Source of the DNA: Bacteroidales bacterium
GTDB lineage: Bacteria > Bacteroidota > Bacteroidia > Bacteroidales > Paludibacteraceae
NCBI GenBank assembly: GCA_900766775.1
Contig: CAAFXN010000080.1
Span: forward strand, 1 to 56,471
DNA length: 56,471 nt
Direction: 5' to 3'
How positions within the stretch are numbered: position 1 is the first letter of the stretch; each line of letters begins with the position of its first letter. This document shows positions 1-56,471 of the stretch, one piece after another. The notes beneath the pieces were generated by a model, which saw only the letters and a list, made by a program, of their open reading frames with translations, searched no databases and was not told the DNA's origin. Made by a program: the position numbers and the translations under genes.

Positions 1-141
1 CCTTCGAGAGCTTCTTACCCAATCCAAAGACTCAAATTCTTCCAATCAAAATGTCAAAGAACAAACGTTATTTAACGATTTATAAATTTAATGCGAAATT
101 TATCGCAACAGTACTAATAATTCATAATTCATAATTGTAAT

Positions 142-1692
142 ATGGCAACGCAAGAAGAAACATTTAAGAAACTGGTGGCGCACTGCAAGGAGTACGGTTT
201 TGTATTCCCGAGTAGCGACATCTACGATGGACTGGGCGCTGTGTATGACTATGGTCAGAACGGCGTGGAACTGAAGAACAACATCAAGAAATACTGGTGG
301 GATTCGATGACCCTGCTGCACGAGAACATCGTGGGCATTGGCGCGGCTATCTTCATGCACCCGACGGTATGGAAAGCGAGCGGGCACGTGGATGCCTTCA
401 ACGACCCGCTGATAGACAACCGCGACTCGAAGAAACGCTATCGTGCTGACGTGCTGATAGAAGACCAGATAGCAAAAATCGAGGAGAAGATAGAGAAAGA
501 GTTGGCAAAAGCACGCAAGCGCTTCGGCGAGAACTTCGACGAGGAACTCTACAAGCAGACTAACGAGCGCGTGCATGAGCATGTGGAGCACCGCAACACG
601 CTGCATGAGCGCTACGCCAAAGCGATGAACGACAACGATTTGGCGGAGTTGAAGCAAATCATCCTCGACGAGGAGATTGTATGCCCCATCAGCGGTACGC
701 GCAACTGGACGGACGTGCGGCAGTTTAACCTGATGTTCCAGACGGAGATGGGCTCCACGGCAGACGGCGCGATGAAGATTTACCTCCGCCCCGAGACAGC
801 ACAAGGTATCTTCGTGAACTTCCTGAACGTGCAGAAGACGGGGCGCATGAAGATTCCGTTCGGTATCGCACAGATTGGTAAGGCATTCCGCAACGAGATA
901 GTGGCGCGACAGTTCGTGTTCCGTATGCGCGAGTTCGAGCAGATGGAGATGCAGTTCTTCGTTCGCCCGGGCGAGGAGTTGAAGTGGTTCGAGCACTGGA
1001 AGCAGTTCCGCCTGCGCTGGCACAAGGCGCTGGGGCTCGGCGATGAGAAATACCGCTTCCACGACCACGAGAAGTTGGCGCACTATGCGAATGCGGCTAC
1101 GGACATCGAGTTCGAGATGCCGTTCGGCTTCAAGGAGGTGGAGGGTATCCACAGCCGCACCAATTTCGACCTGTCGCAGCATGCGAAGTACAGCGGCAAG
1201 AAGATGGAGTACTTCGACCCCGAGTTGAACCAGAGTTACACACCTTACGTCATCGAGACCTCTATCGGCGTGGATCGTATGTTCCTGTCGGTGATGTGCG
1301 CCGCCTACAAGGAGGAGACGCTCGAGGGCGGGGACACGCGCGTGGTGCTGAACCTGCCGCCCGTGCTTGCACCCGTGAAGGCATGCGTGATGCCGCTCGT
1401 GAAGAAGGACGGACTGCCCGAGAAAGCCCGCGAGATACAGGAGATGTTGAAATTCGACTTCCACACCAACTACGACGAGAAGGACTCTATCGGCAAGCGC
1501 TACCGCCGTCAGGATGCTATCGGCACGCCGTTCTGTATCACCGTGGACCACGACACGCTGACCGACAACTGCGTTACTGTGCGCTACCGCGACACGATGC
1601 AGCAAGAGCGCGTGAAGATAGACGACCTGCACGCACTGATTCAGAAAGCCGTTGACCCGAAGGTGCTGTATCGGAAGATAGTGAACGGCTAA
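142..1692 (+). CDS. glyQS: glycine--tRNA ligase (homodimeric class II type)
   Basis: 516-aa ORF. The N-terminus FKKLVAHCKEYGFVFPSSDIYDGLGAVYDYGQNGVELKNNIKKYWW and the body are characteristic of GlyQS. The antisense 544-aa ORF is a shadow. Confidence 0.95.
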   Translation: MATQEETFKKLVAHCKEYGFVFPSSDIYDGLGAVYDYGQNGVELKNNIKKYWWDSMTLLHENIVGIGAAIFMHPTVWKASGHVDAFNDPLIDNRDSKKRYRADVLIEDQIAKIEEKIEKELAKARKRFGENFDEELYKQTNERVHEHVEHRNTLHERYAKAMNDNDLAELKQIILDEEIVCPISGTRNWTDVRQFNLMFQTEMGSTADGAMKIYLRPETAQGIFVNFLNVQKTGRMKIPFGIAQIGKAFRNEIVARQFVFRMREFEQMEMQFFVRPGEELKWFEHWKQFRLRWHKALGLGDEKYRFHDHEKLAHYANAATDIEFEMPFGFKEVEGIHSRTNFDLSQHAKYSGKKMEYFDPELNQSYTPYVIETSIGVDRMFLSVMCAAYKEETLEGGDTRVVLNLPPVLAPVKACVMPLVKKDGLPEKAREIQEMLKFDFHTNYDEKDSIGKRYRRQDAIGTPFCITVDHDTLTDNCVTVRYRDTMQQERVKIDDLHALIQKAVDPKVLYRKIVNG

Positions 1693-1714
1693 GGCGTAGG
1701 TCTGCCTGTTCCAG

Positions 1715-1760
1715 AACAAGGGGCTGCCCGACATAAAAGTCAGGCAGCCTCTTGTTTGTT
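1715..1760 (+). terminator. intrinsic terminator after glyQS
   Basis: Hairpin aacaaggggctgcc / ggcagcctcttgtt (one mismatch) with a 14-nt loop, followed by tgtttgtt. Confidence 0.6.
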
Positions 1761-2019
1761 ATCCATTAATTGACGTTAATTATTCGTTAATTTACCAACC
1801 GTGGGCGGGACCCCGCGTATCCAGTGAGGCGTTAGAGAAACATTCTTTCGGCGGCTAAGGTACAAAAAAGAATGATATGCACAAGGATTTGATGGAAAAA
1901 GGTGATAAAATTACACCTTTTAGCAGCGTTTGCGGGTGTAGCATAGCGGTTTTGCGCTTTTAGTGTGTATTTTTTACAGAATATGTCAATTTCTCAACAA
2001 CTGAATCACAGTAGTGTAG

Positions 2020-2027
2020 TACCTTTG
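2020..2027 (+). promoter_or_regulatory. Bacteroidota -7 promoter box (TAccTTTG) for the pectate lyase gene
   Basis: Exact TAnnTTTG match, about 40 nt upstream of the ATG at 2067. Confidence 0.45.
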
Positions 2028-2066
2028 CACCTGATTTCAAGTCATACAATTAAAATCACAATACCT

Positions 2067-4529
2067 ATGAAGAAATTATCTCTTTTGCTGTTGTCCGTGG
2101 CGTTCTCTCTGTCATCGATGGCAGCGGTAAGCATCACGAAGACCGCAGGCTGGTTTGAGAGCGGCTATGTAACCTGGACGAACGTGTCCGGACAATCGTA
2201 CAAAGTTTATGTTCGTCCAGAGGGCGGCACCTACACGCAGTTGGACAACGAGTTGGTGCGCGACTACGGCTCGTATGGTCGTGCGGACGCGCTGGGCTTG
2301 AAAGCCGGCAAGTACCAACTGAAAGTGGTGGCGTCGAACGGCGACGAGGCTGAGTCGGAGGTGTTCACCGCCGTGGCGCACGACCGCAACGGTTTTGCCC
2401 ACGACGGCTGGTCGGACGGTATCGGCGCATACAAGAACGACGGCACGCTGAAAGACGGCACGCGCGTGCTCTATCTGACCGCCGCCAACGCGAAGACCAT
2501 CAAGTGCAACATCATGGTGGACAAGAAAGACACCGAGATTACCGGTATTCAGGAAATCTTGGCGAAACTGGAGAAAGGCACCGAGACTCGCCCCATCTGC
2601 GTGCGTATCGTCGGCACCGTGAAGAAAGGCGACCTGGACAAGATAGGCTCCTCGTCTGAGGGCTTGCAGGTGAAGGGCAAGAACGGCACGACGCCGATGA
2701 ACCTGACCATCGAGGGCGTGGGCAACGACGCTACGGTGCACGGCTTCGGCTTCCTCGTGCGCAACGCCTGCTCGGTGGAGATGCGCAACTTCGCCAGCAT
2801 GATTTGCATGGACGACTGCATGTCGCTGGATACCGACAACCACCATGTGTGGATTCACAACATGGACTTCTTCTACGGCGGCACGGGCAGCGACTCAGAC
2901 CAAGCGAAAGGCGACGGCACGGTGGACATCAAGGGCAAGAGTTCGCACGTAACGGTTAGTTACAACCACTTCTGGGACAGCGGCAAGTGCTCGCTGGGCG
3001 GCATGAAGAGCGAGACGACGGACTGCTGGATGACCTACCACCACAACTGGTTTGACCACTCGGACAGCCGCCACCCGCGTATCCGCACGGCGTTCTACCA
3101 CTGCTACAACAACTACTACGACGGTATCTCGAAGTACGGCGTGGGCGTAACCTGCGGCGGCTCGTCGTTCGTGGAGAGCAACTATTTCCGCAACTGCAAG
3201 TACCCGATGTTGGCTTCCAAGCAGGGAACGGACGCCGAGGGCGACGGCACCTTCTCGGGGGAGAACGGCGGCGTGAACAAAGCCTACAACAACAAGATTA
3301 TCAATGCGCGCCAAGTGCTCTATTGGTCTGCGGACAAAGAGGCAAGCGGCGCATGGGATGCCGTGCTGGTGGAGACTCGCGACGGCGCGGTGAGCGCGAA
3401 GGCGCTGACGGGCGGCACGGGCTACAACAGCGCTGCCGACGAGGCGGCCCGCAAGGCGGTACCCGCTTCGGCGATTGACCCCGTGGAGGACGTGGCGCTG
3501 ATTTGCCGCGGCGAGAAAGCCGGACGCGAGGGATTAGGCGCAGGGCGTATCGACGGCGGCGACTTCCAATGGACGTTCTACTACCCCGCGCAGGACGCCA
3601 ACTACGACGTGATTACCGACCTGAAACAGGCGTTGCTGAACTACAAGTCCACCCTCGTGGGCTTCTACGGCGAGGCTGCGCTGCCTAACGGAGGCGCTAC
3701 CGAGACCGTCAACGGCGGCGACGGGAAGGGCAAGACGCAGGCTATTGACGAGAAGACTGTGAAACCCGACTGGGCAGGCGGCAGCATCTCCGACGACGGC
3801 GACCTCGTGCCGTTCATCATCGGCGCGAACGGCGACTACTACTGGTTCAACGCCGACAACGATGAGCAGACTAAGCAGTACATCGCCGACGGCACGATTA
3901 TCCTTGTGGACGGCGGCAGTTCGTATGGTTCGGAGAAGCAGGCTACCTCCTCCGATGCCTCGTTCAGCGACCCGTACACAGGCGCCATCGAGGTGAAGAA
4001 AGAGGGCTGCTACGTTACCTTCTATTGCCCCGACAGCATCACCGCCTTTGCGATGAACGCTACGCGCGCAGGCTCGGCGAAGGGCGAGATACAAGTGTCG
4101 AACGACGGTAATTCGTTCAGCAAGATAGATGCCTACGAGACCAAGAAGAAAGGCAACTTCCAGACCACCACGACGCTGAGCACCCCCGCGCTGTATGTGC
4201 GTGTAACCAACGGCTCCACGGGTACGCTCTTCATCCACGGTATCAAGGTCTTCAAGACCGGTATTCCCGAGCCGACCGAGCCGGATGAGCCCGAGAACCC
4301 CGACGAGCCGGAGAACCCCGACGAGCCTGAGAACCCCGATGAGCCAGAGAACCCCGATGAGCCAGAGAACCCCGATGAGCCTGAGAACCCCGATGAGCCT
4401 GAGAATCCCGACGAGGGTTTGAAGGACGCTTCGAGCGAGTCTGCGGCTTGCAAGGTGCTGCAAGACGGGCAGTTGCTCATCATCCGCGACGGGCACACCT
4501 ACAACATGCAGGGCGTCATGCTTCGATAG
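2067..4529 (+). CDS. secreted pectate lyase (PL1-like) with PENPDE linker and short C-terminal sorting-type tail
   Basis: The start is set at the internal MKKLSLLLLSVAFSLSSMAA signal peptide; the ORF-track start at 1965 lacks one. PL1-type motifs present: VWIHNMDF and HHNWFDHSDSRHPRIRTAFYHCYNNYY. The C-terminus is KVLQDGQLLIIRDGHTYNMQGVMLR. Confidence 0.85.
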   Translation: MKKLSLLLLSVAFSLSSMAAVSITKTAGWFESGYVTWTNVSGQSYKVYVRPEGGTYTQLDNELVRDYGSYGRADALGLKAGKYQLKVVASNGDEAESEVFTAVAHDRNGFAHDGWSDGIGAYKNDGTLKDGTRVLYLTAANAKTIKCNIMVDKKDTEITGIQEILAKLEKGTETRPICVRIVGTVKKGDLDKIGSSSEGLQVKGKNGTTPMNLTIEGVGNDATVHGFGFLVRNACSVEMRNFASMICMDDCMSLDTDNHHVWIHNMDFFYGGTGSDSDQAKGDGTVDIKGKSSHVTVSYNHFWDSGKCSLGGMKSETTDCWMTYHHNWFDHSDSRHPRIRTAFYHCYNNYYDGISKYGVGVTCGGSSFVESNYFRNCKYPMLASKQGTDAEGDGTFSGENGGVNKAYNNKIINARQVLYWSADKEASGAWDAVLVETRDGAVSAKALTGGTGYNSAADEAARKAVPASAIDPVEDVALICRGEKAGREGLGAGRIDGGDFQWTFYYPAQDANYDVITDLKQALLNYKSTLVGFYGEAALPNGGATETVNGGDGKGKTQAIDEKTVKPDWAGGSISDDGDLVPFIIGANGDYYWFNADNDEQTKQYIADGTIILVDGGSSYGSEKQATSSDASFSDPYTGAIEVKKEGCYVTFYCPDSITAFAMNATRAGSAKGEIQVSNDGNSFSKIDAYETKKKGNFQTTTTLSTPALYVRVTNGSTGTLFIHGIKVFKTGIPEPTEPDEPENPDEPENPDEPENPDEPENPDEPENPDEPENPDEPENPDEGLKDASSESAACKVLQDGQLLIIRDGHTYNMQGVMLR
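4290..4415 (+). repeat. 18-bp tandem repeat x7 inside the pectate lyase CDS (encodes PENPDE x7)
   Basis: Seven consecutive cc(n)gagaa(c/t)cccga(c/t)gag units counted directly. They differ only at synonymous positions. Confidence 0.95.
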
Positions 4530-4555
4530 AGGCTGCCCGAGCATAGTTTAGAATT

Positions 4556-4598
4556 ATGAGCGCATTGGAACTGAGTTTCAGAGCGCTCATATTTTTTT
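4556..4598 (+). terminator. intrinsic terminator after pectate lyase
   Basis: atgagcgc / gcgctcat stem followed by attttttt. Confidence 0.6.
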
Positions 4599-4633
4599 AG
4601 GCAAGGGGATGTTGACTCTGTGTCTCAATCTTG

Positions 4634-4695
4634 CCCCGCCCCCTTACCCCCTCCCCGTCCCGACAGGTCGGGATAAACGAAGCGGGGTGAGGGAG
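4634..4695. repeat. GC-rich palindromic element (CCCGCCCCCTTACCCCCTCCCC family), intergenic copy
   Basis: It shares the head ccccgcccccttaccccctcccc with the copy at 51615-51663 (opposite orientation) and with the maf-internal copy at 42752-42788. It has an internal hairpin gtcccgac/gtcgggat. Confidence 0.6.
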
Positions 4696-4801
4696 TTGTA
4701 GGAAGTCGCCTCGCACACGTATGGGCTCGCACCTACGCTATTCTATATCGCCCCTTCGGGGCTTGTAGTTAGGAAGGATTGTTGGCGGAGGCGGACAGAC
4801 C

Positions 4802-4930
4802 GCAAATCTTAATAATCGCTGTATATTAAAAAATTAGTTGTATCTTTGCAATCGATTTACATCTTTAGGTATGAAGCAAGGTCGAACAATCGTTGGTAGC
4901 GAAAACCTTATTGTACATTTTGTCCCTATA
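4802..4930 (+). repeat. about 128-bp dispersed element carrying a TAtcTTTG promoter box (copy A); candidate sRNA or MITE-like sequence
   Basis: About nine in ten positions match 56342-56471 by eye. It contains aatcttaataatcg and a -7 box at 4841-4848. Confidence 0.6.
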
Positions 4931-4972
4931 TCGATACATCTAAAAACCAGATAGCTCGTACATTTTAAAATG

Positions 4973-7900
4973 TTACTTCGGGTATGTTATTCCCAAGGGC
5001 GTATAACACTGTTCACCACGGATGATAATCAATTGTCCATTACGGAATATCTTGCGTACCACGGTAGTGTTTTCTATCTCGGAAATAGAGGTGGGGGTAG
5101 AAACTATCGTGAAAAAGACTACATAGGTCTGCTGTGTACCGTTTTCAGCCGTTACCAACACATGCGCCTCTCCCGGCAACCCCGTTGCCTGCTCTATGTC
5201 GACAGTAGCCAACGGGTCAGAGGGTTCTGCAGTGAGATACGGGATGAGCGCGGTTCCTTGGGGTAGGGTGACCATGTAAGAAAACTCCTTTGCGTCAAAC
5301 GGCTCAATGGGTGTTCCATTGAAAGCCATACTCATTAGAGATGCATCACTGCTCAGCCCCATTTGGAACTCCACCGTATAAGTCGTTGTGTTGCTTCCGT
5401 CTGCAGATATCACCACCACCGATGCCTGACCTGGGAAAGTGGTCGCTTGTACGATAATGACACTCGCTCCCAAATCCGAAGATATTGCACTGATAGTAGG
5501 AATTGCGGTGGTGGATGATGGCAAAGAAACTTCATATATGAAATGGTCAGGTCGGAAGTTCTCAACACTTATGCCATTGTATGCCAATGCCGACAAAGTA
5601 GCATCCGAAGATAATTTGCGGGTAAACTTGATTGTATAAGTCAATAATGCACCAGTCTTGGCAATAACTACTACCGATGCTTGTCCAGGCAAAACGGTTG
5701 CTTGAATAAGCACTATACGTGATTGCGCATCGTAGGGTGTAGCCGCAATAACAGGACAATCTGTTTGCGTGGCAGGGAGTTCCACTGTATATTCCAGCAC
5801 AGCAGGGTTAAAATCCGGAACGGGAACTCCATCATACGTAATGCTCACGAGCGCTGCGTCGTGGACGAACTCCGCCCACAGGGTACTATCTTCTGTCAGG
5901 GTAATCGTACGGGGGTTCTCGGTGAGTCCGTCTGACCATCGTACAAAAGTATAGTCCGTAGCAGCATTGGCGGTAACGAACACCTCACTACCCAACAGAT
6001 AATCACCATCTCCATCTACAGTACCTCCCTCCGAAGGCGTTGCTAACAATGTCAGCCGACGTATTGCCACGAACTGTGCTTGTATGTTGTGAGAAGCAGC
6101 GACCGTAAGTTGCAACACATTAGAGGAAGCTTGTGCCCCGAGATAGTTCGCACCCTGCTCTACTCCGTCCACAATCCATCCAGCAAAAGTGAAGCCATCG
6201 TCAGCATGGGCCGTGAAACAAAGTTCCTCGCCATAAGGATAGATACCCGTGCTGTTTCCCTCTATCGTACCTCCTTGCGGTGTATCCACCTGCACACGAT
6301 ATTTTTTCTTATCGAACACCGCCACGGCTTTCATATCTCCGAGTGCAGTATAAGAACAAGTTGATACATCTGTGATTTGCTCGTCATTCACACTCCAATA
6401 GCAGAAAAGGAATCCTTCATTTGGAGATGCAGTCATGTTAAATGTCTCGCCATAGGCGATATTCTTCGGCACAACGACGGTTCCTCCATCGGCTGGCAAG
6501 ACCTTTGAAGTTAAAGATATATTACCCTCACGATACATATTCCATCCCTTTGACTTACCGCTCTTCCCTTGGAAATTTTCCATGTCTGTTATATCAGTGG
6601 TCTGAATGGTCAATTGATAATAGCCGTTCCCCGCCAAGGTATAGAGTTTGGATAGATCTATCGTATATGTTCGTTCGTTCTGCGGGGTGATGGTGATGAG
6701 TTGAGCATTGAGCGCCTCACCTTGGCAACTGATGGTGATATCATCGGTGGTGAAAGTAGCAGAGTTGATGGGCTTGTTAAAGACCACAATGAGTTCTGTT
6801 ATAGGGCTTGTTGCAAATCCATTTTCGGGAATGCCGATGATGGTATCTACCGCCAACCATGTATCCGGTGTTGGCATGAAAGTAAGTTGATAGGTCTCTG
6901 CAGAAAGGGTGGCAAAGCGGTCTGCGAAATGGATTCTATTCTCGTAGAGCGGTTGTTTACCATCTCGAAGCGTGCGGTCAGTGAGCCAGAAGTTATCCAA
7001 CGGAATGTTTTCACCATCGCTTTTTCTCACAACAGACAGCAGTGCCGCTTTGCCATAGGTGGGGTCTGCTACGGAGCCGTAGTTCCAACCTGTGGAGGAA
7101 GGAGTAACCAGCAAGGTGTATTCTGTGTTGGATATGCGCGATATCTGTGTGGCTGTGTTAATCGCTACCGACTCTGTTTCTCCATCCGTAGTATATAGCA
7201 TGTCTGGCAAGTCGTCGTCATCGATGATATCATTCGTAAGGAAGCCTAACATATCCCCCACACGCACGGCATGGATAAGTTCACGGATGGTTACCGTATC
7301 AAGCAACGAGAGGTCAGGGTTGCCACAACTGTTCACTTGCGTTGCCTTGACATCATAGTCGGTGAAGTGTCCCAAGAGCGAACTGCGGAACCACCATTGC
7401 GCGTAGGTGGTAGATTGTGCGGGGATATTCCCGAACTCTGTGGTGGTTTGCTTTCCCAGCGCGAGGGTCTTCTCCTGCCCGTTGAGTTGGGTGCTCATAA
7501 TCGCCATATTGAGGAGGAGCCCTTTCTGATTATCCACAATGGAGGGTTGCTCAGTGGTCATCCGTACATTGGTGGCATCTCCGTAGCCTTTGTTATGGAT
7601 GAGCAACGCGAACTGTGCATCAAGAGAAGGTTCTATCTCTTCGGTGAGCGGGTCATCGCCGAGGATATCGCGCTGCATGAAATAGGTGAGTTCGAGGTTG
7701 GGAGCAGGTTTGACAGTAAGCGTAACAGGAAAGAGTTCGCGGGTAACATCCAGCCCTGTGAAGGGATCTGTGTAGGTGAGTGTGCCGCCAAAGGTATAAG
7801 GTGTCTCCACCATCGGTGCCGCATACTTAGTAGGTATGAACTGTATCTTCGCCACGCCAGTTTGTTGTGCGGAGAGCGTCCATCCGGCATCGAATGCGAG

Positions 7901-10900
7901 TTCGCCGTTGAATTGGTCTATGCTTGCGAGGTTGGTTTGGAACTCATGCGCAGTAGCCACTATGCCCATGGGATCTCGAACTTCAAGATTCAAACGGATG
8001 TTCTCCATAGCATCGGTTTCATGTCCATTGAAGACGGTAAGCGTTCCTTCAAATGCCTGCCTTGTGAGTACCATCTGCTGTGAAAATTGCAGGCTGATAG
8101 AGGCACAAACGGCTTGCGATGCCTCTTCCAATCGCTCTTGCAGTTTGGTGGTTTCTGCCTGCCACATTTCTTCCATAGAACCATATCCCATGGCTCGGCA
8201 TTTATCTTCTTGCTCCAGAATGATAGCAGCACAGTCCGCAAGATGGTCCACATTTATGCAATTGGTCAGCCCTACCTGCTGTTCCTGAGGCAAATTGGAG
8301 TTGTTCAAACGTTGGATAAAGAGTTCAAACTGAGCATCGGTGATACCTGCTGGTTTATAGGCGAGGTAATCGTTTGATTGTAATGTAGTTTCTACTGATA
8401 AAGAGATGGCACTGAGCAAGTCATATAGTTCAACCGGAGAGGTGTTTTCCATCCATATAGAATCGCCAAACAGCTCAATATAGTATGCACAGTAAGCAGT
8501 TTGAGCGTCTAACATAATTTCCGCTTTACCTTGGAAATCCTGAATATAACTCGGATAGCCATTGTCTTGGTATGGCGAAGCATATCTTCCTTGCAGTGCT
8601 TGTTTAGCAGACGTGCCTTCTTTCTCACATGGTTGGAGGAAGGAATTGATACAACTGATGACCGAGATTGTAATACCTATGGCAGGGTTGACCCATTTGG
8701 AGAAAAGGCTTGCGAGACATCCTAAACCTGTTAAAGAGCAACTTATTCCGTTTTGCCTATTCCATCCTGTCACGTTTACATTTCTTGCGCAGTCTATAAT
8801 TCCCGGCAGACAGTCGTTATAGCCAGGAATAAACGACAGACCACATTCAAGAATCTTGAGCAAGAACTCATTCTGACAGGGTTCACATCCTTTGTCTTCG
8901 GTAGGAGGTCCTGCAACTATGGTGGCTATTGTACCAAATATACCACTTCCTCCTAATGTCGGAACACTACCCGGCGAAGAAGGATAATAGGGATTCGGTA
9001 TTTCTTCACCATAAGTGGGCGGATATTTTATGATTTCCCAAGTAGTGGAATCTTTGCTATTGCATGCACCCACTTGCATAGCAACATCGTATCGATGCCA
9101 TCGTCTATCGTTACCGCAGTCCCAATAATATAGTGTTCCTACTTGTCCGACACAAGGATCATTATCTATCGGTTTATTGCTCGTGGGGGGGAGTAGTTTC
9201 GTTTTGATGGGAGCAACGGAGGCTTCTTCTTGCGCGGGTTCGTCTATTGCGGTATTCGTAGTATTGGTTACGCGAACAGGTATCTGCACACTCTGCTGCG
9301 GCGCCAATCGGAAAGGTTCATTGTAACTCAATGCCTCAAACTGCAGTACGGAGAAGTCGGAAGGAAGAACGAGCGACACATCTTCGGCAGTGATAAGTCC
9401 TTTATTGGTGAGTACGGCGTAGAAAATCAGCGATTCGCCGTCGCCCAATTCCTTCGCAGGGATGCTGTTTGGCATCGTGAGTTCTACCACAGGTACGGGC
9501 ACATTGGTCTCGTACTGAACAGTGGTTGTGATGTCATACTCATCTTCTATCTCCGTCTCTTCCACTTGAAAATCTACCCGTATTGCTTCGATACTAAGGT
9601 TGATAACCGTCTTCGTCTCTGTCCCCGGGTCTACTAAGATGTTCTTCCGATAGGAGCTATGCCCGTTGGCGGTAACATCGAGCACATAGTAGCCTTCCTG
9701 CAATTCGGTAGTGAAAAGCCCGTTTTCATCGGTTGTACCTTCGGCAATAGTCTTCCCCGTGGTGGGATGACTCACTCGCACGGCGGCTCCCCGCAGGTGG
9801 GGTGCCTCTGCGGTGTAGTAGGTGTTCTCATCGCACACATCCACCACGAGTGTGCCCATTGATTCCGATACGGGCGTGATGGAGAATGGCAACGATAAGC
9901 CGGAGCCATTGGCGCAGTTGATACCAATCGTTCCCGTTACGGGATAGTTGAGCGGCATGTCGTCTGTCGGTGTGAACAGCAGAATGACTTGCGCGGAATC
10001 GGCATATTGCATAGAAGGCATCTCGCGGGGCGTAGCAAGCGACATGAAAGAGGGTAACTCAAGGCTTATCTTGCCCGTTTCTCCCCTGCCAACATTTGTT
10101 AAGATAAACGAGTAAACTCGTTCTTGCCCCTTCACCATAGTAGTGTTGATACGTGCAAGTGAAGCTACGAGTGCACCCCGCGGGTTTTGACAGAAATAAT
10201 ACACGGTGATAGGCAGTTCTACCCCTTCTTCCGTCTGCGCGAGCAGCTCCACTTTGCTCCAATCGTTGCCCTCCGTCGATTGGGTGGGAGTCAGTTGATA
10301 AGTCAATGCCACACTGCTTCCTGCCGGTATCTCGGAAGGTGCTTCAATGTTGAAGGTGCAGTCTTCCGGTTTTGACACTACTTTCACGGCGAGCCCTTTC
10401 AGCGGAACATGGCAGGGGTTTTGTATGCGAATGGAGCCGGTAGCTACATCGCCTAACACCAATTGGTGTGTAATAGCGTTTGTAGAAGTACGTTTCATAC
10501 CATAGACGCTGATGGTAGCCATCGGCTCTCTTTTTCCCTCATTCGGGTAGCATGCGCCGACAGCAAATGTACCAATCTGCCATTCCTTTGGCTGGTAGTT
10601 CATTTGGAAATGCCCACTTTCGTCCGAAGTAACCGTGGTAGCATAGCGATAACCATCGTTGATAGCATATACTTCTATCGTTTGATTTGCCTGTTTCTTT
10701 CCTCCCACCTGCCCCGAAATCAGTACGCTATCGCCCACTTGATAGAGCGCTTTTTCGGTCTGTACACTTAGTTGGAAAGGCGAGATTACATCTATCTTCA
10801 GTACCTGAGAATAGTTGTTGGAATAGGACAGTTCTTTCTGCTCTTTCTTTTCGTTTGCCACTGCATACACCTGATAGGTGCCTATCTTGCTTGGAACAGG

Positions 10901-13213
10901 AGCGGCGTAGGTAAGGGTTGTTTTCTCTGTAGGAGCCAAATCATTGGGCAACGCGATAGTCGCAATAGGAGAATATGCATAGGAAGCATAGACCATTATC
11001 GGCATACCTTGCTGCAAGGTATAACTGCCTGTATTGCTTATTTCTATGTTCAACTGCATCGTATCGCCCACTTCCAGCGTTGTTTGCTCCATAGACAGGC
11101 TCGCCATTGCATCGGGCAGTGTCTGGTCGGATATAGAGAACCACAGATTGGCTTTGGAGAATCCCTCTGCTGTGGCTTGCAAGGCGATAGTTACGTCATC
11201 TCCGTGTAGGGTGTTGTTTTGGGCTTGAATATTGAACACAACGCTCGTCTCACCCGTAGGTATCGTTACTGTCTCGGGGAGGGTTACCACCATGGTGTTA
11301 TCCGCAGACAATGTTACCACGAGCGGTGCGGTGGGTGCTGTATTGCGGCTAAGGGTAACAGACAGGGTCTCTCCCTCGTTGATAACAGCACGATTGGCTT
11401 TCAACGATAGTGTAGGACCATCATTATCGGTGATGGTCAATCGGGCAGTGGCTACGCCCACCGTCTCGGAAGGCTGGACATTGCAACGGCATGCACTGCT
11501 ATACACCGCTGCGGTGATAGTATGGACGCGCTCGCCATCCACTATCGCATTATCAATGGCTCCCAAGCGAAGTGTTGCCTCTTCCACCCCCGCTGGCATT
11601 TCTATGCGTGAAGTGCCGTAATATATCTCGCCTTCTGAATCATCATACAACAGCACTTGGACAGCCCGCTGTATGTTTGTTGTTTTGCGAATAGTAGCCG
11701 TTACGGCGAGTGGACCGTCTGACTCGGAAACTACATCGGGCGCGAGCACCAACTGCAATGCTGGTATGTCGTTATCTACAAGGGTAAACACCTGCTTGGC
11801 TGCCTGATACCCCGTTGCCGAAACGGTGATAGACATCTCCTCGTTGAGGTTGACTGTTTGGTCTTCGATGCCTGTAACTTGTATGGTTGCGGCGGTCTCT
11901 CCTGCCGGTATGAGGACGGTAGCGGGGACGCTGAGGCGCGAGGAGGACGGACGAATGGTCAGGAGAAGGTCGGAAGCCGAGGCACGCTCCAAGGTGATGG
12001 TCGCTGTGGTACTCTCTCCTTCGTTTAACTGCTCCGCATCCATCGCAACCATGATACGCGGATACGTGTCATCATTGAGGATAACTACGCCCTCCACCGT
12101 TGCATAGCCCTGCGTATCGTCCGTGATAGTGAAATGCACCACTGAGTCGGCATCCAGTTGATTGTTCGCTTCCACTTGCAGATAGATATACTTCCCCGAT
12201 TGCCCTTTCTGTATGGTGATGGTCTCGGGGAGCACCACTCGCGCATCCGCATCTTTCGTCAGTCGGAAGGTCTCTGCGGCGGATGTGCTGCCGCTGCGAG
12301 TCAGTTGCAGACGATACGACTGATATGACGCTTCGTCGATGTGTATGCTCGTCGGCGTGATGACCAGTTGTTTTTCGATGGTCAAGGTGCCGGCAGAGAG
12401 TGCCGTGTTGTTTGCCTGCATCCAAGTAGGCTCGCCCGCATTAGCATTGGGCACTATGGTTACGCGCACCTGCGCCTCACCGTCTATACCCACGATAGCG
12501 GGCAAGGTGAGTGTCGCTTGGCGGTTCACCGATGCTCCCGCGTTTAGCACGCCATCATAATAGAGTGTGCCCACGCATTTCTCCGTTCCGTCTGTCCCTA
12601 CGAGAAACAGTCGCTCGCTCCAGCCATCCGTAGTGCCCAATCCACCGATGTTGGCGACGCTCCATTGAATATCCAGTGCTCCATTTGGCGATATGCTCAC
12701 GGTTGACAGTTGCACATTCTGTACCTCCAAGTCAGCACTTTTGATGATAGATATTGCACCGGCGGAATAGTCGCTTGCAAGGTTATCACCTTGGCTATCG
12801 GCTATCACGAGGTTGGTAATCGTCATGTTCAGTACATCTCCTTCCTGCACAGAGGCATCGGTGTACAGTGGGATGGTGAATAACGTACCCTTCCTGCCGA
12901 TAATCGGTTTGTTTTCTGCAGAGAACACCATACAAAGATAGGTGCTGTCCGTCATGTTCTTCACCTTGAGGCTATGCCCGTCGGCTCGCTCGGTGAGCGT
13001 TGCTTCACTGGACGTGAGATACAAGCCCGATGGGAGGGTAATGGTAAATTGGAGCGCAACAATATCCGCACTGTTCTCCATCTCCACCGGCATCTGTATC
13101 GTATTGCCCGATGCTACCGTCAGATCCGGAATACGTATCGCATTATTCTGCCCTTGTGCAGCGCTCGCTGCCACCCATAATGCCGCTAACAGGATATATA
13201 ATTTTGTTTTCAT
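4973..13213 (-). CDS. giant secreted multidomain surface protein (2746 aa), cohesin-like N-terminus
   Basis: Signal peptide MKTKLYILLAALWVAASAAQG. A cohesin-like module follows (IRIPDLTVASGNTIQMPVEMENSADIVALQFTITLPSGL...). Then come CARDB-like modules, four Calx-beta-like modules ending in xDND(I/G)P, and a CarboxypepD_reg-like module (RGAAVRVSHPTTGKTIAEGTTDENGLF). A Cys-rich central region, InlB-B-repeat-like modules and three cadherin-like beta-sandwich repeats follow. The tail is RKIFRNGQLIIIRGEQCYTPLGITYPK. Confidence 0.9.
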   Translation of the reverse strand: MKTKLYILLAALWVAASAAQGQNNAIRIPDLTVASGNTIQMPVEMENSADIVALQFTITLPSGLYLTSSEATLTERADGHSLKVKNMTDSTYLCMVFSAENKPIIGRKGTLFTIPLYTDASVQEGDVLNMTITNLVIADSQGDNLASDYSAGAISIIKSADLEVQNVQLSTVSISPNGALDIQWSVANIGGLGTTDGWSERLFLVGTDGTEKCVGTLYYDGVLNAGASVNRQATLTLPAIVGIDGEAQVRVTIVPNANAGEPTWMQANNTALSAGTLTIEKQLVITPTSIHIDEASYQSYRLQLTRSGSTSAAETFRLTKDADARVVLPETITIQKGQSGKYIYLQVEANNQLDADSVVHFTITDDTQGYATVEGVVILNDDTYPRIMVAMDAEQLNEGESTTATITLERASASDLLLTIRPSSSRLSVPATVLIPAGETAATIQVTGIEDQTVNLNEEMSITVSATGYQAAKQVFTLVDNDIPALQLVLAPDVVSESDGPLAVTATIRKTTNIQRAVQVLLYDDSEGEIYYGTSRIEMPAGVEEATLRLGAIDNAIVDGERVHTITAAVYSSACRCNVQPSETVGVATARLTITDNDGPTLSLKANRAVINEGETLSVTLSRNTAPTAPLVVTLSADNTMVVTLPETVTIPTGETSVVFNIQAQNNTLHGDDVTIALQATAEGFSKANLWFSISDQTLPDAMASLSMEQTTLEVGDTMQLNIEISNTGSYTLQQGMPIMVYASYAYSPIATIALPNDLAPTEKTTLTYAAPVPSKIGTYQVYAVANEKKEQKELSYSNNYSQVLKIDVISPFQLSVQTEKALYQVGDSVLISGQVGGKKQANQTIEVYAINDGYRYATTVTSDESGHFQMNYQPKEWQIGTFAVGACYPNEGKREPMATISVYGMKRTSTNAITHQLVLGDVATGSIRIQNPCHVPLKGLAVKVVSKPEDCTFNIEAPSEIPAGSSVALTYQLTPTQSTEGNDWSKVELLAQTEEGVELPITVYYFCQNPRGALVASLARINTTMVKGQERVYSFILTNVGRGETGKISLELPSFMSLATPREMPSMQYADSAQVILLFTPTDDMPLNYPVTGTIGINCANGSGLSLPFSITPVSESMGTLVVDVCDENTYYTAEAPHLRGAAVRVSHPTTGKTIAEGTTDENGLFTTELQEGYYVLDVTANGHSSYRKNILVDPGTETKTVINLSIEAIRVDFQVEETEIEDEYDITTTVQYETNVPVPVVELTMPNSIPAKELGDGESLIFYAVLTNKGLITAEDVSLVLPSDFSVLQFEALSYNEPFRLAPQQSVQIPVRVTNTTNTAIDEPAQEEASVAPIKTKLLPPTSNKPIDNDPCVGQVGTLYYWDCGNDRRWHRYDVAMQVGACNSKDSTTWEIIKYPPTYGEEIPNPYYPSSPGSVPTLGGSGIFGTIATIVAGPPTEDKGCEPCQNEFLLKILECGLSFIPGYNDCLPGIIDCARNVNVTGWNRQNGISCSLTGLGCLASLFSKWVNPAIGITISVISCINSFLQPCEKEGTSAKQALQGRYASPYQDNGYPSYIQDFQGKAEIMLDAQTAYCAYYIELFGDSIWMENTSPVELYDLLSAISLSVETTLQSNDYLAYKPAGITDAQFELFIQRLNNSNLPQEQQVGLTNCINVDHLADCAAIILEQEDKCRAMGYGSMEEMWQAETTKLQERLEEASQAVCASISLQFSQQMVLTRQAFEGTLTVFNGHETDAMENIRLNLEVRDPMGIVATAHEFQTNLASIDQFNGELAFDAGWTLSAQQTGVAKIQFIPTKYAAPMVETPYTFGGTLTYTDPFTGLDVTRELFPVTLTVKPAPNLELTYFMQRDILGDDPLTEEIEPSLDAQFALLIHNKGYGDATNVRMTTEQPSIVDNQKGLLLNMAIMSTQLNGQEKTLALGKQTTTEFGNIPAQSTTYAQWWFRSSLLGHFTDYDVKATQVNSCGNPDLSLLDTVTIRELIHAVRVGDMLGFLTNDIIDDDDLPDMLYTTDGETESVAINTATQISRISNTEYTLLVTPSSTGWNYGSVADPTYGKAALLSVVRKSDGENIPLDNFWLTDRTLRDGKQPLYENRIHFADRFATLSAETYQLTFMPTPDTWLAVDTIIGIPENGFATSPITELIVVFNKPINSATFTTDDITISCQGEALNAQLITITPQNERTYTIDLSKLYTLAGNGYYQLTIQTTDITDMENFQGKSGKSKGWNMYREGNISLTSKVLPADGGTVVVPKNIAYGETFNMTASPNEGFLFCYWSVNDEQITDVSTCSYTALGDMKAVAVFDKKKYRVQVDTPQGGTIEGNSTGIYPYGEELCFTAHADDGFTFAGWIVDGVEQGANYLGAQASSNVLQLTVAASHNIQAQFVAIRRLTLLATPSEGGTVDGDGDYLLGSEVFVTANAATDYTFVRWSDGLTENPRTITLTEDSTLWAEFVHDAALVSITYDGVPVPDFNPAVLEYTVELPATQTDCPVIAATPYDAQSRIVLIQATVLPGQASVVVIAKTGALLTYTIKFTRKLSSDATLSALAYNGISVENFRPDHFIYEVSLPSSTTAIPTISAISSDLGASVIIVQATTFPGQASVVVISADGSNTTTYTVEFQMGLSSDASLMSMAFNGTPIEPFDAKEFSYMVTLPQGTALIPYLTAEPSDPLATVDIEQATGLPGEAHVLVTAENGTQQTYVVFFTIVSTPTSISEIENTTVVRKIFRNGQLIIIRGEQCYTPLGITYPK

Positions 13214-13237
13214 AATGAATGTAGGGTTAACATGTTT

Positions 13238-16200
13238 TTACTTAACAATCACTTTCCGTACTGCTCCGTTGCTGACTACAATATTTATTCCTTGCAGCAA
13301 ACCGTTCTGTTTGCGCCCAAGCACATCATACAGTGCGCTATCTCCCATCGTCTGTACCTCATCCGCCGCGGTGGTTATTTCGCTCACCACTTGTATGGAG
13401 ATAGGTTGTGCCTCGGGGTCAGACAGCGAAATGGCTTGTACCCATACTGCTTTGTTCTGCACGCTGCCCAATACAATATCATCGTTGGCAGGCAGTGTAG
13501 CGCCGCTCAGAGAGTATGCCACCACATTCCCGTTGCTTATCGTTTGCGTCAGTCCTTGTGCGGCAATATCCCAATCCACACCTGCTGCTTTGATACATAG
13601 CGCACCTACAGGGATGGGGGAACGGAGCACCACTTGCTCGTTGCGTACATACAATACCGCCGTATTGGGTGCATCGCCCATCGCCTCTGCCTTGACGCGA
13701 GCAGGCTTTGGACTTACCGAGGCAGTGCTGTCCGACAGCAGCATGTTTACCAAACAAATCACATCCTGCACATTGATAATACTATCGGCATACACATCCG
13801 CCGCAGTGGAGTTGAAGAAAGTACCATATTCCTCAAAAATGAACAGCACCAACGCTTGCAAATCCGTGGCATCTACACCTCTTCCGAAATTTACATCCCC
13901 CATATCAAATGTCCATGCCATGCGAAAAGAGGTGTTATTAGAATCCCCCCCGTTCCTATCCACATTGAGGGTGTCTCCCGAGTTGCCGTAGAAAGCAACA
14001 GTCGAGTACCAGTAGTATAGGATGTTATCTTCTGATATTTCCATTCTTATGCCTCCATATGGCTGTATTTTTTCAGAATACAGCGACAGCGATACATTAT
14101 CCGAATAGGAATTGTTGCTCCCGTCATACCGCACAATGGTAGGTAGCATCTGTAGCAATTCTTGCGCTGACACGGAAGATATATCCACCTGATATACCGT
14201 ATCTAACTGCTGATGACCGATATCTATGTACCCTAACTTCCTCGGCAACACCGGCGACAGCTCCATAAAGCGGTTGTTGTTCGCGTATAATGTAGTGAGG
14301 GATGGCAGGCTGTCCACTATCGGCGTGATATTACCCTCGAAACTATTGGAAGAGATATTGAGCGTCTGCAATTTCTTAAACCGCAATGCCCTCGGCACTT
14401 CGCCGCTCAACCCCATGTTCGACAAATCCAATTCAATAATACGCCCTTGTTTGCAGGTTATGCGGTCAAATTGCAACCCATCCTCTCTGCCCACGGAGAA
14501 GTCCCAATTCAGCACATCCTCTCCCATACCTCCGGCTCGCAATTCGGCATACAACTCCTGCAAAATCTGCCAGTCCTCCTCTGCGATAGGATATTCCTGC
14601 AACCACACATTCGCCCCCACCAACTCCGGCACACCGCCGTAGTTCTTCAGTTTGCCTATCGCCCACACGCTGTCGCCTACTTCCACATATCCACTTGTCA
14701 TATACCCCTGATAAACAGTCAGCATCTCCTCATTGCAGCCTATGGAAAATGTCTGCTCCGTGTACCAACCACCTGTCGAAGTTACCTCGCTCACTACCCC
14801 CCGCAGGCTATACCATTCGAGGAGTACCTCATTGCTGTCAGCCCTATTGCACAGTGTGATTGCCTCACACGGACTTACCTCTATCGTGTCTATGTGCACA
14901 GCCGCTGCCTGCAAAACCTCCACGCTCCCGTTCTTTATCTCCGGCGAGTGCTCGTCTTTTGACGAAGAATAATAGTGGAACAAATTGCCCGAAAGCATAA
15001 TCTTATCGCCCACATTCAGCGGCATATCACCCGGCAGGAATGCCCAATAGCCTTGGAAAGTCCTTTCCCCCGAGCCACGCACGTCATCCATATAGAATGT
15101 CTGCTGCCCGCGTGATACCACACCATCCGTCTCCGTTATATAGCCCATCACCGTTACACTTGCGCCAGAGGTATTTTCCGTGAGTGAAAGAGCCTGCGTG
15201 CGAGCCTCCGCACAACTAATGTATTTCAACTCGCCCACTACTTTTATGTCATACACCTGTATCTCCGTCCCCGCCGTTGCATAACCGAAGTCGAACACTA
15301 AGATACCGTTAGTACCGTAGTTATACTGCCCCGTCAGGATAAACGTCCGCTCTTCGTTGGCGGTCAGCGCATTGTCATTCACCTCGTATAGGATTCCTTG
15401 GTCAAATGCTTTGATGGTAATATTGTTCACATCTTTGTTCGCTCTCATCCGCACCCGAATAGCCACCTCGGTGTAGTCTTTCAAATACTGTAAGTTGCTG
15501 TGCAACCACGTTTGCGCCTGCCACCTCGATTGCTTATCTTCGGCGATAGACACGCGCAGCGTATCGTTGCTCCATACGGCATAACTCTTGTATTCTTGTT
15601 CCCAATTTCCGTCAAAGAACATCGTGGTGCACGTGTCCACCACCATCACATTCTCCCCCTCGGGCATATAGGTGCACTCCGTCCATCTGCCCTCCGAATA
15701 GTCGAACACCAGCGTGTCCACATCGGTCAATACGATGTTCGTGTCCATCACCTGCCATACGCTGCCGTTGTACATCGCTATCTGGTTGCTCCATGTCGTG
15801 TCCTTCACCTCGCGGAAACGCATCTTATCCCCTAACGCTGCCAGAAAATCCAACTCGTAGCAACCTAAACTACCATTATACACCATCGGTGTCTTCGTCC
15901 ATACATTAAACGTACCTGACACGGCGGGCGCATACTCCGGATGCTCCTCGCAAGCGGGCGCATACAGGCTGACGTGATAGGTAATCATCGTGTCCATCTC
16001 ACATAGGTTGCGATGCTCTTTCCAGTATGCCGAAACCAGCACCACAGGCGTTGCCTTGCTGTAGTTCACCAGGTCTGACTCGGTATCCACCCCTTGGATG
16101 ATATTCACCGAACCGCTCAGCAATGTCCACGATGCCACATCGCCTGCCTGATTCTCCCACGAGAACGAACCATCCTTGCGCAGTTGTACCGGCTTACCTT

Positions 16201-17704
16201 CTATCACCGCCGAGTCGTCATTCACTGCCACTACCCACCAGCCTTCGTAACCCTCTACCGGTTGGAACAATACACACTCTTCCTTGCTCGTTGCCCATTG
16301 GTTATACGTGCCCGTAAACACAATATCATTGCATACTTCCCCTTCAAACTTTATGCACACACACAACTGACCTTCTTCGTAATACTGCGACAGCACTTCA
16401 TTCGTAGGATACTCCAGCGAGACATCACCGCCTATAATCGACTCTAACGTTACCCAAGTGCTCGTGCTGTTGTTATAGCACATCCCCCGTTCAAAAGTCA
16501 AATCTTTGGTCTGCAGCCCATTACCCCCATTGTTAAAAATACAATTCGCGTATTTCCCATGCTCGCACGAATACATCCACACACCATCATACCCCGTTTC
16601 CTCCATCGCTACCCCGGGCCATGCAGCGTTGTCCACTGCCGAAGTTCCGACAGGGCTCCAAGCGTAGCAATGCATATTACTCCATCCCACAGCATCATAG
16701 CAATATACTGTATCGAAATCAGGTACCACCGGCACAATAGGCGTATCCGGGATTGTCGGCTCCTGATAAGGTAGTACCGAAATCCGAGCAATACGATAAC
16801 CACCTGCCGTTTCCATTAGGCAGCAATGCGTACAATCTTGCTTAACCACATACCGAAGATGTTCCCAAGCCGCATAATCATCGCTCACCGAAGTACCGGA
16901 TGACGCTGCTACTTGATGTTCATCCTCCAAGCCATCCACCGGAATCAGATTGCATGAATCAGCAAACGATACACTCATTATCGGAAGCGTCGTACCCTTT
17001 GCACTCAATACATATTCAATGGTATCACCTCCCGCCACATTGTCAATAGAGATATACGTACACTTCCCATTGGTACGCATGTATGCGTCTCTAAACGAGA
17101 AGAAACTTGCTTTTGTTGTCGAGTTTGCATACCAAAAATGTAAATCCGGCATTGATAAAAAAGATACACCCATCGTATCACCAATACCAGTATATGACAC
17201 CTCAACATAAGTAGCAGTCGCTACCTCAGCGGGTCCGCTTACCGAGATATCCGATTGTTCTACTGCGTACAAGTTGTATGTTCGTTTTCTATCGCTTGTC
17301 TCCTCGCCACCAACAGGTTCGTCACTATCGCCTTCATTTCCGACATCCGTCAAGACGACCGTTACCTGCGTGATACGAGTCTGCTTGCTCACCGTGGCAA
17401 CCCACATAGTATCTACGGGTTCTACATTAGGAAATGTATCTTTTGTGGTTGTAGCATACAAGAAAGACACACGCTCAATAGGGCAATTGGCAGATATCAG
17501 CAATGTGCCGCCGATATATATCCGCAACGATTCACTCGCTACATATCCCGAGTTCGTAAACAATGTTACACCCTCTTTTGTCAACTCTACCGGACTGCCC
17601 GTTCCCGACGTGCCTCCACTCAGTTCCGAATGCAGAATCGTTACGGTCTTAGCAGGAGCAAGCACAGAAAAAAACAAGAAAATAAACAAGAAAAACTTTT
17701 TCAT
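13238..17704 (-). CDS. large secreted protein (1488 aa) with CBM-like, LRR and dockerin-like modules and canonical T9SS C-terminal domain
   Basis: Signal peptide MKKFFLFIFLFFSVLAPA. Starch-binding-like segment HCYAWSPVGTSAVDNAAWPGVAM. LRRs LDLSNMGLSGEVPRAL..LQTLNISSNSFEGNI. Dockerin-like pair GDVNFGRGVDATDLQALVLFIF / AADVYADSIINVQDVICLVNMLL (about 13727-13903). C-terminus ...LYDVLGRKQNGLLQGINIVVSNGAVRKVIVK. Confidence 0.9.
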   Translation of the reverse strand: MKKFFLFIFLFFSVLAPAKTVTILHSELSGGTSGTGSPVELTKEGVTLFTNSGYVASESLRIYIGGTLLISANCPIERVSFLYATTTKDTFPNVEPVDTMWVATVSKQTRITQVTVVLTDVGNEGDSDEPVGGEETSDRKRTYNLYAVEQSDISVSGPAEVATATYVEVSYTGIGDTMGVSFLSMPDLHFWYANSTTKASFFSFRDAYMRTNGKCTYISIDNVAGGDTIEYVLSAKGTTLPIMSVSFADSCNLIPVDGLEDEHQVAASSGTSVSDDYAAWEHLRYVVKQDCTHCCLMETAGGYRIARISVLPYQEPTIPDTPIVPVVPDFDTVYCYDAVGWSNMHCYAWSPVGTSAVDNAAWPGVAMEETGYDGVWMYSCEHGKYANCIFNNGGNGLQTKDLTFERGMCYNNSTSTWVTLESIIGGDVSLEYPTNEVLSQYYEEGQLCVCIKFEGEVCNDIVFTGTYNQWATSKEECVLFQPVEGYEGWWVVAVNDDSAVIEGKPVQLRKDGSFSWENQAGDVASWTLLSGSVNIIQGVDTESDLVNYSKATPVVLVSAYWKEHRNLCEMDTMITYHVSLYAPACEEHPEYAPAVSGTFNVWTKTPMVYNGSLGCYELDFLAALGDKMRFREVKDTTWSNQIAMYNGSVWQVMDTNIVLTDVDTLVFDYSEGRWTECTYMPEGENVMVVDTCTTMFFDGNWEQEYKSYAVWSNDTLRVSIAEDKQSRWQAQTWLHSNLQYLKDYTEVAIRVRMRANKDVNNITIKAFDQGILYEVNDNALTANEERTFILTGQYNYGTNGILVFDFGYATAGTEIQVYDIKVVGELKYISCAEARTQALSLTENTSGASVTVMGYITETDGVVSRGQQTFYMDDVRGSGERTFQGYWAFLPGDMPLNVGDKIMLSGNLFHYYSSSKDEHSPEIKNGSVEVLQAAAVHIDTIEVSPCEAITLCNRADSNEVLLEWYSLRGVVSEVTSTGGWYTEQTFSIGCNEEMLTVYQGYMTSGYVEVGDSVWAIGKLKNYGGVPELVGANVWLQEYPIAEEDWQILQELYAELRAGGMGEDVLNWDFSVGREDGLQFDRITCKQGRIIELDLSNMGLSGEVPRALRFKKLQTLNISSNSFEGNITPIVDSLPSLTTLYANNNRFMELSPVLPRKLGYIDIGHQQLDTVYQVDISSVSAQELLQMLPTIVRYDGSNNSYSDNVSLSLYSEKIQPYGGIRMEISEDNILYYWYSTVAFYGNSGDTLNVDRNGGDSNNTSFRMAWTFDMGDVNFGRGVDATDLQALVLFIFEEYGTFFNSTAADVYADSIINVQDVICLVNMLLSDSTASVSPKPARVKAEAMGDAPNTAVLYVRNEQVVLRSPIPVGALCIKAAGVDWDIAAQGLTQTISNGNVVAYSLSGATLPANDDIVLGSVQNKAVWVQAISLSDPEAQPISIQVVSEITTAADEVQTMGDSALYDVLGRKQNGLLQGINIVVSNGAVRKVIVK

Positions 17705-17803
17705 AAAATATCAGACTTAACGCATTGAATACATCATAAATGGGTTATCCACCTCATATGTATCCTACCCGCCTGCGGGTACAGAGATACAAACTTCCGA
17801 GCG

Positions 17804-17811
17804 CAAAGGTA
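17804..17811 (-). promoter_or_regulatory. -7 promoter box (TAccTTTG) for the 1488-aa/2746-aa gene pair
   Basis: Exact TAnnTTTG on the minus strand, about 100 nt upstream of the ATG at 17704. Confidence 0.4.
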
Positions 17812-17894
17812 CAAAAAAAATTACACCTACGCAAACTTTTTTATAAAAACATTGCCTTTTTATTATTCATTAAAAGCAGAGAATCGAGAAGAGA

Positions 17895-18023
17895 AATCTT
17901 AACAATCGTACTTCTTCGTTGCGGGGTTGGGTTGCGAACGACCCGCGAAAGACCCGCGGGAGACCCGCGAAAAAGACACTACATCGTTGCGGCGGGAGAA
18001 CGGCGGGAAAATCTTAACAATCG
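17895..18023. repeat. composite about 125-bp element: aatcttaaYaatcg direct repeats flanking (GACCCGCGnnn)x3
   Basis: 14-bp boxes at 17895-17908 and 18010-18023, with an 11-bp x3 array at 17940-17972. The same architecture occurs at 56241-56358. Confidence 0.7.
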
Positions 18024-18036
18024 GACTGCATCTTAT

Positions 18037-18147
18037 TTAATTAAGAATTAAGAATTAAGAATTAAGAAGGCGTATGCTCTTTTTTAATTAAGAATTAAGA
18101 GGGCGCATGCTCTAATTAAGAATTAAGAATTAGGATTTAGGATTTTT
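18037..18147. repeat. AATTAAG/AATTAGG heptad arrays
   Basis: Three blocks of tandem 7-mers separated by two copies of agaRggcgYatgctct. The last block encodes the C-terminal KILNPNS and the stop codon of the 196-aa ORF. Confidence 0.8.
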
Positions 18148-18713
18148 TTCAGGCGGTGGTGCTTGCGGCAGGCGTAGGCGGCGGCGAGGAGGAACAGGGG
18201 CAGCAGGGGTTCGCCTACGGGTAGCGGGGGCTCATCAACGATACCTCCCGGGGTACCGGGCGAGCGTTGCGGCATGGTCGGCGCAGCCGCAGCAGAGGGC
18301 GAATAGACCGTGCCGTCCGCCATGAGCATGGGAGCCGCCGAGAGTTTGGAGAAGCCGACAGTGCCCATGGTCGGCGGGAGCATGTTGTCCGAACGGGGTG
18401 CCGTGGTGCTCACTGCCATGGCAGCGAACACCTCCGCCATGCGTCGGTCGTCGGACAGGCTGCTGCCCGTCTGCATGAGGCGTCGGGAGTAGGTGTCTTG
18501 CGCGTCGCGGTCGGACCCCGATAAAGCGGGATGCAAGCAACCGTAGGACATCGGCGCTACGGAGGTGAAAGGCAGATAGGCGTCCTTCGTCGAGGGCTCG
18601 AACCCCGATAAAGCGGGATGCAAGCAGCGGAAAGAGAACATATCTGCCTGCGCCGCACTGCCGTGAATAAACAGGAGCGCAAGGATGAGGATATAGGTGT
18701 GTTTGTGTTTCAT
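18123..18713 (-). CDS. small secreted Ala/Pro/Ser-rich protein (196 aa) with sorting-signal-like C-terminus
   Basis: Starts 21 nt after the stop of the upstream giant gene. Signal peptide MKHKHTYILILALLFIHGSAAQA. The C-terminus is PLPVGEP, then the hydrophobic LLPLFLLAAAYAC, then the basic RKHHRLKK. The region is GC-rich with ORFs open in several frames, so coding status is not certain. Confidence 0.55.
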   Translation of the reverse strand: MKHKHTYILILALLFIHGSAAQADMFSFRCLHPALSGFEPSTKDAYLPFTSVAPMSYGCLHPALSGSDRDAQDTYSRRLMQTGSSLSDDRRMAEVFAAMAVSTTAPRSDNMLPPTMGTVGFSKLSAAPMLMADGTVYSPSAAAAPTMPQRSPGTPGGIVDEPPLPVGEPLLPLFLLAAAYACRKHHRLKKILNPNS

Positions 18714-18734
18714 GGTGTCGGTCGTTCGGGCGGG

Positions 18735-21700
18735 TTATCGCACCACTTTGCAGGTGTGTTGTTCATGGTTTGTCTTGGCTTCTATCAGGTACACTCCCTG
18801 CGTCTCGGGGAGCGGAATGTCCCATAGCGGTGCGTCGGAGGTGTATCGTCCACAGAGTCGTCCTGCGGCGTCGTAGAGCACGACGCTGAGGCGCTCTCCC
18901 GTGGTGTTGGTGAGCACAGCCCTATCGCGGTCGGTCGTCAGGTTGACGATACCCGTGGTGGGTCCGGACGGCGACTCGGGTGCCGTGGCGGTCAGCAGGA
19001 AACGGTGCTCCACCTCGGTGGTAAGGGTGGTGAAGGTGTAGGTCGCCTCGTTGGTGACGGGTGTGTAGCGGTCGGTCTCGGCGTCGTAGAGATAGAGCGT
19101 CTCGGTGCCGTCGTAGTCGAAGCGGAGGGTGTAGGTGTCGTCCTCGCCGCGCAGCATGCCGAGGCGCGTGCCGTCGAAGGCGGGCTGGGTGGAGACAGCG
19201 AACCGGCGGAGGTCATGCTCCACGAAGAGTTGCACCGCGCTCGCGTCGCCGAGCACCTTCGTGCCGTCCCAGCCGTTGTCGAAATCGTAGGTGCAGTCGG
19301 CATTGCGATAGAGGTGCACCACATCGGCAAAGCGGCTGCCGCTGATATGGATATGCAGGCGCTCGGTAATGCCCTCGCCGTCGTAGTCGCCATAACTCGT
19401 GGTGCCCGCTCTGCCCGCTATGCGCATCGGCTGGCGGTTGACGGCGCTGACGGGGCGCACAAGGTCTTTGTAGCGCAGGGTAAGCGACGGGTTCTCTCCC
19501 TCGGCATTCACTTGGAAGGTCTGCATGGCGGGGATGACCTGCAAGGCGGGTTTCTGCTCGCTTGCCGTCATCACGGGCACCGCCACATACTGCCCGCCTT
19601 CCACCGTACCGGAGCCGTCTGCGTCCTGTCCGGTATTGAACATGTAGATGGTCGCTTCGCAGTTTTGGAAGTCATCCGGCTTGAAGCCCGCGATGTTGAT
19701 GGGGGCTGTCCACGAGTTGCCAATCAGGTTGTACTGCCCCATCTCCTTATCGGAAGCGTTGTAGCAGAGGGCGATGGTGGTGTCTTGCGCTTGGGCAAGG
19801 GTGCCTTGTATCCAATAGGTGGTGCCGGCGGTGCGCTGGGTGAACGAATAGCCGCCGAAGGGGCGCATCGTGTCGCCGTTGCGCAGGAGTTTGGTCCAGC
19901 CGTGCGACTCGTTGTCCCAGAGATAGACCCATCCTCCGGCGAGGTACTGCTCTACCGCTCCCATGTCTATGACGGGCGTGGTCATCCACTGCCATTGGCA
20001 GTCTTTGGGCGCACCGTATGCCTTGGAGTAGTACTGTACGGACGCTTTGACCCAGCCGCGCGTGTCCGCATGGATGAGCGTGCCCGCGCCGTCTTCGGCA
20101 GCCTTAATCCGTATATTGTCCGGCGAGGTGAGCGGCAGGATATTCGTGTTGTTCTCCGTGTCGCACATGCCCAAGTAGTTGGTTACATTGAGCGAAGCGT
20201 TTGCGTTGATGGTCAGGTGTACATTTGCGCCTATCTTGACCACGCCGGCGGCTTGGTCCATCTTGTCCACGATACAGTCGGCATGGATATGCACATTCTG
20301 CGCCTTGGTCGGCACGACGCCGGAGTTCCAGTTGGCGGGGTTGCTCCACAGGTTGTCGCCGCTCGTGTGGGTGCCGCTCTCATCGGTTACGGTGCGCGTG
20401 TCGCCATCCGCCTCGGTGCCGTTGTCGAAATGGATGGAGCAGTCGTCCACATTAGCGGCATTGGTATCCAGCAAGTAGTCCATCATGCTGAGCACGGAGT
20501 TGCAGCCGTTCTCCGTCATCATGCACATCGCCTGCGCGTTGACCGAGAGCACCATCAGACGGGCGCTGAGGTTCTTCTGCCGCTCGCAGCATGCCACAAG
20601 GATGGTGTCGCCGCTCTGGCTGCTCGGGATGGTGCCGATATTGACGAAGCCCGCCATGTTGCGTGCCAGGAAGCCCTGCAAACCTTTCCCCTTGTCGTAG
20701 CCTCCGCCGGAGAGAATCTGAATCTGCTTGGCAGCCGTCCCGTCGGAAGCCAACGCCTCTGCCTCTGTATCCTTTTTCATCACGCGCTGGAAGACACTGT
20801 GCGCCCAGCATAGCAGGTCGATGGTCGTCTGCGTGGTGCTCGGCGTCTCCGGCAGCGCCACGAAACCTTTGTCCGTCCACTGCCCCATGCCCGCCTTGGC
20901 GATATGGGCTTTCAGGGAGAGGAAGGGCTTGACGTCCACCAGTTGGGCAAGGTCGTTGAGATAGGTAGCAGAGGACAGACCGCCCTCGCTCTTGTCGGTC
21001 TTGGGGAAGTCGGTCAGCACAATGAGGTCAAAGGGCTCGTAGTTGTACTTGTTGAAGGGCGCATAGCCGTTGACGGGGGTGACTTCATACTGCGAGCAGG
21101 TGTCGATAGCGTGCCACAGGGGGTCGGGGTCGGTCTCGCTCCATGTGTTCTTGCCCGTGAGGAGCATGAGGTCGCTTGGGTTGTAGCCCGTGAGGAAGTG
21201 TCCGCCCAACTTCACGGTGCTGCCGCTACCGCCGGAGACGATGTATGCCACGGCGCGCGTGTCCCGAGCCGTTGCGGTAAGGACTATGCTGTCTGCCGCC
21301 TCCTCGGAGTAGTTGCCGCAGGCGTCCACGGGGCGCACGGAGATGACTACTTTGTCGCCCTGCGCAAGGAAGCCGCCGGCGGCATTACGCGCAGCCAGCG
21401 TCTGCAAGTCGAGCAAGACCATGTGCTCGTTCTCAGGGTCGGAAATCACCCAGTCCGTCACATTCGACAAGTAGCGGTCGGCGGTCTGCCCATCGCCTTT
21501 TATCAGGCGGGCATAGGGATACCAACGCCGCACGGTGCCGTTCTGCTCCGTATGCGTGCCTTGGCTGACCACGTTGAAGAGGTGGCGATAACGGTTGTCC
21601 GACGCTTGGGTGTAGCCGCAGCCGTGGCGGTAGTAGTGGAACGGCGTGAGGCGCGTTACCACAGGCTGTGCGCTCTTGTCGGTAACGGTGGCGGTGTTGG

Positions 21701-24700
21701 AAGTCCATTGGGCATAGCCGTTGGCGGTAACGAGTGCGTTGTAGGTGCCCGCCGTGGTTACGGTGAGTGTGGCAGCGGTGGCGCCTTTGACAGCCGCACC
21801 GTTCTTGTACCATTGGTACGTCGGTGTGTTAGCGTCGGTGTTGATAGTCAGCACGATAGACTGTTGGCAGTCCACGGAGGTGTTGCCCGAGATGGTGGCG
21901 GAGAAAGCGGTGCTGCCGCTCGGGACTTGGATAGTGAGGGTGTAGGACGCCGCCCCTTCGCAGTAGGTAATCTCGTCCACGGTACCGCCCTCGGTGTATG
22001 CCGTTATCTTGGTCTCGCCCACAGCAAGAGGGGTAACTGCTCCCGTCTCGCTGTCCACGGTAGCCACCTTCGGGTTGGAGGAGGAGTAGGACACCGGCAG
22101 AGAGGCGCTTTTGGTGAGCGTAGGCAGACCGCTGAGGTCGCCTTTGGTATAGTCCGCCGTATGGGATATAGCGCTGAACGCCAAGCCCGCAGACGTGCAG
22201 AGCGGCGCTACCTCCACGCAGCAACTCGTGATGTAGCGGGTGCCGCTGGCTCTACCATAAACCGTTCCATTTATCTCAATGTGGCGGACTATGGTTGCGC
22301 GGGTGATGAGTTTGTTGTCGTTCTCGCGTGTGAACTCCTTCGGGGTCGTGCCGATAGAAATACTCTCCGGCGTCAGCTCGCCCCAATAGAAAGCAAAGGC
22401 TTGGTTGTCTTTGGAACCGGATATCGTGAATGTAACACGCTTGATGTAGTAGCCATCCGACGCCTCGATGATTAGAGGAGAACCTGTGCCTTTTAGATTG
22501 TATCGCTCATTGTTTGCATCCCACATATTATTGGCGGTTACAGTAAAGAAGCCGTAGTCTGTGTCTCCGTTTGCCAAGCACGCCTCATAGACCAAGGCTT
22601 TGACGGTTACGGTTGCCACCGAGGAGGAGATTGTGCCGCCACACTCGCCTGCGCCTACACAATAATAATAGTACTTCGTATCCACCTCGTCGCTCAGCGG
22701 AATGCTGACGCTCAGTTGGTCGTTCGTCTCGCCCGTGAGGGCTACCGCGCCCGTCTTGTCCGAGGCAGTGCATTGGTACCACTGGTAGCGGATGGCGCCG
22801 CTCATCTTCACCGAGAGCACCCCCGTCTGCCCTTGCACGATGGCATACGAGGAAGCAAGGTCGGTGGTTATTTTCGCCATCGCGCGCACCGTAACCGCAG
22901 CGGGGGTGGAGGAATAGGCATTACCGTCCACGGTGGCGACCACGGTGTAGGAGCCGCTCTCGGTAACCTTTATCTCAGTCTTGCCCGCATAGTCGGTCAG
23001 TTCCGCGCCGTCCTTGAACCACGCGAGGGTGGCGCCGCCGGCGATATGGCTTGCCGTGAGGGTGGCACCGCCGTCTTTCTCGCAAGCGCCGTTGTTGGTT
23101 ACCGTCAGGATGGGGACGTTCTGAGCCACCGCCAAAAGGGTGTACGTCAGCACGTTAGAGGGTGCTGCCGATTGGTGGCAGCCGTCTATATTCGTGTTGG
23201 TGGCATAGCAGCGGAAGCGGTACTCGCCCGCCTTGTCGCTCTCGGAGGGCGACCAAGTGTGAACACCCGTAACGGTGGAGAGGGCTTGCCAAGTATCGCC
23301 TCCGTCGGTGGAGTATTGCCACAGGTTGGTGTTGCTGCTGGAGGTCATCTTCACCACATCGCCTTGCGCCACGTCGCCCTGCGCTACGTCAGCGGTGAGG
23401 GTCGGTGTGGCGGGGGCGGTCAGCAGACGGAGTTGCGCACTTGCCTTCGCATGGGTAGAGGTCTTGCCGCTCGCAGATACCGTGGCTCGCACATCGTAGG
23501 TGCCGCCCGCGGTAGTACGGTAGGTGGAGGTGAAGGTGGTGCCATCGGCGCGCGTGTAGGTTGTTTTCTGCAAGGTGTCGGTGGGGTTAGATTGGCTCAC
23601 CCATGAGACGAGGCACTGCTCATCCGCTTCCATATCCTCCACCGTGATGGTAGCCGTCCAGCCTGCCCAATCGCCGAAGTCAGCGTCATCGGCGCAATAG
23701 GTCGTGCGCGTGCCGTCGTTGAAACCCGACGTGATAGCCACCGCAGGGGTGGAGCAACGCTCTCCCGCCTCTACGTCTATCAGCAGTACACCGTATATCT
23801 CGCCGTTTGTTTTGATATCCACACCGCCGGCGAACGGGCCCGAGACCTCTTGCGCAATGAAACCGCTACTAAACTCTTTCGCTACCCCTGCGATGGTGAG
23901 CGTACGGGCTTTGTCGCACCTACCGTAGAAGGCTATCTTGGTAGCGGTGAGGCTGCCGAGTTGCAAGGTGTAGGTGCCATTACTGAATTTCAATGCCTGC
24001 ACCGTAGTGCTCGAAGTCTTTGTGTTGCTCCAGTCTTGCTCGGTGCCCAAGTGGTCTAAGTGGGTCTCTGCATAGTAGTAGACCTTAGTAACAGGATAAG
24101 TGTTCAGCGAGATGTCCTCAGAGGTTGCATAGGTCGTCCCGTCGTACTTGATAACCCCCACCTTCGCCCCTGCCAGATTAGCGGCTAACGCCCCCGCAGA
24201 GACCCCCGCGTTGGCTATCAGGTATTGGGTAGTCGCTTTGAGTGTGGGATAGGTTACGGATATTTGGGGCTCGTCCGGATTCGTTGTATTTAAGGTAAAG
24301 AGGTAAGTGCCTTCGCGACCAGTGGTAAAGAGCACATTGTCGCTTGCGGTGGAACTCAGTATGCAGTCGTTGAAAGTAGCGGTGTAGTTGCCGCCGCTCG
24401 ACAGACCGTACCACTTGTCGCCGTACTTGACCTTGAACTTATACTGCGTACTCGCAGGTAAGGAGATGGAATAGGTCGCGATACCTGTGGTCTCGATCTC
24501 CACAAAGTTATGGTCTATTGCCCAGCCTGCGGCATCGTCGCTCTCGAATGAGCCTCGCAGTGTCCAATACGGGGTTTCTTCCCATACGGCGGTGAGGATA
24601 ATATCGGCGCTGCCCATGGTGTATGTCGCGCATGCGGCATAGGTATTCTTCCCGTCGTTCCAGCCGGCGAAGGTGTAGCCCGTTTTCGTGATATCGTCTG

Positions 24701-26219
24701 CGGAGGCTACGGTGAAGGTCTCCCCTGCGCAGAGGCTCGCCTGCGTGGGGGTATTGCCACTGCCGCCATTGAGGTTGTAAGTTACCGTGTAGAGTATATC
24801 CCACACAGCCGTGAGAGTAATATCGGCAGTGGGAGTAAACAAGTAAATGTCCGTGTAGGTCTCGCTACCATCGCTCCAGCCTTTGAAGACATACCCATCG
24901 CGAGTGGGAGTAGGCAGTGTGATATATTGTCCGCCTGCATTTACGGCAAAGAACTCGCCGTCTGCCACCTCACTGCCGCCTGCCTCATCGTAAGCCACAT
25001 GGTAGTAGGGGATGAAATGCGCATACCAGTTAGCGTCTTTATAGGTGTCGTATATCTCAAACTTACCTTGCGTACCTGCCACAAGACTACTGATCTTCCC
25101 ACTAATTTCTCCATCGGCGGCTATGGTACCTATCTCTTTAATTTTCAGCGTACTACTTCGCGTAGAGGAATATACATAATCAGTGGAGGCTTCGTAGCCG
25201 ACCCAATACTCCCCGCTGTTCTCAGCGGTTTTACTCAATGTTACCAACTCTGTTTGCCAGCAGTTTTCGCTAATATGGCTAAACGGCAAAAAAGCCCAAT
25301 TGTTGCCATCTCCCCCTTGCCAACTCATACCATAGCCTGCGGGGGTGAACTTTATCCAAAGGTTTTTGCCGGATGTTTTGTTGTCGTCCCAGATATGCAG
25401 CGTACCTTTTGCCCCTGCGGCATCACCCAGTGTAAGCGAATTATTGGTAGTAAGCGGCATATCTGCAAGTATAGCATTGGCGGAATAGGATTGAAATGTA
25501 CCGTCCTTGCCTACCCAATAGTTGTTTGCTGTGGTAGGGTCATTAAATGCCGGCACAGTGAAGTTGGAGATGGTGTATTCCGTCGACTCGGGTGCTGTTT
25601 GTGTAAAATAGTGTTTCTTATTGTTGCTCTCAACCGTGCAGTTATACACGCTAATACAATAGCCGGAAGCAGGTAGAACTTGGGTGATTTTAATGGACTT
25701 GACAACTTTACCGCTGTTACTACCCTGACGCCCTAAATACAGGACATAACTGCCCGCAGAAGTAGGAGTATAGGTAATGGTGTTGGTTGTTGCGGATGTG
25801 CTATAATCAGTTCCCGATGGTACACTCGGAGTAGCAGGAAGGTCGCCTGTTGCCCAACCATATTTGATTTTTCCTTCACTGGCTAACGTAACCGTAACTG
25901 TTACCTCATTATTTGCCGTTAGCGTCAGCGGGATTGCTAAACAAGTGTAATTGTTGTAATTGTTGTCCACAAAAGTCAGACCTGTCTCTTTTGTGATAGT
26001 TATGTCTTTACCAGACTTGACACCAAACGCCATACCATAACCACTGTAAGTCCTATTCACAAAGGTAGCACTTGAATTGGTGGTAGATATTGTTTCTGTA
26101 CTTAACTTAGCGAAGTCCACATTAAACAACACACTCTCTGCCGCCCGGGCGGGGGCAGAGGAAAGAGCAAAGCATACGATAGCAGATAAAGACAGTAAGC
26201 GAGACAGGATGTTTCTCAT
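18735..26219 (-). CDS. giant secreted multidomain surface protein (2494 aa from the chosen start) with canonical T9SS C-terminal domain
   Basis: The start is set at MRNILSRLLSLSAIVCFALSSAPARA; the ORF-track start at 26336 adds 39 aa with no signal peptide. Listeria-Bacteroides repeats (YTVTYNLNGGSGNTPT...GYTFAGWNDG), a Big_2-like module (SSSNPKVATVDSETGAVTPLAVGETKITA) and Ig-like modules are present. C-terminus ...LSVVLYDAAGRLCGRYTSDAPLWDIPLPETQGVYLIEAKTNHEQHTCKVVR. Confidence 0.9.
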   Translation of the reverse strand: MRNILSRLLSLSAIVCFALSSAPARAAESVLFNVDFAKLSTETISTTNSSATFVNRTYSGYGMAFGVKSGKDITITKETGLTFVDNNYNNYTCLAIPLTLTANNEVTVTVTLASEGKIKYGWATGDLPATPSVPSGTDYSTSATTNTITYTPTSAGSYVLYLGRQGSNSGKVVKSIKITQVLPASGYCISVYNCTVESNNKKHYFTQTAPESTEYTISNFTVPAFNDPTTANNYWVGKDGTFQSYSANAILADMPLTTNNSLTLGDAAGAKGTLHIWDDNKTSGKNLWIKFTPAGYGMSWQGGDGNNWAFLPFSHISENCWQTELVTLSKTAENSGEYWVGYEASTDYVYSSTRSSTLKIKEIGTIAADGEISGKISSLVAGTQGKFEIYDTYKDANWYAHFIPYYHVAYDEAGGSEVADGEFFAVNAGGQYITLPTPTRDGYVFKGWSDGSETYTDIYLFTPTADITLTAVWDILYTVTYNLNGGSGNTPTQASLCAGETFTVASADDITKTGYTFAGWNDGKNTYAACATYTMGSADIILTAVWEETPYWTLRGSFESDDAAGWAIDHNFVEIETTGIATYSISLPASTQYKFKVKYGDKWYGLSSGGNYTATFNDCILSSTASDNVLFTTGREGTYLFTLNTTNPDEPQISVTYPTLKATTQYLIANAGVSAGALAANLAGAKVGVIKYDGTTYATSEDISLNTYPVTKVYYYAETHLDHLGTEQDWSNTKTSSTTVQALKFSNGTYTLQLGSLTATKIAFYGRCDKARTLTIAGVAKEFSSGFIAQEVSGPFAGGVDIKTNGEIYGVLLIDVEAGERCSTPAVAITSGFNDGTRTTYCADDADFGDWAGWTATITVEDMEADEQCLVSWVSQSNPTDTLQKTTYTRADGTTFTSTYRTTAGGTYDVRATVSASGKTSTHAKASAQLRLLTAPATPTLTADVAQGDVAQGDVVKMTSSSNTNLWQYSTDGGDTWQALSTVTGVHTWSPSESDKAGEYRFRCYATNTNIDGCHQSAAPSNVLTYTLLAVAQNVPILTVTNNGACEKDGGATLTASHIAGGATLAWFKDGAELTDYAGKTEIKVTESGSYTVVATVDGNAYSSTPAAVTVRAMAKITTDLASSYAIVQGQTGVLSVKMSGAIRYQWYQCTASDKTGAVALTGETNDQLSVSIPLSDEVDTKYYYYCVGAGECGGTISSSVATVTVKALVYEACLANGDTDYGFFTVTANNMWDANNERYNLKGTGSPLIIEASDGYYIKRVTFTISGSKDNQAFAFYWGELTPESISIGTTPKEFTRENDNKLITRATIVRHIEINGTVYGRASGTRYITSCCVEVAPLCTSAGLAFSAISHTADYTKGDLSGLPTLTKSASLPVSYSSSNPKVATVDSETGAVTPLAVGETKITAYTEGGTVDEITYCEGAASYTLTIQVPSGSTAFSATISGNTSVDCQQSIVLTINTDANTPTYQWYKNGAAVKGATAATLTVTTAGTYNALVTANGYAQWTSNTATVTDKSAQPVVTRLTPFHYYRHGCGYTQASDNRYRHLFNVVSQGTHTEQNGTVRRWYPYARLIKGDGQTADRYLSNVTDWVISDPENEHMVLLDLQTLAARNAAGGFLAQGDKVVISVRPVDACGNYSEEAADSIVLTATARDTRAVAYIVSGGSGSTVKLGGHFLTGYNPSDLMLLTGKNTWSETDPDPLWHAIDTCSQYEVTPVNGYAPFNKYNYEPFDLIVLTDFPKTDKSEGGLSSATYLNDLAQLVDVKPFLSLKAHIAKAGMGQWTDKGFVALPETPSTTQTTIDLLCWAHSVFQRVMKKDTEAEALASDGTAAKQIQILSGGGYDKGKGLQGFLARNMAGFVNIGTIPSSQSGDTILVACCERQKNLSARLMVLSVNAQAMCMMTENGCNSVLSMMDYLLDTNAANVDDCSIHFDNGTEADGDTRTVTDESGTHTSGDNLWSNPANWNSGVVPTKAQNVHIHADCIVDKMDQAAGVVKIGANVHLTINANASLNVTNYLGMCDTENNTNILPLTSPDNIRIKAAEDGAGTLIHADTRGWVKASVQYYSKAYGAPKDCQWQWMTTPVIDMGAVEQYLAGGWVYLWDNESHGWTKLLRNGDTMRPFGGYSFTQRTAGTTYWIQGTLAQAQDTTIALCYNASDKEMGQYNLIGNSWTAPINIAGFKPDDFQNCEATIYMFNTGQDADGSGTVEGGQYVAVPVMTASEQKPALQVIPAMQTFQVNAEGENPSLTLRYKDLVRPVSAVNRQPMRIAGRAGTTSYGDYDGEGITERLHIHISGSRFADVVHLYRNADCTYDFDNGWDGTKVLGDASAVQLFVEHDLRRFAVSTQPAFDGTRLGMLRGEDDTYTLRFDYDGTETLYLYDAETDRYTPVTNEATYTFTTLTTEVEHRFLLTATAPESPSGPTTGIVNLTTDRDRAVLTNTTGERLSVVLYDAAGRLCGRYTSDAPLWDIPLPETQGVYLIEAKTNHEQHTCKVVR

Positions 26220-26498
26220 GGCGGTAGGTATTATGGCGTGGACACCTACCCCTGCTTCCGCTCGCCTTTCCGACTCCACGGGAGAGAATGACACCTGCCG
26301 TGCATAACAACAACCGTCTCCAAGGCTTCGTACCACCCTCTCTGTCCCTTACCGAGACCAAAGGTTGCCCCTTCGCGTGCCGCATAGATGCATCACAAAC
26401 GGTTGATTAACAGCAGTTTACCCCCCCCCACGAGAATCCGAAGGAACAGACAACGCAGGGTTGGCGTCTTTTTGCGCGTGTTTTTCATTAATTTTGTG

Positions 26499-26506
26499 CA
26501 AAGGTA
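26499..26506 (-). promoter_or_regulatory. -7 promoter box (TAccTTTG) for the 2494-aa gene, implying an about 280-nt leader
   Basis: Exact TAnnTTTG on the minus strand. No other match was seen between it and the ATG at 26219. Confidence 0.4.
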
Positions 26507-26612
26507 CTGATTTACTTTGAAATACATGTGCAAAAACCGACGAAAAGTGCAGACAAACCGACAAAATGCCATGGTAGGCTCCGTTAACAGCCGTGGATAA
26601 CACTTTTCGCTA

Positions 26613-26799
26613 CTCCGTTCATGGTCGTTCATGAGACTTCGATTCTCCGTTAATAAGCCGTTAATGGGTCGTTAATGAGACTTTGATTCTCCGTTAATAA
26701 GCCGTTTATAAGACTTCGATTCTCCGTTAATAAGCCGTTAATGGGTCGTTAATGAGACTTCGATTCTCTGTTAATAAGCCGTTAATAGGTCGTTAATAG
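26613..26799. repeat. 44-bp tandem array (about 4.5 units), each unit containing CGTTAAT sub-repeats
   Basis: Full units ctccgttaataagccgttaatgggtcgttaatgagacttYgatt at 26645-26688 and 26722-26765. Shortened units lie at 26613-26644, 26689-26721 and 26766-26799. Confidence 0.9.
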
Positions 26800-26839
26800 T
26801 GCACAGCCAACGGGTACACGGGTGTCCCCCTGTACGAAA

Positions 26840-26947
26840 GTCGATACTGTCTCGATATAGTCTCGGTATAGTCTCGATACAGACTCGTTCATGAACCGAT
26901 CAGAAACCGATCAGGAACCGAGCAGGAACCGAGCAGGAACCGAGCAA
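26840..26947. repeat. two adjacent 11-bp-unit arrays (tctcgRtaYag x4; RaaccgaKcaR x5)
   Basis: Units counted directly at 26840-26887 and 26893-26947. Confidence 0.85.
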
Positions 26948-26978
26948 GACTGCTGGAGAATAGGAGGGGTGGAAATGG

Positions 26979-27086
26979 GAATTAGGAATTAGGAATTAGG
27001 AATTAGAAACCTTATTTAATTAAGAATTAAGAATTAAGTTTCAGAGCATGGGCACTCTTAATTCATAATTCTTAATTCTTAATTAG
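26979..27086. repeat. heptad arrays forming a long inverted repeat; probable terminator of pepD
   Basis: (gaattag)x4, then ttaattaagaattaagaattaag (27016-27038) and its near-complement ttaattcataattcttaattcttaattag (27058-27086). They flank the spacer tttcagagcatgggcactc. Confidence 0.75.
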
Positions 27087-27095
27087 AAGCCATGG

Positions 27096-28523
27096 TCAGC
27101 AGCGGGAGAGGACGGCGCGCAGCCAGCGGTAGCAACGGTCGGTGGACGAGAGGGAGAGACGCTCCTGCGGCGAGTGGACACCGTACATCTGCGGACCTAT
27201 GCTGACCATGTCGAGGAAGGGATATTTCTCCAAGAACAGTCCGCACTCCAGCCCTGCGTGGATGGCCAGCACCTGTGGCTCCTTGCCGAAGAGGTCGGTG
27301 TACGCCTGTTTGGTGATTTCCAGCAGCGGCGAATGGATGTTCGGTGTCCAGCCCGGGTAGCCGTCGCCGTGGGTTACCTCGTCGCATGCCATCGCGAGCG
27401 CGTACTCCACCTCGCGCTTTATCCAGTGCTTCGACGCTTCTACGGACGAGCGCTGGCTGGTGTTGACCTCGATATAGCCGTCTTTCATCTTCACGCTGGC
27501 GAGGTTGGTGCTGGTCTCTACCAGCCCGGGCATGTCTTTGCTCATGGCAATCATGCCGTGCGGGCAAGCGGCGAGCGCCATGATGAGGCGGTGCGCCTGT
27601 GCCTCGGGGATGACGGTGGCGGGCATGGTGCAGGACTCCAACTCGAGGCGCATGTCTTTCTCCACTTCTTGGTATTCTTTTTCTACCTCGGCGGTGTAGA
27701 TATTCCACTCAATGCGCAGTTGCTCTTTGTACGCCATGGGCACGCAGATGGTCGCTTCCGCCTCGCGGGCGATGGCGTTGCGCAGGTTGCCGCCTTGGAT
27801 GGTAGCCAGTTGCAGCGGCGTGCGGGTGAGCAGGCGTTGCAGGAAGCCGATCAGCACTTTGTTGGCATTGGCGCGACCTTTGTTGATGTCGTCGCCGGAG
27901 TGCCCGCCCATGAGCCCACTGACGCTCAGGCGCGCGGGGAACCACTGCGCCGAGTCGCTGAGGGCTTGCGGCGTGTAGTGCATCTTCGCCAGGGTGTCGA
28001 TACCGCCGGCGCAACCGATGAAGATCTGCCCGTCGTCCTCGGAGTCGAGGTTGATAAGGCGGGTGCCGCGCAGGTAGCCGTCTTGCAGTTTCATCGCGCC
28101 GGTGAGCCCCGTCTCTTCATCCACGGTGAAGAGGCACTCGATGGCGGGGTGCTGCAAGTCGGGGTCGGTGATGGCGGCGAGCGCCATGGCGATACCGATA
28201 CCGTTGTCCGCGCCGAGGGTAGTGCCGCGGGCTTTCAGCCAGTCGCCGTCCACGTAGGTCTCGATGGGGTCGGTCAGGAAGTCGTGGACGGTGTCGCTGT
28301 TCTTCTCGCACACCATGTCCATGTGGGCTTGCAGGATGACCGCGGGGTGGTCTTCGTAGCCAGCAGTGGCGGGCACGCGCAGGATGACGTTCATCGCCTC
28401 GTCGGCGACGCACTCGATATGGTGCTCGCGGGCGAAGGCTTGCAGCCATTGTGAGATACGCTCCTCGTGCTTCGACGGACGAGGAATCTGACAAATCTGA
28501 GAGAAAATTTCAAGTACTTGCAT
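27096..28523 (-). CDS. pepD: aminoacyl-histidine (Xaa-His) dipeptidase, M20C family
   Basis: Start set at MQVLEIFSQICQIPRPSKHEERISQWL. The motifs AVILQAHMDMVCEKN and ADNGIGIAMALA are typical of PepD. Confidence 0.92.
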   Translation of the reverse strand: MQVLEIFSQICQIPRPSKHEERISQWLQAFAREHHIECVADEAMNVILRVPATAGYEDHPAVILQAHMDMVCEKNSDTVHDFLTDPIETYVDGDWLKARGTTLGADNGIGIAMALAAITDPDLQHPAIECLFTVDEETGLTGAMKLQDGYLRGTRLINLDSEDDGQIFIGCAGGIDTLAKMHYTPQALSDSAQWFPARLSVSGLMGGHSGDDINKGRANANKVLIGFLQRLLTRTPLQLATIQGGNLRNAIAREAEATICVPMAYKEQLRIEWNIYTAEVEKEYQEVEKDMRLELESCTMPATVIPEAQAHRLIMALAACPHGMIAMSKDMPGLVETSTNLASVKMKDGYIEVNTSQRSSVEASKHWIKREVEYALAMACDEVTHGDGYPGWTPNIHSPLLEITKQAYTDLFGKEPQVLAIHAGLECGLFLEKYPFLDMVSIGPQMYGVHSPQERLSLSSTDRCYRWLRAVLSRC

Positions 28524-28551
28524 GGGTATTGTATTTTTAGGAATTTTATTA

Positions 28552-29096
28552 AAAGAAGAATTACAAAGAACTACATGAGACAACATTGATGACGCTGAGA
28601 CACATTGTTTTTCGAATGCATGGGTGTTAGATTATTTTCTGTTGTCCAATGTGTGTTTTGGGGTATTCTTGTATTTCGTATAATGAAGAAATACAAAGAA
28701 CAACATGAGACAACATAGATTGCAATGGCGCACATTCCCACTCCTTTTGCTGCGCAAAAGTCATGGACAAAGAAGGACAATAGTTAGATGTGGATATACA
28801 GGATGATGTCTGAAACATGGAGGATTGTTTCTTTCGAATGCATGGGGGTTAGATTATTTTCTGTTGTACAATGTGTGTGTTTTGGTATTCTTGTATTTCG
28901 TATAATGAAGAAATACAAAGAACTACATGAGACAACATAGACCTTAATGGGGAACACGCCCACTCCTTTTGCTATGCAAAAGTCGGGGACATAGAAAAAC
29001 AATAGTTAGATTCGAATATATAGGATGAAGTCTGAAACATGGAGGATTGTTTTTTTCGAATGCATGGGGGTTAGATTATTTTCTGTTGTACAATGT
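28552..29096. repeat. about 223-bp tandem repeat, about 2.5 copies (28552-28684 internally deleted, 28685-28907 full, 28908-29096 truncated)
   Basis: Copies aligned by eye. Shared blocks are aagaaatacaaagaacWacatgagacaacatag, ccactccttttgctNNgcaaaagtc, tctgaaacatggaggattgttt and cgaatgcatgggggttagattattttctgttgtacaatgtg. Confidence 0.9.
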
Positions 29097-29135
29097 GCCT
29101 TCTTTGTCGTTCTTTTTTATATGAAGGATAGTTCC

Positions 29136-29558
29136 TCAAAAAGCAACTATCCGCTTGGTGGTTATATCGTAGTAGTATTTTTCACTTTGGTCTATCGGTG
29201 GTGCGAAGTTGTACAGAATGCCGATAGGCGTATTTGTTAAGCGCATATAGTTCCATAATTGTTGTCTGTGAACAAGTTGCAGTTCCGCAACGGCTTTGCA
29301 TTCCAAGCAAATGTTGTCCCTTATATAAAAGTCCATAAAGTGGTCATGTTTGAGCAAGACTTCGTGGAACTTGATATTGAAATGAAATTCGCGTTTATGA
29401 GGTATGTTTCTCTCGTTAAATAGCACTTCCAAAGCATCTTGGTAAACATACTCGTTGAGTCCGCAACCCAATTCTTGATGTACCGCCATTGCACAACCGA
29501 GTACATCAAACACTTCGGCTTTAAGTTGCTTGCGCAGTTCATTCGTCAGCGATTCCAT
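29136..29558 (-). CDS. GxxExxY protein (PD-(D/E)XK nuclease-fold family)
   Basis: 140 aa. It contains GLNEYVY (G-x-x-E-x-x-Y), and the overall pattern VHQELGCGLNEYVYQDAL...ICLECKAV is typical of the family. Confidence 0.85.
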   Translation of the reverse strand: MESLTNELRKQLKAEVFDVLGCAMAVHQELGCGLNEYVYQDALEVLFNERNIPHKREFHFNIKFHEVLLKHDHFMDFYIRDNICLECKAVAELQLVHRQQLWNYMRLTNTPIGILYNFAPPIDQSEKYYYDITTKRIVAF

Positions 29559-29591
29559 ACGTTGTTCTCGTGTTTATTTAGTGAGAATCTT

Positions 29592-29806
29592 AAAGAAGAA
29601 TAACACAGAACTACATGAGACAACAAAAGACAATATATACCCGATATAACAGATAAAACAATCTACACCCTATATCTCAGAGTCCAGTCCTTGAATTTGA
29701 ATCTAACTATTGTCCTTCTGTGTCCCGACTTTTGCACAGCAAAAGGAGCGGGAATGTGCCCCATCAATGTCTATGTTGTCTCATGTGATTCTTGGTAATT
29801 CTTCTT
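29592..29806. repeat. direct plus inverted copies of the 223-bp repeat family on the other side of the GxxExxY gene
   Basis: 29592-29625 is a direct copy of the repeat head. 29692-29806 is the reverse complement of about 115 bp of the unit (compare 28908-29022). Confidence 0.85.
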
Positions 29807-29808
29807 TA

Positions 29809-30576
29809 TTAATGGATATTGTTTTGTAGAGGTCTATTCAGCGGGCAGGCTTGTTGGCAGACGAGGCAGCGGTGGGTGGTGTAGGCAATGCAGCGGGTGG
29901 CGTCCCAGACGGGGTTGCGCAGGGCGCCTGTGGGGCAGGCTTCTTCGCAGAGGTGGCAGTCGGCGCAGGGCGTGTCGGCAAAGCGAGATGGTGTTTCTGC
30001 GGTTGGGGGTGTAGAATTGCTAGGTATTCTAGTTGTTCTAGGTATTCTAGTTATCATAGTTTCTCCCTCTTCTATTCCCTCTATCGGTCTGTCTATCACT
30101 ATCTCCCCGAGATGCACCATGCTGCCGAGGGTGTGGTGGAAGAACTGGTGGTTGCGTCCGATGAAGCCGAGCCCCGCCTTCACCGCCCATCGTCGCTCCA
30201 AGAACGGTGCCGAGTCGCAGAAGAGATGTTGAGGGAGAGAGGGAATAGTAGCAGGGGCGGCGGGCAGGGCAAGTGCACCGTGCAGGCGGGCATCCAGTTC
30301 ATAGAGCATGGACTTGATGGTGCGGTGGTAGTCGCGGCGGCACTTGTCGTAGCGGAGCACGCAGACCACTACCGCCGTAGCGCCGGGCACCAGTTCGCGC
30401 GGGTCGTAGCGCTTCTCGCGGTTGCGCTCGAGGTACGACATGTTGCCGTGCAAGCCCTGCGCCACCCATTGCTCCATGAACGCCGCGTCGTCGTCCAGCC
30501 GCTCGGCAAACGCCACGCCGCAGTCGTCAAAACCGACCGCTAACGCCTGCTGCCGTATCCACTGAGCACTAATCAC
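29809..30576 (-). CDS. queG: epoxyqueuosine reductase (short form, with internal low-complexity insertion)
   Basis: QueG-type motifs: GLHGNMSYLERNREKRYDPRELVPGA, FCDSAPFLERRWAVKAGLGFIGRNHQ, CADCHLCEEACPTGAL and a second Cys cluster CLVCQQACPLN. Confidence 0.8.
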   Translation of the reverse strand: MISAQWIRQQALAVGFDDCGVAFAERLDDDAAFMEQWVAQGLHGNMSYLERNREKRYDPRELVPGATAVVVCVLRYDKCRRDYHRTIKSMLYELDARLHGALALPAAPATIPSLPQHLFCDSAPFLERRWAVKAGLGFIGRNHQFFHHTLGSMVHLGEIVIDRPIEGIEEGETMITRIPRTTRIPSNSTPPTAETPSRFADTPCADCHLCEEACPTGALRNPVWDATRCIAYTTHRCLVCQQACPLNRPLQNNIH

Positions 30577-30586
30577 TTCGCTTTAA

Positions 30587-31195
30587 CTATCCTACCAGCA
30601 CATCGTGGAGCACCTTGACAAGGTTGCCGAACATGAGTTGGCAGGCAATGGCTAACACAATGATTCCGAAGAACTTACGGAGCACATAGATGGCATTCTT
30701 TCCCACGTACTTCATCAGCCAGCGCGTGCCCGCCAGCACGCCGAAGAGCACGACCATGCAGAGCAACACCGCCACCATCAGGTTCACCGTGTCGTACTGC
30801 GCCGTCATGGAGATGAGCGCAGTGAAGGCACCCGGACCTGCGTACATAGGGAATGCCAGCGGGATGATGTTGCCCGAGCCCTCTACGTCGGTCTTGAAGA
30901 TGACGATGTCGAGAATCATCTCCAGCGCCATGAGGAAGATGATGAAACCGCCCGCGATGGCGAAATACTCAATCTTGATGCCGAAGAGTTTCAAGCACCA
31001 CTCGCCCAAGATGAGGAACACCAGCAGGATAATCATCGAGACAAGGCACACTATCCATGGGTTGATTTTGGTGCCGTTCTTCTCCAGATTGATGGTGATA
31101 GGCATATTCCCCAAAGGGTCGATAATAGCAATGAGGAACACAAACGCCGGCAGTACCTGCCAAATGTCAAAACTGCTAAAGAAATCTGCTAACAT
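30587..31195 (-). CDS. MarC family (UPF0056) integral membrane protein
   Basis: 202 aa and multi-pass hydrophobic. The N-terminal IAIIDPLGNMPI motif is typical of MarC/NAAT proteins. Confidence 0.85.
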   Translation of the reverse strand: MLADFFSSFDIWQVLPAFVFLIAIIDPLGNMPITINLEKNGTKINPWIVCLVSMIILLVFLILGEWCLKLFGIKIEYFAIAGGFIIFLMALEMILDIVIFKTDVEGSGNIIPLAFPMYAGPGAFTALISMTAQYDTVNLMVAVLLCMVVLFGVLAGTRWLMKYVGKNAIYVLRKFFGIIVLAIACQLMFGNLVKVLHDVLVG

Positions 31196-31205
31196 AGTGC
31201 GTATG

Positions 31206-31290
31206 GAATTAGGAATTAGGAATTATGAATTATGAATTATGAGTGGTCATGCTTACTTGCCACTAATCACTGACCCACTAATTTCGGTGC
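31206..31290. repeat. heptad arrays (gaattag/gaattat x5, then degenerate AGTGG-type heptads) abutting the MarC-family start codon
   Basis: ggaattaggaattaggaattatgaattatgaattatgag, followed by tggtcatgcttacttgccactaatcactgacccactaat. Confidence 0.7.
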
Positions 31291-31359
31291 AAAGATACTG
31301 TTTTTTGGGCAAATATACAAATTTCCTATAAATAATTTGTGTATTTCACATTTTTTTCG

Positions 31360-31367
31360 TACCTTTG
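31360..31367 (+). promoter_or_regulatory. -7 promoter box (TAccTTTG) for efp
   Basis: Exact TAnnTTTG, 60 nt upstream of the efp ATG. Confidence 0.5.
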
Positions 31368-31426
31368 CACGCCGAATTGTGAAGAAGAGACTGTAATTTG
31401 TAATTCGTAAACCGTAAATAACAAAG

Positions 31427-31990
31427 ATGATTAACTCTCAAGATGTAAAGAATGGCGTTTGTATCCGTATGGACGGGCGCTTGTATTTTGTGATTGAGTT
31501 CTTGCATGTAAAGCCGGGCAAGGGCAACACCATCATGCGTGTGAAATTCAAAGATGTAGTGGACGGTCGCGTGCTGGAGCGTCGCTTCAACATTGGTGAG
31601 AAACTGGAAGATGTGCGCGTGGAGCGTCGTCCGTACCAATACCTGTACAAGGAGGGTGAGGACTATATCTTCATGAATCAGGAGACCTACGAGCAAGTAC
31701 CTATCGCACACGATTTGATTACGGGTGTGGACTTCCTGAAAGAGGGCTTTGTGGTAGATGTAGTGTCTGACGCATCGACCGACACCATCCTCTTCGCGGA
31801 GTTGCCCGCTAAGGTGGAGTTGGCTGTTTCCTACACGGAGCCGGGTCTGCGCGGCGATACCGCTACCAACACCCTCAAGCCCGCTACCTTGGAGACCGGC
31901 GCAGAGATTCGCGTGCCCCTCTTCATCAATGAGGGCGAGATTGTACGCGTAGATACCCGCGACGGTTCCTACTGCGAGCGAGTACGGTAA
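31427..31990 (+). CDS. efp: elongation factor P
   Basis: 187 aa. MINSQDVKNGVCIRMDGRLYFVIEFLHVKPGKGNTIMRVKFKDV is a canonical EF-P N-terminus. Confidence 0.95.
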   Translation: MINSQDVKNGVCIRMDGRLYFVIEFLHVKPGKGNTIMRVKFKDVVDGRVLERRFNIGEKLEDVRVERRPYQYLYKEGEDYIFMNQETYEQVPIAHDLITGVDFLKEGFVVDVVSDASTDTILFAELPAKVELAVSYTEPGLRGDTATNTLKPATLETGAEIRVPLFINEGEIVRVDTRDGSYCERVR

Positions 31991-32004
31991 GGACCGCTTC
32001 GCTG

Positions 32005-32110
32005 AAAGATAAAGGATAAAAGACTGATTAGTTTCGACTATCGGTGTGCGGCCTGGAGACCGCACCTCCATAGGGGGCTAATCAGTCTTTTATCCTTTAT
32101 CCTTTATCCT
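32005..32110. repeat. about 100-bp nested palindromic element (bidirectional terminator position)
   Basis: Outer arms gataaaggataaaagactgattag / ctaatcagtcttttatcctttatc and inner hairpin gtgcggcctggagaccgcac. A second copy lies in opposite orientation at 47061-47156. Confidence 0.8.
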
Positions 32111-32117
32111 CTATCCT

Positions 32118-33191
32118 CTACCAGACCATTTCTATTTGCTCGGTGCGGGAGTTGTCGAGGGGTGCGGAGCGGAAGTTCACCTTGCGGAAGTCAATTCGCT
32201 CGAGGTCGAGACATCGGATTCGGCTGTTGTACATCGTGCGGTAGTAGATACGCTTGCCTTGGAGGTCGGTGGCGATGGTCCACTGCGTGGCACTCGGGAT
32301 GTCGGGGACAGTCTCTCCCTCGGCAAACTGAATGCCGACAGGAATGTCGAAGTTGTTGAGGATATGGAACGCCTGCATTACGGTCTCAGTAGCCGTGGGT
32401 AGCGTGGGGGCAGTGGCTTGGAAGAATGCTGCTCGAACGAAGCGTGAAGGCGGGGTCATGTCGCCCGGAAGTCCGTGCAGCCCGCCTCCGCCGCCGAAGG
32501 CTTGGAGCGACAACTCACCCACCTGCGCCCGCGGGATAGCGCCTGCTCGCAGGTTGATGTAGTTGTTCAGGTTCGTCAGGTGCCAATCGAAACTCGGGGA
32601 GTTGGTCAGTACGCCGAGGGTGTTCTCGTAGAAACGCACCTGCCCGCCGATGACCTCCACCACCACTTGCCTGCCCGTGCGGTCGGCTACGCGCCAGTGC
32701 ACGGTGGAGCCGCGCGGGTCGGTGGCAACGATACGGACACGTTGCAGGGTCGAGACCGCCTCGTCCACGCTTGCGCAACGGCTCAGCAACCACGGCACTA
32801 ACTGCATGTCGCTGATACTCTCATCCACGAGCGTGCTGTCGAAAGGTTCATACTCGCCGTAGTTGGGGAAGTAGAACAAGCCGGCGGCGAAGCCCGCCTC
32901 GTTCATGCCGTCCACCACAAACTCATCGCGCTCCACCGCCAAGCCCACATAGCCGTACTTGGCAGTGAAGCGCATGCCGTCTTTCTGCCCGCTCGGGGTG
33001 TAGGACTGTTGGCGATAGCCGCGCGGCACAAGCACGTAGCGGCTGTTGAGGTCGCTGCCCGCCCACTCGATGGTGCGGGCGATGACGGGCGAGCCGTCCG
33101 CCGCGCGCAGAGAGATACCTGTGCAAGCCTCTGTCGGCTGCACGCACAAGACCATCGCAATGGTCAAACAAAGAAGGAAGAACTTTTTCAT
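32118..33191 (-). CDS. choloylglycine hydrolase family Ntn-hydrolase (linear amide C-N hydrolase), secreted
   Basis: Start set at MKKFFLLCLTIAMVLCVQPTEA. The sequence then reads CTGISLRAADGSPVIARTIEW, with the nucleophilic Cys at the predicted mature N-terminus. Confidence 0.85.
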   Translation of the reverse strand: MKKFFLLCLTIAMVLCVQPTEACTGISLRAADGSPVIARTIEWAGSDLNSRYVLVPRGYRQQSYTPSGQKDGMRFTAKYGYVGLAVERDEFVVDGMNEAGFAAGLFYFPNYGEYEPFDSTLVDESISDMQLVPWLLSRCASVDEAVSTLQRVRIVATDPRGSTVHWRVADRTGRQVVVEVIGGQVRFYENTLGVLTNSPSFDWHLTNLNNYINLRAGAIPRAQVGELSLQAFGGGGGLHGLPGDMTPPSRFVRAAFFQATAPTLPTATETVMQAFHILNNFDIPVGIQFAEGETVPDIPSATQWTIATDLQGKRIYYRTMYNSRIRCLDLERIDFRKVNFRSAPLDNSRTEQIEMVW

Positions 33192-33211
33192 AGTTGTAAG
33201 AAGGTTAAGGT

Positions 33212-33258
33212 GAAACAAAAAGAAAACAAGTAGCGAAAAAAAGACTATTCGCTACTTG
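33212..33258 (-). terminator. intrinsic terminator after the LRR gene
   Basis: Perfect 11-bp stem acaagtagcga / tcgctacttgt. On the minus strand it is followed by tttctttttgttt. Confidence 0.55.
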
Positions 33259-33290
33259 TTTTGCTACAAATAATGTGCCAAATTCGGACC

Positions 33291-33334
33291 GACCTGCGGT
33301 CGACCCGCGGTCGACCCGCGATAGACCCGCGAAA
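33291..33334. repeat. 11-bp array (GACCYGCGnnn x4)
   Basis: Units gacctgcggtc, gacccgcggtc, gacccgcgata and gacccgcgaaa. The same motif occurs at 17940-17972 and 56286-56318. Confidence 0.8.
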
Positions 33335-33415
33335 AACAGGGGCACCTCATCCCTGCGAGAGCGCCCCAAAAATCATAGATTTCTCGAGGGTCCCGCAAGG
33401 GAGGGAGCAGGGGAA

Positions 33416-36400
33416 TTATCGGAGCGTCTCTCCCAGCACCGTGTAGGTTTTTCCCTCGCGCTCGATGAGCAGAACGCCGTCCTGCATGTACTTGCGCACC
33501 TGCGTCGGGGCAGCGCTCTCCGTCTGGGAGATACCCTGCATGCTTTCGAGCACGTCAAAGTAGTCGGTGTAGAGGTACACGTCGGGGAAAGCGGGGTTGG
33601 TGAGCAGGCAAATCACATCGTCGAAAGGCTTCAAGAAGGTGGTTACACCGTTCTCCAAGGTGTATTCCTTGCCCGGAATCAGCACTTCGCCTTCCCACTC
33701 GTAGGTGTCGTAGTTGAACAAGGGTTCGCCCAAGTACCACGTGAAGGTCGTTGCGCTGTCGCCGACCATTGCCTGCGTGCTCAGGTCGATAATCTTCTCG
33801 TCTTGCAACTCTACTTCCAGCATGGCCTGCCCGCTGTAGTTGTACACCATATACTGCGGCAAGATAGGAGGTAAGGTACTGAAATCAAATCGGTTACCAA
33901 CAATAGCCAGAGCTCGGAGTCCTTCCAGCGAAGCCACATCGAGCGTGTGGAGATAGTTGTTGTTGAGCCCTAACTGCTGCATATTGGGCACCGTGGTCGT
34001 ATCCACCTGAATAGCCGTCAACTCGTTCCCACTCAGGTCCAGATACCAGAGATTGGAGTTTTTCAGTTTCACCGAAGCAATCTTGTTGCTTGCGGCTCCC
34101 ACCAATCCGATGGCTTCGTTGTTGGTCAGGTCGAGCGTCGTGAGTTGGTTCTCCGTCAATGCCAGCGAATAGAGGTTCGGGTAGTCGCTCGGATTGAACG
34201 TTGTGAGGGCGTTGCCCGATAGGTTCAACTCTCTCATCAGGCTCTTGTTCTCCGGCATGACGAGGTTTGCGAGCCCTGCTCGCTGCAAGGTGAGGGTGCT
34301 TGCCAGCAACTTCGAGCCGTCGAAAGAGGACAAGGTCGCCCCCGTCATGCTGAACACCGTGATGGTATCCGTCGGCTCGTAGGTATAGACATTTACCGTA
34401 ACGCCCTTGTGTGTGGAAGCGGAGAAGAGGCGGTAGGTCGTTCCCAAGAGGTATTGCACCACGTTGTCGTTGCCCTCCCAGTCGAAGTAGAGCGATGTGC
34501 CCTCTTTGGCAGCCGCCAACGAGAGGGAGACGACGTCGCTGTCCTTCGCTGTAACGAAGGAAGCAATCTTGTTGGTAGGCATGCCTGCCACCTGCATCTT
34601 TGTGGTTTTCAGCACCTTATCGCCCGTAAACGCAGGGTAATCGGGGTGCGAAATCTCACAATACACCTTGCCCAAGTCCTCTTTCAGGAAGCGCGTGAAA
34701 CCGTTCTTGATGGTGTAGTCGGTTCCCTCAGTCAGCGTTGTGCCGTCTTCCCGCAACCATGTCAGGACAGTGCTTTTGCCGTCTATGTCCACCATCTGTG
34801 CCCCCAAATCCGTGCAGGGACCCATCGTAGCGATTTGGATATCCGCCTGCGGAGCATACAGGTAGCCCGCCTCGGTCAGTTTGGCATTGTGGCGGGGAAG
34901 GTTTGCCAAAGTAAATCGGTTAGAGGTGATATCCATATAGCGGATGTTGTCTTCCTCGGGGAGGATGATTTCCGACAACAGGTTGTTGGAAGCCCTCACG
35001 GTATCGAGCGCCGTACAGTGTTGGAAATCAAGACGTTCCATATTGTTATCCGACACATCCAACGTCAGCAGGTTGTCGGCGTCGGAGAAGTCGATATCGC
35101 CCAGTTGGTTGTGGGCAGCATTGAAGTGGAGCATAGCCAAGAGCGGGCTCAACTTGAAGTTCGCTGCGTTATACCCCGTGTTGTCAATGGAGTTGTAACT
35201 GATATCGAGCGTGTGGAGCAGGTTCTTGTTGAAGTAGTCGTTCTCGCCTTCGAGATTGAGGGATGTCAGGTTGTTGTGGCTCAGGTCAAGCACCTCCAGT
35301 AGTCGGTTGTAGGTCAAATCGATGGAATAGAGCGAAGTGTTGGAAAGAGTCAGTTCCCGCAAAGTGTTCAACTGGCTCAAGTCGATAGAGGAGACATAGA
35401 GGTTCTTGATACTCAGCGCGGAGATATTGGTTCCGTCGGGCACATACACCGCCACGGGACCGTAGCCCTTCGCCCCGCTCACGTTGGCTTCTACCGGCGT
35501 AGTCTCCGACTTCGCCACAAATGGCTTCAACTCCTGCGTACCCAAGTCCACCCAGAAAGTGATGGGATTCTCCTCGCTGGCGCCATACAATCCTATGGAG
35601 AACGATACGGGGCTCTCGTAGGTGGTGAACGACATCACCTTGGTCGGCTGTCCGTAGTCCGCCTCAGTCTTAATCATAAACGGCTCAGTGAAGAGGTCTG
35701 CACCGGGGAAACCCGTATTGCTGAACTCTATCACCACGCTGTCAGGATAAGCCTGCTTCAGGGTTACCACACCCGTCTCATCATCAAAACTGAAGTAACT
35801 CTCGTCCAGCATCACAAATGAGTCGGTGGTGTTCATGGGGATAGCATACATGATAGCGCTCGTCAGGAAGCCGTCGCGCATCACGCGCTTGCTGAAGTCA
35901 ATGGTCGTCCCCTCTTTGTAAACGGGCTCCATCGGCAGGTCGCGCTGAGCATACTGGTAGTCTTGCCACACATTAGAATCCAACGGCAAGGTAACAAAGT
36001 CCATGCAGTTGTTCTGGATATGCACGTAGTTCAGATAGTTCTGATTCGACAAGTCCATGTGCGTCAGGTAGTTATCGCTTGCGTCCAGAGATACCAAGCC
36101 TGCCGAGTCGGTGGGCGTAGGATGGTAGAAGTTCAGGGTCGTCAGCGCATTGCCCGCGCAGTTCAAGCGATACAGCCAACGGCTGTTCGATACATCCAAC
36201 GTCTTGAACTTATATGCTCCCTTATTCACGAAGCCCGACACGTGGGTGCAGTACAACTCCAGCAACTCCCTGTTCTGGCTCAGGTCCAACTCCGTAACCT
36301 TAGTTTCGCTCACGTTCAAGATACGCAAATGCGGGTTCTTCGTTACGTCCACGCTCGCCACGTCGGTCATCTCCAGCGTCAGTTGCATCAGGTTCGGGCA

Positions 36401-37054
36401 CTTCGTCGGGTCAATCTTCGTCAGCGTGCGGGTGTAGTAAGCGTCGAACGAGCGCAACTCCGGGTACTTCGTCATGTCGAAGTTCGGGTCCAGATAGCCC
36501 ACCATCGGAATCTCGAGCAACTGCAAAAGCGGTTTCTCACCTATCACCAGCGGCGTAGCCTCCGTGAAGGGGTTGTCCGACACATACAGAGCACGAATCT
36601 TGGTGTTCTTGCTCAAATCAATATCCGTCAACTCGTTATGGTTCAAGTTCAGGATATCCAAGTTGGTCAGTCGGGTAAAGTCCGCAGAGGTCAAATAGCA
36701 GCCTTCCGCATTGATATAACTAATCGCTTCCGGCTTGTCGCCATAGATACGAACCGTCGCATTCTTGTCCACCGTACAGTAGATGAGCGTCCCCAGCGTG
36801 TTGTCTTCCGGGTTAGCCTTCAGTTCATACTCCACCTTGCCAAAACCGCAGTCCACGTCAAGATACATATCCTCCACAGCGCCTATCACCAGCGAAATCT
36901 GGTTGTTAGCACCTGCCAAATCGTAGATACTGGTTTTCAGCGTGATGATTGGCTCCTCATCTGCCGTAGTACGTGCGAAGAGCGTGCTTGTTGCTCCGAG
37001 GCACACCGCCAGCGCCATCACCCGAAGCATAGAGTAAAATTTGTTTGTTTTCAT
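33416..37054 (-). CDS. secreted leucine-rich-repeat protein (1212 aa) with short C-terminal sorting-type tail
   Basis: Signal peptide MLRVMALAVCLGATSTLFA. Many LRRs (LTNLDILNLNHNELTDIDLSKN..., LRELTLSNTSLYSIDLTYNRLLEVLDLSHNNL...). The tail is RKYMQDGVLLIEREGKTYTVLGETLR. Confidence 0.88.
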   Translation of the reverse strand: MKTNKFYSMLRVMALAVCLGATSTLFARTTADEEPIITLKTSIYDLAGANNQISLVIGAVEDMYLDVDCGFGKVEYELKANPEDNTLGTLIYCTVDKNATVRIYGDKPEAISYINAEGCYLTSADFTRLTNLDILNLNHNELTDIDLSKNTKIRALYVSDNPFTEATPLVIGEKPLLQLLEIPMVGYLDPNFDMTKYPELRSFDAYYTRTLTKIDPTKCPNLMQLTLEMTDVASVDVTKNPHLRILNVSETKVTELDLSQNRELLELYCTHVSGFVNKGAYKFKTLDVSNSRWLYRLNCAGNALTTLNFYHPTPTDSAGLVSLDASDNYLTHMDLSNQNYLNYVHIQNNCMDFVTLPLDSNVWQDYQYAQRDLPMEPVYKEGTTIDFSKRVMRDGFLTSAIMYAIPMNTTDSFVMLDESYFSFDDETGVVTLKQAYPDSVVIEFSNTGFPGADLFTEPFMIKTEADYGQPTKVMSFTTYESPVSFSIGLYGASEENPITFWVDLGTQELKPFVAKSETTPVEANVSGAKGYGPVAVYVPDGTNISALSIKNLYVSSIDLSQLNTLRELTLSNTSLYSIDLTYNRLLEVLDLSHNNLTSLNLEGENDYFNKNLLHTLDISYNSIDNTGYNAANFKLSPLLAMLHFNAAHNQLGDIDFSDADNLLTLDVSDNNMERLDFQHCTALDTVRASNNLLSEIILPEEDNIRYMDITSNRFTLANLPRHNAKLTEAGYLYAPQADIQIATMGPCTDLGAQMVDIDGKSTVLTWLREDGTTLTEGTDYTIKNGFTRFLKEDLGKVYCEISHPDYPAFTGDKVLKTTKMQVAGMPTNKIASFVTAKDSDVVSLSLAAAKEGTSLYFDWEGNDNVVQYLLGTTYRLFSASTHKGVTVNVYTYEPTDTITVFSMTGATLSSFDGSKLLASTLTLQRAGLANLVMPENKSLMRELNLSGNALTTFNPSDYPNLYSLALTENQLTTLDLTNNEAIGLVGAASNKIASVKLKNSNLWYLDLSGNELTAIQVDTTTVPNMQQLGLNNNYLHTLDVASLEGLRALAIVGNRFDFSTLPPILPQYMVYNYSGQAMLEVELQDEKIIDLSTQAMVGDSATTFTWYLGEPLFNYDTYEWEGEVLIPGKEYTLENGVTTFLKPFDDVICLLTNPAFPDVYLYTDYFDVLESMQGISQTESAAPTQVRKYMQDGVLLIEREGKTYTVLGETLR

Positions 37055-37059
37055 ATTAT

Positions 37060-37128
37060 GTCATTTTATGTTTGTCACTTTGTGTTCGTCATTGCATGTT
37101 GGCATTTCATGTTCGTCATTGCATGTTA
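37060..37128. repeat. 14-bp array x5 abutting the LRR gene start codon
   Basis: Units gtcattttatgttt, gtcactttgtgttc, gtcattgcatgttg, gcatttcatgttc and gtcattgcatgtta. Confidence 0.8.
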
Positions 37129-37154
37129 GTCCTATAATGGCGATATAACTGCCC

Positions 37155-37223
37155 AACGTGAAACGATTAACAGGAACTGCCAACGTGAAACGATTAACGT
37201 GAAACGCCTAACGTGAAACGCGC
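37155..37223. repeat. AACGTGAAACGnnn 14-bp repeat (1 + 3 tandem copies)
   Basis: Copies at 37155-37168, 37182-37195, 37196-37209 and 37210-37223. The last copy ends 2 nt before the S8 peptidase stop codon. Confidence 0.8.
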
Positions 37224-37225
37224 AA

Positions 37226-39613
37226 CTATCTCACTACCATCTTCCCGCTATACATACCATTCGCGCGCACCACGTAAGTACCTGCTGCCCAGCCCGTTGC
37301 GTCGATATTCGCCTCGTCGCCTTGCACCGCAAAACGCGTTACCTCCTTGCCGGCTATGTCATATACCGCCACCTCCATCGAGCGTGCACCACCCAAGAAG
37401 ATGTTGAAATGCCGCAAGTCATCGCTTGTCAGCAGCAGTTGGCTGTTACCCGCCGCCGTGCTACCTATGCCCATACCGTTGCGGCGCAGCACCTCTTTCA
37501 AGCCCGCCAGCGCGTCAAACTTGCCATATCCCCATCGCGGGTCGTCGTTCACATCCGCGTCGCGCCGTGCAGTCTTGCTGATGATATCCTTCACGTCCGC
37601 CAGCGTCAGCGTCGGGTCTGCCTCCAGCCACAGGGCTATACCGCCTGCCACCACAGGGCAAGCCATAGAAGTGCCCAAACACTGCATCCAATAGTACGTA
37701 TTCGAACCCGATTTCGATGATGCCTGCAAGTTGGCAGGATAAGCACCTATGCCCGTATAGTCCGCATAAGGCTTGCTCAGCGCCGAGATAATCGTTGCCC
37801 CGGGCGCGCATACCTCCGGCAGTTTCTTGCCTGTTATCGTGGTGCCGTATGAGGTGAAACTGCTCACTTTCCCGGGCGCCAACGCACCCTGATAGCCGTA
37901 CACCTTCTTATCCAGCGACGCGAACTCGTCGCGCGAGTTGTACGAACCCACCACCAAGATTCCGTCTCCGCATGCCATATCGCTTATCGAGCCGTCGCTC
38001 GAGCCGTTCTGCCAACCTTCCTGCGCATAGTCGCTCAGCGTCGTGAAAGAGCCGTCACAGTAGCAGTCGATACGCTGCCCTGCCTTCCCGCTCACCACAA
38101 AGCCTAAGATATACTTGCCGTTGTTCTTCGCTGTGTTGTCCTCTACGAAATAATCCACTATCGCATAGTAGCGTCCCGAGTAGTCATCTACCAAGCCTCC
38201 CACACCCACATAGCCATTGAAAGCATTGGTAAAATTGGTGTGAGTCAAGTCGCCTTCGCTCGCATAATCCGGCGAAGCATAGTAAATCGGTTGGTTGTTA
38301 TTGCTGCCCGGCGCATACGGAGCCTCAAAGGTAATCGTACCGCGGTCTTTGTTGTATATCACCGCCTTGATGGTGAACGGCGTGCTATCGTTGCTATACA
38401 CATACACCTGCCCGTAGCGCAAGTTCGTATATGTATAAGCCACGCTCCCATCCTCGTTGTTAACATCATATTCCGGATACATCGGCTGCACAAAGGTCTT
38501 CACTTCTTTTTGGTCTTCCGTCAGCGTGCTGCTCACCACCAGTGGCAGGTCGCCTTCATTTCCCGCTGCCACGCAAATAGTAACCTTGTCTTGCGCCTCT
38601 GCGGCTGCCATATACTCGCTAATCATGCTCGTACCATCGTGAGGTCCCGTAGTACCTCCCAGCGACAAGTTAATCACCTTCGGCATTTTCATGGAATAGG
38701 CGTACTCCAGCACCACCTCCATACCGATGGCGATGTAGAAGTCTTGCAGCGTACCACAACTGGCAATGATATCGCTTTCCGTCGCCATACCGTAATAGGG
38801 ATTGGCTTTCGTATTCAGCACCACGCCGTTGGCGGTTGCCTCTGCCACGGTGGAAGTGCCGGTATAGCCGCCCGCCATCGTGCCCAAGGTGTGCGTACCA
38901 TGAAAGGTCGTCGGGTCGTCCGTGGTAAATTTGTCCATGTTAGAGGTATTATACCCATCCACCTTCGCAGCATTTGGGTTGCTCGGGTCTGGCGTAACAT
39001 ACGCCAAGTACTGCACACGCGAGGTACCATCTGCTCGCTTGAACATCACATGGTTAGGGTCCAGTCCGGCATCCACGATACCCGTCACCACGCCCCTGCC
39101 CGTGTATGCCTGCGACAGCCCTGTGCCCGCATGGATAGCATCCACACCCGTCAGGGCGCGAGCGATGTCGTTCATCGGCTTCACCGCACGAGGCAACTGC
39201 ATCTGTCTAATCACACGCGATTGCGCCGCTATCGTCTCCACCTCGTCCAGAGGCATAGACACCAGCGCGATATTCCCGCGCATAGCCTGCACCAGCAAGC
39301 CCTCTGCCTCCAGTTGCTCACGCGTAGTCCCCTCTTTCACACGCACCATCGCCCCCACCATACGGCACTCGCCATGACCAGCGTCCGATAACCCCGCCTC
39401 ATCACCTCTCAATGGAGACTTCCTGCTCTGCGCTTTCACCAGCGGGGAGCCGGAGTAGTCCCTCATCTCCCGCAGTGCCGCACGGCTCTGCAAGTCCAAC
39501 TGGGCGCCGCTTGGCTCGACTTGGCTCTGACCACTGACCACTGACCTCTGACCACTAATCACCAAACTCAGGCACAACGCCAATACACTAAGTAATCCTT
39601 TTCTCATATTCAT
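37226..39613 (-). CDS. S8 family (subtilisin-like) serine peptidase with canonical T9SS C-terminal domain
   Basis: Catalytic triad contexts VTGIVDAGLD, HGTHTLGTMAG and GTSMACPVVAGG. Signal peptide MRKGLLSVLALCLSLVISG. C-terminus ...VAVYDIAGKEVTRFAVQGDEANIDATGWAAGTYVVRANGMYSGKMVVR. Confidence 0.9.
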   Translation of the reverse strand: MNMRKGLLSVLALCLSLVISGQRSVVSGQSQVEPSGAQLDLQSRAALREMRDYSGSPLVKAQSRKSPLRGDEAGLSDAGHGECRMVGAMVRVKEGTTREQLEAEGLLVQAMRGNIALVSMPLDEVETIAAQSRVIRQMQLPRAVKPMNDIARALTGVDAIHAGTGLSQAYTGRGVVTGIVDAGLDPNHVMFKRADGTSRVQYLAYVTPDPSNPNAAKVDGYNTSNMDKFTTDDPTTFHGTHTLGTMAGGYTGTSTVAEATANGVVLNTKANPYYGMATESDIIASCGTLQDFYIAIGMEVVLEYAYSMKMPKVINLSLGGTTGPHDGTSMISEYMAAAEAQDKVTICVAAGNEGDLPLVVSSTLTEDQKEVKTFVQPMYPEYDVNNEDGSVAYTYTNLRYGQVYVYSNDSTPFTIKAVIYNKDRGTITFEAPYAPGSNNNQPIYYASPDYASEGDLTHTNFTNAFNGYVGVGGLVDDYSGRYYAIVDYFVEDNTAKNNGKYILGFVVSGKAGQRIDCYCDGSFTTLSDYAQEGWQNGSSDGSISDMACGDGILVVGSYNSRDEFASLDKKVYGYQGALAPGKVSSFTSYGTTITGKKLPEVCAPGATIISALSKPYADYTGIGAYPANLQASSKSGSNTYYWMQCLGTSMACPVVAGGIALWLEADPTLTLADVKDIISKTARRDADVNDDPRWGYGKFDALAGLKEVLRRNGMGIGSTAAGNSQLLLTSDDLRHFNIFLGGARSMEVAVYDIAGKEVTRFAVQGDEANIDATGWAAGTYVVRANGMYSGKMVVR
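39529..39563. repeat. GACCWCT heptad array (5 units) inside the S8 peptidase CDS
   Basis: Plus strand reads gaccact gaccact gacctct gaccact aatcacc. It encodes SGQRSVVSGQSQ directly after the signal peptide. The motif is the same as in the 5-prime-leader array at 54668-54723. Confidence 0.7.
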
Positions 39614-39678
39614 ATTGTTAGTATTTTTCCGTTTTTTCTTTCATTCTGTCATCCTCTCTATTCTGCCTTCTTCTTCGA

Positions 39679-39722
39679 GACTATAAGCAGACCATAAGCC
39701 GACCATAACCTGACCTTACCGA
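39679..39722. repeat. 11-bp array x4 (gacYataagcM-like)
   Basis: Units gactataagca, gaccataagcc, gaccataacct and gaccttaccga, in the S8 gene leader. Confidence 0.7.
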
Positions 39723-39869
39723 ATAACAATCTGTTACCGAACAAAAACCATGCCATATCATTTTGTTATTTGCCTCTCCGTCAACGGGTGCCGGAGCTCC
39801 GTTGCTTGCGGCGGAAGGCACCTGTCGGCAGGCAGGATGGTCTTCATATAAAAAGAAGATTTCCGCCTG

Positions 39870-39877
39870 CAAAGATA
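39870..39877 (-). promoter_or_regulatory. -7 promoter box (TAtcTTTG) for the S8 peptidase gene
   Basis: Exact TAnnTTTG on the minus strand, about 255 nt upstream of the ATG at 39613. Confidence 0.4.
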
Positions 39878-40021
39878 CTACATTTTTCTGATACTGCCAA
39901 ATAATTCATTACCAAAAATCGCATAATTATGCGCTTTTAACTTTTCCGCCCTTCTCTATCAACAAAGCAGCGTTCGGACTTTGCAGTCCAAACGCCACTC
40001 AATTACCACACTATCAATAGG

Positions 40022-42061
40022 TTATCGTGTTACTGCGTTACCCAGTACATCAAACATCTCCTCGCCGCGAATAATCAACACACGCCCATCGCGAACAACC
40101 TTCGTAGCCTTCACGCTCTCAACAGTCTCCTGCATAGCGGTAGCACTGCTGCGGGGGATAAACTGAATAGCACCCGAGGCGGTAATGGTTAGCGTGCATA
40201 CACCATCCACAGGGGTAACCACCTGCTCGTTGTACTTCACTGCCAAATCATCGGCAGCCGCACCAAGGTCCAAATCAATCTGCGTACCTTGCAGCACCTT
40301 CATAGGAGTACCCTCTTCTGCCGGACTCGAGAACATAAAAAACCAAGTATCCATCGGCACCTCGGTAATAACATCCTTCGTCATCACAAGACCTTCGCCC
40401 GCATCATCAATCAACAACTCCATAGCATTTGCATAGTCTTCATCCCCACTTGCATATGCATCATAGTCCTCTGTTAGCGTAATCTCATAGGTCTCCGGTG
40501 CAGCACCGAAATAAGCCTTCACCACATCCCCGTCGTTCAGTTTCTGATAGAAAGACATCGTGCTTGCTGCATATACGGTATCGTTGATATACACTACACC
40601 ATTCACTCCATTGAATGCAAAGCCAAACATCGCTTCCGATTCTGCAAACTCCACCACTGTATAGCCGTCTATTCCGCTTGTACCTAAAGTTACTACTTGC
40701 GAGCGCATGCTACCATCTGCTGCACGAATAACATTTCCCCCATTAACCAATGCTGCATTACCCTCAATATAGATAGCGCACTTTCTATCGCGCTCAAGCC
40801 CCTTCGTTCGAATAGTAAACGCTTGATCTGCTGCCACAGGAATGGCTTTCGGCGAATATACTTTCACGCCATCGGGCACATAAGAACTATAATCTACATC
40901 GTTATTATCTACAAACGATACCAACGTCGCACCACCTGCTAACTTCACAAAGATATTAGGAGTCTTTGCTAATACAATATCTATCGTATTCACACCTTTG
41001 GTCAGCACAATATCCGTTTCTTCGTATGTATTCCCTTTTTTAATAGTTACATTAGCAGGGTCATCCACATCAATGGTAAACTGTACAGTCTCAAACTTCG
41101 TTGCACCCACAACAATCGTCTGTGCAGTCTCTGTAGTTACCGTGAAACTGTAACCATAGCCATACGACCATTGGCTATATTGACCTACTTCAACAGTCGT
41201 TCCATTTACTGTCAACGAAGTAAAGGAATAATCATTCAAATTACCCCAGAATTGCACGGTAGAACCTAATTTCACTGTCCAACCATCAGCCATCGCTGTT
41301 TTAACATCCACTTCCACACCATCCACGGTTACTTTGTTGATTGCCGCAACGGTACCGCTAAAAGAAACAGGCACATCAACATCGGGGAAGTTCGTTTCAA
41401 TTCTTACTTTATTACCATTTGAAGGAGTAATATAATAGTAGCCGTTGGTCTCCGCCACAGCATTCCCATCCAAGGTTACTTTGTATAGGGTCTTGCTTGC
41501 GCGTACCTGCAGAGGTAGGTCTTTCATCAGTGTACTCGTGCTCGGCGCAAAAGCCACCTCAGTCTCTTGGTTACTCGTCAAACTGATAGTAGAATTATCT
41601 GCACGAGTGCAATTAACAACGCTCGCATCATCCACCCAAATAGTGCACTTCGCGCTACGCTCCTCAGCAATCACAAACGAAGTAATGGTATATACATAAC
41701 CATCACTTAAAGAGGGAGTCAAACTCGTAATGGAACCACTAATTTGATTCTCATAGGTAATTCCATTATAGGTATAGGCAAAGGTTCCAACGATACCATA
41801 TGCAGCATCTTTCACGCCAAAAGACAAATAAGCATTATCATACTCTCCGTAATCGGATGCCAAGAACTTTATTTGGTTATCACCATTCTTAAACTCTGTT
41901 TGCGCGGCATCTACAAAATGAAAGGTAGAAGCAGAAACAGATACACGCGATACATCATCAATGTTCACCGTTACCGTCATATCACTGCGAAGACTTGCAT
42001 TCGCCGTGAAAGAAAAACTTGCGGCAACAAAAGCCAACAATAAAGAATACAATTTTTTCAT
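40022..42061 (-). CDS. secreted protein of unknown function (679 aa) with short C-terminal sorting-type tail
   Basis: Start set at MKKLYSLLLAFVAASFSFTANA. The body is beta-rich and repetitive with no recognisable catalytic motif. The tail is TKVVRDGRVLIIRGEEMFDVLGNAVTR. Confidence 0.8.
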   Translation of the reverse strand: MKKLYSLLLAFVAASFSFTANASLRSDMTVTVNIDDVSRVSVSASTFHFVDAAQTEFKNGDNQIKFLASDYGEYDNAYLSFGVKDAAYGIVGTFAYTYNGITYENQISGSITSLTPSLSDGYVYTITSFVIAEERSAKCTIWVDDASVVNCTRADNSTISLTSNQETEVAFAPSTSTLMKDLPLQVRASKTLYKVTLDGNAVAETNGYYYITPSNGNKVRIETNFPDVDVPVSFSGTVAAINKVTVDGVEVDVKTAMADGWTVKLGSTVQFWGNLNDYSFTSLTVNGTTVEVGQYSQWSYGYGYSFTVTTETAQTIVVGATKFETVQFTIDVDDPANVTIKKGNTYEETDIVLTKGVNTIDIVLAKTPNIFVKLAGGATLVSFVDNNDVDYSSYVPDGVKVYSPKAIPVAADQAFTIRTKGLERDRKCAIYIEGNAALVNGGNVIRAADGSMRSQVVTLGTSGIDGYTVVEFAESEAMFGFAFNGVNGVVYINDTVYAASTMSFYQKLNDGDVVKAYFGAAPETYEITLTEDYDAYASGDEDYANAMELLIDDAGEGLVMTKDVITEVPMDTWFFMFSSPAEEGTPMKVLQGTQIDLDLGAAADDLAVKYNEQVVTPVDGVCTLTITASGAIQFIPRSSATAMQETVESVKATKVVRDGRVLIIRGEEMFDVLGNAVTR

Positions 42062-42140
42062 AAGCATAAAGAATTTATTTAGTTTAACATCCGTTAAGTG
42101 CAACACTATCGCTCTCACATGACTCTACACCCAACGGCGG

Positions 42141-42148
42141 CAAAGTTA
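42141..42148 (-). promoter_or_regulatory. -7 promoter box (TAacTTTG) for the 679-aa gene
   Basis: Exact TAnnTTTG on the minus strand, 80 nt upstream of the ATG at 42061. Confidence 0.4.
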
Positions 42149-42379
42149 CAAAAACAAAGTCGAACCATCGTACAAAATAGGTATAAAAAATCATAATTAT
42201 ACATTTTTGTCATATTTTCTACTTCAAATGCTCTCCTTTCCCACCTGTTTTCCACGTTGTTTTGCCCCCAATCCCATCCTCCTACGCTCCCGCTTCCGAG
42301 GATAGTCAGGAGAGGTCTAAGGCTAACCTAAGGCTTGCGCAAAATGAGAGCAGAAGTAGCGGATTTGTCCTCTTGATTT

Positions 42380-43063
42380 TCAGGGTCTGATTACGACTTT
42401 TTTCTTCCTTATCTCCTCCCACACCCGTTCTACGGGCAAGCCCATCACGTTGAAATAAGAGCCCACGATTTTCGTTACCCCCACATAGCCAATCCACTCC
42501 TGCACCCCGTAGGCTCCTGCCTTATCCAGCGGACGGTAACGCTCCACATAATAGTCTATCTCCTCTTCCGCCAGCGCCCGAAACCACACCTCCGTCTTAT
42601 CGACAATCGTCTGCATCCCCTCTCGCGTCTTCAGCGTTACCCCTGTATAAACCTCATGCATGCGCCCGCTCAACAGCCGTAGCATCCCCCGCGCCTCTTC
42701 CTCATCCCTCGGCTTCCCCAGCATAACACCACTGGGGACGCAGTTGAACTCCCCCGCCCCGCTTGCGGGGAGGGGGCAGGGGGCGGGGAACTCAAAGCAT
42801 TGCGGTCTCCAGGTCGCACCCATAGACTCCCCTTCCTCGGGCACCCAAACAATAGTATCCGCCGTCAGCAGGACTTCATCCTCCGCTAACGGCTCACCAT
42901 AAGCCTCCGCTTTCGCACGCGATATATAGTAAGGAATATCCCCGCCCGTGAGCCCCTCGGGGTAATGCTCATCGGCATCAATAGTAACCACACGAAAATC
43001 CACATCCAGCCCCGCCAACAACTCTCTTCTCCGAGGCGACTGACTACCTAACAGTATCTTCAT
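42380..43063 (-). CDS. maf: Maf family nucleoside triphosphate pyrophosphatase (with internal insertion)
   Basis: Maf-type motifs: MKILLGSQSPRRRELL, ADTIV...MLGKPRDEEEARGMLRLLSGRMHEVYTGV and DKAGAYGVQE. Its ATG overlaps the UbiA-family stop codon (ATGA). Confidence 0.9.
   Translation of the reverse strand: MKILLGSQSPRRRELLAGLDVDFRVVTIDADEHYPEGLTGGDIPYYISRAKAEAYGEPLAEDEVLLTADTIVWVPEEGESMGATWRPQCFEFPAPCPLPASGAGEFNCVPSGVMLGKPRDEEEARGMLRLLSGRMHEVYTGVTLKTREGMQTIVDKTEVWFRALAEEEIDYYVERYRPLDKAGAYGVQEWIGYVGVTKIVGSYFNVMGLPVERVWEEIRKKKVVIRP
42752..42788. repeat. 37-bp GC-rich palindromic element inserted in frame in maf
   Basis: Termini ccccgcccc / ggggcgggg are reverse complements. AACTC flanks both sides (42747-42751 and 42789-42793). 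The head matches the intergenic copies at 4634 and 51615. Confidence 0.7.
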
Positions 43064-44019
43064 AGTCCCCGTGCAACAACAAAACTATACAACACACCCA
43101 TAAACATCACGAACTTCATAAGCAACTGCGCCGTGCGATAGTCCGAAGGTATCTTGGCTGCCCACAGCAGTACCAACTCGCACACCAGCGGCGTCAGCAG
43201 ACCAAACACGATATAGCGTGTTGAGAGTGTTGCCCACTCCTGCGGGAAAGGCAGCCATGCATACCACGCATACCCAATCATCCCTATCGCCAGCAGCAGC
43301 AGGATGGTAACCACCACCTTCGTCCTCACCTCCCCAAACCGTATCGGCAGCGTGTGGCACTCCAGTTCCCTGTCGCCCATCTGGTCTTGCAAGTCCTTGA
43401 TAATCTCACGGATAAGCGTGCAGAGGAATGCAAATAGCCCAAACCCGCACATCCACGCATACAGGTCATGCGGCACGTTTGTGAACTGCATGAGGTTGGC
43501 ATATCGCACCTTCATCAGGCTCACGTTCGCCAACGCCACCAGCAGAGGCGTCAGCGCCGTCGTCAGCGCAACTATCAGATTACCAATCAAGAACAGCCGC
43601 TTGTAACTCGACGAGTAGAACCACAGCAGCCCGGGTACCAGCACGAATATCGTTGCCAGCGACCAACTCCTGCACACCCATGCCACCGCCAGCCCGCACA
43701 CCACGCCGGCGCTGCTCAGCCCCGTACTCAGCCACATCGCAGTATCCTTGCTCACCGACTGCGTAACTATCAGTCTGTCAGGGCGATTGATACGGTCTAT
43801 CTTCACGTCGAAATAGTCGTTCACCACATACCCGCCGGCAGCAATCAGCACCGTCGCCAATATCAACAGCAGCAACAGCCACCATGGCAACTGCTCCTCG
43901 AAACGCCACCGCCACAGCACCGGCACCGCCACCCATTTCTCCATTGCCCACAGCAAGATAGCGATAAACACCAAGTTACCGCCCCGCACCAACTGCCATA
44001 TATCCCGCACTCGCTGCAT
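43060..44019 (-). CDS. UbiA family prenyltransferase
   Basis: 319 aa and polytopic. It carries the NDYFDVKIDRINRPDR Asp-rich motif. Confidence 0.85.
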   Translation of the reverse strand: MQRVRDIWQLVRGGNLVFIAILLWAMEKWVAVPVLWRWRFEEQLPWWLLLLLILATVLIAAGGYVVNDYFDVKIDRINRPDRLIVTQSVSKDTAMWLSTGLSSAGVVCGLAVAWVCRSWSLATIFVLVPGLLWFYSSSYKRLFLIGNLIVALTTALTPLLVALANVSLMKVRYANLMQFTNVPHDLYAWMCGFGLFAFLCTLIREIIKDLQDQMGDRELECHTLPIRFGEVRTKVVVTILLLLAIGMIGYAWYAWLPFPQEWATLSTRYIVFGLLTPLVCELVLLWAAKIPSDYRTAQLLMKFVMFMGVLYSFVVARGL

Positions 44020-44043
44020 AATTCACATCTTCCAATTCAAGGA

Positions 44044-44094
44044 GGGACGGTTCCCATGCCGTCCCCCTCTTAATTCATAATTCTTAATTCTTAC
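44044..44094. repeat. hairpin plus WTAATTC heptads
   Basis: gggacgg ttcccatg ccgtccc, followed by ttaattc ataattc ttaattc. The heptads supply the last codons and the stop of the amylase gene. Confidence 0.6.
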
Positions 44095-45730
44095 TTACCC
44101 TCAGCACCACGCCTTTCCATGCCGGCAAAGTCAGCCGCACGGGTTCCGCCGTGTTGAACGGCATATCCTCGTACACTGTATCGGTCAGCAAGTCGGTCAT
44201 CGTGCAACGGCACATCTCGTCTTGCCCTAAATAGACAAAGGCGTCTGCGGGAATGCGCACCTGCATATCCACCTGCCTGTCATCAAAGTTCAGCACCATC
44301 AGCAGCGTCTCATTCCCCGACTTGCGGATATAAGCAAACTGCTCATGCTTGTTGAATCCTTCGCCCTGCGCATACACGATATCGTACATCTGCCCCTCCG
44401 CAATCGCCTGATTATCACGCGCTAACGTCAGTAACCTGCGGTAGAACTCGCGCACCTCTTTCTGCTCTTCGCTCAAGCCCGCGCCGTCGAACTTCCCTTT
44501 GTTCGCCCATGCCTGTTGCGACTTCACGCCCCAGTAGTCGAATATCGTCGTCCTGCCATCCACGCCGGAGAAGCCCTCCATATCCATACCTTTCTCGCCC
44601 AACTCCTGCCCCGAGTAAATAAGCACGGGGTTCTTGTAGAGCGTAGCCGCCACTATCATCGCCGGCTCTGCGCACGCACCGCGACCGCTGAAGAAACCGC
44701 TGGCGATACGTTGCTCGTCGTGGTTCTCAAGGAAATACAACATCCGCCCCAGCATATCGCCCGCCGCAAACCATTGCTGCGTGATGCCTTCCACTGCCCA
44801 GTTCTTGCTCGTTACGCCGCGCAGGTAATCGTACATCCCCACCTTGTCATACAGGTAGTCAAAGCCCGCGTTCATATAGGCGCGATACAGCCCGGGGTTG
44901 TAGCATTCGCCGATAAACTGCACCTCGGGGTACTGCTCCTTCACCTGCCCTATCGCCCACGCAAAGAACTCCACGGGCACCATCTCCGCCATGTCCACGC
45001 GGAAAGCATCCACCTTCTTCCCTGCCCAGAAGAGCAATATATCACGCATCTTCACCCACGTGTTCGGAATCGGCGAGAACTGCTTCTCTCCGCCGCCTTG
45101 ATAATACACACCGTAGTTCAGTTTCACCGTCTCGTACCAGTCGTTGCGCGAGGGGTGCGCCGTGAAGCAGTCATTGCCCGTCGCCTTCGCGGGGTACTCC
45201 TCGTAGCCCGTCGCCTCGAAGTCCGCAGGTGCAAAACGCTCGCCGGGGATATAATAGAAGTTGTTGAGCGGCGAGAATGCCCACTCCGGATTATCGTCTT
45301 CCCCCAAGTCGCGCACACCCGCAGGCTTGCATAGCGACTTATACTCGCGCGCCACATGGTTCGGCACAAAGTCTATCACCACCTTCAGCCCCGCCTTATG
45401 TGTCCGCGTCACCAGCGCCTCAAACTCCGCCATGCGCTTGCTCTCGTCTTTGGCAAGGTCGGGGTCCACATCATAATAGTCAGTTATCGCATACGGGCTG
45501 CCTGCCAAGCCTTTCACTATCGAAGGCGTGTTGCGCTCTGCCGTGGCATGCCTAATCACGCCCGTGTACCACACATGTGTAGCACCCAAATCACGTATCG
45601 ACTTGAGCGCTTTCGTGTTGATATCGGCAAACTTACCGCAACCGTTCACTTCGCGCGACCCGTTATGCTGCCGCGTCTCGTTCATATTGCCAAACAACCG
45701 TGGCAACAACTGATAAATAATCGCTTTCAC
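44084..45730 (-). CDS. GH13 alpha-amylase family glycoside hydrolase
   Basis: GH13 regions VIDFVPNHV, DAFRVDMAEMV, FIGECY and FLENHDEQR. The start is placed at GTG 45730 (MKAIIYQLLPRLFGN), which fits the family N-terminus. The ORF-track ATG at 45793 is the alternative. Confidence 0.85.
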   Translation of the reverse strand: MKAIIYQLLPRLFGNMNETRQHNGSREVNGCGKFADINTKALKSIRDLGATHVWYTGVIRHATAERNTPSIVKGLAGSPYAITDYYDVDPDLAKDESKRMAEFEALVTRTHKAGLKVVIDFVPNHVAREYKSLCKPAGVRDLGEDDNPEWAFSPLNNFYYIPGERFAPADFEATGYEEYPAKATGNDCFTAHPSRNDWYETVKLNYGVYYQGGGEKQFSPIPNTWVKMRDILLFWAGKKVDAFRVDMAEMVPVEFFAWAIGQVKEQYPEVQFIGECYNPGLYRAYMNAGFDYLYDKVGMYDYLRGVTSKNWAVEGITQQWFAAGDMLGRMLYFLENHDEQRIASGFFSGRGACAEPAMIVAATLYKNPVLIYSGQELGEKGMDMEGFSGVDGRTTIFDYWGVKSQQAWANKGKFDGAGLSEEQKEVREFYRRLLTLARDNQAIAEGQMYDIVYAQGEGFNKHEQFAYIRKSGNETLLMVLNFDDRQVDMQVRIPADAFVYLGQDEMCRCTMTDLLTDTVYEDMPFNTAEPVRLTLPAWKGVVLRVSKN

Positions 45731-45799
45731 TACTAATAAGGTTTTAGTTATGGGTTTAAGTTCTCTACGATAAGCTTTCAAAAAGCATGCCAAACAGCA

Positions 45800-45827
45800 A
45801 TTAGGGAGGCAAATATACCTCCCTAAT
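45800..45827 (-). terminator. hairpin after ackA
   Basis: attagggagg / cctccctaat stem with an 8-nt loop. The downstream T-tract is weak. Confidence 0.45.
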
Positions 45828-45838
45828 CGCTCTGCAAA

Positions 45839-47029
45839 CTATACCAGCGCCTCGGTATCCGAAGCAATCATCAACTCTTCGTCGGTCGGAATCACGCAAA
45901 CGGTTACCTTGCTGTCCGGCGTGGAAATCACGCGCTCCACACCGCGGCAGTTGTTCGCCTCCTCATCCAGTGTAACGCCGAGGAACGACAGCCCTTTCAC
46001 AATCTCCGCACGAATGAACGCATCGTTCTCGCCGATACCGCCCGTAAACACCAATATATCAATACCGTTCATCGCAGCCGCATACGCGCCCACGTACTTC
46101 TTCACGCGGTAGATAAACATCTCTCGCGCGAGGTTTGCACGTTGGTTACCTGCCTTGATAGCCGCGTCTATATCGCGTGCGTCGCTCGACACGCCGCTCA
46201 CGCCCAGCAAGCCCGATTTCTTGTTCACAAGGTTGTTAAACTCAGCCGTCGTCAGACCCTCTTTGTCCATGATATACGTAGCCGCACCGAGGTCGAGGTC
46301 GCCCGCGCGCGTACCCATCACCAGACCTTCCACAGGCGTCAGACCCATCGACGTATCCACCGACTTGCCGTTCAGCACTGCCGCGCACGAACCGCCGTTG
46401 CCGATATGCGCCGTTACCACCTTCTTCTCTGCCGCGTTCACGCCCAAGAACTCACACACGCGCGCACTCACATATCTGTGGCTCGTTCCGTGGAAGCCGT
46501 AGCGACGAATCGCATATTTCTCGTACAACTCATACGGCAGCGCATACATATACGCATAGTCGGGCATCGTCTGATGGAAAGCCGTGTCGAACACTGCCAC
46601 TTGCGGCACGCCCGGCAGCGTCTTCTCTATCGCGTCAATACCTTTCAGGTTGGCGGGATTGTGCAGCGGAGCCAACTCGGCGCACTTCACAATCATCTCC
46701 TTCACCTCCGGCGTGATGACCACCGACTGGTTGAATTTCTCGCCGCCGTGCACCACGCGGTGTCCCACTGCCTCAATCTCTTTCAGGTCTTTGATGCAGC
46801 CAATCTTCTCGTCCACCAGCGTGTCCAGTATCAACTGGATACCCACCGTATGCTCCGGCATCTCTTTCTCGATAACCACTTTCTCGCCGTTGGGTAACTT
46901 CACTTGCAGGAACGAATCGGGCAAACCGATTTTCTCCACGCCGCCTTGCGCCAACACGCTATGGTCAGCCATCTCGAACAATTTATACTTTATACTGCTA
47001 CTCCCGCAGTTCAATACCAATACTTTCAT
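45839..47029 (-). CDS. ackA: acetate kinase
   Basis: 396 aa. MKVLVLNCGSSSIKYKLFEM and HRVVHGGEKF are canonical. Confidence 0.95.
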   Translation of the reverse strand: MKVLVLNCGSSSIKYKLFEMADHSVLAQGGVEKIGLPDSFLQVKLPNGEKVVIEKEMPEHTVGIQLILDTLVDEKIGCIKDLKEIEAVGHRVVHGGEKFNQSVVITPEVKEMIVKCAELAPLHNPANLKGIDAIEKTLPGVPQVAVFDTAFHQTMPDYAYMYALPYELYEKYAIRRYGFHGTSHRYVSARVCEFLGVNAAEKKVVTAHIGNGGSCAAVLNGKSVDTSMGLTPVEGLVMGTRAGDLDLGAATYIMDKEGLTTAEFNNLVNKKSGLLGVSGVSSDARDIDAAIKAGNQRANLAREMFIYRVKKYVGAYAAAMNGIDILVFTGGIGENDAFIRAEIVKGLSFLGVTLDEEANNCRGVERVISTPDSKVTVCVIPTDEELMIASDTEALV

Positions 47030-47060
47030 GTCTTTTAATTATTTAAGGATTAAAGATAAT

Positions 47061-47156
47061 GGATGAAAGAATAAAACCAATAGCCTTTCATGGAGGTGCG
47101 GTCTCCAGGCCGCACCATGGTAAAGTCGAAGGTAATAAGTCTTTTATCTTTCATCC
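47061..47156. repeat. about 100-bp nested palindromic element, second copy
   Basis: Outer arms ggatgaaagaataaaa / ttttatctttcatcc. The core ggaggtgcggtctccaggccgcac is identical to the reverse complement of 32043-32069. Confidence 0.75.
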
Positions 47157-47189
47157 TTTTCCCTCCCTTGTAGGGAGGGGCAGGGAGAG

Positions 47190-48188
47190 TCAACCTATCG
47201 CCTGATTAGCCGTGATAATCACCATTTGCACGATATCCTGCACCTTGCAACCGCGGCTCAAATCGTTCACGGGAGCGGCAATACCTTGCAAAATAGGACC
47301 TACCGCGTCGGCGCCCGAGAAGCGCTCCACCAGTTTGTAACCGATATTGCCTGCCTGCAAGTCGGGGAACACCAGCACATTCGCTTTGCCTGCTACGGGC
47401 GAACCCGGAGCCTTCGTCGCTGCCACTTTCTCTATCAGCGCCGCGTCTGCCTGCAACTCACCGTCGATATCCAACTCCGGAGCCAACTCCTTCGCGATAC
47501 GCGTTGCCTCCACTACCTTATCCACCAACTCATGCTTAGCCGACCCCTTCGTCGAGAACGACAGCATAGCCACTTTCGGCTCGAAGCCGCCCAGCGCACG
47601 AGCCGTCTCTGCCGTCGAGATGGCTATCTGCGCCAACTGCTGTGCATCGGGATTCGGGTTAACCGCACAGTCGGCAAACACGAGGAAACCGTCCTCACCC
47701 AACTGCTTGGCAGGCGTGAACATCAGGAACGCGCCCGACACAATCGACACGCCCGGCTTGGTCTTCAGTATCTGGAATGCAGGACGAATGGTGTCTGCCG
47801 TCGTGCCGCGTGCACCGGCCAACTCGCCGTCTGCGTCGCCGTTCTTTATCATCAGGCAGCCCAGATACAGCGGGTCTTGTGCTTTCTTCGCCGCCTCTTC
47901 CTCGGTCATACCTTTCGACTTGCGCAACTCATACAGCAGGTGCGCATACTCCGCCATCTTCGGGTCGTGCTGCGGGTCAAACAGCGTCGCCTCCTCAATG
48001 TGCTCATAACCCTTCTCCGCTGCCATCTGACGAATAACAGCAGGGTCGCCAATCAAAATCAGTTTGGCAATTTTATCACGCAAAATAATGTTTGCTGCCT
48101 CCAAAGTACGAGGTTCATCGCCCTCCGGCAGCACAATGCGCTTTTGGTTTTGCTGTGCGCGCTCCAGCATCTGTGCAAGTATGTCCAT
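47190..48188 (-). CDS. pta: phosphate acetyltransferase
   Basis: Start set at MDILAQMLERAQQNQKRIVLPEGDEPRTLEAA, with a Pta-type body. It lies directly upstream of ackA. Confidence 0.93.
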   Translation of the reverse strand: MDILAQMLERAQQNQKRIVLPEGDEPRTLEAANIILRDKIAKLILIGDPAVIRQMAAEKGYEHIEEATLFDPQHDPKMAEYAHLLYELRKSKGMTEEEAAKKAQDPLYLGCLMIKNGDADGELAGARGTTADTIRPAFQILKTKPGVSIVSGAFLMFTPAKQLGEDGFLVFADCAVNPNPDAQQLAQIAISTAETARALGGFEPKVAMLSFSTKGSAKHELVDKVVEATRIAKELAPELDIDGELQADAALIEKVAATKAPGSPVAGKANVLVFPDLQAGNIGYKLVERFSGADAVGPILQGIAAPVNDLSRGCKVQDIVQMVIITANQAIG

Positions 48189-48202
48189 AATATATAAAAG
48201 GT

Positions 48203-48344
48203 TAAATAAATAAGTTCGATATAAGCAAACCTTTTCAGCAGTCAAAGACTGATTTGATTTTTGGTAATAAATTAACGTGAGTTCGATACAAGTGAACTAT
48301 TTCAGCAGTCAATGACTAATTTGGTTTTTGGTAATAAATTAATG
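48203..48344. repeat. about 64-bp tandem duplication (2.2 copies) just upstream of pta
   Basis: Units at 48203-48264 and 48265-48331 share taaWaaat..gttcgataYaag..ttcagcagtcaaWgactRatttgRtttttgg. A partial third unit follows. Confidence 0.8.
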
Positions 48345-48803
48345 ATTAATTATACGAAAATGCTTGCATCCCGACTTGTCGGGGTTATATGTTAAAGGAA
48401 AACATATTTGTATAATTTTTGGAAATTTTTGTTGAAATAAAATAATTGTCAGTGTTTCGATGTATATGTTTCTTATTTCGAGGTCGCGTTAAATATTATG
48501 TTCTCCTTAACAGTAGAACCACAGTTTCACCCCCCCCCGACCGCTCCTCAAACCGCCAACTGCCTATCCCAAATCCGCTGCAAAGTTACGAAAAAAATTC
48601 CACCCCTGCAAGCCCTTTCACAAAAAAAAAGTAAAATTTCCCCTGTCCCCCGTCTGCCGCTTCTCCCCGCCACCCCGTCTCCCTGCCTCCTCCCTGCCGT
48701 CGCACACCCGCCTTCCCCCTTCCTGCACCCCGTCTCTATCGGCATTTCCTGCTGCCAAACAGCCCCTTTCTACGAGACGTTCACGAGAGGATAAGCCGCA
48801 TAT

Positions 48804-48880
48804 CTCGAAAACGACTCGAAAACGACTCGAAGAAAAGACGGCAACAAGACGGCAACAATACGGCAAAAGGACAGCAACAA
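48804..48880. repeat. two adjacent 11-bp arrays (ctcgaaaacga x3; gacggcaacaa x4)
   Basis: Units counted directly. Confidence 0.8.
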
Positions 48881-49037
48881 GAGCAGACTATTAACTGACC
48901 TTCTCCTGACTCGTCCGCGCCCTTCGCCACAACACAAACGGACACTTTTCATCCCCGCTCGAACACCCAAATCACCAAAAAATAAAAATTATTGAACTTT
49001 TTCGCTTAAAAAATTTGCACAAATCAAAAAAAAGCAG

Positions 49038-49045
49038 TATCTTTG
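49038..49045 (+). promoter_or_regulatory. -7 promoter box (TAtcTTTG) for the OmpA-family gene
   Basis: Exact TAnnTTTG, 41 nt upstream of the ATG at 49086. Confidence 0.5.
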
Positions 49046-49085
49046 CACGGTTTTTTCAAAGTAACACCTTTTCGCCAAGTCTAAT

Positions 49086-50777
49086 ATGCGAACACAAGTT
49101 GTAAAAATCTTCGCCATCGCGGCCCTATCTCTTACGTGTACCCTCGCGTACGCACAAGAGGCAGACACTATCCCCGTGGCACAAGAGACAGCGAAAGGTG
49201 TGCACCCGTGGAACGCAGAGGAAAACGTAAACGCAGTTCCTCACTTCTCTAACTGGTCTTTGATTTTAGATGTCGGCTTCAACTCTTTCGATGGAGATTT
49301 CAACTCCGAGATGAAGCACCCCATCGGCTATCCCGCTGTCGGATTGGGCGTGGAATATACCTTTACGCCATACGTCGGCTTGGGACTTAACTACATGTTC
49401 GACATGTATCGGGTTACCGGCGTAGAAGGTCAGGCGGCGGCAACACTGCTGAAAGGCACAATGCACAAAGCGGGCTTGTACTTGCCGATAGACCTCGTGA
49501 GTTGTTTCGCACCACGCGCACAACAGCGCCTGTTCAATCTCCAACTCATCGCAGGAGGAGGATTGGCGTGGTACACCAACGAAATCTACTATTCGGAGAG
49601 GGGCACGACCCTCAGCGTAGAACCCCTCTCGATGAACGGAGAATACAAGTTCTGCCCCTATGTGAATGTCGGCGTTAACTTGGAGTTCAACATCGGACGC
49701 TCTGTCGGATTGGGTGTCAGAGGAATGTACAACTATTTCACGCGCGACGATATAGACGGACGCTTTGGAGGAGCAAGCGTGAATAACGATGGCCTCATCG
49801 ATGTTACGCTCTCTCTGCGCTACAAAATCAATGCACAGAAACGCTCGCACGAACGCAATGTAACATCTGGAGCACAGGAAACCCAACTCGCACGCAGAGC
49901 CGAAGGACTGCCTGCCGAAGGGACTGTCAGCGCCGAAGAGGTAGCACGTGAAATCATTGACAAGGGATTGCTGAAAGCGGAAAAAGATACGATGTTGCTT
50001 GTGCGCAAAGACACGCTCGTGCAAACCAACCATATCGTAGTGGCAACCGAACAAGACTACGCAGCCGCCAATCGATTCTTCGTTTATTTCGCATCGGGCA
50101 AGGCTGCGCTCGGCGACCAAGGACTCATCGCCATACAGCAAGCAGCAACACTGCTGCAAGCAGATGAGAAGATATATGCCATCATCGTAGGGCACTGCGA
50201 CAACACCGGCTCTGACCACACCAACGACATCTTGAGCCACAAGCGCGCACAAACCGTAGAGAAAGAACTCGTTGCCGAGTACGACATCAACCCCGACAGA
50301 CTCTTGGCTTACGGAGCAGGAAAAATCATAGGAAAGAACAGCAAAGCGGCTTATACGCCCAACAGACGAGTAGAGATTCTCCTCCTCACCGAGACAGAGT
50401 TCATCCAGCGCAAGCAAGCACTACGCGCAGAGCAGGAAGCCAAAGCGCAAGCCGCCAATGTGGTAGCAACAGCGGAAGAAACAAAGCAGGCAGAAGAAAC
50501 GCCGAAAGTAGAGACGCCCGCACAGGAAGCAGAGACTATTGTTGAAGAAACGCCCGCTATTTTAGACACCGTGGTCGTTACCAGAGGCACCACCCTTGCA
50601 CGCCTCGCCCGCAAGTACTACAACATGCGTTTCGACCTCTGGACGTACATCTACGAAGCAAACCGCGACGTGATTACCAACCCCGACAAACTAAAAGAAG
50701 GCACCACGCTCATCATACCCGCACTGACAAAGGAGCAACTGCAATCTCCGACCGACGAGGTAGCAACACTCTACTAA
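49086..50777 (+). CDS. OmpA family protein with C-terminal LysM domain
   Basis: Signal peptide MRTQVVKIFAIAALSLTCTLAYA. OmpA_C-like segment GHCDNTGSDHTNDILSHKRAQTVEKEL...TPNRRVEILL. LysM-like segment VVTRGTTLARLARKYYN...NPDKLKEGTTLIIP. Confidence 0.88.
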   Translation: MRTQVVKIFAIAALSLTCTLAYAQEADTIPVAQETAKGVHPWNAEENVNAVPHFSNWSLILDVGFNSFDGDFNSEMKHPIGYPAVGLGVEYTFTPYVGLGLNYMFDMYRVTGVEGQAAATLLKGTMHKAGLYLPIDLVSCFAPRAQQRLFNLQLIAGGGLAWYTNEIYYSERGTTLSVEPLSMNGEYKFCPYVNVGVNLEFNIGRSVGLGVRGMYNYFTRDDIDGRFGGASVNNDGLIDVTLSLRYKINAQKRSHERNVTSGAQETQLARRAEGLPAEGTVSAEEVAREIIDKGLLKAEKDTMLLVRKDTLVQTNHIVVATEQDYAAANRFFVYFASGKAALGDQGLIAIQQAATLLQADEKIYAIIVGHCDNTGSDHTNDILSHKRAQTVEKELVAEYDINPDRLLAYGAGKIIGKNSKAAYTPNRRVEILLLTETEFIQRKQALRAEQEAKAQAANVVATAEETKQAEETPKVETPAQEAETIVEETPAILDTVVVTRGTTLARLARKYYNMRFDLWTYIYEANRDVITNPDKLKEGTTLIIPALTKEQLQSPTDEVATLY

Positions 50778-50789
50778 GATAGGATAATT

Positions 50790-50879
50790 ATGGAAGAGAA
50801 GAACGACAATAATAAACAATTTATATTGATTATCTTCTTCTGCATGGTTACACTCTTTATAATGAAAGTATGTACATAG
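50790..50879 (+). CDS. possible 29-aa single-pass membrane peptide
   Basis: The ORF is too small for the ORF track and was read by hand. It starts 13 nt after the OmpA stop. MEEKNDNNKQFILIIFFCMVTLFIMKVCT has a polar head and a hydrophobic helix. There is no further support. Confidence 0.25.
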   Translation: MEEKNDNNKQFILIIFFCMVTLFIMKVCT

Positions 50880-50901
50880 CAAAAAGTATTACACAAATAT
50901 T

Positions 50902-50976
50902 GGTCTCATAGCTCAGTTGGTTAGTAGCACCTGACTCATAATCAGGGGGTCCAAGGTTCAAGCCCTTGTGGGACCA
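50902..50976 (+). tRNA. tRNA with CAU anticodon (elongator tRNA-Met, or tRNA-Ile2 if lysidine-modified)
   Basis: Cloverleaf readable by eye. Acceptor stem ggtctca/tgggacc. Anticodon stem cctga/tcagg with loop cTCATAa. T-arm caagg-ttcaagc-ccttg. G1-C72 argues against an initiator. No CCA is encoded. Confidence 0.9.
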
Positions 50977-50980
50977 CACG

Positions 50981-51013
50981 AGGAAGGAAGCAACCGCTTC
51001 CTTCCTTGCTTTA
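50981..51013 (+). terminator. hairpin after the tRNA
   Basis: aggaaggaagc aacc gcttccttcct, followed by tgcttta. Confidence 0.6.
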
Positions 51014-51026
51014 ATAACAATGCACT

Positions 51027-51062
51027 CATAATTCATAATTCATAATTCATAATTCTTAATTA
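51027..51062. repeat. CATAATT heptads x4-5 abutting the bcp start codon
   Basis: cataatt x4 then cttaatt. The ATG is at 51067. Confidence 0.85.
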
Positions 51063-51066
51063 AACT

Positions 51067-51507
51067 ATGACTATCGGTGACCCTATTCCTTCCTTTGCCG
51101 TACAAGACCAAGACGGCAACCTCGTAACCAACGAGACTATCCTCGGCAGCAAGACTGTCCTCTATTTCTATCCCAAAGACTCTACCCCCGGCTGCACCGC
51201 AGAGGCATGCAACTTGCGGGATAACTACCACACTTTCTTAGCGAATGGTTACAAAGTGTATGGCGTTAGTAAAGATTCGCAGAAGTCTCACGTCAATTTC
51301 CGTAGCAAATACGAATTGCCTTTCCCGCTGCTCTCCGACCCCTCCACCGAGATGCTGCAAGCCTTCGGCGCATGGGGAGAGAAGAAGATGTGTGGCAAGA
51401 CCTGTGTCGGCACCTTGCGCAAGACTTTCGTGATTGACGAGCAAGGTATCATCACGCGCATTATTGACAAGGTTGATACCAAGAACCACGCAGCGCAACT
51501 CCTATAA
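51067..51507 (+). CDS. bcp: thioredoxin-dependent peroxiredoxin (Bcp/PrxQ)
   Basis: 146 aa. FYPKDSTPGCTAEACNLRDNY carries the CxxxxC pair. Confidence 0.93.
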   Translation: MTIGDPIPSFAVQDQDGNLVTNETILGSKTVLYFYPKDSTPGCTAEACNLRDNYHTFLANGYKVYGVSKDSQKSHVNFRSKYELPFPLLSDPSTEMLQAFGAWGEKKMCGKTCVGTLRKTFVIDEQGIITRIIDKVDTKNHAAQLL

Positions 51508-51614
51508 GGCATTAGGAAACCCACCCTAATAATTCTTTTCTCCGCTACGCTCCGAACGATTACTTTATAATTACCATGCCCTCATAATTATTAAATCACA
51601 TTAAGTGTATCTTC

Positions 51615-51663
51615 ACCCCCCCCGCCTCTCCTGTAAGGAGGGGAGGGGGTAAGGGGGCGGGAA
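51615..51663. repeat. GC-rich palindromic element, third family member (inverted orientation)
   Basis: The reverse complement reads cccgcccccttaccccctcccc tccttacaggagaggcgggggggg. There is an internal hairpin cctctcct/aggagggg. Confidence 0.55.
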
Positions 51664-51732
51664 GGTACGCTCGGCATCAAGCCGCAACAAGGATAAAAGG
51701 CGAAGGGTAAAAGACTAATTAGCATATGCCCT

Positions 51733-51760
51733 CATAATTCATAATTCATAATTCATAATT
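51733..51760. repeat. CATAATT heptads x4 abutting the metallophosphoesterase start codon
   Basis: Four perfect units. The ATG is at 51764. Confidence 0.85.
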
Positions 51761-51763
51761 AGC

Positions 51764-52837
51764 ATGGACCTAAACCTCTTGACACCGCTCTTTGCACTAT
51801 TTGCCGCAGCCTTGCTTTGCCTGCTGGTATGTTGTATCTACCTCATAGTCTGGCTATTGATATACCTCTTTGCCCGCAAGCGCCTTTCCTTTCGTCCTTT
51901 CTGCTATACGGCTGTGGTGCTTGTGTTCGCCTGCTGGGTACTCATTGCCTACGGCTATTGGGTAGGACGCTACCAAATTGAGGTGAAGTCCGCTACCTAT
52001 ACCCATCCTATGCTCCCTGCCGCCTTCGACGGCTACAAGATAGTGCATATCAGCGACTTACACCTTGCCACGTTCGCCGACCGCCCTGCCGCGCTGCAGC
52101 GTATCGTGGACACTATCAATACCCAAGCACCCGACTTGATTTGTTTCACGGGCGACATAGTAACCATCGGCGTGGAAGAAGCCTTGCCCTTCACTGCTAT
52201 CTTGCAGCAACTCCATGCCCGCGATGCCGTCCTCTCCGTCTTGGGTAACCACGACTTGATGATTTACCGCGATATACCTACCTCAGAGCGACTTCGGCAA
52301 GTGAATCGGTTAGTCGCTTTCGAGCAGGACACCCTCCGCTGGCGAGTCCTCCGCGATACTTCTTTCACCATTGTCCGCCCGCAGCTGTTGGCGGCAAGCG
52401 ACCTCCCCGCTATGGATACCCTCACCATCCTCGGCGTGGACAACTGTTCTTGCGAGGGGCAAGGCTTCCGCTCTATCTACCATGGCGACTTGTCTGCCGC
52501 CATGCGCAACACCTGCGGCTTCCCTATCCTTCTCTCCCACGACCCCACACATTGGCGGGCAGAGGTGCAAGACCACACGAATATACCGCTCACGCTCAGC
52601 GGACATACCCATTCGGGACAGTTCCGTATCTTCGGGCATCCCCTTGCAGGGCTGCTCTTCCAAGAGTCGGCAGGATGGTACTACCACCCCGCCTGCGATG
52701 AGACGGACGCAGAGAAACAGCAAACCGACGAAATGCGCCAAGCCCTCTATATCAACTCCGGCGTGGGGTGCACCTTGCCCGTCCGCGTCAATTGCCCCGC
52801 AGAAATAACAGTGATAACACTCCGCTCCCCGCAATAA
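51764..52837 (+). CDS. membrane-anchored metallophosphoesterase
   Basis: N-terminal transmembrane helices. Calcineurin-like motifs VHISDLHL, FTGDIV, GNHD and SGHTHSGQ. Confidence 0.85.
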   Translation: MDLNLLTPLFALFAAALLCLLVCCIYLIVWLLIYLFARKRLSFRPFCYTAVVLVFACWVLIAYGYWVGRYQIEVKSATYTHPMLPAAFDGYKIVHISDLHLATFADRPAALQRIVDTINTQAPDLICFTGDIVTIGVEEALPFTAILQQLHARDAVLSVLGNHDLMIYRDIPTSERLRQVNRLVAFEQDTLRWRVLRDTSFTIVRPQLLAASDLPAMDTLTILGVDNCSCEGQGFRSIYHGDLSAAMRNTCGFPILLSHDPTHWRAEVQDHTNIPLTLSGHTHSGQFRIFGHPLAGLLFQESAGWYYHPACDETDAEKQQTDEMRQALYINSGVGCTLPVRVNCPAEITVITLRSPQ

Positions 52838-52885
52838 AAATACAAATACCTATACATAGGTATTGTATATGTGAGAAAAAAGCAC

Positions 52886-52893
52886 TAACTTTG
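52886..52893 (+). promoter_or_regulatory. -7 promoter box (TAacTTTG) for feoB
   Basis: Exact TAnnTTTG, 23 nt upstream of the ATG at 52916. Confidence 0.5.
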
Positions 52894-52915
52894 CAGCGTC
52901 TTTGCTATTGGAACC

Positions 52916-54601
52916 ATGAAACCGGAAACAAACATATCGCGCATAGCCGTTGTGGGTAGTCCGCAGAGCGGTAAGTCGGCTCTCACCGAGCGACTGCAAG
53001 CCATGATAGACGCGGCAGGGCTGTCGCTGCAACTGACCGAGATACACAACCTCGACGACCTCCATGCCCACAGTTTTGCCGTTATCTTGCAGGTGGTGGA
53101 CTGCATGCACTTGGAGCAGAGCCTTATGCTCACGCCGCACATCATCGATGAGCATGAGAAGATAGTGATGGCGTTCAACCGCTACGACCTCTTGCAACAG
53201 ACGGACCACTCGCTGGATATGCAACAGATGCGCACGCTCATCGGTGTGCCTTTGGAGTTGGTATCCGTGGAGACGGGCTTGGGTTTAGAGAGCGTCATCC
53301 GCCTGCTCGAAGAGACGGTGCACAAGCCGCTCTCTACCGCACACCCCATCTATCACCTGCGCGACCTCAAGGATGAAGACGCCTATGAGGCGTATGTGCA
53401 CGGTATCCTGACGCAATGTTTGCGCCACGCGAAGGACGACCAAGAGCAGACCACGCTGGAGAAAGTGGATAAGATACTGACCAACAAGTGGATAGGCTTC
53501 CCGCTGATGATACTCATCCTCTTCTTGGTCTTCCAATGCACGTTCAGCCTCGGCGCGTACCCGCAGGAGTGGATACAGATGGGGATTGACGCGCTCTGCG
53601 AATGGTGCTCTACGCTGATGCCTGCCGCGTGGTGGAGCAGTCTGCTCATCGACGGCGTGATACAAGGCGTAGGTGCCGTGCTCGCTTTCCTGCCGAACAT
53701 CATCATCATGTTCTTCTTCATCTCCCTGATGGAAGACAGCGGCTACATGGCGCGTATGGCATACCTCATGGATGGTATCATGCACCGCGTGGGCTTGCAC
53801 GGACGTTCGTTCATGCCTATGCTGGTTGGATTCGGCTGCAACGTGCCGGCTATCATGGCGGCGCACGACATCAAAGACCCGAAAGACCGCACCCTCACCA
53901 TGCTCATGGTACCTTTCATGTCCTGCTCCGCACGACTGCCGGTGTACATGCTCTTTGTGGATACGTTCTTTGCGAAATACAAAGCGCTGGTGATGCTCTC
54001 GATGTACGTAATCGGTATCGGGCTTTCCATCCTCTTTGCGCTTATCATGAAGCACACCAAATGGTTCCGCAAGCCGGCGGACGACAGCGTCAACGAGTTG
54101 CCCGCGTTCCGCATGCCCACATGGCGTGCCACGGGTGCACATATATGGGAGCGCGTGAAAGACTACTTGCAGAAGATTTCCACCGTCATCCTATGGGCGT
54201 CGGTTATCATCTGGGCATTAGAGTACTTCCCCACGCAGGACGTCAGCAATCTGGAGAACTCTTATTTAGCAATGATTGGCAAAGCCGTTGCACCTATATT
54301 GAGTCCGCTGGGCTTCGACTGGAAGATGTCTGTTTGCCTGCTGACGGGTCTGCCTGCCAAGGAGGCTATCGTCTCCACGATGGCGATACTCTACGGCGGC
54401 GATATCGCCACGGCGGCGTTCACGCCCGTTACAGCCTTCGGCTTCATGCTCTTCACCCTGCTTTACTTCCCCTGTATTGCTACTATCGCCACCCTGCGCC
54501 GCGAGGCGGGAAAAGGCTGGGCATGGTTCACCGTCTTCAACTCGCTCATCTTGGCATGGTTGGTGGCATTCTTAGTGAACCTCGTAGGCTCATTGTTCTA
54601 A
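52916..54601 (+). CDS. feoB: ferrous iron transporter FeoB-like protein with shortened G-domain
   Basis: G1 motif GSPQSGKS and G4-like NRYD. Gate/nucleoside-recognition membrane domain (FLPNIIIMFFFISLMEDSGYMARMAYLMDGIMHRVGLHGRSF..., LLYFPCIATIATLRRE). Confidence 0.85.
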   Translation: MKPETNISRIAVVGSPQSGKSALTERLQAMIDAAGLSLQLTEIHNLDDLHAHSFAVILQVVDCMHLEQSLMLTPHIIDEHEKIVMAFNRYDLLQQTDHSLDMQQMRTLIGVPLELVSVETGLGLESVIRLLEETVHKPLSTAHPIYHLRDLKDEDAYEAYVHGILTQCLRHAKDDQEQTTLEKVDKILTNKWIGFPLMILILFLVFQCTFSLGAYPQEWIQMGIDALCEWCSTLMPAAWWSSLLIDGVIQGVGAVLAFLPNIIIMFFFISLMEDSGYMARMAYLMDGIMHRVGLHGRSFMPMLVGFGCNVPAIMAAHDIKDPKDRTLTMLMVPFMSCSARLPVYMLFVDTFFAKYKALVMLSMYVIGIGLSILFALIMKHTKWFRKPADDSVNELPAFRMPTWRATGAHIWERVKDYLQKISTVILWASVIIWALEYFPTQDVSNLENSYLAMIGKAVAPILSPLGFDWKMSVCLLTGLPAKEAIVSTMAILYGGDIATAAFTPVTAFGFMLFTLLYFPCIATIATLRREAGKGWAWFTVFNSLILAWLVAFLVNLVGSLF

Positions 54602-54638
54602 AAACAAGGAAAAACTTGCATATTTGAAAAAAAAGCAG

Positions 54639-54646
54639 TACCTTTG
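54639..54646 (+). promoter_or_regulatory. -7 promoter box (TAccTTTG) for the RNA methyltransferase gene
   Basis: Exact TAnnTTTG. The heptad arrays lie between it and the start codon, so they are predicted to be transcribed as leader. Confidence 0.5.
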
Positions 54647-54667
54647 CAGGCGTTTTGGGGTGTTGAG

Positions 54668-54766
54668 AGTGGTTAGTGGGTAGTGGTTAGTGGGCAGTGG
54701 TTAGTGGGCAGTGGGCAGTGGTCAGAGCATGGGCACTCTTAATTCATAATTCATAATTCATAATTA
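54668..54766. repeat. bipartite heptad array: (AGTGGKY)x8, 15-bp spacer agagcatgggcactc, (WTAATTM)x4
   Basis: Units counted directly: 54668-54723, spacer 54724-54738, then 54739-54766. The start codon is at 54774. Confidence 0.9.
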
Positions 54767-54773
54767 AAAAACA

Positions 54774-56141
54774 GTGCTTCCTTTGGATTTCATAGACAGT
54801 ATGCGCAGGCAGTTAGGCGCCGAGGCGGACGATTTGTTTCGTGCGCTGGAGTCTGATGCGCCCACGAGCATACGCTTGAATACCAAGATGGATGTACTAA
54901 CCTTCCCCTGCGACACAGAGGAGGTGCCGTGGCATATTGATGGCTACTACCTCTCCGAGCGGGCGCCCTTCACCCTTGACCCCCTCTTCCACGCCGGCTG
55001 CTACTATGTGCAGGAGGCGAGTTCGATGTTTGTGCAGGAAGTCCTCGAGCAGTACGTGCCCCAAGACAGCATTGTGCTGGACCTGTGCGCAGCCCCGGGC
55101 GGTAAAAGCACACTCATCAGCGAGTATCTTGGCGAAAAAGGGCTGCTGCTGAGCAACGAAGTGGTGCGCCAACGCGTCTTCATCCTCTCCGAGAACATAC
55201 AGAAATGGGGCAACGGCAACACCGTCGTAACCCACAACACCCCCGCCGAGTACGGCGAGAAATGCGAGAGCATGTTCGATTGTATATTGGTGGACGCGCC
55301 CTGCTCCGGCGAGGGGATGTTCCGCAAAGACCCCGCCTCACGCGAAGAGTGGAGCCTCAAGAACGTGCGGATGTGCGCCGAGCGGCAACGCAGTATCTTG
55401 ATGGACGTGTGGGACGCGCTCAAGCCCGGCGGCATACTCATATACAGCACCTGCACTTTCAACCGCGAGGAGGATGAAAGCAACGCCGAGTGGATAGCCG
55501 ACTCGCTCGGAGCCGAAATACTACCGATAGAGTACGACAACACATGGGGCATCGTAGAAGGCACCGTCGGCTACCATTTCTACCCCCACCGCGCCAAGGG
55601 CGAAGGCTTCTATATTGCCGCCCTGCGCAAACACGGCGCATGGCCCGTCGGGCTCGCAGGCATACCCGCCAAAGCGCTCCGCACCGAGAAAAACAACAAG
55701 AAGAAGTCCCCCGCCTTCCCAGCGGAATACGAGAAAGAGATGCGCTCATGGCTGCAGCACCCCGACCACTGGGTAATACGGCAGAACGACCGTTTCGCCA
55801 CGGCATATCCCGTGAAGTTCAAGGACCTGATAGAGTACTTCGCCGCGCACTTCACCTGTATCTCCACAGGCTTCGGCTTGGGCGAGGAACGAGGCAAGCG
55901 TATCGCACCGCAGCACAGCCTCAGCATGGCGAAAGACCTGCGTCGCGAGGCATTCCCACAAGTGGAACTCACCCGCGAGCAGGCGCTCGACTACCTGCGC
56001 ACCGCTGCGCTCGTGCTGCCCAATGCTCCGATGGGTGTGTTGCTGTTGACCTATGAGAATGTCCCACTGGGCTTCGCAAAGAATGTAGGCAACCGCCTGA
56101 ACAACCTCTACCCCAACGAGTGGCGCATCCGCTACCAATAA
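54774..56141 (+). CDS. NOL1/NOP2/Sun family RNA cytosine-C5 methyltransferase (RsmF/RsmB-like)
   Basis: SAM-binding and catalytic motifs LDLCAAPGGKST and DAPCSGEGMFRKDP, then TCTFNREEDE. The start is a GTG at 54774; the in-frame ATG at 54801 is the alternative. Confidence 0.88.
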   Translation: MLPLDFIDSMRRQLGAEADDLFRALESDAPTSIRLNTKMDVLTFPCDTEEVPWHIDGYYLSERAPFTLDPLFHAGCYYVQEASSMFVQEVLEQYVPQDSIVLDLCAAPGGKSTLISEYLGEKGLLLSNEVVRQRVFILSENIQKWGNGNTVVTHNTPAEYGEKCESMFDCILVDAPCSGEGMFRKDPASREEWSLKNVRMCAERQRSILMDVWDALKPGGILIYSTCTFNREEDESNAEWIADSLGAEILPIEYDNTWGIVEGTVGYHFYPHRAKGEGFYIAALRKHGAWPVGLAGIPAKALRTEKNNKKKSPAFPAEYEKEMRSWLQHPDHWVIRQNDRFATAYPVKFKDLIEYFAAHFTCISTGFGLGEERGKRIAPQHSLSMAKDLRREAFPQVELTREQALDYLRTAALVLPNAPMGVLLLTYENVPLGFAKNVGNRLNNLYPNEWRIRYQ

Positions 56142-56171
56142 GCCGCACACATACATCGCCAATACGAAAGC

Positions 56172-56206
56172 GGGCTGCCTACCAATCGAGTTAGGCAGCC
56201 CTTTTT
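56172..56206 (+). terminator. intrinsic terminator after the methyltransferase gene
   Basis: gggctgcct / aggcagccc stem followed by ttttt. Confidence 0.65.
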
Positions 56207-56240
56207 GCCAGGGGGGAAGGAGGAGGCTGGGCGTGGGGTG

Positions 56241-56358
56241 AATCTTAATAATCGTACCTTTTTGGGGTGGTGAGGACATGCCTTCGACCCACGGGAGACC
56301 CGCGGGAGACCCGCGAAAAACACACGGGGAGGTCAGAACGGGGAAATCTTAATAATCG
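56241..56358. repeat. composite element: aatcttaataatcg direct repeats flanking (GACCCRCGGGA)x3, second copy
   Basis: Boxes at 56241-56254 and 56345-56358, with the 11-bp array at 56286-56318. The layout matches 17895-18023. Confidence 0.7.
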
Positions 56359-56471
56359 TTGTATATTAAAAATTTTAGTTGTATCTTTGCAGTCGATTTA
56401 CATCTTTAGGTATGGAGTAAGGCCGAATAATCGTTGGTAGCGAAAACCTTACAGTACATTTTGCCCCCATA
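56342..56471 (+). repeat. about 128-bp promoter-bearing dispersed element, copy B (runs to the window edge)
   Basis: Near-identical to 4802-4930, with a TAtcTTTG box at 56382-56389. Confidence 0.6.

Follow-up and report, generated by a model that had tools for sequence, protein, structure and literature searches.

The locus was best read as two unrelated units, one of which, the gene pair G2+G1, forms a two-gene operon on a strain-variable cassette. This pair constitutes a conserved, co-inherited module of secreted, non-enzymatic binding proteins, in which G1 begins with a cohesin and G2 carries a type-I-like dockerin. Since such a cohesin/dockerin module is inherited as a unit, a self-assembling surface adhesin was the best reading for G2+G1. 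The original prediction had proposed a self-assembling multi-protein surface scaffold or adhesin built from all four genes of the locus; this idea was retained for G2+G1 and abandoned for the four genes as one assembly.

The window, i.e., the whole 56,471-nt stretch of Bacteroidales DNA analyzed here, harbors four minus-strand ORFs in the order G4, G3, G2, G1, which sum to 6,924 aa with the ATG at 26219 as the start of G4. The coordinates, the total, the gaps of 21 nt (G4-G3) and 24 nt (G2-G1), and one TAnnTTTG-type box per gene pair (TACCTTTG upstream of each, at 17811 and 26506) were all reproduced as previously described. Signal peptides were found on all four proteins. The features discussed below are as follows.

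4605..4818, minus strand: divergent repeat element B, right cassette boundary, starting with CGATTATTAAGATTT
4605..17893, minus strand: strain-variable cassette of 13,289 bp comprising G2, G1, the promoter region and the 3' flank (sister-strain BLASTN)
4973..13213, minus strand: G1, 2746 aa; signal peptide, N-terminal cohesin, long beta-sandwich array, short C-terminal tail
4976..5062, minus strand: short C-terminal tail of G1, VVRKIFRNGQLIIIRGEQCYTPLGITYPK, at the position of T9SS-type tails in orthologues
5849..6496, minus strand: three InlB B-repeat (Flg_new_2) modules of G1 (PF18998, E 3.6e-25)
6464..8113, minus strand: best-conserved core of G1, aa 1700-2250, predicted all-beta rod (conservation, AlphaFold2)
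8114..9166, minus strand: Cys-rich and helical insert of G1, aa 1350-1700, poorly conserved (low column conservation)
12734..13144, minus strand: cohesin of G1, aa 24-160 (PF00963, AlphaFold2, Foldseek)
13214..13237, minus strand: G2-G1 gap, 24 nt, with both genes in the same reading frame
13238..17704, minus strand: G2, 1488 aa; signal peptide, CBM26 head, further modules, LRR, dockerin, C-terminal domain, short tail
13241..13648, minus strand: C-terminal domain of G2 (about 95 aa) plus short T9SS-like tail, aa 1353-1488, conserved in the alignment
13721..13921, minus strand: dockerin-like module (PF00404) at aa 1262-1328 of G2; its EF-hand-like segments are DVNFGRGVDATD and DVYADSIINVQD
14225..14428, minus strand: LRR block of G2, about aa 1093-1160 (LRR_4, E 2.7e-9; LRR_1)
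16496..16708, minus strand: putative CBM26 starch-binding module of G2, aa 333-403 (PF16738)
17804..17811, minus strand: TACCTTTG, Bacteroidota -7-like box upstream of G2 (motif occurrence only)
17894..18023, minus strand: repeat element A, left cassette boundary, bounded by the 15-mer CGATTGTTAAGATTT
18123..26219, minus strand: G4 (2494 aa, T9SS type A cargo, 18735-26219) and G3 (196 aa, 18123-18713), an independent neighboring pair

Module composition of G1 and G2

The cohesin-like module that had been noticed at the N-terminus of G1 was borne out by profile and fold. In isolation it matched PF00963 with 27.6 bits (cut-off 24.1; E 3.9e-6) over profile positions 4-139 of 139, and in the whole-protein Pfam scan of G1 at E<=0.01 no cohesin was listed. 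A PDB search with the single sequence returned one chance match only; the family profile matched PDB cohesins, including 5n5p_A at E 6.4e-5. The AlphaFold2 model (pLDDT 94.4, pTM 0.85) displayed the nine-stranded beta-sandwich of the cohesin fold; the top 50 Foldseek matches in the PDB were all cohesins (TM 0.6-0.8), the best being 6kgf_C with an E value of 4e-10 and TM scores of 0.77/0.79.

The remainder of G1 appeared to be a long rod. Against 16 family members, G1 showed 32-43% identity across about 2500 aa, with column conservation reaching 0.66-0.78 over aa 1700-2100. The AlphaFold2 model of the core (pLDDT 86.8) consisted entirely of beta strands and retrieved only generic tandem Ig-like arrays by Foldseek (TM 0.1-0.2), and the core profile gave no sequence match in the PDB. 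Pfam searches on G1 pieces yielded binding and Ig-type families only, and no enzymatic or toxin-like domain was found in G1 by these searches, by the core profile against the PDB, or by the fold search. As modeled, the core is thus a beta rod without an enzyme fold. Weak MG2/bMG3 matches (E 0.01) were insufficient to place G1 in the alpha-2-macroglobulin family. The insert at aa 1350-1700 holds about 10 conserved cysteines and gave no Pfam match; this hydrophobic, Cys-rich region was considered as a membrane-active region, but it is poorly conserved. Proteins of the G1 family (about 2,700 aa) are currently annotated as hypothetical or InlB B-repeat proteins.

In G2, the predicted dockerin-like EF-hand pair was likewise found, with a score that depended on the length of the query: PF00404 gave 16.6 bits with the whole protein, 21.5 with a 105-aa piece, and 23.7 with a 67-aa piece (cut-off 22.9), the last covering profile positions 2-57 of 57. 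Of the orthologous segments, 62 in number, 42 matched PF00404 as well (E<=0.01, lowest E 1.8e-9), and the best PDB matches of the family profile were dockerins (4fl4_A, E 3.8e-4). When judged by a pattern of approximately 22-residue segments, each with a 12-residue loop D-x-[DN]-x-[DN]-...-D followed by a helix, the two tandem segments stood at the correct spacing, and each Ca-binding loop lacked one canonical ligand, namely G at position 5 of loop 1 (DVNFGRGVDATD) and Y at position 3 of loop 2 (DVYADSIINVQD). In family dockerins, both loops were canonical in 19/61 and neither in 21/61. Judged from its profile matches, the G2 module is a type-I-like dockerin, borderline by Pfam in this copy.

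The head of G2 was assigned by profile as a CBM26 (PF16738, E 3e-14 to 3e-15, 53-57 bits versus a cut-off of 28.1), followed by a weak CBM53 match (E 0.02). Close homologues carry the name 'starch-binding protein [Paludibacteraceae bacterium]'. The N-terminal heads of G2 homologues differ, including CBM26, PKD, F5/8-C, BspA-LRR and MBG, with CBM26 in 3 of the 33 full-length homologues and LRR families in 28. These heads vary freely; the second dockerin segment (INVQDV) and its flanks were among the best-conserved parts.

Linkage and co-variation of the pair in relatives

A one-genome-per-species collection was scanned with the G1 core as the query, which located it at 234 places. Among 76 loci with a giant ORF, a cohesin was present in 74 and a directly adjacent upstream gene in 73. 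At every locus that had an N-terminal cohesin and available upstream sequence (67/67), the gene directly upstream encoded a dockerin, located in each case 157-221 aa before the C-terminus. These loci come from Prevotella, Paraprevotella, Muribaculaceae, Bacteroidaceae and Paludibacteraceae; a variant exists in Xylanibacter rodentium PROD. The upstream dockerin was absent at six loci, exactly those in which the cohesin was displaced to aa 231-317. The intergenic gap was short (median 12 nt; <=50 nt in 57/61 related loci).

Over 61 loci, the distance correlation was 0.80 between cohesin and dockerin versus 0.69 when the cohesin was compared with the 400 aa that follow it in its own protein; with the G1 core controlled, the partial correlations were 0.64 and 0.31, respectively, with a bootstrap difference of 0.32 (range 0.14-0.51). 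Cluster concordance (ARI) was 0.42-0.70 for cohesin-dockerin versus 0.02-0.55 for cohesin-own protein. Where one genome held two pairs, the subtypes were divergent (30% and 42% identity). Cohesin subtypes thus follow dockerin subtypes more closely than they follow the rest of their own protein, a pattern that would also arise without contact if recombination moved a block across the gene boundary, the cohesin and the C-terminal region of G2 lying next to each other on the DNA.

These data bear on the possibility that the cohesin and the dockerin are both functional but are not mutual partners, each joining a wider network, e.g., of multi-cohesin scaffoldin-like proteins, and lying side by side through co-regulation. 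The cohesin alone matched 2,796 cluster representatives at E<=1e-3, its relatives in other Bacteroidota proteins occur in arrays of 3-14 modules, and 18 representatives combine cohesins with a dockerin. Moreover, additional small genes for a dockerin or a cohesin follow downstream at some loci, a dockerin terminates two of the giants, and a cohesin is also found in eight of the upstream proteins. Against such a network stand the strict linkage, the fixed geometry, the tiny gaps, and the closer match of cohesin subtype to dockerin subtype than to its own protein, as well as the census of the window, which holds exactly one cohesin and one dockerin. We therefore regard this alternative as unlikely.

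Less probable still is a reading of both modules as structural relics, the cohesin as an Ig-like cap and the dockerin as a Ca-binding EF-hand pair, on two independent adhesins that never touch. The degenerate Ca loops of the window copy and its dockerin score at the Pfam threshold would fit this picture, but the conservation of the second dockerin segment and its flanks, the fixed positions of both modules across the families, and the absence of the dockerin partner where the cohesin is displaced all speak against it.

The cassette, its neighbors, and the C-terminal tails

Contigs from two independent sister-strain assemblies, at 94-98% nucleotide identity, fuse window position 17894 directly to 4604 as determined by BLASTN; they keep G4+G3 and miss G2+G1 as one block. 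Inside this cassette, neither an integrase nor a transposase was found when a mobile-element origin was considered, and only short repeats flank it. The CGATTRTTAAGATTT element may have a role at the cassette boundaries.

Co-conservation, previously suggested as a check on the four genes, held for G2+G1 (67/67 loci) and failed for G4+G3, which were absent beside the pair in other genera and retained without it in the sister strains. That G4, G3, G2 and G1 together form one multi-protein surface scaffold is therefore very improbable. The four genes are adjacent and co-directional, all encode signal peptides, and G4, with its binding-type repeats, belongs to the T9SS type A cargo. However, G4 and G3 contain neither cohesin nor dockerin, orthologous G2/G1 pairs in other genera have unrelated neighbors (three loci), the two pairs lie 419 nt apart with a separate TACCTTTG box in the interval, and the GC content of G4 is deviant (0.59-0.61 vs 0.47-0.51).

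Among the modules initially named for the large proteins, CBM26, LRR, InlB-B/Listeria-Bacteroides repeats, Big_2 and cadherin-like domains were recovered; the Calx-beta-like one was not, with LapA/DUF5006 matches in its place. The absence of a catalytic motif from these proteins agreed with the absence of enzyme family matches, and no catalytic Pfam family was detected in G1, G2 or the 33 G2 homologues. Enzyme genes had been described as absent; a pectate lyase gene (1965-4529), though devoid of a dockerin, directly adjoins the locus, and a GH13 alpha-amylase gene is present at 44084-45793. Rfam and tRNA scans of the window for RNA genes gave a tRNA-Met at 50902 as the sole match.

Secretion tails had been ascribed to all three large proteins. 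For G4 this was confirmed by the T9SS type A sorting model (TIGR04183, 25.6 bits, cut-off 23), which also matched an S8 peptidase of the window (30.6 bits). The tails of G1 and G2 in the window matched no sorting-domain model in Pfam or NCBIfam (TIGR04183/PF18962) and are T9SS-like by homology only: TIGR04183 matched 21/69 G1-family and 10/62 G2-family members, and hhalign of the two sets of tails (96.7%) indicated that the tail families are homologous. Both proteins thus bear an anchoring-type tail. The tail motif of G1 also terminates three other proteins of the window; in a regular-expression search of about 1,350 ORFs from other Bacteroidales loci, it did not occur beyond this species. While no T9SS machinery gene lies within the window, the significant TIGR04183 matches in two other window proteins imply that the organism probably has a T9SS. 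Based on the tail homology in family members, G1 and G2 are probably T9SS cargo.

Proposed assembly and comparison with known systems

Taken together, we consider it rather likely that G2 and G1 constitute a two-piece stalk-and-head adhesin, with T9SS export being probable. G1 would be the stalk of about 2,700 aa, almost wholly Ig-like beta-sandwich, starting with the cohesin at the very N-terminal end and closing with a short T9SS-type tail; G2 would contribute a variable binding head (here CBM26, putatively for starch/alpha-glucan), an LRR block, the dockerin, a small beta domain and a tail. Both proteins would pass the inner membrane via their signal peptides and then the outer membrane, probably via the type IX secretion system. 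G1, the candidate anchored partner, may be held at the surface by its C-terminal end, which would place the cohesin at the distal tip, and the G2 dockerin would insert into it one-to-one, thereby mounting the LRR block and the binding head on the stalk. The outcome would be a two-piece adhesin whose head is exchangeable in evolution and whose connector is kept.

A cellulosome- or amylosome-like complex, with G1 as the platform for dockerin-bearing enzymes, might be suggested by the CBM26 on the dockerin protein and by the alpha-amylase and pectate lyase genes of the window, but is hardly credible given that G1 has one cohesin rather than the several of a scaffoldin, that its core is a plain beta rod, that no window enzyme carries a dockerin, and that catalytic families are absent from G1, G2 and 33 G2 homologues.

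The cohesin-dockerin connector is considered a hallmark of cellulosomes in Firmicutes. Bacteroidetes genomes are said to lack them (PMC5831590), and cohesins were found only in Firmicutes at standard thresholds (PMC9177762); one survey noted dockerins in Prevotella and Bacteroides (PMC6487960). Beyond the stalk-and-head adhesin, we tentatively raise the possibility that Bacteroidota possess a widespread cohesin-dockerin assembly system coupled to T9SS, ranging from the one-to-one stalk/head operon (234 places in genomes of gut and rumen Bacteroidales) to scaffoldin-like proteins that bear T9SS tails and as many as 14 cohesins, of which the window pair would be a strain-variable cassette serving to gain, lose or swap binding specificity, here for starch. 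Such a system, if real, would have escaped notice, its divergent modules being missed by Pfam scans of entire proteins. A cohesin/dockerin operon conserved in many gut and rumen Bacteroidales would represent a new way of surface building for these dominant gut bacteria and a mechanism for modular exchange of adhesion specificity towards starch, glycans or the host; it would also provide a source of orthogonal, naturally co-evolved connector pairs for protein engineering and assign a function to the family of about 2,700-aa proteins.

Compared with the type I cohesin-dockerin pairs of clostridial and ruminococcal cellulosomes (1OHZ, 2CCL, 6KGF, 5N5P), the cohesin fold is alike (TM 0.7-0.8), and so is the layout of the dockerin, a duplicated EF-hand plus helix placed close to the C-terminal end of the carrier protein. 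In contrast, sequence identity is 10-20% and the Ca ligands are partly lost in the window copy; the host belongs to the Bacteroidales, with T9SS-type tails instead of SLH or sortase anchors; one cohesin on a 2,700-aa non-enzymatic stalk takes the place of a multi-cohesin scaffoldin; and the partner bears no enzyme, the two genes being an obligate adjacent pair.

Sas6 of Ruminococcus bromii has an architecture of CBM26 and a cohesin/dockerin connector. As in the amylosome proteins Sas6 and Sas20 (PMC9112005, PMC4611034), a non-catalytic starch-binding CBM26 is linked here to cohesin/dockerin connectors, presumably so that a gut anaerobe can display it at its surface. Those proteins, however, come from Firmicutes and act within a multi-enzyme amylase complex, whereas here no amylase carries a dockerin and CBM26 is one of many alternative heads.

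Outside plant cell-wall degradation, cohesins and dockerins serve as general protein connectors (survey of Peer et al. 2009, cited in PMC6487960). The non-cellulosomal cohesin of Archaeoglobus fulgidus (2XDH) and the cohesin-like module of Clostridium perfringens (2JH2) were both among the fold matches of the G1 cohesin; these cases are scattered modules or toxin-complex connectors, in contrast to a conserved stalk-plus-head operon with T9SS-type tails. SprB, RemA and Tannerella BspA, which represent the T9SS-anchored giant adhesins and BspA-type LRR surface proteins of Bacteroidota, are single polypeptides with very long Ig-like arrays or LRR blocks and a C-terminal sorting domain, and are displayed on the outer membrane. 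The long Ig-like arrays or LRR are alike in G2+G1, whereas here head and stalk are encoded by different genes and apparently become connected after export through a cohesin-dockerin plug.

Gene layout and the G2-G1 cassette

The window spans a 56,471-bp contig end to end, which comes from a metagenome-assembled genome of the Paludibacteraceae. The open reading frames agreed in position with the original prediction of four minus-strand genes in two tightly spaced pairs, with intergenic gaps of 24 nt (G2/G1) and 21 nt (G4/G3). The genes and the repeat elements discussed below are as follows.

4973-13213, minus strand: G1, ORF of 2746 aa
13238-17704, minus strand: G2, ORF of 1488 aa
18123-18713, minus strand: G3, ORF of 196 aa
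18735-26219 (from ATG), minus strand: G4, ORF of 2494 aa; open frame extending to a GTG at 26336
17894-18023: repeat element copy flanking the strain-variable G2-G1 cassette
4605-4818: repeat element copy flanking the G2-G1 cassette
56240-56358: full repeat element copy elsewhere in the window

Each pair likewise possessed its own -7-like box, a single TACCTTTG being located upstream of G2 (17811) and another upstream of G4 (26506). G2 and G1 are in frame with each other, with one stop codon and 8 codons between them (window 13214-13240). The surroundings were ordinary chromosome with several further secreted proteins, the neighbours including pectate lyase, an M20 peptidase, a second LRR protein and an S8 peptidase, together with Maf, UbiA, a GH13 amylase, ackA-pta, OmpA, tRNA-Met, FeoB and RsmF. 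In a second same-strand group of secreted proteins (33416-42118, minus strand), an LRR protein of 1212 aa and a protein of 698 aa without a family match are accompanied by an S8 subtilase bearing a T9SS type A domain.

The proposal that all four genes constitute one assembly was not borne out: G4 and G3 carry neither cohesin nor dockerin, do not stand beside G2/G1-type pairs in other genera, and are kept by sister strains that are devoid of G2 and G1. In two independent sister-strain assemblies (L088 and L089, 94-98% nucleotide identity), G4 and G3 are followed by a short repeat element and then directly by the pectate lyase flank, such that window 17894 is joined to window 4604, and the 13,289 bp absent correspond exactly to G2, G1 and their promoter region. 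This block is bounded by ~130-nt repeat elements, which are delimited by the direct 15-mer CGATTRTTAAGATTT (5 matches in the window versus 0 expected) and hold a GC-rich hairpin-like core (TTTTTCGCGGGTCTCCCGCGGGTC). The contigs of a relative carrying the pair end at the cassette junction.

The GC content of the G4 gene (18001-24000) was 0.59-0.61, compared with 0.47-0.51 in the adjoining G1 and G2 and ~0.52 for the window, and the GC skew of G2 was strongly negative (-0.22); these composition breaks fit separate origins of the two pairs. The spacer past G3 (18040-18130) is filled with tandem TTCTTAA repeats and differs wholly between the window and L088 (9167-9519). G3 itself showed no family match and was found in this species alone, each time after G4; it has a signal peptide, CLHPALSG twice, and a C-terminus (VGEP, a hydrophobic helix, then RKHHRLKK) resembling a PEP-CTERM-type sorting signal.

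Cohesin and dockerin modules of the pair

The cohesin predicted at the start of G1 proved to be genuine. It was not listed in the whole-protein Pfam scan; the N-terminal module alone (aa 23-170) matched PF00963 over the whole profile with 27.6 bits (cut-off, 24.1 bits). A profile of 32 such N-terminal modules matched solved cohesins (5n5p_A, E 6.4e-5; also 2xdh, 3ul4 and 6kgc), and the AlphaFold2 model built from the same alignment (pLDDT 94.4) gave cohesins as all of its best 50 Foldseek matches in the PDB, with TM ~0.6-0.8. At E<=1e-3, an exhaustive HMMER search with the module as query retrieved the representatives of 2,796 clusters.

The anticipated EF-hand pair of G2 (aa 1262-1328) scored 16.6, 21.5 or 23.7 bits against PF00404 (cut-off, 22.9 bits), varying with the amount of flank included, and its best PDB matches were dockerins. 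Among the orthologous segments, 42/62 matched PF00404 at E<=0.01 (best, 1.8e-9), and the profile of their alignment brought up solved dockerins first, namely 4fl4_A (E 3.8e-4), followed by 5nrm_B, 2mte_A, 1daq, 4uyp_B and 1ohz_B. Each calcium loop of the window dockerin has one non-canonical ligand; both loops were canonical in 19/61 orthologues and neither in 21/61. The segment is a true but divergent dockerin of uncertain calcium dependence. By profile and fold, the modules of G1 and G2 belong to the cohesin and dockerin families, the window dockerin with scores on either side of its cut-off.

Linkage and co-variation

All contigs with distant G1 homologues carried an 870-1094-aa gene ending 12-19 nt ahead of the giant, with the same LRR-dockerin-tail C-terminal half as G2. 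Scanning a one-genome-per-species collection with the G1 core identified 234 places, out of which 80 loci were fetched (Prevotella, Paraprevotella, Muribaculaceae, Bacteroidaceae, Paludibacteraceae, Parabacteroides, Dysgonomonadaceae and Xylanibacter rodentium) and annotated with cohesin and dockerin HMMs built in this analysis. A giant ORF was present in 76 loci, with a cohesin in 74/76; 73 had a directly adjoining upstream gene, which carried a dockerin 157-221 aa from its C-terminal end in 67/73. The six loci lacking the upstream dockerin were exactly the six in which InlB-type repeats precede the cohesin (at aa 231-317), and thus a dockerin partner accompanies each giant whose cohesin is N-terminal and whose upstream sequence is available. 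The median gap between the two genes across related loci was 12 nt.

In certain G1-type giants a dockerin takes the place of the T9SS-type tail at the C-terminus (L021 of Xylanibacter rodentium, 1836-8861; L025, 4634-11971), and extra small genes with dockerin and/or cohesin lie directly downstream at some loci (L040, L073, L078 and L082), a hint that assembly chains may be longer in some species.

Correlation of pairwise distances over 61 loci (partial, G1 core removed)
Cohesin vs dockerin: 0.80; partial 0.64
Cohesin vs adjacent G2 region (LRR side): 0.82; partial 0.64
Cohesin vs next 400 aa of G1: 0.69; partial 0.31
Cohesin vs G1 core: 0.70

The bootstrapped difference between the partial correlations, dockerin minus own protein, was 0.32 (range 0.14-0.51), and cluster concordance agreed with the distance correlations (ARI of 0.42-0.70 for cohesin/dockerin versus 0.02-0.55 for cohesin/own protein). 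This co-variation fits co-evolution of modules in contact; a recombination block across the gene boundary fits equally well, since the two modules lie just ~0.7-1.2 kb from each other on the DNA.

Architecture, export and comparison with known systems

The family of G1 consists of proteins of ~2,300-3,100 aa that can be aligned almost end to end (32-43% identity); in public records they are named 'InlB B-repeat-containing' or 'T9SS type A sorting domain-containing', or are listed as hypothetical. The recognisable modules of G1 (CARDB, CarboxypepD_reg, LapA/DUF5006, three InlB B-repeats and a cadherin-like sandwich) are without exception binding or structural. The best-conserved stretch, aa 1700-2250, had no sequence match in Pfam or PDB and was predicted to fold as an all-beta rod (pLDDT 86.8), matching at low TM generic tandem Ig-like arrays only (pilins, integrin legs, MG domains); the Cys-rich insert at aa 1350-1700 is poorly conserved. 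In G2, a CBM26 (E 3e-15), a CBM53 with a weak match and an LRR block precede the dockerin; close homologues of G2 bear the database name 'MAG: starch-binding protein [Paludibacteraceae bacterium]'. Across 33 full-length homologues the LRR is kept in 28, and the N-terminal parts vary (CBM26, PKD, F5/8 type C, BspA-type LRR, MBG, CARDB).

Secretion tails had been assigned to all three large proteins, which held for G4: it and the S8 peptidase were the only window proteins matching TIGR04183, and the G1 and G2 tails matched no Pfam or NCBIfam model. Export of both by T9SS is nevertheless a reasonable reading of the sequences, because termini of their families match TIGR04183 (21/69 G1-type, 10/62 G2-type) and the two tail families are homologous (hhalign 96.7%, E 3e-10). 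The G1 tail KIFRNGQLIIIRGEQCYTPLG is common to three other window proteins and, among the fetched loci, was not found outside this species. The shared ~27-aa terminal motif, K-[VI]-x-x-[DN]-G-x-L-x-I-x-R-x-G-x-x-[YF]-x-x-x-G, without a Pfam or NCBIfam match, may serve this lineage as its own signal for sorting or anchoring, in place of the usual T9SS tail.

4976-5062, minus strand: motif at the C-terminal end of G1
4446-4526, plus strand: motif at the C-terminal end of pectate lyase
33419-33499 and 40025-40105, minus strand: motif in the 1212-aa LRR protein and the 698-aa protein

We infer that G1 and G2 would form a two-piece adhesin, in which G1 would serve as a stalk tethered at its C-terminal end, the cohesin at its distal N-terminus would capture the G2 dockerin, and the G2 LRR and variable head, here a putatively starch/alpha-glucan-binding CBM26, would be put on display.

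Cohesins and dockerins have been stated to be absent from Bacteroidetes genomes (PMC5831590) and cohesins to be detected in Firmicutes only (PMC9177762); dockerins were reported from rumen Prevotella and Bacteroides in a survey (PMC6487960). We found no description of the G2-G1 operon in the papers searched. Most cohesin relatives (P0017-P0165, e.g. P0017, P0018 and P0025) contain 2-14 tandem cohesin-like modules, many with a terminal T9SS-type tail and 18 with a dockerin too; named only 'MBG domain-containing' or 'choice-of-anchor D' (Bacteroidales, Draconibacterium), they look, from their sequences, like scaffoldins outside Firmicutes. The system is neither a cellulosome nor an amylosome: G2 and G1 have a single cohesin between them, lack enzymes and end in T9SS-type tails.
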